Shown here one piece after another: positions 1-64,000 of a stretch of 64,000 nt of DNA (position 1 is the first letter of the stretch; each line of letters opens with the position of its first letter). A program made the position numbers and the translations under genes. The notes below the pieces were generated by a model. That model was not told the origin of the DNA and did no database searches. It saw nothing but the letters and a program-made list of their open reading frames with translations. Source of the DNA: Antedon mediterranea (lineage: Eukaryota > Animalia > Echinodermata). The DNA is taken from positions 36,152,437-36,216,436 of the forward strand of contig NC_092672.1 of NCBI RefSeq assembly GCF_964355755.1. The letters are read 5' to 3'.

Positions 1-119
1 AAGCATATTTGTACCCGTGTTCAAGGAAGCTGATGTTCTTATCTTTCCGTTTATTTATTATTTTTAAAGGATAAAAGTGTGGTGTGACATTTTTTTGTCT
101 TAAGTTTTTATCTGGTATC

Positions 120-1032
120 CAAGTGTCAAGAAAGATTTACCCAGTTGCAACTGTAAAGAGGGTTACGTCGTAGATTACCTGATGTCCCATCGAAATAAAT
201 AAATAAGAAAACCACAACTGACAGGAAAGCTGCAGAGCTACAAGTTGCAACTGTAAGGAGGATGACGTCATGCGTAGAATTACCTGTCTGATATCCCATC
301 GAAATAAATAAGTAAGAAAACCAACAACTGTCAAGAAAACTGCAGAGCTACAAGTTGCAACTGTAAGGAGGGTGACGTCATGCGTAGACTTACCTGGTGT
401 CCAATTTAAATAAATAGTAAGTAAACCAGCTACTTTCAAGAAAGCTGCAGAGCCACAAGTTGCAACTGTAAGGAGGGTGACGTCATATGCGTAGACTTAC
501 CTGATGTCCCATCGAAATAAATAAATAACACAGCAACTGTCAAGAAAGCTGCAGAGCTACAAGTTGCAACTGTAAGGAGGCTGACGTCATATTCGTAGAC
601 TTACCTGATGTCCCATCGAAATAAATAAATAAGGAACACAGCAACTGTCAAGAAAGCTTCAGAGCTACTAGTAGCGACTGTAAGGAGGGTGACGTCATAT
701 GCGTAGACTTACCTGATGTCCCATCGAAATAAATAAGAAACACAGCAACTGTCAAGAAAGCTGCAGAGCTACAAGTTGCAACTGTAAGGAGGGTGACGTC
801 ATATGCGTAGACTTACCTGATGTCCCATCGAAATAAATAAATAAGAAACACAGCAACTGTCAAGAAAGCTGCAGAGCTACTAGTAGCGACTGTAAGGAGG
901 GTGACGTCATATGCGTAGACTTACCTGATGTCCCATCGAAATAAATAAATAAGAAACACAGCAACTGTCAAGAAAGCTGCAGAGCTACAAGTTGCAACTG
1001 TAAGAAGGGTGACGTCATATGCGTAGACTTAC
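120..1032 (-). repeat. Tandem array (~8 copies, 104-110 bp) of the V1 TM + splice-donor segment
   Basis: The gtagacttacc motif recurs at about 170, 274, 384, 491, 595, 703, 807 and 915 (the real exon donor is at 1023). Units copy the V1 TM-coding end, and copies far from the exon are degenerate. Confidence 0.95.
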
Positions 1033-2102
1033 CTGATGTCCCATCGAAATAAATAAATAAGAAACACAGCAACTGTCAAGAAAGCTGCAGAGCTACAAGT
1101 TGCAATGATAATAATCACCGTCACATCATAGCATTTTAAAGAGTCTGCATCGAAATTTAAAATACTCGTTTCGTTTTTGTTTTTACATGTTGTATGTTCA
1201 GTGTTAATGAATGTGACGTTAGTTTGATTTATCCATCGACGAAACCATACAAGATTACAATCACAATTAAGTGGATTGTAAGCAAATCCAAACTTAACTA
1301 ACTTTGTTAAATTTTGAATTCCGACTTTTTGATTTAATGTCGTTATTTTGTTATTTTGAATTGTAAAATATGCTATTTCTGGTGAACCTAAAAAAACGTC
1401 ATCATGTATTTTACTGAGCGCGTTGTGTGAAAAGTCGACATTTTGTAGAAACGGGTGGTTTCTAAAGATATCAGGAGGGAAACTGGTAATCAAGTTTGAA
1501 GTCAAATAAACTGTATTCAATTTACGACAATTGTTAAAACTTCCACTTTGTATAGTTTTAACTGAAGAATATCTCATATATAGAACTTCTAATGATATCA
1601 ATTTCTGGAACCAAATTCTTTTAACATGTGTAAGAGCACGGTTGTAGTTTAGCTGAAGAAATGTTAGCTTCGAGAGACCATCAAACGCTTGATCGCTTAT
1701 TGTTGTATATCCCAGAAGATTACCGTCCAGATTTAGTAAAGTCATATCGTAGAAATTAACTAAATCGTCTGATTCAATTGTGGTGATATGGTTTTCATCA
1801 AGTCGCAGAAGTCCAACATCAACAGGTATATCTTCCTTAGGAATATGTTTGAATGATTTCTCTCTACAATTAACAGAATGAACAATGTATATTTCAGATG
1901 ACGAAAAGTGGGGGCAATATTTACAGGTACAAGTTTGTGGGCACTTCGTTGTGTTTGGTAGTTGAGTTCCATTTATTCTAAACGGATTGTATGACGTACA
2001 ACCAGTAATTCTTGTTCCATTTTCCACTACCAACAACAATAATAAATAAATAATAATAATAATGACGTAAGTCTTGCTGAAACCTGTACTCACATTTGCC
2101 AT
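1033..2102 (-). CDS. V1: LRR ectodomain + TM cassette (short TLR-like), divergent member
   Basis: Hydrophobic N-terminus, CPxxCxC LRRNT, ~7 LRRs, NPLNCDCxLxWF LRRCT, TM. Ends ATC AG|GTAAGT, so the ORF's TAA lies inside the donor. Confidence 0.9.
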
Positions 2103-2436
2103 CTTTCATGAGTTCTGATGTCAATTTCCGGTTTCGCTTCCTTTTCACGAGGTTAAATCTATCGAGTATTAGGCAAACATTCACTTTCGGAAGTAATAGG
2201 TTTAGAAACAAGTGGCCTTGGTGGTTTATGTTTTTCTTTACCTGTTTTAGTTTGTTCTTTTAATGTTGGTCAAATAAATAAGTAAAACTAAATGAAAAAT
2301 GGAATAAATAAATAAATAATTACATGAAAGTCTTCAGGTTTGTTTGTTTGTTTTTTTTATCTTTATACTGGGTGACCTCTTCAGTCAAAGACTGATCTCC
2401 CAGAGGGCCCAGTTGGTGATCAGTGACTGTGATGTA

Positions 2437-2655
2437 CTAATACACCGGGGTAACCCCCTACTCGTCTTGAAAGATGTACTAGGTTCTTTAAAGTGCACAC
2501 GAGCAAGTTGTGTACACTGGACCTACGGTTTATAGTCCTTATCCGAGAAGACTCGTTCTACCACCAGAACCATGGAGTGAGTGAGCCTCGAACCCCTGCC
2601 GATGTTATGGATACGTGATTACGGTTCCACTGTCTTAACCGCTCGGCCACTCACT
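2437..2655 (-). mobile_element. tRNA-derived SINE (same family as 53227-53460)
   Basis: Reverse complement has an A box (TGGCCGAGCGG) and B box (GGTTCGAGGC) and closely matches the + strand copy at 53.2 kb. Confidence 0.8.
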
Positions 2656-2699
2656 TCATGTTGGCAACATGAACGAGGACTGACTACAAATAAAAGGGG

Positions 2700-3283
2700 T
2701 AAAGAGTGTGACGTCATACCATACGTAGATTTACTATGTCCCATCGAAATACTATGAGAAAACCAGAAACAAGAAAGTTCTACAGAAAGTTGCAAAGATA
2801 GTAAGAAATGTGACGTCATAACATACGTAGACTTACCATGACCCATCGAAATAATATGAGAAAACCAAAAACTGACAAGAAAGTTCTACAAAGAGTTGCA
2901 AAGATAGTAACGAAATATGACGTCATAACATACATAGACTTACCATGTCCCATCGAAACACATAAATAAGAAAACCAGCAACTGTCAAGAAAGCCGCAGA
3001 GCTACAAGTTGCAATGATAATAATGATTGTGACGTCATAACATACGTAGACTTACCTGATACCTTATCGAAACACATAAATATGAAAACCAGCAATTGTC
3101 AAGAAAGCCGCAGATCTACAAGTTGTAATGACAATAGAGATTGTGACGTCATAACATACGTAGACTTACCTGATATCCCATCGAAACAGATAAATAAGAA
3201 AACCAGCAACTGTCAAGAAAGCTGCAGAGCTACAAGTTGCAATAATAATAATGATTGTGACGTCATAACATACGTAGACTTAC
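2700..3283 (-). repeat. ~5 copies of the TM + donor unit downstream of V2
   Basis: gacgtcataacatacgtagacttacc units; proximal spacing is 114 bp and distal copies are degenerate. Confidence 0.9.
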
Positions 3284-4323
3284 CTGATATCCCATCGAAA
3301 CAGATAAATAAGAAAACCAGCAACTGACAAGAAGGCTGCAGAGCTACAAGCTGCTATGATAATAATGGTTGTGACGTCATAACATCTGAGAGATTCTGCA
3401 TCAAAATTCATTATTGTTATATTTTTCTTGTGACATATAGCGTCATCAAGATCTGCGAACATAGCGTTAGTTTGATTAAGCCACTGACGAAACCATACTA
3501 GGCTACAATCGCAGCTCAGAGGATTGAATCCAAATCCAAACCGAAGTAATTTAGTTAAATTCTGAATTCCAACATCTTTACTAATCGTTCTGATTTGGTT
3601 GTTGTGTATAAAAAGATAGGAAATGTTTAAAGAATTCAAAAACATGTTATCTTCCAGATTGGTAATAGAATTACGAGAAAAATCGACGCTCTGTAGAAAT
3701 CTGTGATTTCTTAATATATCAGCAGGTAAACTTATTAGCTGGTTTCCTGTTAGGTGAACTGAAATCAGATTAACGCAATTTTTAAACACTCCACTCTGCA
3801 AAGTCTTTACAGCTGAATATCTAATGTGAACAGATGTTAGCGCAGTTAACTTTAAAAACCAAGCTCTTGGTATGTGCGAAAGAGCTCGATTGTAATCCAA
3901 GTATAATATTTCAAGTTTGGTGAGATTATTAAACGAATCATCGTCTATGTTATTGTACTGTAAGATATTATCAACCAATGTTAAAAGTGTCATTTCCCGA
4001 AAGTTAGCCAATGCATTAGACTTGATTCCACTAATGTCATTATAATTGAGACGTAAAGCGCCAACATCGACTGGGATATCTCTAGTTGGAATGTGACGAT
4101 ATTGTTTCCCTCTACACCTTACTTCATGGCTTGCATACATCTGTGTTTGGTCGATATGACGAATGCAATATACGCAAGTACATTCTTGTGGACACATCGT
4201 TGTATTTCGTGCTTGAGTTCCGTTTAATCTGAACGGATTGTATAATGTACACTTTCTCGAAGTGAAAGGTACAGCAATTACAAACGGCGTAAACACACAA
4301 AACAGAATGGCGTTGATATTCAT
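3284..4323 (-). CDS. V2: LRR ectodomain + TM cassette
   Basis: SP-LRRNT-LRRs-LRRCT-TM; ends at a phase-2 AG|GTAAGT donor. Confidence 0.9.
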
Positions 4324-5290
4324 GTTGTCCGAGATACGTAGCGCTAATAATTAAGACATTGATATGATATACCGCAGATGACCGTTGTCCACTTTACTGT
4401 AAGCAGTGTTACAAATAAACTTTCTTCTTAAATAGTTAGCGATGTATGTATGTACGTATAGTTTTGTTTCCGTGGAAGTGTATGAACAAACAAACCACCT
4501 CTAGTAGTAAGCGCCCGACTTTCAAAATGCGGCCATCTCGTAAACGAACACCTCCCTAAAAAGACCATACATCGTAAGGAAGCACCCTCGTTAGCGACCA
4601 ACATACTGTGATATGGTATTCAGTTTCTTGGAGTTATAAGCGAAATGAAAGGAAAAGGCCGCGGTCCACCTACAGTATATGTTGTTAGCGACCACCATTC
4701 TGTGATAATATGGTATTCATTTTCCTGGAGTTAGAAGCGAAATGAACGGAAAAGACCGCGGCGCAGCTATGTACAGTATATGTTGTTTACTGTTTCCTGT
4801 TTTGTATGGTGATTACTTCTACAGAACCGAGAGCAACATAATATAAATTTAAAACATCGTGCTACGTCTGTTTAAATGAAAACAATTGATTAAAAGCTAC
4901 AGTTGTAAAAATATTGTAAGGTGTGTGATCATAACATACGTAGACTTACCTGATGTCCTATAACAATAAGAAAACTAGCAACTGTCAAGAAAGCTGCGGA
5001 GCTACAATTTGCAATGATAATAATGATTGATTCAGTTCCAACCAGTATTCTGGGATCCATTATGTTTCTCATTTACCTCCTGATATTATCCATAATCGTC
5101 ACAAAGATGGAGTTACTATCGCCAGCAAATGTAGAAAATAATATATTTATTATAAAAAACATACGTAGACTTACCTGATGTCCCATCGGAATGCATAAAT
5201 AAGAAAACTAGCAACTGACAAGAAAGCTGCAGAACTACAAGTTGCAAAAATAGTGTAAAGAGTGTGAAGTCATAACATACGTAGACTTAC

Positions 5291-6330
5291 CGGATGTCCC
5301 ATCGGAATGCATAAATAAGAAAACCAGCAACTGTCAGGAAAGCTGCAGAGCTACAAGTTGCAATTATAATAATGATTGTGACGTCATAGCATTTGAGAGA
5401 TTCTGCATCGAAATTCATCATTGTTATATTTTTCTTTTCACATATGGCGTCATCAATATTTATCAACGTAGCGTTAGTTTGGTTAAGCCACTGACGAAAC
5501 CATACTAGGCTACAATCGCAGCTCAGAGGATTGAATCCAAATCCAAACCGAAGTAATTTAGTTAAATTCTGAATTCCAACATCTTTACTAATCGTTCTGA
5601 TTTGATTGTTGTGTATAAAAAGATAGGAAATGTTTAAAGAATCCAAAAACATGTTATCTTCCAGATTGGTAATAGAATTACGCGAAAAATCGACGCTCTG
5701 TAAAAATCTGTGATTTCTTAATATATCAGCAGGTAAACTTGTTAGCTGGTTTCCTGTTAAGTGAACTGAAATCAGATTAACGCAATTTTTAAACACTCCA
5801 CTCTGCAAAGTCTTTACAGATGAATATCTAATGTGAACAGATGTTAGCGCAGTTAACTTTAAAAACCAAGCTCTTGGTATGTGCGAAAGAGCTCGATTAT
5901 AATCCAGGTATAATATTTCAAGTTTGGCGAGATTATTAAACGAATCATCGTCTATGTTATTGTACTGTAAGATATTATCAACCAATGTTAAAACTTTCAT
6001 TTTATGAAAGTTAGCCAAGTCATTAGACTTAATTCCACTAATGTGATTGGAATCGAGACGTAAAGTGCCAACATCAACTGGGATATCTCTGGTTGGAATG
6101 TGACGATATTGTTTCCCTATACACCTTACCTCATGGCTTGCATACTTATGTGTTTGGTCGATAAGACGAATGCAATATACGCAAGTACATTCGTGTGGAC
6201 ACATCGTTGTATTTCGTGCTTGAGTTCCGTTTATTCTGAACGGATTGTATGGCGTACACTCTTTCGAAGTGGAAGGTACAGCAGTTACACACAGCGTAAA
6301 CACACAAAACAGAGTAATGTTAATATTCAT
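5291..6330 (-). CDS. V3: LRR ectodomain + TM cassette
   Basis: ATG (MNINITLF) at 6330; the ORF-track start at 6360 is a TTG. Ends ATC CG|GTAAGT. Confidence 0.9.
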
Positions 6331-8698
6331 GTTTCCCAGATAAGTAAGTAATGGAAGCAAATCTTCACCTTGGAATAAATTTCATCCGTGTGCAGCTATA
6401 AATATAAAGTATTGTGCTTCCAAGGAAGTGTTTTTAAAACCACTATTAACGACAATTTTAGTTATTTACTTCCTGTTCTTATTGAACCAAGGTACACACT
6501 GTTTCTATACATTAACTATCTTATTGTTTGTTTTGTATCTTATTCAACAATTCTATTTGTTCTATTTTTCATTTTTCCAATCAACTCTGGCAGCTCCATA
6601 AGGCCTGGCATTTATTATACAATTTTGAAACTGCACACCACTCCCATGGTGGCAAACAAATCATCAAAATACAAATGGAATACAACAACAAATGTTAGAA
6701 TATAAGGGAAAGATATTCGATCGACTTCAAATTTAGGTATTGATGTAGTGGTGGCCCAGTGGTAGTCATGGTTCAACAGGGTTCAGCTCTTCTATCTAGA
6801 CTCAATAGTCTAGATAGACTATTTCCTATCGCCGTTCAATTGTAGTTCCAACCAGTATTCTGGGATCCATTATGTTTCTCATTTACCTCCTGATATTATC
6901 CATAATCGTCACAAAGATGGAGTTACTATCGCCAGCAAATGTAGAAAATAATATATTTATTTACAAACCAATCTCTAAATGTGTGTACATTCATTTCTTC
7001 ACTTAGCTATCAGTCTCTCGATCCACCTCTATTAAGCGACCGACATTAAAAAAGCGGCCATATCGTAAGCGCCTACCTCTCTAAAACGACCACACATCTT
7101 AAGCAACCGCACCCTCATTATCGAGGGGCCAACGTTTTCTATTAGCGGCTATTTTCTGTCTCCAGAAGTACACAGGTAGTAGGTAACAATTGACTCTTCA
7201 CTATTCATCAGACAGCCGTTAAAGCAACATCTTACTAAGTCAAATCAGTAAGACGTTTTCTCAATGAAGATGCTACATGTATGCTCGTTCATCTGGAATA
7301 TATTATTGCATAAAGTACTTTATTTACGGATTGCTTTTACTAAATATCACCGCTCGTCTTGTTTCTCGAACACACCCGAACATTTCACTCGTACATTCCA
7401 GCGTCTCAATTGGTTACCAACGGAACATCCACGTTCATTTATTTGTTTTCAAATATATTCGTCATATTTCCCCACCGCACATTTCTGAACTAATTCAGCT
7501 TTGTTTAGTAATATTTGCACTCTTACACTCGGATCAACATCAGATGAAACTGAACTCCCCATCATCCACACTGTCGGTTGAATGCATATGAAGAGCGACC
7601 GTTTATAGTTGCTGTGTTAAATTTGTTTTGAGAATTTTTATTCATAATTCGCCTTCTGTATTTTGAAAGAACGACTTAATATCATTTATTTTCGTCAGTT
7701 TAGTTTTCATTCTTGCCCGTCAGTTTTCATAGCCATACTAGAATAGAAGGTGCCTGATTCATGAGAAGGCAGAAACTCACTCAAACCATGGTTAGCGACA
7801 AGGGTGTATCATCATGTTTGTGTATTGCATGGACTTTTCCTTGAATATCTTTCACAGCATCTCGAAGTTTGTTTTGTTTTGTTTTTGCGCTTTAGAATTT
7901 CAAAGCTATAGTAACCAATAAATATTTTAATATCAAATTAAAATCAGTTTCCTAGAAAAACTATATCGTATGCCATGAAGGTAATAACACTATCAATGAT
8001 AATTAACCTTTCTGAAACCTTAATGAAATTGAAATTGAACAATATATAAATGCTTAGTTATGTTTTTTGCGTGAAATTTCTTCTCACAACCCAAATGTTG
8101 CACTGGTGTAAATATTCTTGTTACACTGCTTAGTATAGTATGTATGTCCATATAAAATAGTGAAAGGTTGCAATAATTTAAAGATTGAGGTAGAAGAAAT
8201 CAAGATAGGCCATTACATAGTTTCGACTAGACTTTATGTCCCATTTTCATTTTATAAAATGCTTCTTCTTTTTACATCCAATATATAATCGAAATCAAAA
8301 GAAAAAAACATTTAGAGCGAAATAGTATACAAAAATGATGAGTAAATGAGTAACAAAGTGTAAAAATGGAAATGTTTAAAATAAAAATAATGCACACAAA
8401 AGAAAGTAACAATAAGAACGCTATTAACAAGATACAAGAGGACGTCGCCATAACGTACGTAGACTTACCTGATGTTCCATCGAAGCACATAAATAAGAAA
8501 ACTAGCAACTGACACAAAAGCTGCAGAGCTACAAGTTGCAAAAATAGTGTAAAGAGTGTGAAGTCATAACATACGTAGACTTACCTGATGTCCCATCGGA
8601 ATGCATAAATAAGAAAACCAGCAACTGTCAAGAAAGCCGCAGATCTAAAAGTTGTAATGACAATAGAGATTGTGACGTCATAACATACGTAGACTTAC

Positions 8699-9732
8699 CT
8701 GATATCCCATCGAAACAGATAAATAAGAAAACCAGCAACTGACAAGAAGGCTGCAGAGCTACAAGCTGCTATGATAATAATGGTTGTGACGTCATAACAT
8801 CTGAGAGATTCTGCATCGAAATTCATTATTGTTATATTTTTCTTGTGACATACAGCGTCATCAAGATCTACAAACGTAACGTTAGTTTGATTAAGCCACT
8901 GACGAAACCATACTAGGCTACAATCGCAGCTCAGGGGATTGAATGCAAATCCAAACAGAAGTAATTTAGTTAAATTCTGAATTCCAACATCTTTACTAAT
9001 TGATCTTATTTGGTTTTTGTGTATAAAAATATTTGAAATGTTTGGAGAATCCAAAAACATGTTATCTTTCAGATTGGTAATATAATTACGCGAAAAATCG
9101 ACGTTCTTTAGAAATCTGTGATTTCTTAATATTTCAGCAGGTAAACTTGTTAGCTGGTTTCCAGTTAAGTGAACTGTTGTCAAGTTAACGCAATTTTTAA
9201 ACACTCCACTCTGCAAAGTCTTTACAGCTGAATATCTAATGTAAACATTTTCTAGTGAAGTTAACTTTAAAAACCAAGCTCTTTGTATGTGAGAAAGAGC
9301 TCGATTATAATCCAGGTATAATATTTTAAGTTTTGTGAGATTGTTAAACGAATCATCGTCTATGTTATTGTACTGTAAGATATTTCCAACCAATGTTAAA
9401 ACTGTCATTTCACGAAAGTTAGCCAATGCATTAGACTTGATTCCACTAATGTGATTGTAATTGAGACGTAAAGCGCCAACATCAACTGGGATATCTCTGG
9501 TTGGAATGTGACGAAATTGCTTTCTCATACACCTTACCTCATGGCTTGCATACATATGTGTTTCCTCGATAATGCAATATGGGCAAGTACATTCGTGTGG
9601 ACACATCGTTGTATTTTGTGCTTGAGTTCCGTTTATTCTGAACGGATTGTATGGCGTACACTCTTTCGAAGTGGAAGGTACAGCAGTTACAAACAGCGTA
9701 AACACACAAAACAGAGTAATGTTAATAGTCAT
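8699..9732 (-). CDS. V4: LRR ectodomain + TM cassette (near-identical to V7)
   Basis: ATG at 9732; same architecture; phase-2 donor. Confidence 0.9.
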
Positions 9733-10284
9733 GTTTCCCAGATAAGTAAGTAATGGAAGCAAATAAATTTCATCCGTGTGCTAGAAATATTAAGTATCCA
9801 AGGAAGTGTTTTTAAAACCACTATTAACGACCATTTGAGTTATTTCCTGTTCTTTGTGAACCAAGGTACACACTGTTCTACTGTATATTAACTATCTTAT
9901 TGTTTGTTTGTATCTTATTCAACCATCCTATTTGTTCTATTTGTCTTTATTTAAATCCACTCAGGCAGCTCCATAAGGCCTGGTATCTATTATTAATTAT
10001 TTAAGCTGCAGTGACACTCCATGGTGGAAACGCTCATATACAGTGCGTTCATAAAACCATCAAATACAAAAAAACAGATGGATACAATTTCAAATGGATA
10101 AATCTGGAAACAATACAGTAGATAGTTAATATTTTAAAAATACAAATTTTAAAATATAAGAAAGAGATTTTTGATCGACTTTAAGTTATTCCTGCAGTGC
10201 TGGTCATGGTTCAGCGGGGATCAGCTCTTCTATCTAGACCGTCAGGGGTAGACTCGTCACGTCCATCTTAGAGTTCCTTATTTT

Positions 10285-10400
10285 AGTGTTCCTCACAGTA
10301 TTCTGGGACCCATTCTGTTTCTCATTTACATACATCCTCCTGACTTATCCATAATCGTCACATAGATGCAGATGACATCGTCAAAGTTTTAGGAATATTA
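10285..10400 (+). pseudogene. Decayed LINE (CR1/L2-like) reverse-transcriptase fragment
   Basis: gtgttcctca..cagtattctgggacccattctgtttctcatttac resembles (G)VP(QG)SILGPILFLIY, followed by gcagatgac (ADD). Related copies at ~5035, ~6845 and ~23613. Confidence 0.55.
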
Positions 10401-10709
10401 TTTGTGTAATTCCAAAGAGACTATCCACAAGATAGTAGATTGCATCGTGACTGGCAATGTTACGCTGTAATACTGATGAGACAAAAGTAGGCCTACTACA
10501 TTGTAAAGGCCCGGTCACACCTAACCGATACCTATCGGACGTGAAATATCGGTCGTGACTTATCGTTCTCAATCGCGGTCACACTTCAACCGAAATCGTT
10601 TCGTTGTGATGACGCCCCCAACGGTTAAAAAAAGTTGTTGTTGTATGGATAGTAATTAAAGCAAAGATAGTGTAGTACTACACTATCTTTGATTAAAGTT
10701 AAAATATAC

Positions 10710-13401
10710 ATGATGGCAGACGACAGCGAAGAAGTACTTCTGATGTATTTGTTATTAAGAAGACAAAAATGTCGACAAAAAAGACGTAGATTGTGGGTAC
10801 ACCCAATTTAATGAATCTAGGGCAATGTATGGGGAATTCCAAACATTGTTCAGAGAATTGTCTTCTCATGAAGACAAATTTTATGAATACTTCAGAATGT
10901 CAGAGCAACAGTTCTATACTATTTTAGACTTGGTACGAGGTAAAATACAAAAGGAAGACACCTTTTTTAGAAAGAGTGTAAGTGCAAATGAAAGGCTAGC
11001 AATATGTCTTAGGTAAGTATATAATTCTTAAATATAATAAATTAATTGAGCACTAATCATAATTAGTTAGTACTACAGGCCACTAACTAGAGCAGGCCTC
11101 TCTAGCGCCTAGGGTACAGTAGTACCTACTTTAGTAACAGCCTAGGCCTAGTAGTAGCACTAGGCATAGTACTACTACAAGACTAGGGTGAGTTACAACT
11201 AATTACTATAGACCTAGGCCAAGACCACTACTGATCAGTAACCCCACATTTTCGGCATTAATATTGCTGTGAGATTATTTTGTTAAATTTAAAAAATGAA
11301 ATAAAAGTTAAGTAATAAATACCCAAACAAAGGAGACCTCAACACTGGTTAATTCAAAATTAAAAACGTTTATTTTAATTGCCTTCTTTGAAGTATTGCC
11401 AGCTAAATTAAAATATTTAAAATACTGCAATTTTAAAGATATAGTGTCATCCCGGAAAAATACAAGTTAATTTATTTTTCTTGTCAATGTTGCTAATGTA
11501 CAAAAACAACATTTTCAACAACCCGAAAGTGTTGTGGAACAATAATAATAATCAATTTTTATACAATTATTTTTATAAAATAAAGTCAAATTTAACAATA
11601 AAATTTAAAACCTAAAGCAAATACTCTATCTCAGCCTCATGGACCAATTTGTGAATTTTAAATCGGATGTCAGCCCTGGCCCTTTCAGGCAGTTTTCTTA
11701 AAATTTCGGCCATTGACAAAAAAAAAACAATGAATGTCGTCTTTCTTGTTTTCTTTCTGATCTTCCAGATACTTCAAAATTGATTTGTCAATGTCAACAC
11801 TGTCACTGTCATCTGGTAACTTTCTTTTTTTTGGTGTGGGTTTTTGTGTAGATGTGTGTGGCAAGTCTGGAATGTCCTCATCACTAATACTAGTATTGCT
11901 TTTACTTAATACTAATAGTTCACTTGGACTATTGAGGTTACTTGAGGTCCTGAAATGAAAAACAATTGTTAATGGTCTACAGACTTATATTACCTTTGAT
12001 GTGATATACATTTGAACCACAGGCAAAATGTTCATTTGTTTAGTAAATATATTATGTTGTTTACTATTTATACAGAAGTGAATTAATTATTATTATTAAC
12101 ATTCGATTTTACTTACTCTCTGTGTTGGATAAATGGTTTTAAAAAGGACAAGATGTCTTCGAATTTGTACTTCTTTATGTACTTTTTGGCATCTCCACTT
12201 TTAGATGCAGCTTTTCGTTTACTGCTGCTGTAAGCATCCCTGATGTTGCCCCATTTCTTGCGTGCCAAGTCTCCTGTAAATATAACAAAAAAGTGTAGTT
12301 TTAAAAATAACATTGAAAATATAAATATCATGTACTACTGTAGTACAAATAATTAATAGTTACAATAAACATTTTTATCTATTTTTTTGTGTTGAAACGT
12401 TATACAAATCAACACATTGCATACTGCACAGTACATTTTAAAGTCAAGGAATAAATTAAAACCATTTATATTTTTTTTACAGATACTTGGCTACTGGAGA
12501 CTCGTACAAAACTATTTCTTTTAGTTACAGAGTCGGAAAATCAACCATTGTCAACATTGTGCCTGAGGTGTGTGATGCTATTTGGCAATGCATGCACCCT
12601 CAATATATGCCTGTTCCAACAGAAAATGAATGGAAAGAAGTAGCAGCTGCATTCGAAACAAGGTGGCAGTTCCCAAACTGTGTTGGGGCCATAGATGGGA
12701 AACATGTTGTTATTCAAGCCCCACCATATACAGGATCAACCTTCTTCAATTACAAAGGTAATTTTTCTGTAGTACTGATGGCTCTGGTAGATGCCATGTA
12801 CCGTTTCATACTGATTGATGTTGGGAGCATATGGTTCCCAAAGTGACGCTGGCATATTTGCAAAAAGTGCAATGGGCAAAGCGATACAAGCCCATCAATT
12901 GGCCTTTCCAGCTGATAAAGAATTGCCAAATGCACCAGAGCTTGGTAAAGTTCCCTATGTCATTATTGGGGATGAGGCATTTCCACTGAAATCAAATATA
13001 ATGAGATCTTATTCTGGCAGTGAACTTGATGACAGCAAACGAATTTACAACTACAGACTTTCTAGAGCCCGGAGGATAGTGGAAAATGCATTTGGCTTTT
13101 TGGCAGCAAGGTGGCGTGTCTACCAAAGGCGAATGCAATTACAGCAACACAATGTGGACAAAATAATCAAAGCTACATGTGTACTGCACCATTTTTTACA
13201 GAAGACGGGTGACACTGTATCAATGCACAAGTAGATTCTCAAAGGTCTGCACATCATAAAGTCATTCAGAACCTGCGTTTAACAGGAAATCATGCCTCAA
13301 ATGACGCAATAGCAGTCAGGCACACATTCAAAGAGTACTTTATGTCACCAGCGGGTGAAGTGCCATGGTAAAGGAATGCTTGTTTTGGCAAAGCAGTTTA
13401 A
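10710..13401 (+). pseudogene. Harbinger DDE transposase (HARBI1/ALP1-like), exons 10710-11012 and 12483-13401
   Basis: Motifs WVHPI, FYEYFRMS, spliced CLR|YLATGDS, FPNCVGAIDGKH, GDEAFPL, YNYRLSRARRIVENAFG. Frameshifts near 10808, 12826 and 13230 and a premature stop near 13369. Confidence 0.9.
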
Positions 13402-14300
13402 TTATTCATTATGAAATAAAATAGTAGATGAAATGAGATACATTTCATTATTATTAATTAATAATATTATAATAATGCCTAACAAAAAATGGTTGGTTTG
13501 CTGTAACATTGTGAAAATTATTGTGGAGGGGCTGGTGTAAAAAAGTTTTTGTCATTAAATATGTTATGTTTAAAATAATTTCATATCATAGTAATATATT
13601 TTAGTTTTAAATTACATTTCAGAGTTGGGAAAAAACATCTTTTTATTATTTTAATATATTTTAAATGATATGACTTAAACTTGAATATATTTGTTAAAAA
13701 TCTTGTAATTGAATAAAATATATTGTGAAGATTATTATGCAATATTACTATCTATAGTACTACTACTAGTATTGATACTCTATTAATTATTCAAGAGTAA
13801 TAATAATATTATATATATTATATATATTATATTTGTTAATGTTGTAATTGAATAAAATCTATTGTGAAGATTATTATGCAATATTACTAGTAGTACTACT
13901 AGGCCTAGTTTTTTTAATTATTTTTCATTCCATAAATCACATTCTGTGGCCTACGCTTACTAGTTAGGCCAAGCTGGTCCACCACATGATAATTGGTTGA
14001 CAGTCGTACCCGTGCGCGCGCTCTGACTGACATCTGCGGACTACTGAATACTACTACATATAGGCCTAGTACTACTACCTAGGCCTAGGCCTAGAAATTA
14101 CAGACGCCCGCCTAGCTTGGAATAATAGCTGTTAGTTATTCACTTACCAGTCATTCCAACCCTCTCGCCAATCTCGTTCCATATATCATTTTTTTAAATG
14201 TTGTTTTTGTATTCGGCGTGTCCCTTGTCATACAGAACTGTGTTATTTGAACGTTCAAAATCAGTGTTTCCAAAACAACGTCTGATGTTGTGTCAGCCAT
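11612..14300 (-). pseudogene. Harbinger accessory MADF (Myb/SANT-like) + BESS protein, exons ~14300-14148, 12273-12117, 11949-11612
   Basis: VLYDKGHAEYKN..DIWNEIGERVG | DLARKKWGNIRDAY..KYKFEDILSFL | LSMAEILRKLPERARADIRFKIHKLV, with GT-AG boundaries. Exon 1 has a frameshift and a stop. Confidence 0.8.
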
Positions 14301-16673
14301 CGCGCCACAGAGGAGGAGAGGAGGAGTGGAGAAATTCACTGTTGATGACAGGTATGACGTACCATCATCTGATTGGCTAAAAACAAAATTATCGGGCGAT
14401 ACCAAAAAAAAAATCGCTAATTCGACCGATTTGGCTCCCGATGACCGTCTCGATTATCGCTCTAGTGTGACCGCCCCCGCTCTTATGCACTATACCGATA
14501 TTTTTGTATCGATATCGGTCTAAAATATCGGTAAGGTGTGACCGGGCCTTAACTGCCCTAAAAATAATGCGAGTGATATTCGTTATTCAAGTCCAACACC
14601 CAAGGTGCTCCTTTAATCCTGTTTCTTGAATGTGAACCAGATTACTAAAACAAAACATAACAATGACCTATAAATGCATGTCTAGCAATAATATGTGGCT
14701 CCTTAAGCGTCAAACTGAAAAGTTTTGTATTTAAGTTAAAACAAACAATATAAAAGACGATCCCTTAAAACTGAAACTGAAACTGAAACTGTTAAATTAA
14801 AATAAAAATAATATCATTTTACTTCCTGTCGTGTGTCTTATTGGTTATCCGCAAGGTATTGTGGATAACGCAATTGTGATTGTCAGGATATTTTTTGTTC
14901 TTCTTCTTCTTTGTTTTTGTCTCTCTCTAAACCTTGAAAACTGAACATTTTTATGCTTTACCAGAATTTAGACCTTATATGAATTATTAAGATTTTCGTA
15001 ACGTACGCGTGATTTTATGAAGCTTATGATTGATCATAAATTCTGAACTAAACGACATTTCTTAATGAAATTTGTTAAAAGTTAAGTATACTTATAATAT
15101 GGGGCTTTTTTTAATTATGAATGCGTGTAACATTTGTACCAACCGGACATTGTGACGTCATCATATTATTTTTCCTCTTTTGTACTAGTTAATCACATTT
15201 AATAGAGAGCATCGCGCTTATTCGTATTCCATGTTCTTTTTCAATCTATTGTCTTTCACATGTGTTACAAACATTTTAATTTATGACGTCATCATGTAAA
15301 AAAAAATAGAATAACTTGGGTTACTTAATTTCATTTCAAATTGTATCTATCGGATGTCGTAATATTATCATATGGCCAGTTGAACGTCTATACCACGTTA
15401 CAAAATATACAAAATTGAGGACTGCAATTATCTTACCGTACTCCGAAACATCAAATCAGTAAGACGTTTTCTCAATGAAGATGCTACATGTATGCTCGTT
15501 CATCTGGAATAGATTATTGCAATAGAGTTCTTTATTTACGGATTGCTTTCCTCATCAGCTTTTACTAAATATCACCGCTCGTCTTGTTTCTCGAACACTA
15601 CCGAACACACCCGAACATTTCACTCGTACATTCCAGCGTCTCAATTGGTTACCATTGAAACATCCACGTTCATTTATTTGTTTTCAAATAATTATATTAT
15701 TGAGAATTTGTATTCATGATTCGCATTCTGTATTTTGAAAGAACGGATTAATACCTTTTTATTTTCGTCAGTTTACTTTTCATTCTTGCCCGTCAGTTTT
15801 CATAGCCTTAATAGGATAGAAGGCGCCTGATTCATGAGATGACAGAAACTTACTGAAACCATGGTTAGGGCGTATTGATCATCATGTTTGGGTATTGCAT
15901 GGACTTTTCCTTGAATATCTTTCACAACATCTCGAAGTTTGTTTTGTTTTGTTTTTGCGCTTTAGCATTTCAAAACTATAGTAACCAATAAATATTAATC
16001 AATACGGTATCCCTAGAAAACCTATATCGCACGCCATGAAAGTAATCAATAACACTATCAAACGATAGGCCTGCTTAACCTTTCTGAAAACTTAATGAAA
16101 TATTGAAAAAGCTGCTCAGGAACTGAAAACTATATAAATGCTTAGTTATTTTGTTTGCGTATAAGTAATGAATTCTTTCCTCACAGCGCAAATACTGCCA
16201 TGGTGTAAATATTCTTGTTACACTGCTTAGTATAGTATTTATGTCCTTATAAAATAGTGAAAGATTGCAAATAATTTAAAGATGGTTGTAGAAGAAATCA
16301 AGATATGCCATTACATAGTTACGACTAGACTTTATGTCCCATTTTCATTTATAAAATGTTTCTTCTTTTTACATCCAATATATAATCGAAATAAAAAGAA
16401 CAAAAACATTTAGAGCGAAAGACTATACAAAAATGATGCCGTGAGTAAATGAGTGTTAAATGTAAAAATGGAAATGTTTAAAATAAAAATAATACATACA
16501 AAGGAAAGTAAGAATAAGAACGCTATTAACAAGATACAAGATGACGTCGCCATAACGTACATGTTCCATCGAAGCACATAAATAAGAAAACTAGCAACTG
16601 ACACAAAAGCTGCAGAGCTACAAGTTGCAAAAATAGTGTAAAGAGTGTGAAGTCATAACATACGTAGACTTAC

Positions 16674-17713
16674 CTGATGTCCCATCGGAATGCATAAATA
16701 AGAAAACCAGCAACTGTCAAGAAAGCTGCAGAGCTACAAGCTGCTATGATAATAATGGTTGTGACGTCATAACATCTGAGAGATTCTGCATTGAAATTCA
16801 TTATTGTTATATTTTTCTTGTGACATACAGCGTCATCAAGATCTGCTAACACAGCGTTAGTTTGATTAAGCCACTGACGAAACCATACTAGGCTACAATC
16901 GCAGCTCAGGGGATTGAATGCAAATCCAAGCTGAAGTAATTTAGTTAAATTCTGAATTCCAACATCTTTACTGATTGTTGTTATTCTGTTTTTGTGTATA
17001 AAAAGACGTGAAATGTTTAGAGAATCCAAAAACATGTTATCTTCCAGATTGGTAATATAATTACGCGAAAAATCTACGTTTTGTAGAAATCTGTAATTTC
17101 TGAAAATACCAGCAGGTAACTGTGTTAGCTGGTTTCCTGTTAAGTGAACTGAAATCAGATTAACGCAATTTTTAAACACTCCACTCTGCAAAGTCTTTAC
17201 AGATGAATATCTAATGTGAACAGATGTTAGCGCAGTTAACTTTAAAAACCAAGCTCTTGGTATGTGCGAAAGAGCTCGATTATAATCCAGGTATAATGTT
17301 TCAAGTTTGGTGAGATTATTAAACGAATCATCGTCTATGTTATTGTACTGTAAGATATTATCAACCAATGTTAAAAGTGTCATTTCCCGAAAGTTAGCCA
17401 ATGCATTAGACTTGATTCCACTAATGTCATTATAATTGAGACGTAAAGCGCCAACATCGACTGGGATATCTCTAGTTGGAATGTGACGATATTGTTTCCC
17501 TCTACACCTTACTTCATGGCTTGCATACATCTGTGTTTGGTCGATATGACGAGTGCAATATACGCAAGTACATTCTTGTGGACACATCGTTGTATTTCGG
17601 GCTTGAGTTCCGTTTATTCTGAACGGATTGTATGGCGTACACTTTTTCGAAGTGAAAGGTACAGCAATTACAAACAGCGTAAACACACAAAACAGAATGG
17701 CGTTGATATTCAT
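16674..17713 (-). CDS. V5: LRR ectodomain + TM cassette
   Basis: Same architecture; phase-2 AG|GTAAGT donor. Confidence 0.9.
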
Positions 17714-18437
17714 GTTGTCCGAAACGCTAATAATTAAGACATTGATATGATATACCGCAGATGACCGTTGTCCACTTTACTGTAAGCAGTGTTACAAATA
17801 AACTTTCTTCCTAAATAGTTAGCGATGTATGTATGTACGTATAGTTTTGCTTCCGTGGAAGTGTATGAACAAACAAACCACCTCTAGTAGTAAGCATCCA
17901 ACTTTCAAAATGCGGCCATCTCGTAAGCGAACACCTCCCTAAAAGGACCATACATCGTAAGCAAGCACCCTCGTTAGTGACCACCATACTGCGATATGGT
18001 ATTCACTTTCCTGGAGTTATAAGCGAAATGAACGGAAAAGGCCGCGGTCCACCTACAGTATATGTTGTTAGCGACCACCATACTGTGATAATATGGTATT
18101 CATTTACCTGGAGTTAGAAGCGAAATGAACGGAAAAGACCGCGGCGCAGCTATGTACAGTATATGTTGTTTACTGTTTCCTGTTTCGTATGGTGATTACT
18201 TCTACAGAACCGAGAGCAACATAATATAAATTTAAAACATCGTGCTACGTCTGTTTAAATGAAAACAATTGATTAAAAGCTACAGTTGTAAAAATATTGT
18301 AAGGTGTGTGATCATAACATACGTAGACTTACCTGATGTCCTATAACAATAAGAAAACTAGCAACTGTCAAGAAAGCTGCGGAGCTACAATTTGCAATGA
18401 TAATAATGATTGTGACGTCATTACATACCAGACTTAC

Positions 18438-19477
18438 CTGATATCCCATCGAAACACATAAATAAGAAAACCAGCAACTGTCAAGAAAGCTGCAGAGCTA
18501 CAAGCTGCTATGATAATAATGGTTGTGACGTCATAACATCTGAGAGATTCTGCATTGAAATTCATTATTGTTATATTTTTCTTGTGACATACAGCGTCAT
18601 CAAGATCTGCTAACACAGCGTTAGTTTGATTAAGCCACTGACGAAACCATACTAGGCTACAATCGCAGCTCAGGGGATTGAATGCAAATCCAAGCTGAAG
18701 TAATTTAGTTAAATTCTGAATTCCAACATCTTTACTGATTGTTGTTATTCTGTTTTTGTGTATAAAAAGACGTGAAATGTTTAGAGAATCCAAAAACATG
18801 TTATCTTCCAGATTGGTAATATAATTACGCGAAAAATCTACGTTTTGTAGAAATCTGTAATTTCTGAAAATACCAGCAGGTAACTGTGTTAGCTGGTTTC
18901 CTGTTAGGTGAACTGAAATCAGATTAACGCAATTTGTTAACACTCCACTTTGTAAAGTCTTTACAGATGAATATCTAATGTAAACAGATTTTAACGCAGT
19001 TAACTTTAAAAACCAAGCTCTTGGTATATGAGAAAGAGCTCGATTGTAATCCAGGTATATTATTTCAAGTTTAATGAGATTATTAAACGAATCATCGTCT
19101 ATATAAGTGTACTGTAAGATATTATCAACCAATGTTAAAACGTTCATTTTATGAAAGTTAGCCAAGTCATTAGACTTAATTCCACTAATGTGATTGGAAT
19201 CGAGACGTAAAGTGCCAACATCAACTGGGATATCTCTGGTTGGAATGTGATGGAATCGCTTCTGCTTACACCTTACCTCATGGCTTGCATACATCTGTGT
19301 TTGGTCGATATGACTAATGCAGTATACGCAATAACAATCGTTTGGACAAATCGTTGTATTTCGTGCTTGCGTTCCGTTTACTCTGAACGGATTGTATGGC
19401 GTACACTTTTTCGAAGTGGAAGGTACAGCAATTACACACAGCGTAAACACACAAAACAGAGTAATGTTAATATTCAT
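18438..19477 (-). CDS. V6: LRR ectodomain + TM cassette
   Basis: Same architecture; phase-2 donor. Confidence 0.9.
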
Positions 19478-22031
19478 GTTGTACCAGATACGTAACGCTA
19501 ATAATTAAGATATTGATATGATATACTGCAGATGACCGTTGTCCACTTCATCTGTAAGCAGTGTTACAAATAAACTTTCTTCCTGAATAATTAGCGATGT
19601 ATGTATGTAGTTTTTCTTCCGTGGAAGATAAGTAAGTAATGGAAGCAAATCCTCACCTTGGTATAAATGTTATCCGTGTGTTAGAAATATAAAGTATTGT
19701 GCTTCCAAGGAAGTGTTTTTAAAACCACTATATTTTGAGTTATTTTATTTCCTGTTCTTTGTGACCCAAGGTACACACTGTTAAATTAAAATTAAAATAA
19801 TATCATTTTACTTCCTGTTGTGTGTCTTATTGGTTATCCGCAAGGTATTGTGGATAACGCAATTGTGATTGTCAGGATTTTTTTGTTCTTCTTCTTCTTT
19901 GTTTTTGTCTCTCTCTAAACCTTGAAAACTGAACATTTTGTAACTTTACCAGAATTTAGACCTTATATGAATTATTAAGATTTTCGTAACGTACGCGTGA
20001 TTTTATGAAGCGTATGATTGATCATAAATTCTGAACTAAACGACATTTCTTAATGAAACTTGTTAAAAGTATACTTATAATATGGGGCTTTTTTTAATTA
20101 TGAATGCGTGTAACATTTGTACCAACCGGATATTGTGACGTCATCATATTATTTTTCCTCTTTTGTACTAGTTAATCACATTTAATAGAGAGCATCGCGC
20201 TTATTCGTATTCCATGTTCTTTTTCAATCTATTGTCTTTCACATGTGTTACAAACATTTTAATTTATGACGTCATCATGTAAAAAAAAATAGAATAACTT
20301 GGGTTACTTAATTTCATTTCAAATTGTATCTATCGGATGTCGTAATATTATCAAATGGCCAGTTGAACGTCTATACCACGTTATTATACAAAATTGAGGA
20401 CTGCAATTATCTTACCGTACTCCGAAACATCAAATCAGTAAGACGTTTTCTCAATGAAGATGCTACACGTATGCTCGTTCATCTGGATTAGATTATTGCA
20501 ATAGAGTTCTTTATTTACGGATTGCTTTCATCATCAACTTTTACTGAATATAACCGCTCGTCTTGTTTCTCGAACATACCCGAACACACCCGAACATTTC
20601 ACTCGTACATTCCATCGTCTCAATTGGTTACCAGTGAAAGATCCACGTTCATTTATTTGTTTTCAAATAATTATATTCGTCATATTTCCCCACCGTACAT
20701 TTCTGAACTAATTCATCTTCGTTCAGTAATCTGCGCTCTTACACTCGGACCAACATCAGATGAAACTGAACTCTCCATTCTCCACACTGTCGGTTGAATG
20801 CATATGAAGAGCGACCGTTTATAGTTGCTGTGTCAAATTTGTTTAAGAATTTTTATTCATGATTCGCCTTCTGTATTTTGAAAGAACGGCTTAATACCAT
20901 TTATTTTCGTCAGTTTAATTATTGATTTTCATTCTTGCCCGTCAGTTTTCATAGCCTTACCAGGATAGAAGGCGCCTGATTCATGAGATGACAGAAACTT
21001 ACTGAAACCATGGTTAGGGCGTATTGATCATCATGTTTGTGTATTGCATGGACTTTTCCTTGAATATCTTTCACAGCATCTCGAAGTTTGTTTTGTTTTG
21101 TTTTTGCGCTTTAGAATTTCAAAACTATAGTAACCAATAAATATTTTAATATCAAATTAAAATCAGTTTCCTAGAAAAACTATATCGTATGCCATGAAGG
21201 TAATAACACTATCAATGATAATTAACCTTTCTGAAACCTTAATGAAATTGAAATTGAACAATATATAAATGCTTAGTTATGTTTTTTGCGTGAAATTTCT
21301 TCTCACAACCCAAATGTTGCACTGGTGTAAATATTCTTGTTACACTGCTTAGTATAGTATGTATGTCCATATAAAATAGTGAAAGGTTGCAATAATTTAA
21401 AGATTGAGGTAGAAGAAATCAAGATAGGCCATTACATAGTTTCGACTAGACTTTATGTCCCATTTTCATTTTATAAAATGCTTCTTCTTTTTACATCCAA
21501 TATATAATCGAAATCAAAAGAAAAAAACATTTAGAGCGAAATAGTATACAAAAATGATGAGTAAATGAGTAACAAAGTGTAAAAATGGAAATGTTTAAAA
21601 TAAAAATAATGCACACAAAAGAAAGTAACAATAAGAACGCTATTAACAAGATACAAGATGACGTCGCCATAACGTACGTAGACTTACCTGATGTTCCATC
21701 GAAGCACATAAATAAGAAAACTAGCAACTGACACAAAAGCTGCAGAGCTACAAGTTGCAAAAATAGTGTAAAGAGTGTGAAGTCATAACATACGTAGACT
21801 TACCTGATGTCCCATCGGAATGCATAAATAAGAAAACCAGCAACTGTCAGGAAAGCTGCAGAGCTACAAGTTGCAATGATAATAATGATTGTGACGTCAT
21901 AACATACGTAGACTTACCGGATGTCCCATCGGAATGCATAAATACGAAAACCAGCAACTGTCAAGAAAGCCGCAGATCTAAAAGTTGTAATGACAATAGA
22001 GATTGTGACGTCATAACATACGTAGACTTAC

Positions 22032-23065
22032 CTGATATCCCATCGAAACAGATAAATAAGAAAACCAGCAACTGACAAGAAAGCTGCAGAGCTACAAGCT
22101 GCTATGATAATAATGGTTGTGGCGTCATAACATCTGAGAGATTCTGCATCGAAATTCATTATTGTTATATTTTTCTTGTGACATACAGCGTCATCAAGAT
22201 CTACAAACGTAACGTTAGTTTGATTAAGCCACTGACGAAACCATACTAGGCTACAATCGCAGCTCAGGGGATTGAATGCAAATCCAAACAGAAGTAATTT
22301 AGTTAAATTCTGAATTCCAACATCTTTACTAATTGATCTTATTTGGTTTTTGTGTATAAAAATATTTGAAATGTTTGGAGAATCCAAAAACATGTTATCT
22401 TTCAGATTGGTAATAGAATTACGCGAAAAATCGACGTTCTTTAGAAATCTGTGATTTCTTAATATATCAGCAGGTAAACTTGTTAGCTGGTTTCCAGTTA
22501 AGTGAACTGTTGTCAAGTTAACGCAATTTTTAAACACTCCACTCTGCAAAGTCTTTACAGCTGAATATCTAATGTAAACATTTTCTAGTGAAGTTAACTT
22601 TAAAAACCAAGCTCTTTGTATGTGAGAAAGAGCTCGATTATAATCCAGGTATAATATTTTAAGTTCTGTGAGATTGTTAAACGAATCATCGTCTATGTTA
22701 TTGTACTGTAAGATATTTCCAACCAATGTTAAAACTGTCATTTCACGAAAGTTAGCCAATGCATTAGACTTGATTCCACTAATGTGATTGTAATTGAGAC
22801 GTAAAGCGCCAACATCAACTGGGATATCTCTGGTTGGAATGTGACGAAATTGCTTTCTCATACACCTTACCTCATGGCTTGCATACATATGTGTTTCCTC
22901 GATAATGCAATATGGGCAAGTACATTCGTGTGGACGTATCGTTGTATTTTGTGCTTGAGTTCCGTTTATTCTGAACGGATTGTATGGCGTACACTCTTTC
23001 GAAGTGGAAGGTACAGCAATTACAAACAGCGTAAACACACAAAACAGAGTAATGTTAATAGTCAT
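22032..23065 (-). CDS. V7: LRR ectodomain + TM cassette (near-identical to V4; LRRNT Cys replaced by Arg, TTIRPHEC)
   Basis: ATG at 23065; phase-2 donor. Confidence 0.88.
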
Positions 23066-25991
23066 GTTTCCTAGATAAGTAAGTAATGGAAGCAAATAAA
23101 TTTCATCCGTGTGCTAGAAATATAAAGTATCCAAGGAAGTGTTTTTAAAACCACTATTAACGACCATTTGAGTTATTTCCTGTTCTTTGTGAACCAAGGT
23201 ACACACTGTTCTATATTAACTATCTTATTGTTTGTTTGTATCTTATTCAACCATCCTATTTGTTCTATTTGTCTTTATTTAAATCCACTCAGGCAGCTCC
23301 ATAAGGCCTGGTATCTATTATTAATTATTTAAGCTGCAGTGACACTCCATGGTGGAAACGCTCATATACAGTGCGTTCATAAAACCATCAAATACAAAAA
23401 AACAGATGGATACAATTTCAAATGGATAAACCTGGAAACAATACAGTAGATAGTTAATATTTAAAAAATACCAATTTTAAAATATAAGAAAGAGATTTTT
23501 GATCGACTTTAAGTTATTCCTGCAGTGCTGGTCATGGTTCAGCGGGGATCAGCTCTTCTATCTAGACCGTCAGGGGTAGACTCGTCACGTCCATCTTAGA
23601 GTTCCTTATTTTAGTGTTCCTCACAGTATTCTGGGACCCATTCTGTTTCTCATTTACATACATCCTCCTGACTTATCCATAATCGTCACATAGATGCAGA
23701 TGACATCGTCAAAGTTTTAGGAATATTATTTGTGTAATTCCAAAGAGACTATCCACAAGATAGTAGATTGCATCGTGACTGGCAATGTTACGCTGTAATA
23801 CTGATGAGACAAAAGTAGGCCTACTACATTGTAACTGCCCTAAAAATAATGCGAGTGATATTCGTTATTCAAGTCCAACACCCAAGGTGCTCCTTTAATC
23901 CTGTTTCTTGAATGTGAACCAGATTACTAAAACAAAACATAACAATGACCTATAAATGCATGTCTAGCAATATATGTGGCTCCTTAAGCGTCAAACTGAA
24001 AAGTTTTGTATTTAAGTTAAAACAAACAATATAAAAGACGATCCCTTAAAACTGAAACTGAAACTGAAACTGTTAAATTAAAATTAAAATAATATCATTT
24101 TACTTCCTGTCGTGTGTCTTATTGGTTATCCGCAAGGTATTGTGGATAACGCAATTGTGATTGTCAGGATATTTTTTGTTCTTCTTCTTCTTTGTTTTTG
24201 TCTCTCTCTAAACCTTGAAAACTGAACATTTTGTAACTTTACCAGAATTTAGACCTTATATGAATTATTAAGATTTTCGTAACGTACGCGTGATTTTATG
24301 AAGCTTATGATTGATCATAAATTCTGAACTAAACGACATTTCTTAATGAAATTTGTTAAAAGTTAAGTATACTTATAATATGGGGCTTTTTTTAATTATG
24401 AATGCGTGTAACATTTGTACCAACCGGACATTGTGACGTCATCATATTATTTTTCCTCTTTTGTACTAGTTAATCACATTTAATAGAGAGCATCGCGCTT
24501 ATTCGTATTCCATGTTCTTTTTCAATCTATTGTCTTTCACATGTGTTACAAACATTTTAATTTATGACGTCATCATGTAAAAAAAAATAGAATAACTTGG
24601 GTTACTTAATTTCATTTCAAATTGTATCTATCGGATGTCGTAATATTATCATATGGCCAGTTGAACGTCTATACCACGTTACAAAATATACAAAATTGAG
24701 GACTGCAATTATCTTACCGTACTCCGAAACATCAAATCAGTAAGACGTTTTCTCAATGAAGATGCTACATGTATGCTCGTTCATCTGGAATAGATTATTG
24801 CAATAGAGTTCTTTATTTACGGATTGCTTTCCTCATCAGCTTTTACTAAATATCACCGCTCGTCTTGTTTCTCGAACACTACCGAACACACCCGAACATT
24901 TCACTCGTACATTCCAGCGTCTCAATTGGTTACCAGTGAAACATCCACGTTCATTTATTTGTTTTCAAATAATTATATTATTGAGAATTTGTATTCATGA
25001 TTCACATTCTGTATTTTGAAAGAACGGATTAACACCTTTTTATTTTCGTCAGTTTACTTTTCATTCTTGCCCGTCAGTTTTCATAGCCTTAATAGGATAG
25101 AAGGCGCCTGGTTCATGAGATGACAGAAACTTACTGAAACCATGGTTAGGGCGTATTGATCATCATGTTTGGGTATTGCATGGACTTTTCCTTGAATATC
25201 TTTCACAACATCTCGAAGTTTGTTTTGTCTTGTTTTTGCGCTTTAGCATTTCAAAACTATAGTAACCAATAAATATTAATCAATACGGTATCCCTAGAAA
25301 ACCTATATCGTACGCCATGAAAGTAATCAATAACACTATCAAACGATAGGCCTACTTAACCTTTCTGAAAACTTAATGAAATATTGAAAAAGCTGCTCAG
25401 GAACTGAAAACTATATAAATGCTTAGTTATTTTGTTTGCGTATAAGTAATAAATTATTTCCTCACAGCGCAAATACTGCCATGGTGTAAATATTCTTGTT
25501 ACACTGCTTAGTATAGTATTTATGTCCTTATAAAATAGTGAAAGATTGCAAATAATTTAAAGATGGTTGTAGAAGAAATCAAGATATGCCATTACATAGT
25601 TACGACTAGACTTTATGTCCCATTTTCATTTATAAAATGTTTCTTCTTTTTACATCCAATATATAATCGAAATAAAAAGAACAAAAACATTTAGAGCGAA
25701 AGACTATACAAAAATGATGCCGTGAGTAAATGAGTGTTAAATGTAAAAATGGAAATGTTTAAAATAAAAATAATACATACAAAGGAAAGTAAGAATAAGA
25801 ACGCTATTAACAAGATACAAGATGACGTCGCCATAACGTACGTAGATTGTGACGTCATAACGTACGTAGACTTACCTGATGTTCCATCGAAGCACATAAA
25901 TAAGAAAACTAGCAACTGACACAAAAGCTGCAGAGCTACAAGTTGCAAAAATAGTGTAAAGAGTGTGAAGTCATAACATACGTAGACTTAC

Positions 25992-27031
25992 CTGATGTCC
26001 CATCGGAATGCATAAATAAGAAAACCAGCAACTGTCAGGAAAGCTGCAGAGCTACAAGTTGCAATGATAATAATGATTGTGACGTCATAGCATCTGAGAG
26101 ATTCTGCATCGAAATTCATCATTGTTATATTTTTCTTTTCACATATGGCGTCATCAATATTTATCAACGTAGCGTCAGTTTGGTTAAGCCACTGACGAAA
26201 CCATACTAGGCTACAATCGCAGCTCAGAGGATTAAATGCAAATCCCAACCGAAGTAATTTAGTTAAATTCTGAATTCCAACATCTTTACTAATTGTTCTT
26301 ATTTGATTTTTGTGTATAAAAAGACGTGAAATGTTTAGAGAATCCAAAAACATGTTATCTTCCAGATTGGTAATAGAATTACGCGAAAAATCGACGTTCT
26401 TTAGAAATCTGTGATTTCTTAATATATCAGCAGGTAAACGTATGAGCTGGTTTCCAGTTAAGTGAACTGAAATCAGATTAACGCAATTTTTAAACACTCC
26501 ACTTTGTAAAGTCTGTACAGCTGAATATCTAATGTAAACAGATTTTAACGCAGTTAACTTTAAAAACCAAGCTCTTGGTACGTGAGAAAGAGCTCGATTA
26601 TAATCCAGGTATAATGTAGTGAGTTTAATAAGATTATTAAACGAATCATCCTCTATGTTATTGTACTGTAAGATATTATCAACCAATGTTAAAACTATAA
26701 TTTCACGAAAGTTAGCCAATGCATTAGACTTGATTCCACTAATGTGATTATAATTGAGATGTAAATAGCCAACATCGACAGGGATATCTCTGGTTGGAAT
26801 GCGATGAAATTGCTTCTGTGTGCACCTTACTTCATGGCTTGCATACATATGTGTTTGGTCGATATGACGAATGCAATATACGCAAGAACATTCGTGTGGA
26901 CACATCGTTGTATTTCGTGCTTGAGTTCCGTTTATTCTGAACGGATTGTATAATGTACACTTTCTCGAAGTGGAAGGTACAGCAATTACAAACAGCGTAA
27001 ACACACAAAACAGAATGGTGTTGATATTCAT
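25992..27031 (-). CDS. V8: LRR ectodomain + TM cassette
   Basis: Same architecture; phase-2 donor. Confidence 0.9.
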
Positions 27032-27071
27032 GTTGTCCCCAGAGTATTAAAAAGTAATTAAGGTATATGAT

Positions 27072-27485
27072 GCAGATCTTCATACAAATATTGAAGTAAT
27101 GTCCATTACACAGAGGACATTATGTCCGATTGCTTCTCTGCAGTGTTTTAAAGACTAGTACAAGGCTAAATAGCAAATCTTCATACAAGTATTGAAGTAA
27201 TGTCCATTACACAGAGGACATTATGTCCGATTGCTTCTCTGCAGTGTTTTAAAGACTAGTACAAGGCTAAATAGCAAATCTTCATACAAGTATTGAAGTA
27301 ATGTCCATTACACAGAGGACATTATGTCCGATTGCTTCTCTGCAGTGTTTTAAAGACTAGTACAAGGCTAAATAGCAGATCTTCATACAAATATTGAAGT
27401 AATGTCTATTACACAGAGGACATTATGTCCGATTGCTTCTCTGCAGTGTTTTAAAGACTAGTACAAGGCTAAATAGCAGATCTTC
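27072..27485. repeat. 101-bp tandem repeat, 4 copies, just upstream of the V8 ATG
   Basis: atcttc recurs at 27076, 27177, 27278, 27379 and 27480, with near-identical units. Confidence 0.95.
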
Positions 27486-28009
27486 TGTATATATCATATA
27501 CGGCAAACAACTATGTTTTGAAACCGTCTTAACTGCGAACTTAAATGCTTATAAAATAATTTAGAATAAAAAACTGGCATTAAAGAATCAATAATGTGTA
27601 CAATCATTTCCTTATTACTATTTGAGACACCAAGTACTCAACACAATCAGTTAAGATAAAATCAGAAGATATAAGAATCTATTTTATAAACTTGATGAAC
27701 AGATTTATTTAAAGGCCTAAATTAAAAGCAATACATTGGCTAGGGTCTAAAACACAATAAATTACATTATTATAAGTATGTGATATCGTAATTAATAGAT
27801 AAAATGCATTGGCTTTCACTTTTGCATCAGACAGCACACTTAATAGTTGTGCAGTCAAACTCCTGAAACCAACCAATCTTTAACTGTATTATTTACACGA
27901 AATGTTTTAAATTAAATTAAAACCTACACCAAACCAATCATATTAAACGGAAGAGCAATAAAAACACAATGAACCTTGAATAAAGCAATAAGTTAAGTTA
28001 CAATGATGG

Positions 28010-29598
28010 CTTTGACGTCAACAAACGTAGACTTTCCGTACTTGATGTCCCATCTAAACAGATAAACAAGCTACAGAGCTACAATTTACAATTATTGGTA
28101 TGAGTGTGACGTCATGCCATTCGTGGACTTACCTGATATCCCAACTAAACAGATAAACAAGAACACCAGCAACTGATAGTAAAACTACAGAGCTACATTA
28201 CAAGGATTGGTGAGTGTGACGTCATGCCATTCGTAGACTTACCTGATATCCCAACTAAACAGATAAACAAGAAATCCGGCAACTGATAGCAAAGCTACAG
28301 AGGTACAAGTTGCAATGATTGGTATGAGTGTGACTCATGTCATACATAGACTTACCTGATATCCCATCTAAACAGATAAACAAGAAATCCAGCAACTGAT
28401 AGCAAAGCTGCAGAGGTACAAGTTGCAATGATTGGTATGAGTGTGACTCATGTCATACATAGACTTACCTGATATCCCAACTAAACAGATAAACAAGAAA
28501 TCCAGCAACTGATAGCAAAGCTACAGAGGTACAAGTTGCAATGATTGGTATGAGTGTGACTCATGTCATACATAGACTTACCTGATATCCCAACTAAACA
28601 GATAAACAAGAAATCCAGCAACTGATAGCAAAGCTACAGAGGTACAAGTTGCAATGATTGGTATGAGTGTGACTCATGTCATATATAGACTTACCTGATA
28701 TCCCAACTAAACAGATAAACAAGAAATCCAGCAACTGATAGCAAAGCTGCAGAGGTACAAGTTGCAATGATTGGTATGAGTGTGACTCATGTCATATATA
28801 GACTTACCTGATATCCCAACTAAACAGATAAACAAGAAATCCAGCAACTGATAGCAAAGCTGCAGAGGTACAAGTTGCAATGATTGGTATGAGTGTGACT
28901 CATGTCATACATAGACTTACCTGATATCCCAACTAAACAGATAAACAAGAAATCCAGCAACTGATAGCAAAGCTACAGAGGTACAAGTTGCAATGATTGG
29001 TATGAGTGTGACTCATGTCATACATAGACTTACCTGATATCCCAACTAAACAGATAAACAAGAAATCCAGCAACTGATAGCAAAGCTGCAGAGGTACAAG
29101 TTGCAATGAGTGGTATGAGTGTGACTCATGTCATATATAGACTTACCTGATATCCCAACTAAACAGATAAACAAGAAATCCAGCAACTGATAGCAAAGCT
29201 GCAGAGGTACAAGTTGCAATGAGTGGTATGAGTGTGACTCATGTCATATATAGACTTACCTGATATCCCAACTAAACAGATAAACAAGAAATCCGGCAAC
29301 TGACAAGAAAGCTACAGAGCTACAAGTTGCAATGATTGGTATGAGTGTGACTCATGTCATATATAGACTTACCTGATATCCCAACTAAACAGATAAACAA
29401 GAAATCCAGCAACTGATAGCAAAGCTACAGAGCTACAAGTTGCAATGATTGGTATGAATGTGACTCATGTCATACATAGACTTACCTGATATCCCATCTA
29501 AACAGATAAACAAGAAATCCAGCAACTGATAGCAAAGCTGCAGAGGTACAAGTTGCAATGATTGGTATGAGTGTGACTCATGTCATACATAGACTTAC
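28010..29598 (-). repeat. 113-bp TM + donor tandem array, ~14 copies, downstream of V9
   Basis: gacttacc occurs every 113 bp from 28236 to 29592, with more degenerate copies at ~28126 and ~28030. Confidence 0.97.
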
Positions 29599-30637
29599 CT
29601 GATATGATATCCCATCTAAACAGATAAACAAGAAATCCGGCAACTGATAGCAAAGCTGCAGAGGTACAAGTTGCAATGATAGTGCCTGTAGCGATCCCGA
29701 CGTCATAACATGTCAAGGAAGCTGCATCGAATTGTAATAAAGTCGTTCCATTTCGGTTTTTACATTTTGCGTATTGCATGTCAATCAATTTTACTTTAGT
29801 TCGATTTATCCACTGACGAAACCAAACAAGGTTGCAATCGCAACTGAAGGGATTAAATCCAAATCCAAATTTAACAAGTTTAGTTAAATTTTGAATTCCA
29901 ACTTCTTCGTTTACTTCTGTTAGTTTGTTTTGTTGTATATAAAGTCTTGTTACATTTGGTGAACCATGAAACATATCGTTATGGAGGATACCAATTTGAT
30001 TGTAGCGTATACCAACATTACTTAGAAATGGCAGATTGTGAAATAGATCGATAGGAAGTTCTGATATTTGATTTCCAGAAAGATATACATTCTCTAGTTG
30101 ACCACAATTCTCAAATAAATCCTTGTCGAGAGTTTTTACAAGACAATGTCTTATCGATATAGACCGTAATGATCGCAAGTTTTGAAACCATATTTTACGA
30201 AGATTAATCAAATTTAAATTAAAGTCCAGAAATAAAGTCTTTAGATTTGCTTGACCGACAAAGATATTATGAAGATAACTAAATTGTAGCCTATTGTAAC
30301 GCAAATCAATCGTATCAAGCTGTGAAAAGTTTAGCAAACTTGTATTGCTAATAGTTGTAAGTTCATTGCCACTTAAGCTAAGTTCTGTTACATCCACTGA
30401 AATATGTGAAGGTACACGTGAATATCCTTTACGTTGGCAATTCACTATATGTCGCATCCAAGCCGAGTGTTTTAGGTATGTTGGGCAATATTTACACTGA
30501 CATCTGTCTGGGCAAATTGTAGTATTTTTGTCTGCTGTTCCATTGATTCGAAATTGGTTGTATTTATAACACGTACAGCTGACTTCAAGTACAAGGCTTA
30601 ATGAAGCAACGGACTTTAAAACCTGAAATAAGAACAT
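29599..30637 (-). CDS. V9: LRR ectodomain + TM cassette (second subfamily), donor shifted out of phase by a 5-bp duplication
   Basis: ATG MFLFQVL at 30637. gatatgatat at 29601-29610 gives WDIIS G|GT (phase 1); unspliced read-through stops at 29498. Confidence 0.8.
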
Positions 30638-31494
30638 TCTGAAACATGGAAAAAAGAATTTAGCCTTTCTGAGCTTAGTGCGTATAGTTTCCTGGTTCGC
30701 CAATTGCTCTGTTTATGATGTCTACGTAGAACTCTTTTTGAATATTTCTCCCTTCGTAACTTGCACCGTTTAACATAAAATACTGTGCTTATGGTATTCA
30801 CTTTCCTAGAGTTAGAAGCGAAATGAAAGGAAAAGGCCGCGGCCCACCTCAGTATTATGTTGTTTATTGTTTCCTGCTTTGTATAAACGAGTGAAACATA
30901 ATGTAAATTTAAAACGTACTACGTCTGTTTAAATGTTATGAATGAGAACAAGTGATTAAAAGCTATACAGTTGCAAAAATACGGTAAGGAGTATGACGTC
31001 ATAATATGTAAACTTACCTGATATCCCATCAAAACACATAAATAGGAAAACCAGCAACTGTCAAGAAAGCTGCAGAGCTACAAGTTGCAATGATATGATT
31101 GTCATAACATACTAGACTTACCTTTTAATTTAATTTATTTAATTTTTATTCTAAATTGTTTGTGCTTTATTTTATCTTTATAAATTATATTTATTTTAAT
31201 TTAATTTTTATTGTTACCTCTTTATGTCTTGTCATGATGTATTTTTGTGAGGGTCCCTAATGATCAGCTTCGGCTGGATGGACCACCCTCGTGAAATATT
31301 GTTGAAATAAAATAAAATAAAGATATCCCATCAAAACACATAAATAAGAAAACCAGCAACTGTCAAGAAAGCTGCAGGGCTATACAAGTTGCAATGATAA
31401 TAATGATTGTGACGTCATAACATATATTAAACTGAAGAGCAATAAAAACATAATGAACCTTGAATAAAGCAATAAGTTAAATTACAATGATGGC

Positions 31495-33672
31495 TTTGAC
31501 GTCAACAAACGTAGACTTTCCGTACTTGATGTCCCATCTAAACAGATAAACAAGAAATCCAGCAACTGACCAGAAAGCTACAGAGCTACAAGTTGCAATG
31601 ATTGAAATGAGTGTGACACATTTCATGCATAGACTTACCTGATATCCCATCTAAACAGATAAACAAGAAAACCAGCAACTGATAGCAAAGCTACAGAGCT
31701 ACAAGTTGCAATGATTGGTATGAATGTGACTCATGTCATACATAGACTTACCTGATATCCCAACTAAACAGATAAACAAGAAATCCAGCAACTGATAGCA
31801 AAGCTGCAGAGGTCCAAGTTGCAATGATTGGTATGAGTGTGACTCATGTCATACATAGACTTACCTGATATCCCAACTAAACAGATAAACAAGAAATCCA
31901 GCAACTGATAGCAAAGCTACAGAGCTACAAGTTGCAATGATTGGTATGAATGTGACTCATGTCATACATAGACTTACCTGATATCCCAACTAAACAGATA
32001 AACAAGAAATCCAGCAACTGATAGCAAAGCTACAGAGGTACAAGTTGCAATGATTGGTATGAGTGTGACTCATGTCATATATAGACTTACCTGATATCCC
32101 AACTAAACAGATAAACAAGAAATCCAGCAACTGATAGCAAAGCTACAGAGGTACAAGTTGCAATGATTGGTATGAGTGTGACTCATGTCATACATAGACT
32201 TACCTGATATCCCAACTAAACAGATAAACAAGAAATCCAGCAACTGATAGCAAAGCTACAGAGCTACAAGTTGCAATGATTGGTATGAGTGTGACTCATG
32301 TCATACATAGACTTACCTGATATCCCAACTAAACAGATAAACAAGAAATCCAGCAACTGATAGCAAAGCTACAGAGCTACAAGTTGCAATGATTGGTATG
32401 AATGTGACTCATGTCATATATAGACTTACCTGATATCCCATCTAAACAGATAAACAAGAAATCCAGCAACTGATAGCAAAGCTACAGAGGTACAAGTTGC
32501 AATGATTGGTATGAGTGTGACTCATGTCATACATAGACTTACCTGATATCCCAACTAAACAGATAAACAAGAAATCCAGCAACTGATAGCAAAGCTACAG
32601 AGCTACAAGTTGCAATTATTGGTATGAGTGTGACTCATGTCATACATAGACTTACCTGATATCCCAACTAAACAGATAAACAAGAAATCCAGCAACTGAT
32701 AGCAAAGCTGCAGAGGTACAAGTTGCAATGATTGGTATGAATGTGACTCATGTCATACATAGACTTACCTGATATCCCATCTAAACAGATAAACAAGAAA
32801 TCCAGCAACTGATAGCAAAGCTGCAGAGGTACAAGTTGCAATGATTGGTATGAATGTGACTCATGTCATACATAGACTTACCTGATATCCCAACTAAACA
32901 GATAAACAAGAAATCCGGCAACTGATAGCAAAGCTGCAGAGGTACAAGTTGCAATGATTGGTATGAGTGTGACTCATGTCATACATAGACTTACCTGATA
33001 TCCCAACTAAACAGATAAACAAGAAATCCAGCAACTGATAGCAAAGCTACACAGGTACAAGTTGCAATGATTGGTATGAATGTGACTCATGTCATACATA
33101 GACTTACCTGATATCCCAACTAAACAGATAAACAAGAAATCCAGCAACTGATAGCAAAGCTACACAGGTACAAGTTGCAATGATTGGTATGAGTGTGACT
33201 CATGTCATACATAGACTTACCTGATATCCCAACTAAACAGATAAACAAGAAATCCAGCAACTGATTGCAAAGCTACAGAGGTACAAGTTGCAATGATTGG
33301 TATGAGTATGACTCATGTCATATATAGACTTACCTGATATCCCAACTAAACAGATAAACAAGAAATCCAGCAACTGATAGCAAAGCTGCAGAGGTACAAG
33401 TTGCAATGATTGGTATGAGTGTGACTCATGTCATATATAGACTTACCTGATATCCCAACTAAACAGATAAACAAGAAATCCAGCAACTGATAGCAAAGCT
33501 ACAGAGCTACAAGTTGCAATGATTGGTATGAGTGTGACTCATGTCATACATAGACTTACCTGATATCCCATCTAAACAGATAAACAAGAAATCCAGCAAC
33601 TGATAGCAAAGCTGCAGAGGTACAAGTTGCAATGATTGGTATGAGTGTGACTCATGTCATACATAGACTTAC
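31495..33672 (-). repeat. 113-bp TM + donor tandem array, ~19 copies, downstream of V10
   Basis: gacttacc occurs every 113 bp from 31632 to 33666 (18 intervals), plus a degenerate distal copy near 31510. Confidence 0.97.
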
Positions 33673-34706
33673 CTGATATCCCATCTAAACAGATAAACAA
33701 GAAATCCGGCAACTGATAGCAAAGCTGCAGAGGTACAAGTTGCAATGATAGTGCCTGTAGCGATCCCGGGGTCATAACATGTCAATGAAGCTGCATCGAA
33801 TTGTAATAAATTCGTTCCATTTCTGTTTTCACATTTTGCGTTTTCCATTTCAACCAATTTTACTTTAGTTCGATTTATCCACTGACGAAACCAAACAAGG
33901 TTGCAGTCGCAACTGAAGGGATTAAATCCAAATGCAAATTCATAAAACTTAGTTAAATTTTGAATTCCTACTCTTTGATTTACTTCTGTTAATTTGTTGT
34001 TTTCCATATAAAGTCGTGTTACATTTGGTGAACCATGAAACATATCGTTATGGAGAACACCAAGTTGATTGTAGCGTATATCCACTTTACTTAGGAATGG
34101 CAGATTGTGAAAGAGATTACTAGGAAGTCTTGATATTTGATTTCCAGAAAGATATACATTCTCTAGTTGACCACAATTCTCAAATAAATCCTTGTCGAGA
34201 GTTTTTACAAGACAATGTGTTATCGATATAGACCGTAATGATAGCAAGTTTCGAAACCATATTTTACGTAGATTAACCAAATTGTCATTAAAGTCCAGAA
34301 ATAAAGCCTTTAGATTTACTTGACTGTCAAAGATATTATGAAGATAACTAAATTGTAGCCTATTGTAACGCAAATCAATTATATCAAGCTGTGAAAAGTT
34401 TATCAAACTTGTATTGCTAATAGTTGTAAGTTCATTGCCACTTAAGTTAAGTTCTGTTACATCCACTGGAATATGTGAAGGTATACGTGAATATCCTTTA
34501 CGTTGGCAATTCACTATATGTCGCATCGTCGCCGAGTGTTTCAGGTATTTTGGGCAATATTTACAATGACATCTGTCTGGGCAAGTTGTAGTGTTTCTGT
34601 CTGCTGTTCCATTGATTCGAAATTGGTTGTATTTATAACACGTACAGCTGACTTCAAGTAGAAGGCTTAATGAAGCAATGGACTTTAAAACCTGAAATAA
34701 GAACAT
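33673..34706 (-). CDS. V10: LRR ectodomain + TM cassette (second subfamily)
   Basis: SP-LRRNT-LRRs-NPFSCDC LRRCT-TM; phase-2 AG|GTAAGT donor. Confidence 0.9.
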
Positions 34707-35456
34707 TCTGAAATATCTGGAAGTGTTGGGTGGAAGAATTCAGCCTGTAGTCTGAACTTAGTGCGTATAGTTTGTTGTAGATAATCTTAAAAATTGAAGA
34801 AAGATTCCTGGTTTGCCAATTCCTCTGATTAAGATGTCTACGTAGAACTCTTTTTGAATATTTCTCCCTTCTTAACTTGCACATCGTTTAACCTAAAATA
34901 CTGTGCTTATGGTATTCACTTTCCTAGAGTTAGAAGCGAAATGAAAGGAAGTGACCGAGGCGCACCTATATGTTGTTTATTGTTTCCTGCTTTGGTAAAA
35001 ATGAGTGAAACATAATGTAAATTTAAAACGTACTACGTCTGTTTAAATGTTATGGATGAGAACAAGTAATTAAAAGCTACAGATGCAAACACATTGTAAG
35101 GAGTGTGATCATAACATACGTAGACCTACCTTATATCCCATCAAAATACATAAATAAGAAAACTAGCAACTGTCAAGAAAGCTGCAGAGCTACAAGTTGC
35201 TATGATAATAATGGTTGTGACGTCATGGACAACAACAATGCAGAGTTGAAAGATATAAAAAAAGTGCAATACCATACCTTATCTCGCTTCTAAATGAATA
35301 ATCAGTATATATCACCCAGTACAGCTATGCGATTCTTATTGGTGCTTTTAGGTGTTTTTTTTTCTATTTTATTTTTAATATTTTACTTTTTTAATGTTCC
35401 TGTATTGTATTTCTTGTGTAAATTGCCTCCTTTTTTTATATATAATTATCATTGGT

Positions 35457-35557
35457 TTTACTCTGAATGGATTGTATAATTTACACTTTTTCGAAGTGGA
35501 AGGTACAGCAATTACAAACAGCGTAAATACACAAAACAGAATAACTTTAATATTCAT
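35457..35557 (-). pseudogene. 5' fragment of a V13-like cassette (signal peptide to YNPFRV)
   Basis: MNIKVILFCVFTLFVIAVPSTS..YNPFRV, then homology is lost. The upstream ~230 bp matches the V13 upstream region (~44620-44850). Confidence 0.85.
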
Positions 35558-36119
35558 GCTGATAATTTGTGCTTTTATTATCAAGTGGAGTTACGTTGGG
35601 TTGGAGACCATGGAGGTTGACATCACCTTGACAATTGAGGACAGAGGCTACTTACAGTCGAATTGTCTGGTCAAAATTGTACTATATAATCTCTGTTGTT
35701 CCGTTGATGAAAAATTATCGTTGAAATTATCAAGTATAGAACTGACTTTAAACCTAAGCCTAAGAAAACAATGCACTTCAACACAAATCAATTTATTTCC
35801 TCAATGTTCTTCCTAAGCCCGATACATAAAGAGGGCGCGCTATAAGGAACAAGTAAATAATTATTTTCTCAATAATATGATTGAAATGACCAATAATGGT
35901 TCCTCATTATAGGTCGTGTTTCCGCAGCCAAAAATTAACTGATAATTAACCGATAAACTGCCTTCGGAAACGGGGTTTAACCATGGTTTAACCGATTCCG
36001 TAGTAAAATTTCAAAAAGTAAAGACGACGGAATTTCACGCTAAGCTCCGCCCACTTTGTTAAAGCTCATGCATAAATTAATCATGAGCACCGTCCTGTGG
36101 CTTCCCATCGTGTTTCGTA

Positions 36120-36710
36120 AACAGATCGATAGGAAGTTCTGATATTTGATTTCCAGAAAGATACACATTCTCTAGTTGACCACAATTTCAAATAAATCCT
36201 TGTCGAGAGTTTTACAAGACAATGTGTTATCGATATAGAACGTAACGACCGCAAGTTTCGAAACCATATTTTAGGAAGGTTAATCAAATTTAAATTAAAG
36301 TGCAGAAATATAGTCTTTAGATTTGCTTGACTGTCAAAGATATGAAGATAACTAAATTGTAGGCTATTGTAACGCAAATCAATTTTATCAAGCTGTGAAA
36401 AGTTTATCAAACTTGTATTGCTAATAGTTGTTAGTTCATTGCCACTTAAGTTAAGTTCTGTTACATCCACTGGAATATGTGAAGGTATACGTGAATATCC
36501 TTTACGTTGGCAATTCACTATATGTCGCATCGTCGCCGAGTGTTTCAGGTATTTTGGGCAATATTTACAATGACATCTGTCTGGGCAAGTTGTAGTGTTT
36601 CTGTCTGCTGTTCCATTGATTCGAAATTGGTTGTATTTATAACACGTACAGCTGACTTCAAGTAGAAGGCTTAATGAAGCAATGGACTTTAAAACCTGAA
36701 ATAAGAACAT
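36120..36710 (-). pseudogene. Truncated, frameshifted duplicate of V10
   Basis: First ~110 codons and the upstream flank are nearly identical to V10. Single-base deletions near 36210 and 36185; homology ends near 36120. Confidence 0.9.
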
Positions 36711-37355
36711 TCTGAAATATCTGGAAGTGTTGGGTGGAAGAATTCAGCCTGTAGTCTGAACTTAGTGCGTATAGTTTGTTGTAGATAATCTTAAAAATTG
36801 AAGAAAGATTCCTGGTTTGCCAATTCCTCTGATTAAGATGTCTACGTAGAACTCTTTTTGAATATTTCTCCCTTCTTAACTTGCACATCGTTTAACCTAA
36901 AATACTGTGCTTATGGTATTCACTTTCCTAGAGTTAGAAGCGAAATGAAAGGAAGTGACCGAGGCGCACCTATATGTTGTTTATTGTTTCCTGCTTTGGT
37001 AAAAATGAGTGAAACATAATGTAAATTTAAAACGTACTACGTCTGTTTAAATGTTATGGATGAGAACAAGTAATTAAAAGCTACAGATGCAAACACATTG
37101 TAAGGAGTGTGATCATAACATACGTAGACTTACCTTATATCCCATCAAAATACATAAATAAGAAAACTAGCAACTGTCAAGAAAGCTGCATAGCTACAAG
37201 TTGTAATGATAATACTGATTGTGATGTCATAACATACGTAGACTTACCTGATATCCCATCGAAACACATAAATAAGAAAACCAGCAACTGTCAAGAAAGC
37301 TGCAGAGCTACAAGTTACAATGATAATAATGATTGTGACGTCATACGAGACTTAC

Positions 37356-38398
37356 CTGATATCCCATCGAAACAGATAAATAAGAAAACCAGCAACTGAC
37401 AAGAAAGCTGCAGAGCTACAAGTTGCAATGATAATAATGGTTGTGACGTCATAACATCTGAGAGATTCTGCATCGAAATTCATTATTGTTATATTTTTCT
37501 TGACACATATAGCGTCATCAAGATCTGCTAACACAGCGTTAGTTTGATTAAGCCACTGACGAAACCATACTAGGCTACAATCGCAGCTCAGAGGATTGAA
37601 TCCAAATCCAAACTGAAGTAATTTAGTTAAATTCTGAATTCCAACATCTTTATTAATTGATCTTATTTGGTTGTTGTGTATAAAAAGATAGGAAATGTTT
37701 AAAGAATCCACAAACATGTTATCTTCCAGATTGGTAATAGAATTACGCGAAAAATCAACGTTCTTTAGAAATCTGTGATTTCTTACTATATCAGCAGGTA
37801 AACTTGTTAGCTGGTTTCCAGTTAAGTGAATTGAAGTTAGATTAACGCAATTTTTAAACACTCCACTTTGCAAAGTCTTTACAGCTGAATATCTAATGTA
37901 AATATTTTCTAATGCAGTTAACTTTAAAAACCAAGCTCTTGGTATGTGCGAAAGAGCTATATTGTAATCCAGATTTAATATTTCAAGTTTAGTGAGATAA
38001 TTAAACGAATCACCGTCTATATAGTTGTACTGTAATTTATTTGCAGTCAATATTAATACTTCCATTTTTCGAAAATTAGCCAATTCTTCAGATTTGATTC
38101 CACTAATGTGATTGTAATCAAGACGTAAATAGCTAACGTCGATAGGGATATCTCTGGCTGGAATGTGACGAAATTGCTTCTGCTTACACCTTACTTCATG
38201 GCTTGCATACATATGTGTTTCATCGATATGACGAATGCAGTATACGCAATAACATTCACGTGGACAAATCGTTGTATTCGGTGCTTGAGTTCCGTTTATT
38301 CTGAACGGATTGTATGAGGTACCGGTACAGTCCTTTGCCGAAATAGATACATTTGTCATCAGCATAAACACATAAAACAGAGTAATGTTAATATTCAT
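37356..38398 (-). CDS. V11: LRR ectodomain + TM cassette
   Basis: ATG at 38398 (ORF-track start is a GTG); phase-2 donor. Confidence 0.9.
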
Positions 38399-40344
38399 GT
38401 TGCTCCAGATAAGTAAGTAATGGAAGCAGATCTTCACCTTGGAATAAATGTTATCCGTGTGTTAGAAATATAAAGTATTGTGCTTCCAAGGAAGTGTTTT
38501 TGAAACCACTATTAACGACCATTTGAGTTATTTTCTTTCCTGTTCTTTGTGAATTAAATTTAAATTTTAAAAATTGAAATAAAAATAATATTATTTTACT
38601 TCCTGTTGTGTGTCTTATTGGTTATCCGCAAGGTATTGTGGATAACCCAATTGTGATTGTCAGGATATTTGTTGTTCTTCTTTGTTATTCTTCTTTCTTT
38701 CCACGAATTGTGTTGGCAGTCTATCTCTAAAACTTGAAAACAGAACATTTTGTAACTTTACCCGAATTCAGACCTTATGTGAATTAATAAGATTTTCGTA
38801 ACGTACGCGTGATTTTATGAAGCTTATGATTGATCATAAGTTTTGAACTAAACGACATTTCTTAATGAAACTTGTTAAAAGTATACTTCATAATATGGAA
38901 CTTTTTTCAACTTATTATGAATGCGTGTAACATTTGTACCAACCGGATATCGTGACGTCATCATATTATTTTTCCTCTTTTGTTCTAGTTAATCACATTT
39001 AATAGAGAGCATCGCGCTTATTTGTATTCCATTTCTCAATCAATTCTCTTTCACATGTGTTACAAACATTTTAATTTTATGACGTCATCATGTAAACAAA
39101 TTCCAAAATTGTATCTATCGGATGTCGTGATATTATCATATGGCCAGTTGAACGTCTATACCACGTTACCAAATATAAAAAATTGAGGACTGCAATTATC
39201 TTACCGTACTCCGAAACATCAAATCAGTAAGGCGTTTTCTCAATGAAGATGCTACATGTATGCTCGTTCATCTGGAATAGATTATTGCAATAGAGTTCTT
39301 TATTTACGGATTGCTTTCATCATCAACTTTTACTGAATATAACCGCTCGTCTTGTTTCTCGAACATACCCGAACACACCCGAACATTTCACTCGTACATT
39401 CCAGCGTCTCAATTGGTTACCAGTGAAAGATCCACGTTCATTTATTTGTTTTCAAATAATTATATTCGTCATATTTCCCCACCGTACATTTCTGAACTAA
39501 TTCATCTTCGTTCAGTAATCTGCGCTCTTACACTCGGACCAACATCAGATGAAACTGAACTCTCCATTCTCCACACTGTCGGTTGAATGCATATGAAGAG
39601 CGACCGTTTATAGTTGCTGTGTCAAATTTGTTTAAGAATTTTTATTCATGATTCGCCTTCTGTATTTTGAAAGAACGGCTTAATACCATTTATTTTCGTC
39701 AGTTTAATTATTGATTTTCATTCTTGCCCGTCAGTTTTCATAGCCTTACCAGGATAGAAGGCGCCTGATTCATGAGATGGCAGAAACTCACTGAAACCAT
39801 GGTTAGCGACAAAGGCGTCGTATCACCATACTCATGTTTGGGTATTGCATGGATTTTTCACAGCATTTCGAAGTTTGTTTTGTTTTGTTCGTGTTACACT
39901 GCTTAGTATAGTATTTATGTCCTTATAAAATAGTGAAAGATTGCAATAATTTAAAGATGGTTGTAGAAGAAATCAAGATATGCCATTAGACAGTTTCGAC
40001 TAGACTTTATGTCCCATTTTCATTTTATAACAAATTTCTTCTTTTTACATCCAATATATAATCAAAATAAAAAGAAAAACAACATTAGAGCAAAAGAGTA
40101 AACAAAAATGATGCCGTGAGTAAATAAGTATTAAGTGTAAAAATCTAAATGTTTGAAATAAAAACAATGCATCAAAAGAAAGAACGCTATTAACAAGATA
40201 CAAGTGTCAATGACGTCGCCATGAAATACGTAGTTACCTGATGTCACAGTGAAATACATAACCAGCAACTGACAAGAAAGCTTCAGAACTACAAGTTGCA
40301 AACATAGTGTAAAGAGTGTGAAGTCAAAACATACGTAGACTTAC

Positions 40345-41384
40345 CTGATGTCCCATCGGAATGCATAAATAAGAAAACCAGCAACTGACAAGAAAGCTGC
40401 AGAGCTACAAGTTGCAATTATAATAATGATTGTGACGTCATAGCATTTGAGAGATTCTGCATCGAAATTCATCATTGTTATATTTTTCTTTTCACATATG
40501 GCGTCATCAATATTTATCAACGTAGCGTTAGTTTGGTTAAGCCACTGACGAAACCATACTAGGCTACAATCGCAGCTCAGAGGATTGAATCCAAATCCAA
40601 ACCGAAGTAATTTAGTTAAATTCTGAATTCCAACATCTTTACTAATCGTTCTGATTTGATTGTTGTGTATAAAAAGATAGGAAATGTTTAAAGAATCTAA
40701 AAACATGTTATCTTCCAGATTGGTAATAGAATTACGCGAAAAATCGACGCTCTGTAGAAATCTGTGATTTCTTAATATATCAGCAGGTAAACTTGTTAGC
40801 TGGTTTCCTGTTAAGTGAACTGAAATCAGATTAACGGAATTTTTAAACACTCCACTCTGCAAAGTCTTTACAGATGAATATCTAATGTGAACAGATGTTA
40901 GCGCAGTTAACTTTAAAAACCAAGCTCTTGGTATGTGCGAAAGAGCTCGATTGTAATCCAGGTATAATATTTCAAGTTTGGTGAGATTATTAAACGAATC
41001 ATCGTGTATGTTATTGTACTGTAAGATATTATCAACCAATGTTAAAATTGTCAGTTCACGAAAGTTAGCCAAGTCATTAGACTTAATTCCACTAATGTGA
41101 TTGGAATCGAGACGCAAAGTGCCAACATCAACTGGGATATCTCTGGTTGGAATGTGATGGAATCGCTTCTGCTTACACCTTACCTCATGGCTTGCATACA
41201 TCGGTGTTTGGTCGATATGACTAATGCAGTATACGCAATAACAATCGTTTGGACAAATCGTTGTATTTCGTGCTTGCGTTCCGTTTACTCTGAACGGATT
41301 GTATGGCGTACACTTTTTCGAAGTGGAAGGTACAGCAATTACACACAGCGTAAACACACAAAACAGAGTAATGTTAATATTCAT
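40345..41384 (-). CDS. V12: LRR ectodomain + TM cassette
   Basis: Same architecture; phase-2 donor. Confidence 0.9.
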
Positions 41385-43570
41385 GTTGTACCAGATACGT
41401 AACGCTAATAATTAAGATATTGATATGATATACTGCAGATGACCGTTGTCCACTTCATCTGTAAGCAGTGTTACAAATAAACTTTCTTCCTAAATAATTA
41501 GCGATGTATGTATGTAGGCCTACGTATAGTTTTTCTTCCGTGGAAGATAAGTAAGTAATGGAAGCAAATCCTCACCTTGGTATAAATTTTATCCGTGTTT
41601 TAGAAATATAAAGTATTGTGCTTCCAAGGAAGTGTTTTTAAAACCACTATATTTTGAGTTATTTTATTTCCTGTTCTCTGTGACCGAAGGTACACACTGT
41701 TATAATAATATCATTTTACTTCCGGTTGTGTGTCTTATTGGTTATCCGCAAGGTATTGTGGATAACGCAATTGTGATTGTCAGGATATTTTTTGTTCTTC
41801 TTCTTCTTTGTTTTGGCAGTCTCTCTCTAAACCTTGAAAACTGAACATTTTGTAACTTTACCAGAATAACGTACGCGTGATTTTATTAAAGCTTATGATT
41901 GATCATAAATTCTGAACTAAACGACATTTCTTAATGAAACTTGTTAAAAGTATACTTATAATATGGGGCTTTTTTTAATTATGAATGCGTGTAACATTTG
42001 TACCAACCGGATATTGTGACTTCATCATATTATTTTTCCTCTTTTGTACTAGTTAATCACATTTAATAGAGAGCATCGCGCTTATTCGTATTCCATGTTC
42101 TTTTTCAATCTATTGTCTTTCACATGTGTTACAAACATTTTAATTTATGACGTCATCATGTAAAAAAAATAGAATAACTTGGGTTACTTAATTTCATTTC
42201 AAAATTGTATCTATCGGATGTCGTAATATTATCAAATGGCCAGTTGAACGTCTATACCACGTTATTATACAAAATTGAGGACTGCAATTATCTTACCGTA
42301 CTCCGAAACATCAAATCAGTAAGACGTTTTTTCAATGAAGATGCTACATGTATGCTCGTTCATCTGGAATAGATTATTGCAATAGAGTTCTTTATTTACG
42401 GATTGCTTTCCTCATCAGCTTTTACTAAATATCACCGCTCATCTTGTTTCTCGAACACTACCGAAGGAACACACCCGAACATTTCACTCGTACATTCCAG
42501 CGTCTCAATTGGTTACCAGTGAAACATCCACGTTCATTTATTTGTTTTCAAATAATTATATTATTGAGAATTTGTATTCATGATTCACATTCTGTATTTT
42601 GAAAGAACGGATTAACACCTTTTTATTTTCGTCAGTTTACTTTTCATTCTTGCCCGTCAGTTTTCATAGCCTTAATAGGATAGAAGGCGCCTGATTCATG
42701 AGATGACAGAAACTTACTGAAACCATGGTTAGGGCGTATTGATAATCATGTTTGGGTATTGCATGGACTTTTCCTTGAATATCTTTCACAACATCTCGAA
42801 GTTTGTTTTGTCTTGTTTTTGCGCTTTAGCATTTCAAAACTATAGTAACCAATAAATATTAATCAATACGGTATCCCTAGAAAACCTATATCGTACGCCA
42901 TGAAAGTAATCAATAACACTATCAAACGATAGGCCTACTTAACCTTTCTGAAAACTTAATGAAATATTGAAAAAGCTGCTCAGGAACTGAAAACTATATA
43001 AATGCTTAGTTATTTTGTTTGCGTATAAGTAATAAATTATTTCCTCACAGCGCAAATACTGCCATGGTGTAAATATTCTTGTTACACTGCTTAGTATAGT
43101 ATTTATGTCCTTATAAAATAGTGAAAGATTGCAAATAATTTAAAGATGGTTGTAGAAGAAATCAAGATATGCCATTACATAGTTACGACTAGACTTTATG
43201 TCCCATTTTCATTTTATAAAATGTTTCTTCTTTTTACATCCAATATATAATGGAAATAAAAAGAACAAAAACATTTAGAGCGAAAGACTATACAAAAATG
43301 ATGCCGTGAGTAAATGAGTGTTAAATGTAAAAATGGAAATGTTTAAAATAAAAATAATACTTACAAAGGAAAGTAAGAATAAGAACGCTATTAACAAGAT
43401 GACGTCACCATAACGTACGTAGATTGTGACGTCATAACGTACGTAGACTTACCTGATGTTCCATCGAAGCACATAAATAAGAAAACTAGCAACTGACACA
43501 AAAGCTGCAGAGCTACAAGTTGCAAAAATAGTGTAAAGAGTATATGAAGTCATAATATACGTAGACTTAC

Positions 43571-44616
43571 CTGATGTCCCATCGGAATGCATAAATAAGA
43601 AAACCAGCAACTGTCAGAAAAGCTGCAGAGCTGCAAGTTGCAATGATGGCAATGATTGTGACGTCATAGCATCTGAGAGATTCTGCATCGAAATTCATTA
43701 TTGTTATATTTTTCTTGTGACATACAGCGTCATCAAGATCTGCTAACACAGCGTCAGTTTGATTAAGCCACTGACGAAACCATACTAGGCTACAATCGCA
43801 GCTCAGAGGATTGAATGCAAATCCAAAACCATGTAATTTAGTTAAATTCTGAATTCCAACATCTTTACTAATCATTCTTATTTGATTGTTGTGTATAAAA
43901 AGATAGGAAATGTTTAAAGAATCTATAAACATGTTATCTTCCAGATTGGTAATAGAATTACGCGAAAAATCAACGCTCTGTAGAAATCTGTGATTTCTGA
44001 ATATATCAGCAGGTAAACTTATTAGCTGGTTTCCACTTAAATAAACTCTAGTCAAGTTAACGCAATTTTTAAACACTCCACTTTGTAAAGTCTTTACAGC
44101 TGAATATCTAATGTAAACATTTTCTAGTGAAGTTAACTTTAAAAACCAAGCTCTTTGTATGTGAGAAAGAGCTCGATTATAATCCAAGTATAATATAGTG
44201 AGTTTAATGAGATTATTAAACGAATCATCGTCTATACTGCTGTACTGTAAGATATTTCCTGTCAATACTAAACTTTCCATTTCTCTAAAGTCAGCTAATT
44301 CTTTAGCATTAATTTCACTAATATGATTGTAAACGAAATGTAAAGAGGCAACGTCGACTGGAATATCATGGGTGGGAATGCGTTTGAAGTTGTTCCAATC
44401 ACAGCTAACATAATGCCTTGAATATAAAACTCGGCTGTGGGTCGTGTAAAGGCAGTATTGACATACACATTCGTGCGGGCACACCGTTGTATTCCGCGAT
44501 TGAGTTCCGTTAATTCTGAGCGGATTGTATGGCGTACCGGCGGTACACGTGGATGTGGAAGGTACAGCAATTACAGACAGAGTAAATACACAAAACAGAA
44601 TAACTTTAATATTCAT
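43571..44616 (-). CDS. V13: 5'-most LRR ectodomain + TM cassette
   Basis: ATG at 44616; divergent LRRNT; phase-2 donor. Confidence 0.9.
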
Positions 44617-45382
44617 GTTGATAATGTGTGCTTTTATTATCAAGTGGAGTTACGTTGGGTTGGAGACCATGGAGGTTGACATCACCTTGACAATTGAAGA
44701 CAGAGGCTACTTACAGTCAAATTGTCTGGTCAAAATTGTACTAGGCCTATATAATCTCTGTTGTTCCGTTGAAGAAAAAATATGGTTGAAATTATCAAGT
44801 AGAACTGACTTTAAACCTAAGCCTAAGAAAACAATGCACTTCAACACATAGGGCCTACAGAACATTGTTCACTCTATTAAATATTTCTATCTTCTAATAC
44901 TTCGACAGAACAGCATTTAACCTTTAAAACACTGGACGTTTATTATTTTTATTACTTTTCCTATAGCTAAATGAAGAATAATAGGCGAATCAAATTCTTT
45001 ATTCATCACACGTACGTGGGGCAATTTAAAAAGCAGCAGATACTTCCCGTTATAAACGGGTAATACTACTAATGAGTTTGAAACAAAAAACTGGTTCAAC
45101 CAAATTGTTTCTCTTTCTGTTTATTGCTAATTGATAGTAAGAAGTAATTAAATTAATTTGCTAATGGTTTAAAAGTACAACAAAAAACAAACAATACAAA
45201 GATCGCGCGCTTAATTTGCACACGCGAAGATTGCGCGTAGTTAGTTACAACGCACACACAATTGTTTGTTATGGTAACGGTTAAGTAAGAGTTTATTATA
45301 ATTCAATGATGAATATTTCTAGCACCAATAAGAACTCAATTTTATTATTTTTAAAGTTTAAATAAAATTGCTTTAAGCCAAA

Positions 45383-47006
45383 ATGCGGAGATTAAATAAA
45401 GCGTCTGAGATATCGTGGGCTATTGCGTTAAGTTGTTGCGTCGGTGTAATAGCATGTAGTAGTTTCGTGCGACTATTCACTACTGAAGATAACGCTATGG
45501 AAGCTGCTTTTAATATTTTACAATCGTTACCAAGTGGGTACAGCGAATGTGGATCAAACTTTACTTTATACCAGATAACAGACGGTTCTACTTTCGTGAA
45601 AATCACAATGAACAGAAATTGTGATCAGGCGAAGTTAAAAAGTTGTGAAGTTTTACAAGGAAAGGAGGCGATGGATTTGGTGCAGACTTTACAGCAATAT
45701 ATTATCGAAGATGAGGCATCAGAAAATGCAGTCGCGTTGCTTGGAAATAAACGTGAGTTTCAAGTCTTGCTACAGGCATGTCAGCAATTGATGCGATTAG
45801 AAGGTGTGTTAACCAAGCTAGATACAGATATGTCGCTTATTAGGAGAGCAAGATATTGTAAAGACGAACCAAGGTAAGCTGATGAATTGAATTAGTTAAC
45901 AAGTTGAAAAAATGATGATTCGTCATGCTTTCTTTATACAGACACTTAGCCTAGTCTACACCTAGCAAACTTTTGTTTGCGAGTTCATCAAGAAGTATTT
46001 TCAAAGTTTACCAACTGCAAATTGCAGAAAACATGTCTACATTGCATTGGCAACAAGTTTGTAGAGAAGTCTACATTGGCAAACTTGTGTTTGCAAACTC
46101 GAGAAATCTCCAAGTTTTTAGGCTAGACTTTAACAATACAAATAAATGACACCACCTTTTATACATTATCAGTTGTAGAAACCCAACAAGAACTCGGGAA
46201 GGTTTTCCAATGATAAATGACGGTAAGACACCAATAACCATAAAGGAAGTCGCCAGTATACATGTGGAAAATGAAATCTCGTTCAACCCAATGTTTGGTG
46301 GAATCTACCCAGGAACATTGTGGTGTGGTGTCGGAAACATAGCCGATGATGTTTACACTCGACTTGGTAAGAAAAAAAGCCGATTATTAGCAAAACAAGC
46401 GCTCAGCTCCCCACCCTGGTCGTTTTTAGAAGAAGTACTGTTGCCGAAAAAAGTTCTCGCTGCAGATTCAGTACAACTCTGTATCATTGCGCACTTTTTC
46501 ATATTAATTAGGCCTATGTGTATACGGTGTTTCGATGGTGGGACATCACGTTATTAAATAAATTTGACACCATTACACATATGCCTACAGTAGGCCTAAG
46601 ATCTTTCTTTAGATCTGTATCGTTACGTCCCTTTTTTATTTTACCGCCTTTTTTGTTTTACCGCCTTTTTTGTTTTACCGCAGGTGTACATGCAAAAGCA
46701 GACGAATGTTGCAGATCACACGACCTTTGTAAGCCGACAATTCGCAAGTTCCAATCTCGCTATCAACTTTACAATCCAACTCTATTGCGCATGAGCCATT
46801 GCTCGTGCGATCGAGAATTCTACAACTGTTTAAAACGCGCCCAAACCGACGCAGCCGCCGACATAGGTGACCTTTTCTTCAACACACTTCGTTTAAAGTG
46901 CTTCGAGTATGATTTTAAGGAGACGTGCACGTGGACGGCGTTTGGTGTGTGCTTACATAGTCAGCCAAAGTGCGCTGCTAAAGTCGGAAGGATTACGGAT
47001 TTCTAA
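45383..47006 (+). CDS. Group III (bee-venom-like) secreted phospholipase A2; exons 45383-45873, 46173-46366, 46684-47006
   Basis: IYPGTLWCGVGN Ca-binding loop, DECCRSHDLC catalytic His-Asp, SHCSCD..FYNCL. Exon phases are compatible with GT-AG introns. Confidence 0.9.
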
Positions 47007-47422
47007 CATTTTCAAACAATCACAATAAATACACTAATTTAAATAAATACGAACTTTATATCACCAATGTTTTTTTATTACAGTATTATATTTCGTAAAA
47101 ATATACCTTTTCTTTTACTGTACATAAAATATGTCAAATATAAATTTACTAAGTGCGCATGTGTATTGTTTTATTGGTCAGGAGATTTATTTGTTTAGGT
47201 CAAATTAATGTTTTTGTAAAGTTTTAAAAACTCTCTTTTAATTTAATAGTACTGTATAATGATTTATGGGTTTCTCTTTCTTTTTCGCTGAACATATTAA
47301 ATTTATGAACTTACTTTCATTTTGTTTAATTACCAAGTGAAAGTTTCAGTAGGTTTAATAAGAAATGGGGAAGTTTCCACGAATGTCCTGGATGAATTTG
47401 ACCTCTACCCTAAGATCAACCA

Positions 47423-49112
47423 TCAGTCTGTTTTGTAAGGACACATGTCTGCCTTTGGATCACAGTTCTCGTATTCTTTGAGTAGTGGGTTGTTTAACTG
47501 ACTTTTTCTAATGCAAGCACAGCGATAATCAGTAGATCCTGCTTTGAACAGCTTACGAGGTACTCCGACCCAGGCACGGTTTATTCCACCACTAGAAATA
47601 AATAATATTAAATCAAAACATGTTATAAAATGTTGCCACTTTATGTTCCTATTTGATTATTGTTATGTACAGTAATACTAAATATATAATTATTTTTATC
47701 ATCTTTTTTGGTCTTTTTATTTTCCTTGTTTGTCAACATTTTTCTCGTTTTTCCTATTTCTATCGTTCCTGTTTTAAAGTGTTGAGGGCCTCATGCATGT
47801 CAGCCTCGGCTTATTAAACAAAGTTCAATTAAAAATTGGCTATTATTCAATGATATAGGAGGCAATCTACTGCAAATATCATGTAACATGATGAGTTATC
47901 ATGTGATATAATATCAATAAGTTTATCAAAGTATAACATCAATTTAATTGAAATCAATAGATAGTTTCACTTGCCTTTTCTTTGTACACCAAACTCTGCC
48001 TCCAGCTTTCTTCGTCCACTGAGAATTGCATGGTGGGAATTCTTTTTTTTCGTCTGCTTCACTTTTCTTCAGCTTCAAGCCACCATTGATCCTTTTTTCT
48101 GCATCTAGTAATGCTTCAGTAGCCTTGCCAGTCCCATCATAATACAAGCCTTCCAAAAGTCCTGTTTAAAATAAAGTCATTGGTTTTCTTATTTTAGAAG
48201 TGATTAAATACTTCAGTACATGGCTCCAAAAATATGGAAATGAGCCCATTGTTAATTATAGTACCTCATTTAATCAATGTTGGGGGTGGGGTGGTCCTTC
48301 TTCATAAGAAATGCTGTTTTTTCTTCCCACCACCATTCAAAATGGATCAATGCCCTTGCGTCTTATTCACTTTGACTGTGCTTTTGTCCCAATGATTTAT
48401 TAGCAGATCAGAACAATCTGCGACCAAGAAAGCCCATACACTTACCAACAAATTTATAGTCTTTTTCATAAAATTCTAACCATTCTTTAATACCAAGCAT
48501 ATCTTTTGGTGTTAGTTCACTTGTATCTTCAATCAAACCTTTGTTTGTGAAATCTCCACTGATAAAAGCTTTAGTACCATCCCTAGCTGAAGAAAAAGTT
48601 GATACAGTACACTCAAAATTAAATGTTGCTCTTAATTCAGCAAACAATCGAATACATATTTTCTTTAAATAAATAAAGGTAATTGAATTTCATTATTCTT
48701 TGATTCTTTTAATCAGAATGTCTTTGAATGTAGGCATACCTGCAAAGAAATCATAACCACCTCCCGGTCCATACTTTCGTCTGCCCTTTTCTACATCATA
48801 AACATGACCCATAATGGCCAAGTACAATCCTTTACTGCCTTCTGTTCCATCGTACTTTCCAAGCTCTTCTTTAGTTAATATATTACCATGTTGCTTACGA
48901 AGGATAAATTTGCTAACAATATTACTACTAGTACTAGTGCTAATACCAGAACTTTTTTCTGTCAAAAACTTGAATTTAAATAGATCTTGGAGAAGGTGTT
49001 TAAATTCTGTCAAGTTTGTTGGTAGACTTAATGTGCCCTTTGTAACATACATTCCAGTACCAACAGCCAAAGCCGTAACAATAAGAGTTATAATTACTCC
49101 TCTTACCGCCAT
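47423..49112 (-). CDS. CYB5D2: Neuferricin / cytochrome b5 domain-containing protein 2; exons 49112-48740, 48586-48446, 48161-47975, 47591-47423
   Basis: EELGKYDG..GLYLAIMGHVYDV..YGPGGGYDFFA, RDGTKAFISGDF, FPPCNSQW..GGRVWC, SGG..WVGVPRKL..RCAC. Confidence 0.92.
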
Positions 49113-49670
49113 ATCTTAATGTTAGACCTCCAGTAAAGGCAGGGCTTCGTCTGCCACCGTCTGCCAGCCTCTAGGCCTTAGCTGTTTTTTGAGTAAATAG
49201 TAGGATTATAGCACTGATCGTACCACCGGCGCTGACTGCTGAGCCCGATGAATGATGAGGCCTAGCTAGTAAAAAGTGTGTTTAAGTAGTATTCCGGCAC
49301 AGTAATTAATTAATTTATTTATAGCAGTATGTATAATATTAATTGGCATTCAGTAATTTTAATTTTCACCATGACTTGCACAAAAATGACAACAATAAAC
49401 AACCTTGGTGTAATCTCAATCTAAAAATCCATGGGCGCAGACATATTGTAGTCTTTTGTAATGTTATTTGTTAACTATTTTGCATTCATCTATTTTTAAC
49501 TGGTGAAAACCTAATAAATTTTATAAAAATATTATTTCATTTTAAGCAGTATTTTAATAATATATTTTATATTTCTTTGAATTGAGTTTGCTATGTATGC
49601 TTTTAAATAAAAAAAACTATCGAAATAAAGGTCACGTCATTCAGGGTCGGATTGACTATTTATAAAGAAA

Positions 49671-52600
49671 ATGGCAGATCAACATGTCGATTGGAAGTCT
49701 TCAGCTTTTCGTCAAAAGATATTGGCTGAAATGTAAGTCATATGTACAAACAAAATTATTAAGATATTGATTAGTATCTGAAATGAATAAAATGCAAGTA
49801 AAATTTAATTTGTAAATGTAGGAAACCAACTTTCTTTCCTTTTTCCGACGATGTTTTCTTCAACTCAGTCAGCTGTCTTGGTCGTTTCCTCCCACTAAAA
49901 TCCAACTGTTTGTCGGTAATAGATGCCTGTGTTAACCAGGCGCTAGGCCTAGACTAGGTAGTAGACTGTCAGTGCAGGGAGTTGCGCAATTTGATTCGAA
50001 ATACTGAATTAAAATTACGCATTATAATTTAATCACCATCATTATTATTTTTTATCCTTATTTAGGCCTATACTATTACTAGCCTAGGCTCTATACATTA
50101 CCGTATTAGTATTAGCCTATTAGTATTATGTATTAATTATTTTTTAACTATAATACTACAGTAGGCCGACACTTACAGTATTATTAGGCCTAGTAGTACT
50201 ATGGTATTAGTCTAGTTCCTACTACTACTAGGCCTATACTAGGCCTATTTAATATTATAGGATAAGAACGATTTCTCGGGAAAAAAAATATATATAGCGT
50301 ATAGGCCTAGGCCTAGTTCATAAGAAATAATGATTGTTTGATTTTATTTATAATATAAGAATTATTAAAAAACGATTTAATGTTATTTTTTTTATTATTA
50401 ATATTTAATTAATTAATTGGAGGTCAATTAAATAGTTCAAATCGTGCATATAGCATTAACTGATAAAAATAATGAAGTAGCATAGGAGCATGAAGTCGGT
50501 CGTATGAATTAACAATTGAAACTAATTCAAATGAACCTTGCTTAATAAATAGAGTCTTTTCCAAAATATAGAGAGGATGCCTTTCATAAGTCTGGAAACC
50601 CAACAGGACGATCAGCAATTGAAATGGAGCAGCATGTATTTGGTAAAGCAAATACAAAGGTATGAGTTCCATTGTTTTTATTTTATTTATTCATTTAGCA
50701 TTCATTCAACAATACATTTAAAATACATAACAAAAAATAAATACAAAAAATTTGGATTTAAAAATGTATAAAACCAAAGGATGACCCATAAAATCGACAA
50801 GTCAATTCCATGGGTGACAGTTTAAATGTGAACAGAGTTTTAAATGTTAGTCAGAATCAATTATATCTTTTGTTTGGCCTAACCTAATATCATTAATAAA
50901 TAATGTACAGTATATTAAAAGTCTAATTAAAATTGATAAATAATGTGGAAATACAGTGGAATTGACAATTTACTAACAAAAAGGCTGAGAAATGAGAAGA
51001 CATGTATAACACTAACAGTAGTTTACAAAGGTTTAAAATTCGAGGCCAATCATAATTTAAAGACACCTTCCCTACGTTTTTTAGATCTATTTTAAGATCA
51101 CAAACTATATTTAATGTAAAAATAATACTATATGGTCCTATTGCAATAACTTTTTTCGTCTTTAAATGATTAAAAATGTGAAAATAAGTTGATTCTAATA
51201 ATTATAGCGGCCAGCTATAAATCCCAAAATGCATTGCGCGCGGATTAATATTTCTGTTTTAATTTTCGATCGATCGTGAGGCCAAAACAAATGGAAGACT
51301 CATAACTTTTCAGCGAAAATACTGGGTTTTCCCCAATTTGTATCAACGGAGTCTGGCAAAAATAGAAAGACAATTAATGCAGCAACTACACAACGTCAGG
51401 CTAGGTATATAGCTAGCGTACGATGTTCGTACGTTACCGATGTTTACCAGCTAGGCCTACAAAACAAAGCCTAGCTTTTTACCACAAAACGTAGATTTAA
51501 GACAAGGAATGACCTGGTTTAATGTTTTTAAAGTAATATATATAATATATATGTATTATTTTTACAAAACGTTACAAATTGTAGGGAAGGTGTCTTTAAT
51601 ATTTTAGTAGATTTAGTATATAAATACACCGTAATCAAAAACAATGATTTTGTATAAACTGTATGTTATGGTTTTGGACATTTGATCTTTTTAAATTGAT
51701 ATCTTTAGTTGCTGGAGTACTGTAACTAGTATTAACACAATTGGATATCTTTAAAGGTACATTCAAAGCCAATTTTAGTTTAAACTGTTGCCAAAGCGTA
51801 CTCTCCCTTTAATCCACAAGGAAATATGACATGCTAATGTGTTGACACAGGAAGACTATTATTGCTATAGGCATCCTTAATAATACCAATTTATATATGA
51901 AAAACACAGTATATACAGTAGTATTACTATATTTTACTGTGAGTGGTAAAGACAGGTTTATTCAATTTATAAACATACAGTAGGCCTTTTTTTAATTCAC
52001 TGGACGGTAAGTTATATTCTAGTTCAATAACTAAACACATTACAAGCAGAAACCACTTAATTAAGCAACAACCCAATTAATTAATTAATTCTGTGCATTC
52101 TAACCCAATTACGTGAATTCTATTTTTAATATTATACCTCTTCTGGAAGTGATTCAGTGTCAGATCTTACCCTCCAACCTTCTCTTCCGTACAACCAGGT
52201 TATCTGGACACTAGTGGCATTGTGGAATAAAGAGATCAAATCTTAAAATGTAGTGTTTTTATCTTGGCATGTTGCCAACATGTGAGTTATTCTATTTAAT
52301 ATTTTGTAATTTTGTTTCCTCTTTTATTTAATACAGGAAGAATACTTGGGTTATGTTGCAAAAGTTATTATCAAAGTAAAAGAATTACGTAAGTTTAGTT
52401 TTTTCTTTGTATTTGTTTATTGTTACGTTACTGATGTTCTTTTACTTTAGTGTTTAGAATGTCAGTAACCAAAATCCAACCTCATCAGACCGTACCAGAC
52501 AACTGGTAAAGCACTGTATTAAATGGAATAAGCCTAACTAGCTATAGAATAGATTCTAGATTCATTGTACTTATATATGAAATAAAGCTTGGTTTTCATT

Positions 52601-55600
52601 AGGATACTCAAAACAATCAATTTGACCAATCACAACCAGTGGATTATTTAATTGTCATTGTTCAATCACTTTTGTTGCTCATAACTCTTTGCGTTGTGTC
52701 CAAATAGAAACCAAGCTTAAAAGCAATACTATATATATATATAGTTAAGATCAAATAAGTTAAAACTGCCTCAATATAGATTTATTTTAACGACATGTTT
52801 CGGGCATAGCCCATCATCAGGTGAAAAGAATTGTTACAATTCTTTTCACCTGATGATGGGCTATGCCCGAAACATGTCGTTAAAATAAATCTATATTGAG
52901 GCAGTTTTAACTTATTTGATCTTGATTTTTTTCTATATCCTGCCTATGCAGCTCTTTGATTTATATATATATATAGTTATGTATTAGTAATTAGCACTAT
53001 TCTGTTGATAACAATCGCAACATTTATTTATTTAATTTAGGACTGAAAATGCAAAATGCGCAACAAGGACAGGCAAATGTTGCGATGCGTGTCGGAACAC
53101 CAGGGTTGCAGCAGCAACAGTTGACACAGCAGCAGCTGCAACAACAGCAACAGCAGATACAGATGTTTAAACAGCAACAAATGCAGCAACAAGTTAGTAG
53201 ACCGCTCCTGGATTACTTTAAATTTAGTGAGTGAGTGAGTGGCCGAGCGGTTAAGACAGTGGAACCGTAATTACGTAGCCATAACATCGGCAAGGGTTCG
53301 AGGCTCACTCGCTCCATGGTTCTGGTGGTAGAACGAGTCTTCTTGGATAAGGACTATAAACCGTAGGTCCAGTGTACACATAGCTCATGTGCACTTTAAA
53401 GAACCTAGTACATCTTTCGAGACGAGTAGGGGGCTACCCCGGTGTACTAGTCCACACAAACACAGCCACTATCACACACAGAAACTGTGCAATTGGGACT
53501 GGACCGTTTTAGAGGTGTTTACCACCTGTTGGTCCCGATCCTTCACTAACAGTGTTAGTGAGAAGTTGAATAAATAAAAAAAATAAATAAATTTTAAAAT
53601 TTTTTGAAAAAGGGAGAGTGGGTGTAAATGTAAAAGTTGCTCTTTTTTTACACATTTTATGGATTTGCCAATAAAAAATAAGAAAGACCATTCCCACTCT
53701 AAAAATATTGTAGAGGTGAGGGGTCGCCACTAGTATCTATATACCAGTGGAAACACTAAAAACTTTAACGAGTAAAATGATCCTGTGAAGGTGCTAAGTT
53801 GCCTCTAGAACAAGTACACATTTACACTGCCAAGGTAAAAACATTAGCGTTATCTTAGCATTATCATTTATTTTGTAAAAGAGATAATAGACAAATCGGT
53901 CAGCTTGTTCAAAACCTAGATTTAATAATTATTAAAATAAACTTTACCTTTATATATCATCATACAGTATTTCTCTTTCCATAGAATTCCATTACTTATT
54001 TTTTCAGGGATTAGGACAACAACCAATTGTTATGCAGAAACAACAGCAACTACTACAGCAACAACAGCAGCTTCAGCAACAACAGCAGCAGCTGCAACAG
54101 CAGCAACTGCAGCAGCAGCAGCAACTACAACAACAGCAACAACTACAGCAGCAACAACAGCTTCATCAGTTCCAACAGCAACAGCCGCAGCCCATAAAGA
54201 CTACATACGCGCCACCAACACCCCAGCAGGTTAGTATAAACAAGAAGGAAATAAATACTCCATGATCATAACAACATGGTTGTATTGTTAATTGTAGTGT
54301 TATATTGATTTTATTAACTTTTATTTGAACTGTGTATAACCATAACTATGAAACATTAGCTCATGTGATTTGCAAAACTTAAGCTCTATCACTACACTAT
54401 CAAATTTTATTTGACAAAAAAATGTGATGTGCCCATATATGGACATGATGATGTCATATCACTACCATATTTAAGCATATCACTACATATTTGGACACAT
54501 CACACTTTTTTTGTCAAACTAGCTTGATAGTTTAGACAGAGCTTTAGCCCATGTATTTTTCAAATACAGAATACATTTATTTCCCACTGAAGTAACATAA
54601 TAATATATAATAATTATAAAATGATATTTAAAGAAAAAAAAAATTGATGTCACTGTCTTCTGTTTATTTATGTTTTTTGTCATTAAAACAGTACCAAACA
54701 TTCATATTAATATTTTAAGAGTTATACAGTCAACTCTCCCAATACCGGACACTTTGAGCTGGCCTAATATTTCTGGGCTTATTCAAGTTCCTCCAGCATA
54801 AGTACATTCTACTATAAAAAAAAACTCTCATGTTATTGCACAATGACATATCTTCAGGTTTTCCAGAAAGTCTGATATTCAGAATGTGTTTTGGGACCCT
54901 TTGGTCTGGTTTTGGGAGAGTTTCTGGTTTTTAGAGAGTCCGGTAGAGTTGACTGTAGTAATAATAATGTTTTGTTATTGTGCACAATATTAACTCTCAT
55001 TAAGCTACTTTAACATTTGACCTTTGACATTATCATGTGTTTAAATTATAATGAAGTAATTATAAAGTACATAAAAAGTGCTTGTAAGTAATTGTTTTAT
55101 TGTTCTAATACTCTGTTATATTCAGCAGCGACCACCAGCGTCTCCCTTTAACCAAGTTTGGGGGTCACCAAAGGTCAGTAGTCCCACTTCCTGTCCATGT
55201 TGCTAAGCAACTGTAATGCTAGTTTGCATCATTGAATTTCAATTGTATTGCATGGGTTCTGGTTGAATTGCATGCATTGAGTAAAAGAGGAGAAAGGGAG
55301 ATTACTTAGTACAGTTCTTTGTTTAATCCTACTCAGTATTTAGCTTAATCCTACTCAGTATTTAGCTTAATAGAAGAATGGGAATAGAGAAATTAGTCAT
55401 ATAAGGAGGGAAGTTTAAATATGATCTAAAAATGAAAATTGTGATTCAAATGGCTTAAATACAAATATTTTTTGTTTCATTTTCGCATTCTGTTGGAAAG
55501 ATTCATTAGTGTACTATTTCGTACATACTTTAATGCATGTATATGAAGTATAAAAAGTAATTTGGGTTTTCCTTTTCTGTATATTGACCGTCAAAACTCT

Positions 55601-58600
55601 CAGTCTCTGTCTCTCTGAAAGTCTATATAACTTTCAAACATGTTACATTTTGTCTTGATCAACCTCTTTTTATTTATGTCATCATTCATCCCTATTAATT
55701 CTGTCCCATTGATGTTATCCATGGGTCCATGCATGATGTAGCAATTTCATTATTGTATCTAGCATCAAGTCCAAAACATTCAAACTCTAAAGCCTTGTCT
55801 ACACTATCAAACTTTATGACAACAAAATGTGATGTGCCCATATATTTTATTTATTTTTTATTTGTCTTTAGGCAATGTGGCCAAGGATTACCAATATTTA
55901 TTTAATCTCTGTCCTATCAGATAGGTGGTAATCCCCCTGATACAGGGGCTATTTTGTGAACCAGCTCACCAGGGTTACCACCTACATGGACATGATAATG
56001 TAATATCACTACCATATTTGAGCACATCACACTTTTTTTTTGTCAAACTAGTTTTTTTAGTGTAGGCAGACATAGACATTAAATTATGAGTATGCATTTA
56101 AAGCCTCATTGTGATGTTTAGTGGGCATTATGAGCCTTTACATGAGTATCTCTATTAGTAGTAATGCCAGACACATTGGTTCTATAAAGAGGACGAGCTA
56201 TGCATGAATGTAAATAATTCCACCCTTTACATAAATATGTCATTGTATAATATAGCTATTCATTCATAGTGAATGGTATTGGATATTTAGCTAAGACTGC
56301 ATGCACTTTATTAACATATTAATAGTGGTTCACACTTAGAGAAGTATTTCCCTTTTATTTTATACTGCATTAAAGGGTATATGATTCACTCACTAAAGGT
56401 CTGTCTACACTATCAAACTTTATGTGACAGAAACTGTGATGTGCCCATATATGGACATAACATATTTTTGGGCATTTCACTACCATATTTGGGTACATCA
56501 CACTTTTTTTGATAGTGTAGACAGAGCTTCACTGTTCTTTTTATTAAGTAAATGAAACAAACAAACAAACAAAATTGAATGGTATTATACTTTATAAGTT
56601 ATAGTCCATTTTCTGATTATTACCAAGTGAATTTTGAAATATTGATTTATTAATTTAATATTTGTTTCTATTCACAGCATGTTAGTGGACAACCAAGTCC
56701 CTATAGCGGGGTACCTTCACCAGCTTCAGCGTAAGATTGCTAAATATTTTTTTCATCACATACATACATATGAGATCCTCCTCTTCTACGTTGTAGAGCT
56801 GGAGTCGAACATCTATTCAGCAATAGCCTACTAAGGTGTTAGATGTATTGTCCCTTTAAACACAAAAAAATGAAGGTCAAAATATTCTAAATTTAAAGTG
56901 GCCATATCAAAGTAATATTAAAGTTATTCACTTTTACTCGAAAATTTGAGCCAAAAACAACAAGTTTACGTAATTAACAGGTAAATTAGTTTGAATACAT
57001 TTCATCTGGAAAATCGTCACGAGCGAAAGTAAACAAAGATTTCAAACCATGAGTACGCATTATGCATATGCTAAATTAGGATTGTTTATAACTCGTCACG
57101 GTTAAGAAGGTATTTTCACACAGATCATGAGGAAGTTTTATGATTATGCATACAGAGTAGCCAAACAAGTGCGTTTCATTGTGGGATATGTTTTGATTGA
57201 AAACTTTGACTGGAAGTCAAGTTATTTTTTTAACAAAAAAACGTCTGTATTTCAGTTAAATTTTTTTTTTTTTTCGAAAAATTTTTGGTGATAGTTAATA
57301 ACTGTTATGATACTTCAAAATGACCCACCTTTTTTCGAAATCTTTTATTTTTTATTTTTTTTGGAATTAGTCAAAGGGACAATACATCTTTAAGATTTGT
57401 TTTCGATTACACTTTTAGATAAAAGCTGAGTTATCTAGTTAATTCTATCTAGTTAATCTTGCTTAATCTGTCTATAATTCCCAGTTTACAGCCAGTACTA
57501 TCCCCTGCCAGTAGTAACTATATGCAGCCATCACCATCACCGCAACAACCTATTCCGTCACCACTCAGTGCTTCTATGGGTCCTCCCATTACGCCCTCGT
57601 CTGGATCAATTGGTAACCCAAGCCCAAGAAGTAATCAAATGAGCGAACAAGACCGTCAACTCTACGAAGCCAAACGTAAAGAATTAGCGATTTATATCGA
57701 GCCGCTTCGCAAGATGTTGAAGAAGATGAATACAGAAGGTAGAGTAAAGCCTATGTGACAAAAAAATGTGATGTGCCCATAATGGACATGGTGATGTCTT
57801 ATCACTACCATATTTGGGCATATTACACTTGTTTTGTCTAACTAGTTTGATAGTGTAGACAGAGTTTAATACCCTTTTCACGTCTGCATAAATTGTTACA
57901 AGTTGTAACCAGATTTGATCGTTTTCACACACATATGCGAAATCTTGGAAGGATGCTATTTGATTGATATTTGACATCTCGGAACAAAAACAGGCCTTTT
58001 ATCAGTGTGTTTTTCCTTCAAAATTTCACAGAGGTCCCCTGTATTCAAACTACTGTATGCAAACCTGGTTACAAGTATAAGACTTTCATTTATTTACAAA
58101 ATTATCTAAAAAGATTTTTAAATAACAAATAATTACTGACGTATGGTGTGCAAACTGTCAAAATTATGAAATTTTGATTTTTTGTTTTGTTTACAGAGAG
58201 GAAGAAAGAACAGGAGTTACAGTTAAACAATCTTCTAAACATACTCATTAACCCAAATGCTTCTTTTCCATTATCTACCATTATTAAATGCGATCAAGTT
58301 TTGCAAAAGCTTAATTTTGTAAGTATTGTCTTAAGCTCTGCCTACATTATCAAACTAGTTTGACAAAAAAGGCGTGATGTGCCCAAATATGGTAGAGATA
58401 TGACATATCACATATTTGATAGTGTAGACAGAGCTTTAATTTGTGCATTTATAAGAGTTTATTACTGTATTGAATGTTGCTGTTATTTTGTATTGATACA
58501 AATATTTCTTCATTCTTAAACACTGTACTTAAATTGTGTTCATCTTATCAGTATTAAGGGCCTGTTCACACATACAGTAGTTATGGTTTTGTAAGTGGCA

Positions 58601-61413
58601 TACAACTCCACAGCTCTCTAGTCATCTACACTTTTTGTATCAAAAGTGTTTGTTTTTTGATTGATTGATTTCTTTATTAACTGAGTCAACACAGATACAT
58701 ACAATCAAAACATGTAAACAATTAAAAATCAGTACAACAGCGTCGAGTTAAAAGGATATACCAAAAAGTAAAAAACTTATTTCCATTGGGGTCCAGAAAC
58801 ACAGAGAAACAAATTGCATAGATTACTTATAGGCCTACTAAAAAGAGAATAGATTAAAATTTTAAAATCCAATTGTAAAATACGAATATTTAAAAGATTT
58901 AAAATTTGTATAAAATGCTTTTTAAAAAAATGTAAAAATACAATGATTTTAGAGTCTGTTTAAAGGAGGTTATGTTTGACGATTTCTTGATATAAAGAGA
59001 AAGATTGTTCAATGCTTTAATAGCATTCAAATAAAAACGTGTTAAGTATGAACAGGGAGCTAATTGTAATGTGATCTTGCTTTACAAAAACATAACTCCC
59101 TAAATGTGAACATGCCTCAAGTTCTGCATTTCTTCTTTAGGGAACAAGTCGTTCAGCCTCTTCAGGTCAATCAGGTTCCGGGTCAACAACTGTACCAACG
59201 TTGTCAAGTACTAGGCAACAGTCTGTATGCCAACCTCTACTAGATGCTATTAATCAGTACGTCAACTCACCAATGTTGAACCACACCTTACAAAGAACAT
59301 TTGGGTCAGCTATGACCGCTATTCATGGCCATCCAATTAGGTAAGTAGGTGAGTGTGGCAGTGGGTGTCGGCCAATTTCCTTATTTGGTACAACCTAGGA
59401 ACTACATTATTTACTTTATGTTAATTCACTTGGTTCATCGGGACAGCTTTGGCAGATTTCAAGTCAATACAACGAAACATGATGTTTAGGTCATCAAAAA
59501 TCCAAAGCTCCCTATTACCAGATGTGCCCAAATATGGTAGTGATATACCCAAACATGGTAGTGATATACCCAAATGTGGTACTGATATACCCAAATATGG
59601 TAGTGATATACACAAATATGGTAGTGATATACACAAATATGGTAGTGATATACACAAATATGGTAGTGATATACCCAAATATGGTAGTGATATACACAAA
59701 TATGGTAATGATATGACATCATCATGTCCATATATGGAAACATCACATTTTTTGTCAAACTAGTTTGATAGTGTATACAAGGCTTAATACTGTTTTATCC
59801 ACTTTTTTTGTCAGTGCTCCTTGTTCATCAAAAAAGCGCAAATACTCAGACATGAACCAAGAATTCCAGATACCAGACATTATTCAAGGTGAAGTTGCCA
59901 GAATGCCATCAAAATTCAGGATTGTCCTTGACAGTACGCACCACCCTCGTGGTAATGATGTCCATGTGGTATGCAAAATAGGTTAGTACACTGCCAGCCA
60001 CTAACATTAATGTTAAAACATTATTACTTTCTGTGTTTGTTAGCACAATAATGCCTACACTTTTCAAGTTATCATTCTAAATATTTCGGTGTAAATAGGT
60101 ATATACTTACAATTGAAATTCAAGAAAATGGGTTCTTATTCACAAATAAAAAAAAAGGAAAATTTGTATTGTGTATTGTATTTGTATTTAATGGCCGAAA
60201 TATCAACATGCACTCTCTGTGGCATCGTTTTATTTCACTCAGTTTCCGAGTGCTTTCATTTTCTGTGACTATTTTTTCTTTAATTCTCAATTTGCCTTTC
60301 TTTCTTGTGATTTTCTTTCATTTCCATGTACACATTTTTTTAAACATTAATTTGAGCACTTACTATTTTAAGCCCCACCCCCTCACCATCATTTTGAGGA
60401 TTTTCTTTCATTTCCTTGTACACAATAATAACTCCATTTTATTAAACATGTAATTAATTGTTTGAATTACAGATGATAAAAGGCTGCCTACTGTTCCACC
60501 AATATTTATTACAATTCCTGAGAATTACCCAGCTTGTAGTCCAATCTTCGATCAGCGGCTAGAATATAGTAAGTTTGATATCATTAATTCTTCATTTAAT
60601 TTTTACATTGCAACCGAGTAGACCGAGTATAATCCCAGAAAGTCTTATATTAGATAAAAATTTGGGGTTGGATATTATACACAGAGTACATTAGCATTAG
60701 AATAGACCAAAGTATCCTCTAATTTTCCTAAATTAGAGGGTAGGGATTATATACAGTATTTGTTTTAAGCTCTGTCTACACTATAAAACTTTATGTGACA
60801 AAAAAATGTGATGTGCCCATATATGGACATGATGATGTCATATCACTACCATATTTGGGCATATCACTACCATATTTGGGCATATCACTACCATATTTGG
60901 GCATATCACTACCATATTTGGGCATATCACTACCATATTTGGGCATATCACTACCATATTTGGGCATATCACTACCATATTTGGGCATATCACTACCATA
61001 TTAGGGCATATCACTACCATATTTGGGTATATCACTACCGTATTTGGGTACAACACAATGTTTTTCTCAAACTAGTGTAATAAGAGCTTTATAGTCTATT
61101 TACCCCGGTCGGTAATAACACAAACTAAAAATATGTACTGAATAACATTAATTTGAGCACTTACTATTTTAAGCCCCTACCCCTAGCCTCATTTTAAAAT
61201 CCTGATTCCGACTGCATATCCATTTTCTCCTTGACTTTGTTCTTGATTATTCATTTAATGTTTTTAGGTAACACAGACTTCTTAAAGGCAGTACAGAGAA
61301 ATTTAGTTACACAGCTAAAGCACTTACCAGACAAGTATTCTTTATCACAAGTTATGGACGTATGGGAAATGAGCGTAAGAAAAGCCTGTATTAACTTTTA
61401 TCCTGTAGGCTGA
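49671..61413 (+). CDS. MED15: Mediator subunit 15; exons 49671-49732, 50572-50659, 52337-52388, 53041-53192, 54008-54229, 55126-55173, 56678-56730, 57485-57738, 58197-58318, 59141-59340, 59815-59981, 60473-60568, 61268-61413
   Basis: KIX-like start DWKSSAFRQK..EMEQHVF.KA..EEYL, polyQ tracts, YIEPLRKM, QPLLDA..LNHTLQRTF, IQGEVAR, DDKRLPTVPP, WEMSVRKAC. All junctions checked are GT-AG and phase-compatible. Confidence 0.92.
51061..51595. mobile_element. Non-autonomous DNA transposon with TTAA target duplication (Kolobok-like)
   Basis: 15-bp TIR agacaccttccctac / gtagggaaggtgtct, with TTAA on both sides. Confidence 0.8.
52747..52923. repeat. Perfect inverted repeat (88-bp arms, 1-nt centre at 52835); Penelope-like terminal-repeat remnant near (TA)n tracts
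   Basis: 52747-52834 is the reverse complement of 52836-52923. Confidence 0.9.
52843..52885 (+). ncRNA. Minimal type I hammerhead ribozyme (mirror copy on - strand at ~52785-52827)
   Basis: CTGATGA (52850-52856), stem II GGGC-tat-GCCC, GAAA (52869-52872), palindromic ACATGT stem III, GTC cleavage triplet ending at 52878, stem I ttttcac/gttaaaa with one mismatch. Confidence 0.75.
53227..53460 (+). mobile_element. tRNA-derived SINE, possibly Deu/Nin-domain type
   Basis: A box TGGCCGAGCGG, B box GGTTCGAGGC, central taaaccgtaggtcc..gtgcactttaaagaacc; second copy at 2437-2655. Confidence 0.8.
54035..54190 (+). repeat. CAG/CAA polyglutamine tract in MED15 exon 5
   Basis: Mixed CAA/CAG codons with periodic Leu interruptions. 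Confidence 0.9.
54382..54543. mobile_element. MITE family A copy (PIF/Harbinger-like; TIR agctctgtctacactatcaaac)
   Basis: TIR-like ends with TTA flanks and an internal catatcactaccatattt motif. Further copies at ~55790, 56397, 57748, 58334, 59521, 60768, 61476, 62198, 62490 and 63637. Confidence 0.8.
54727..54955. mobile_element. Tc1/mariner/pogo-type MITE
   Basis: TA-cagtcaactct ... agagttgactg-TA. Confidence 0.7.
56841..57389. mobile_element. Non-autonomous DNA transposon (Kolobok-like)
   Basis: 17-bp TIR agatgtattgtcccttt / aaagggacaatacatct; TTAA on the right flank only. Confidence 0.65.
58334..58435. mobile_element. MITE family A, short copy with clear TTA target duplication
   Basis: tta-agctctgcctaca ... 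tgtagacagagct-tta. Confidence 0.8.
59521..59785. mobile_element. MITE family A with ~9 internal 21-bp tandem repeats
   Basis: (cccaaatatggtagtgatata)n followed by a TIR-like end. Confidence 0.8.
60768..61088. mobile_element. MITE family A with ~10 internal 21-bp tandem repeats
   Basis: TIR at 60768, then (catatcactaccatatttggg)n at ~60840-61050. Confidence 0.85.
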
Positions 61414-62659
61414 ATGTCATTATCATTATAGGACAGGGCAAGGACTAGCTATGTACGCCTCAGAAAATATACAAAGGTCTGTCTACACTATCAATCTAGT
61501 ATGACAAAAAAAGGATGATGTGCCCAAATATGGACATGATGATTTCATATCACTACCATATTTGGGCACATCACACTTTTTTTTGTCAATAAGGTTTTAC
61601 TTATTAAGCACAAGATATTCTGGGTATGTTATCTTGAAATTAATTAAAATATATTCAGAATTAAGAATTAAAAGTGTATATAGTAGAACAGATAAATTAA
61701 AATGATACTTTACAGTAAAATAATAGAATAATATATTTATTTGATGTCGCTACACTTGAATACAGTAGACTCCTGACTTGAATACATTTTACGTTTGAGT
61801 CCATAAATAAACAAACACTATACATGCAGAGGTTGAACAGAATTTCGATTTGCGATAACCAACATACATTGTGCGCATGCAGAAATATTGGGATGCGTGT
61901 TCTCGCTTCTCACGTCGACACAGGTTTGATGGTTGCGGTCCAGTGACGACCGACGACACATCAATTGGCTTGACCTAGTTTCGTCACTACAATCTATTTT
62001 GACTGTTTATTTTAACTTGAATAATATTAAATATTAGCGCTCCCTGGATGGAAAACTCCTGAATCAAGCCCTGGTTTTTATCTTCCATTAAATAATACTA
62101 AATAACATTAAATAAGGCACATCAAAACAAGGGACAGATTTAAATTATATTGTATTTGAATACTAGCAGTAAGGCACTTTTAAACACAAAAACATATTGC
62201 TGTCTACGCTATCAAATGTGTAGCTTTTTATGTGACAAACAAATTGGAAGTGCCCATATGGACATGATAACTACTGTATGTGGGCATATCACTACCATAT
62301 TTGGACATATCACACTTTTTGTACTAGTTTGATAGTGTAGACAGAGCTTAATATGATATTAGCAACCAACGTCGATCAACAGATTTCTCTATTACCTTTA
62401 AGCAGGTCAACGAACCTGGAAATATTGATTGTGGTTACTTTCAAGATATTTAAGTAGTAGAACCTATACCTACATACACTTCACTAACAATCTATCTAAA
62501 CTATCAAACTTTATGGGATGTGCCCATATATGGACATGATGATGTCATTATAACTACTATTTTTGGACATATCACTACCATATTTGGGCACATAACACTT
62601 TATTTTGTCAAACTAGTTTGATAGTATAGACAGAGCTTTAGGAAGACTTAAATGTTTAC

Positions 62660-63383
62660 TTAGATTTCATTGAATTCTAACTCAGCAATTTCTTTCATTC
62701 TCTTATGTTTTTTGCGTGCATGTTGACCTTTGACCACTACATCCGGGGCTACTGTTGATGGCTCGAAGTCTGGCAGCATTGCAGGATTCTGACGAGATAA
62801 AGTAAAAGATTGTTTGATATCATAATCTGAGTAATTCAAGTAAACTCAACTGAGTAATTCATAAATATAAACTATTAATAGTTTTGATACAAATATTAGG
62901 GACCTTTCGATTTGCGATGATCGACCTATGAATATTGCCTCTTCGTCGAATCCACCACCAAAAAAGTGTCGAGTAATTGAGTGAGGAAGGATATTCCAAT
63001 GTTTTGTCTGGAGGTGTGCGGTACACTGCGTATAGTTGTGAAAAGTACTACTGAGTTTCTCGACGTTTCGATCAATATACTTTTATCATCTTTGAGGGTG
63101 AGAGAATGTAAACTTTATATCAACATATTCCAATAAATTACCATGACGTAACTAGTTCTTAGGTTAAAATCTAAATCTAGTAACTCACCAGAGGGCAAAG
63201 TTCACTGTCCATACGATCAGAGACAATAAGAGATGGAGTGATGAGTTCTACCGAGAAGTCGCCATTCCTAGGGTAGTCTGCTTCTGGTGCCTGCAGAGCA
63301 TGGTCTTTTACAAAGTTGACGACAGCAGTCTCGTTTACGTACGGTATTTGAAGTTTACATCCATAGGTGACCACGGCAAATGG
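62660..63383 (-). CDS. Last two exons (63383-63189, 62788-62660) of a probable DUF3105 / TP53I13-like gene entering from the right
   Basis: PFAVVTYGCKL..VVNFVKDHALQAPE..G.FSVELI..IVSDRMDSELCP with canonical splice sites, then an in-frame 43-codon terminal exon. The family is assigned from remembered motifs only. Confidence 0.6.
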
Positions 63384-63636
63384 CTGTAAATATAATCCAA
63401 ACATTGATAAGTATGATCATGCAGGAATACATGGCACAGGAACGTAACGCCCTCGTAGTTTTCTGAAAATTCTGTAACTCTGACCAAGTTTTTCGGAAGT
63501 GTGTATTACAAAGCTCTTTGGATTAGTCTAGCTAGGGTCTACGGGTACGATTGTTTGTTTTAAAAACATTTTGACGCGTGCCATGATCTGAAATACCTAT
63601 TCTTGAGCTCTGGTGGTTGGGGCAAATCTACTCTTA

Positions 63637-63948
63637 AGCTCTGTCTACACTATCAAACCTTATATGTGACAAAAACATGTGATGTGCTCATATATGGACA
63701 CGATGATGTCATATCACTACCATATTTGGGTGTATTACTATTGGCGACAAGATTACTAAAAAATTTGTCAAAAGTGATGGTTTAGTGATTGGCAACCAGA
63801 CACAAAAAAAAATGTGATGTGCCCAAATACGGTAGTGATATACCCAAATATGGTAGTGATATACCCACATATGGTAGTGATATGACATCGTCATGTCCAT
63901 ATATGGGCACATGACATTTTTCTGTTTGTTTGATGATGTAGACAGAAC
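63637..63948. mobile_element. MITE family A, composite head-to-head copy
   Basis: TIRs at both ends, with the internal motif in both orientations. Confidence 0.7.
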
Positions 63949-64000
63949 TTGTTCTCACTCTCCGACTCTAAATGAACTTACAAGATCACGTGGAAGCTTG

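Follow-up and report, generated by a model that had tools for sequence, protein, structure and literature searches.

A crinoid locus that probably encodes one Toll-like receptor gene with about twelve alternative sensor exons and one TIR exon

Does a tandem array of receptor ectodomains that lack signalling tails encode many separate short proteins, or one Toll-like receptor (TLR) gene whose sensors share a tail? The question is raised by a 64,000-nt stretch of Antedon mediterranea DNA (hereafter the window), in which the listing of open reading frames (ORFs) contains 13 full-length ORFs of one family, all on the minus strand within 1032-44649, confirming the original prediction of an array of 13 same-strand cassettes (Table 1). 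Each cassette comprises 344-356 codons and encodes a hydrophobic N-terminus, an LRRNT, eight LRRs, an LRRCT and a transmembrane (TM) segment, and the spacers between cassettes measure 724-6941 nt. An assembly artefact was ruled out, as the cassettes differ at 2-58% of residues; dead pseudogenes were ruled out by the 13 open frames and an LRR-core pN/pS of 0.15.

Table 1 Features of the cassette array, in window coordinates. For every variable exon (V1-V8 and V10-V13) the lower coordinate is the last exon base before the donor.
Feature	Position	Strand	Remarks
TM-donor minisatellite, 108 bp, 8.8 copies	169..1105	-	behind V1
V1 variable exon	1033..2102	-	phase-2 donor; own deep lineage; within the window nearest the inferred TIR exon
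TM-donor minisatellite, 114 bp, ~5.5 copies	2700..3385	-	behind V2
V2 variable exon	3284..4323	-	phase-2 donor
V3 variable exon	5291..6330	-	phase-2 donor, CG/GTAAGT
Shorter TM-donor arrays	8449-8800, 21668-22133, 25844-26064, 37101-37457, 43427-43643	-	
TM-donor repeat unit	8585..8693	-	encodes residues 215-251 of XP_071944931.1 (match over 8694-8584, 36/37); the model goes from this donor to the TIR exon; exon limits inferred from the protein
V4 variable exon	8699..9732	-	residues 1-214 equal those of RefSeq XP_071944931.1
V5 variable exon	16674..17713	-	mosaic: front V2-like, back V6-like
V6 variable exon	18438..19477	-	mosaic: front V12-like, back V5-like
V7 variable exon	22032..23065	-	98% identity to V4; one conserved LRRNT cysteine replaced by arginine
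V8 variable exon	25992..27031	-	
TM-donor minisatellite, 113 bp, 14.2 copies	28068..29680	-	behind V9
V9 cassette	29599..30637	-	ORF intact; 5-nt duplication puts donor out of phase
TM-donor minisatellite, 113 bp, 19.7 copies	31523..33749	-	behind V10
V10 variable exon	33673..34706	-	V9/V10 cluster with Anneissia full-length TLRs
Broken cassettes	35129..36710 (region)	-	three remnants (V10-like, V13-like, TM-donor)
Degenerate TM-donor remnant	35239-35129	-	in broken-cassette region
V13-like start fragment	35557-35456	-	in broken-cassette region
Truncated V10-like copy	36710 to ~36084	-	frameshifted; in the ORF listing as 36743-36084
V11 variable exon	37356..38398	-	
V12 variable exon	40345..41384	-	mosaic: front V6-like, back V3-like
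V13 variable exon	43571..44616	-	5'-most cassette

The predicted proteins resemble TLRs in having an LRR ectodomain with LRRNT and LRRCT and a single TM helix. Pfam LRR_8, LRR_5 or LRR_4 matches were found in all four cassettes scanned, the cysteine caps (LRRNT and LRRCT) are conserved among cassettes, and a hydrophobic TM segment is present in 13 of 13. An AlphaFold model of V2 (pLDDT 89.3) opens with a beta-hairpin and has eight LRR strands, where about seven LRRs per cassette had been predicted, as well as a helix in the LRRCT; its C-terminal helix (317-341) corresponds to the hydrophobic TM stretch. The nearest folds to the cassette model are the Nogo receptor, GPIb-alpha and VLR.

Taken together, we think that the locus is probably one TLR gene in which about 12 alternative sensor exons share one TIR exon. 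Each of 12 cassettes would serve as a predicted alternative 5' exon, its W-D-I-R phase-2 donor joining it to a shared TIR exon to the left of position 1, and most cassettes would use that same exon. Each cassette would be selected by its own promoter, with the cassettes in between leaving as intron. The arrangement resembles a variable-first-exon cluster in its large, similar tandem exons on one strand, 12 of 13 ending in phase 2, and in having no private TIR exon between them.

Twelve of the 13 cassettes terminate in W-D-I followed by AG/GTAAGT or CG/GTAAGT in phase 2 (the slash marks the exon end), and all 12 originally predicted donor coordinates proved correct on recheck. V9 also has the GTAAGT, but a 5-nt duplication ahead of it would put splicing out of phase, and translation through the donor would extend V9 by 35 residues beyond W-D-I. 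All 13 cassettes agree at intron positions +1 to +8 and differ from there on. As a measure of chance, the flank at 45-64 kb contains 1212 TAA triplets, of which 4 lie in a GGTAAGT context.

The same ends admit a reading in which only the proximal one or two cassettes use the TIR exon and the rest stop at W-D-I-R as decoys or co-receptors, in the manner of RP105/CD180 or the LRR-only partners of Hydra. Two findings count against a shared tail here: read through, the 12 cassettes yield a clean and complete LRR-TM protein whose tail is 5 residues long and ends W-D-I-R-stop, and the V9 ORF has been kept intact despite its out-of-frame donor. A model of the family from the crinoid Anneissia japonica, XP_033111563.1 (P0043), likewise ends just past RWDIR, and homogenisation alone may maintain the donor. 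We nevertheless consider tail-less receptors unlikely, since the stop invariably consists of bases 2-4 of a donor that fits the consensus and occupies the ancestral intron position, and the RefSeq protein XP_071944931.1 skips V1-V3. Moreover, AATAAA/ATTAAA motifs lie behind the donors at scattered distances (139-1470 nt, against a background of 1.6 AATAAA per kb), with none within 1.5 kb behind V9 and V10.

The original prediction had argued from conservation of the donor across subfamilies. The conservation itself holds, but its weight is reduced by a feature that the prediction had missed: behind most cassettes the TM-plus-donor end recurs as a tandem repeat with a unit of 108-118 bp. Of the 56 W-D-I-[AC]G/GTAAGT sites in the window, 12 mark cassette ends, and the donor is retained in 54 of 60 W-D-I units, mostly repeat copies rather than cassette ends. 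The TM segments of different Antedon lineages agree at 20-23 of 26 positions, compared with 11-17 of 26 between Antedon and Anneissia; between the Antedon lineages, synonymous differences are 0.18-0.37 in the TM/donor block versus 0.45-0.54 in the ectodomain. These values indicate that the TM/donor block is homogenised among Antedon lineages, possibly by unequal crossing-over via the minisatellite. Since homogenisation of the repeat could by itself keep the donor unchanged, a conserved donor says little about whether it is used.

Where, then, is the TIR domain? Neither tblastn (best E 3.8) nor a crinoid-TIR profile HMM (best E 1.1) detected one in the window, which bears out the prediction of spacers without a TIR exon and rules out private TIR-encoding cytoplasmic exons there; a short non-TIR cytoplasmic exon may be present. 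A link to a TIR outside the window comes from XP_071944931.1, annotated in RefSeq as A. mediterranea 'TLR2'. Its first 214 residues match V4 at 214/214, and after the TM-donor repeat unit it continues as YWNQRR...TIR (PF01582), which has no counterpart in the window, with the switch falling exactly at the W-D-I-R junction. Since this TIR lies outside the window, the last intron of the model passes three intact cassettes, V3, V2 and V1. The predicted external TIR tail is thereby supported, as it also is by Anneissia homologues that run from W-D-I/F-R-Y-W-N-Q into a TIR.

The middle of XP_071944931.1 is doubtful: about 100 residues of LRRs plus the LRRCT are missing, the acceptor of an implausible internal intron is the AG inside V4's own donor, and the path to the donor at 8585 is contorted. 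Such a path would fit junction evidence at the 8585 donor. The ends of V5, V8, V12 and V13 match the 43-53 nt upstream of this donor without a difference, so short reads from these distal cassettes could map there. A full-length cassette-plus-TIR protein (~530 aa) was not found in protein searches for Antedon, nor was the V2 sequence among the database proteins searched, and a metagenome scan with XP_071944931.1 gave 25 pattern matches, with no relative among them.

The prediction of one TIR for all cassettes gains indirect support, from the span of XP_071944931.1 over V1-V3 and from TM+TIR queries that found one Antedon protein with this TIR subtype (among proteins of 30-921 aa); the tails of other Antedon TLRs share 60-67% identity with its tail. 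We also considered a variable-by-constant scheme with several TIR exons left of the window, possibly involving trans-splicing of the kind known from chelicerate sDscam, and a scheme in which one 5' leader near V13 precedes internal exons that exclude one another. Further cassettes or unannotated TIR exons may lie left of position 1. Anneissia has at least four TIR-bearing models on one scaffold (P0007, P0017, P0025, P0026), which would suit several constant exons, as the single Antedon protein of this subtype does not. A shared leader is suggested by acceptor-like AGs ahead of some cassette ATGs and a GTAAGT 98 nt before the V13 ATG, and is opposed by a strict acceptor pattern upstream of 0 of 13 cassettes. 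Both arrangements together strike us as very improbable.

Comparison with A. japonica bears on the origin of the array. Its seven TIR tails of this subtype are non-identical, 87-91% identical to the Antedon TIR and 85-98% among themselves, and all six of the seven closest TIR-bearing homologues that keep the region run from W-D-I/F-R-Y-W-N-Q into the TIR. The Anneissia homologues appear, from their sequences, to be separate two-exon genes. A partial model (P0024) stops at RWDI and homology of a TIR-only model (P0143) starts there, which indicates that the W-D-I-R junction is an ancestral exon border. The short Anneissia TLRs (XP_033112181.1, XP_033111562/564/565.1, XP_033107376.1 and XP_033122969.1) share with Antedon the W-D-I-R-Y-W junction and a short LRRNT/LRRCT-capped ectodomain, but unlike the Antedon cassettes each has its own, non-identical TIR. 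In a phylogenetic tree V9/V10 group with Anneissia full TLRs (support 99/95), and a single clade of Antedon cassettes was rejected (p-AU 0.0005, for a group named after the first tree was seen). Lineages that bear a TIR in Anneissia therefore sit here without one. Under the shared-TIR reading, two-exon TLR genes of the kind apparent in Anneissia would have duplicated the sensor exon only and lost their private TIR exons.

Within the array, V5, V6 and V12 are mosaics: blocks of each match different cassettes, at 0-2 differences per 120 nt. These mosaics, the homologous minisatellite behind most cassettes and the homogenisation of 3' ends across old lineages are what one would expect of a silent reservoir, in which most cassettes are unexpressed in place and either donate sequence to an expressed cassette by gene conversion or come to lie beside the TIR exon by deletion via the TM-donor minisatellite. 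We regard such DNA-level switching as highly unlikely, because none of the 13 cassettes has lost its ATG, hydrophobic N-terminus or open frame, and pN/pS in the core is 0.15. The proximal cassette, V1, shares only 54-57% identity with the V2 type and is saturated at silent sites, which argues that it has not been receiving V2-type ectodomain sequence.

The cassettes combine a conserved LRR core with a diversified concave face. For nine V2-type cassettes (V7 was omitted because it is 98% identical to V4), the LRR core has a pN/pS of 0.15 and the concave-face positions one of 1.26, values that are pairwise counts on recombining sequences and descriptive only. In the same nine, variation affects 27 of 40 concave columns, compared with 39 of 109 LRR columns elsewhere (Fisher p=7e-4). 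Upstream, ACTTCC/GGAAGT, which we take to be an ETS-like motif, occurs within 250 nt of 10 of 13 cassettes (V8, V9 and V13 have none there) versus 0.14 expected per 250 nt, although these copies are in related sequence, hence not independent, and vary in position. By inspection, no fixed-position motif lies upstream of all 13 cassettes.

Tentatively, the locus might be a protocadherin-like TLR gene: about 12 promoter-chosen sensor exons, drawn from three or more old TLR lineages, would signal through one TIR exon, recombination having shuffled them and their ligand faces having diversified. Coelomocytes may then express different subsets, and the donors may switch forms; in a tandem series, the first donor could give a signalling form and later ones a tail-less or degraded form.

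In PMC1885805, clustered protocadherins alpha/gamma, UGT1A and GCNT2 are documented to have a promoter of their own and separate splicing for each variable exon. As described there, these clusters resemble the Antedon array in their tandem, large, similar, same-phase variable exons with the constant part downstream and no constant exon between, in variable exons that form the recognition part, and in gene conversion and diversified recognition residues. They differ in cargo, which in Antedon is a TLR (an LRR sensor with a predicted TIR), and we found no counterpart in that description to the donor tandem repeat. Closest in function is Drosophila PGRP-LC, an innate immune receptor in which splicing (PMC6191721) joins alternative duplicated ectodomains to one signalling tail; it has three isoforms, a 3' variable part with PGRP domain, shared TM and cytoplasmic domains and the Imd pathway, whereas Antedon has about 12 variable 5' exons that each include the TM. 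Chelicerate shortened Dscam, as outlined in PMC9258826, is a surface receptor of invertebrates whose many variable cassettes lie at the 5' end and are selected through alternative promoters; it differs in being an Ig/FnIII rather than an LRR-TIR protein, in serving homophilic adhesion and in that trans-splicing has been shown for it.

Sea-urchin short and intron-containing TLRs also have a short LRRNT/LRRCT-capped ectodomain, with nine LRRs reported in the short class versus eight here (PMC3367398). That echinoderm survey describes an expansion to 253 TLR sequences in sea urchin, with repertoires enlarging by copying of whole genes. In the literature searched (titles and abstract beginnings, with most subscription journals outside its scope), we found no TLR gene in which alternative first exons feed into a common TIR, and hence no protocadherin/UGT1 design in print for TLRs.

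If the shared-TIR reading is true, a deuterostome would have a further way of diversifying its innate receptors: only the sensor multiplies, on one signalling exon, leaving recognition free to evolve while output stays fixed. TIR-based TLR counts would miss the locus, where the one RefSeq protein found stands for 13 cassettes. Setting Anneissia (apparently separate genes, with a few orphan sensor exons) against Antedon offers a test of how variable-exon clusters arise from tandem genes, and would catch such a cluster forming if the protocadherin-like reading is true. A. mediterranea is a laboratory-accessible crinoid, according to PMC11336682.

The V4/V7 pair (98% identical, in a 2-kb block) may reflect a duplication that is very recent or haplotypic. 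Four contig sets each gave depth in 30 of 30 bins across 900-10000, and the joints and loose ends among those listed all stem from a high-copy repeat at ~2400-2660, between V1 and V2. At the other end of the array, a divergently oriented phospholipase A2 gene has its ATG 768 nt from that of V13.

Six-frame translation of the window revealed a family of 13 complete ORFs on the minus strand between 1032 and 44649, in agreement with the 13 same-strand cassettes of the original prediction, together with one truncated copy. We number the cassettes, each predicted to encode the LRR sensor half and transmembrane (TM) segment of a Toll-like receptor (TLR), from V1 (left, 3'-most) to V13 at the other end. 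Counted from the ATG, they span 344-356 codons, and Pfam LRR families matched all four cassettes scanned. An AlphaFold model of V2, built on a 30-row alignment (pLDDT 89.3, pTM 0.81; first 22 N-terminal residues of low confidence), comprises an LRRNT with a β-hairpin, eight LRR strands, an LRRCT helix and a further helix at 317-341. The LRRNT/LRRCT-capped array proposed earlier thus stands, with eight strands in this model in place of roughly seven LRRs. The nearest solved folds (Nogo receptor, GPIb-alpha and VLRs, at ~20% identity) would indicate only a short capped LRR solenoid.

Twelve cassettes terminate in W-D-I and then AG|GTAAGT or CG|GTAAGT, and the 12 donor coordinates identified originally are all correct; in the flank, 4 of 1212 TAA triplets occur in a GGTAAGT context. 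V9 carries a 5-nt duplication ahead of its donor, such that splicing there would be out of phase. Overlooked until now was that the last part of each exon (TM end, donor and ~35 intronic nt) consists of 108-118-bp units repeated in tandem, in 1.8 to 19.7 copies. The window contains 56 W-D-I-[AC]G|GTAAGT sites, 12 of them cassette ends, and under a looser pattern the donor is retained in 54 of 60 W-D-I units. This TM-donor block appears to be homogenised among cassette lineages: TM segments of V1, V2/V13 and V9/V10 are mutually identical at 20-23 of 26 positions, versus 11-17 of 26 against Anneissia homologues, and synonymous codon differences, over few codons, are 0.18-0.37 in the block versus 0.45-0.54 in the ectodomain. 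Donor conservation across subfamilies therefore does not amount to three independent observations, although intron positions +1 to +8 are identical in 13/13 cassettes and variable beyond. Speculatively, if a later repeat donor were used, the TAA would stay in the message, giving a tail-less or degraded form. That the array instead makes tail-less receptors by read-through seems to us unlikely.

As noted originally for the spacers, no TIR domain was detected: across the window, the best tblastn match had E 3.8, and the best match to a profile of 17 TLR tails from crinoids and hemichordates had E 1.1. A V2 query returned 6 matches among 814 candidates, of which two were close, both of them TIR-containing crinoid TLRs: XP_071944931.1 (Antedon mediterranea "TLR2", 431 aa) and XP_033112181.1 (Anneissia japonica, 526 aa). 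Residues 1-214 of XP_071944931.1 are identical to V4; there follow the repeat unit 8694-8584 (36/37) and then Y-W-N-Q-R-R and the TIR domain, which have no counterpart in the window. This match identifies the window as Antedon DNA and places the annotated TIR past V3, V2 and V1. Mapping showed that the model exits V4 at an internal GT and returns at an AG within V4's own donor, dropping the last LRRs and LRRCT. An evidence-free predictor would more simply have taken an intact cassette, and from this path, rather than from the model's own support, we infer that it was forced by junction evidence at the 8585 donor. Upstream of that donor, 53, 46, 46 and 43 nt are shared with the ends of V5, V13, V8 and V12, respectively; reads at 8585 could thus derive from these distal cassettes, which short anchors could not tell from the 8585 unit.

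We next counted tails among automatic gene models, taking the Anneissia protein's TM+TIR portion as query and obtaining 19 matches of 685 candidates at 289-921 aa and 1 of 69 at 30-288 aa; proteins above 921 aa were covered through 50% representatives, among the best 150. Across 30-921 aa, a single Antedon protein with this TIR subtype was recovered, and the remaining Antedon TLR tails show 60-67% identity to the XP_071944931.1 tail. Among these remaining tails are those of the 1617-aa gene model P0027 (XP_071944250.1), which fuses three complete tandem TLRs with their own TIRs and reads as a conventional TLR cluster in Antedon. More than one TIR exon, or a leader common to the cassettes, we rate as very improbable. 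Anneissia has seven tails of this subtype (87-91% identity to the Antedon tail, 85-98% among themselves, none identical), four of them on one scaffold. One partial Anneissia model stops at RWDI, where the homology of a TIR-only model begins, which argues that the intron at the W-D-I-R junction is ancestral. Judging from automatic gene models, Anneissia appears mostly to retain separate two-exon TLR genes, and orphan sensor exons seem to be present there too; XP_033111563.1 is a sensor-only model among the four. Two further models, one from Anneissia (P0012) and one from Ptychodera flava (P0029, XP_070557404.1), carry an extra ectodomain or TM end ahead of a complete short TLR; these may represent orphan sensor exons, in a second TLR clade of crinoids and in a hemichordate.

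V9/V10 cluster with three full Anneissia TLRs and one partial model (support 99/95). A single clade of all 13 Antedon cassettes was rejected (p-AU 0.0005; 23 rows, TM block removed, distant hemichordate and long-branch rows omitted, group named after the first tree). V1 is 54-57% identical to the V2 type and 42-47% to V9/V10, and the array contains at least two, probably three, old lineages. Among nine V2-type cassettes (V7, 98% identical to V4, omitted), with concave-face positions assigned by the LxxLxLxxN pattern, pN/pS was 0.15 in the core, 0.43 elsewhere in LRRs and 1.26 on the concave face, where 27/40 columns vary versus 39/109 of the other LRR columns (p=7e-4). V5, V6 and V12 are mosaics of neighbouring cassettes. 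Selection and mosaicism point to working, diversifying ligand sensors, a pattern itself silent on splicing; a silent or DNA-recombining cassette reservoir is, in our estimate, a slim prospect. V7 lacks one conserved LRRNT cysteine.

The cassettes are a real feature, and their splicing to a shared TIR exon is probable. In the mechanism we favour as most likely, each cassette would start from its own upstream region, its first donor would join a single TIR exon, completing an Arg codon, and cassettes downstream of the chosen one would be removed with the intron. ACTTCC/GGAAGT occurs within 250 nt upstream of 10/13 cassettes (0.14 expected; copies not independent); V8's upstream region lacks it. 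The layout is that of the variable-first-exon clusters described in PMC1885805, in which every one of the large, same-frame variable exons has a promoter and is joined by separate splicing to the constant exons; protocadherins also show gene conversion. The nearest functional counterpart is the Drosophila receptor PGRP-LC, in which one tail serves three ectodomains (PMC6191721). The TLRs of sea urchins include a short class of five, with nine LRRs, and four that have one intron, according to a survey whose main text nowhere contains "splic" (PMC3367398). No TLR of this layout appeared among the titles and abstract openings searched, and the novelty would lie in the cargo, a TLR, the variable-exon design itself being known.

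The phospholipase A2 gene stands head-to-head with V13 (768 nt between ATGs) and forms the array's 5' boundary. The very high-copy dispersed repeat dominated the depth, joints and loose ends of runs aligned to positions 900-10000.

Features of the array and its surroundings
Feature	Position	Strand	Remarks
Very high-copy dispersed repeat	2428-2655; 53234-53458		two inverted copies, 94%
Duplication, 2 kb	8449-10512; 21784-23840		98%; V4/V7
TM-donor repeat unit (8585 donor)	8585-8693	-	behind V4
V4	8699-9732	-	
DDE_Tnp_4 transposase remnant	12460-13231	+	frameshifted; presumably Harbinger-like; inside long V5-V4 spacer
Tandem repeat, 101 bp	27072-27485		4.1 copies, 98%; fills region directly upstream of V8
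V9	29599-30637	-	
Phospholipase A2 gene	45384-47006	+	three exons; Pfam Phospholip_A2_2
Gene with cytochrome-b5-like heme/steroid-binding domain	about 47380-49115	-	multi-exon; presumably neuferricin-like
Palindrome, 177 bp	52747-52923		near-perfect
Many short dispersed and tandem repeats	54300-64000		no ORF of clear family among ORFs listed
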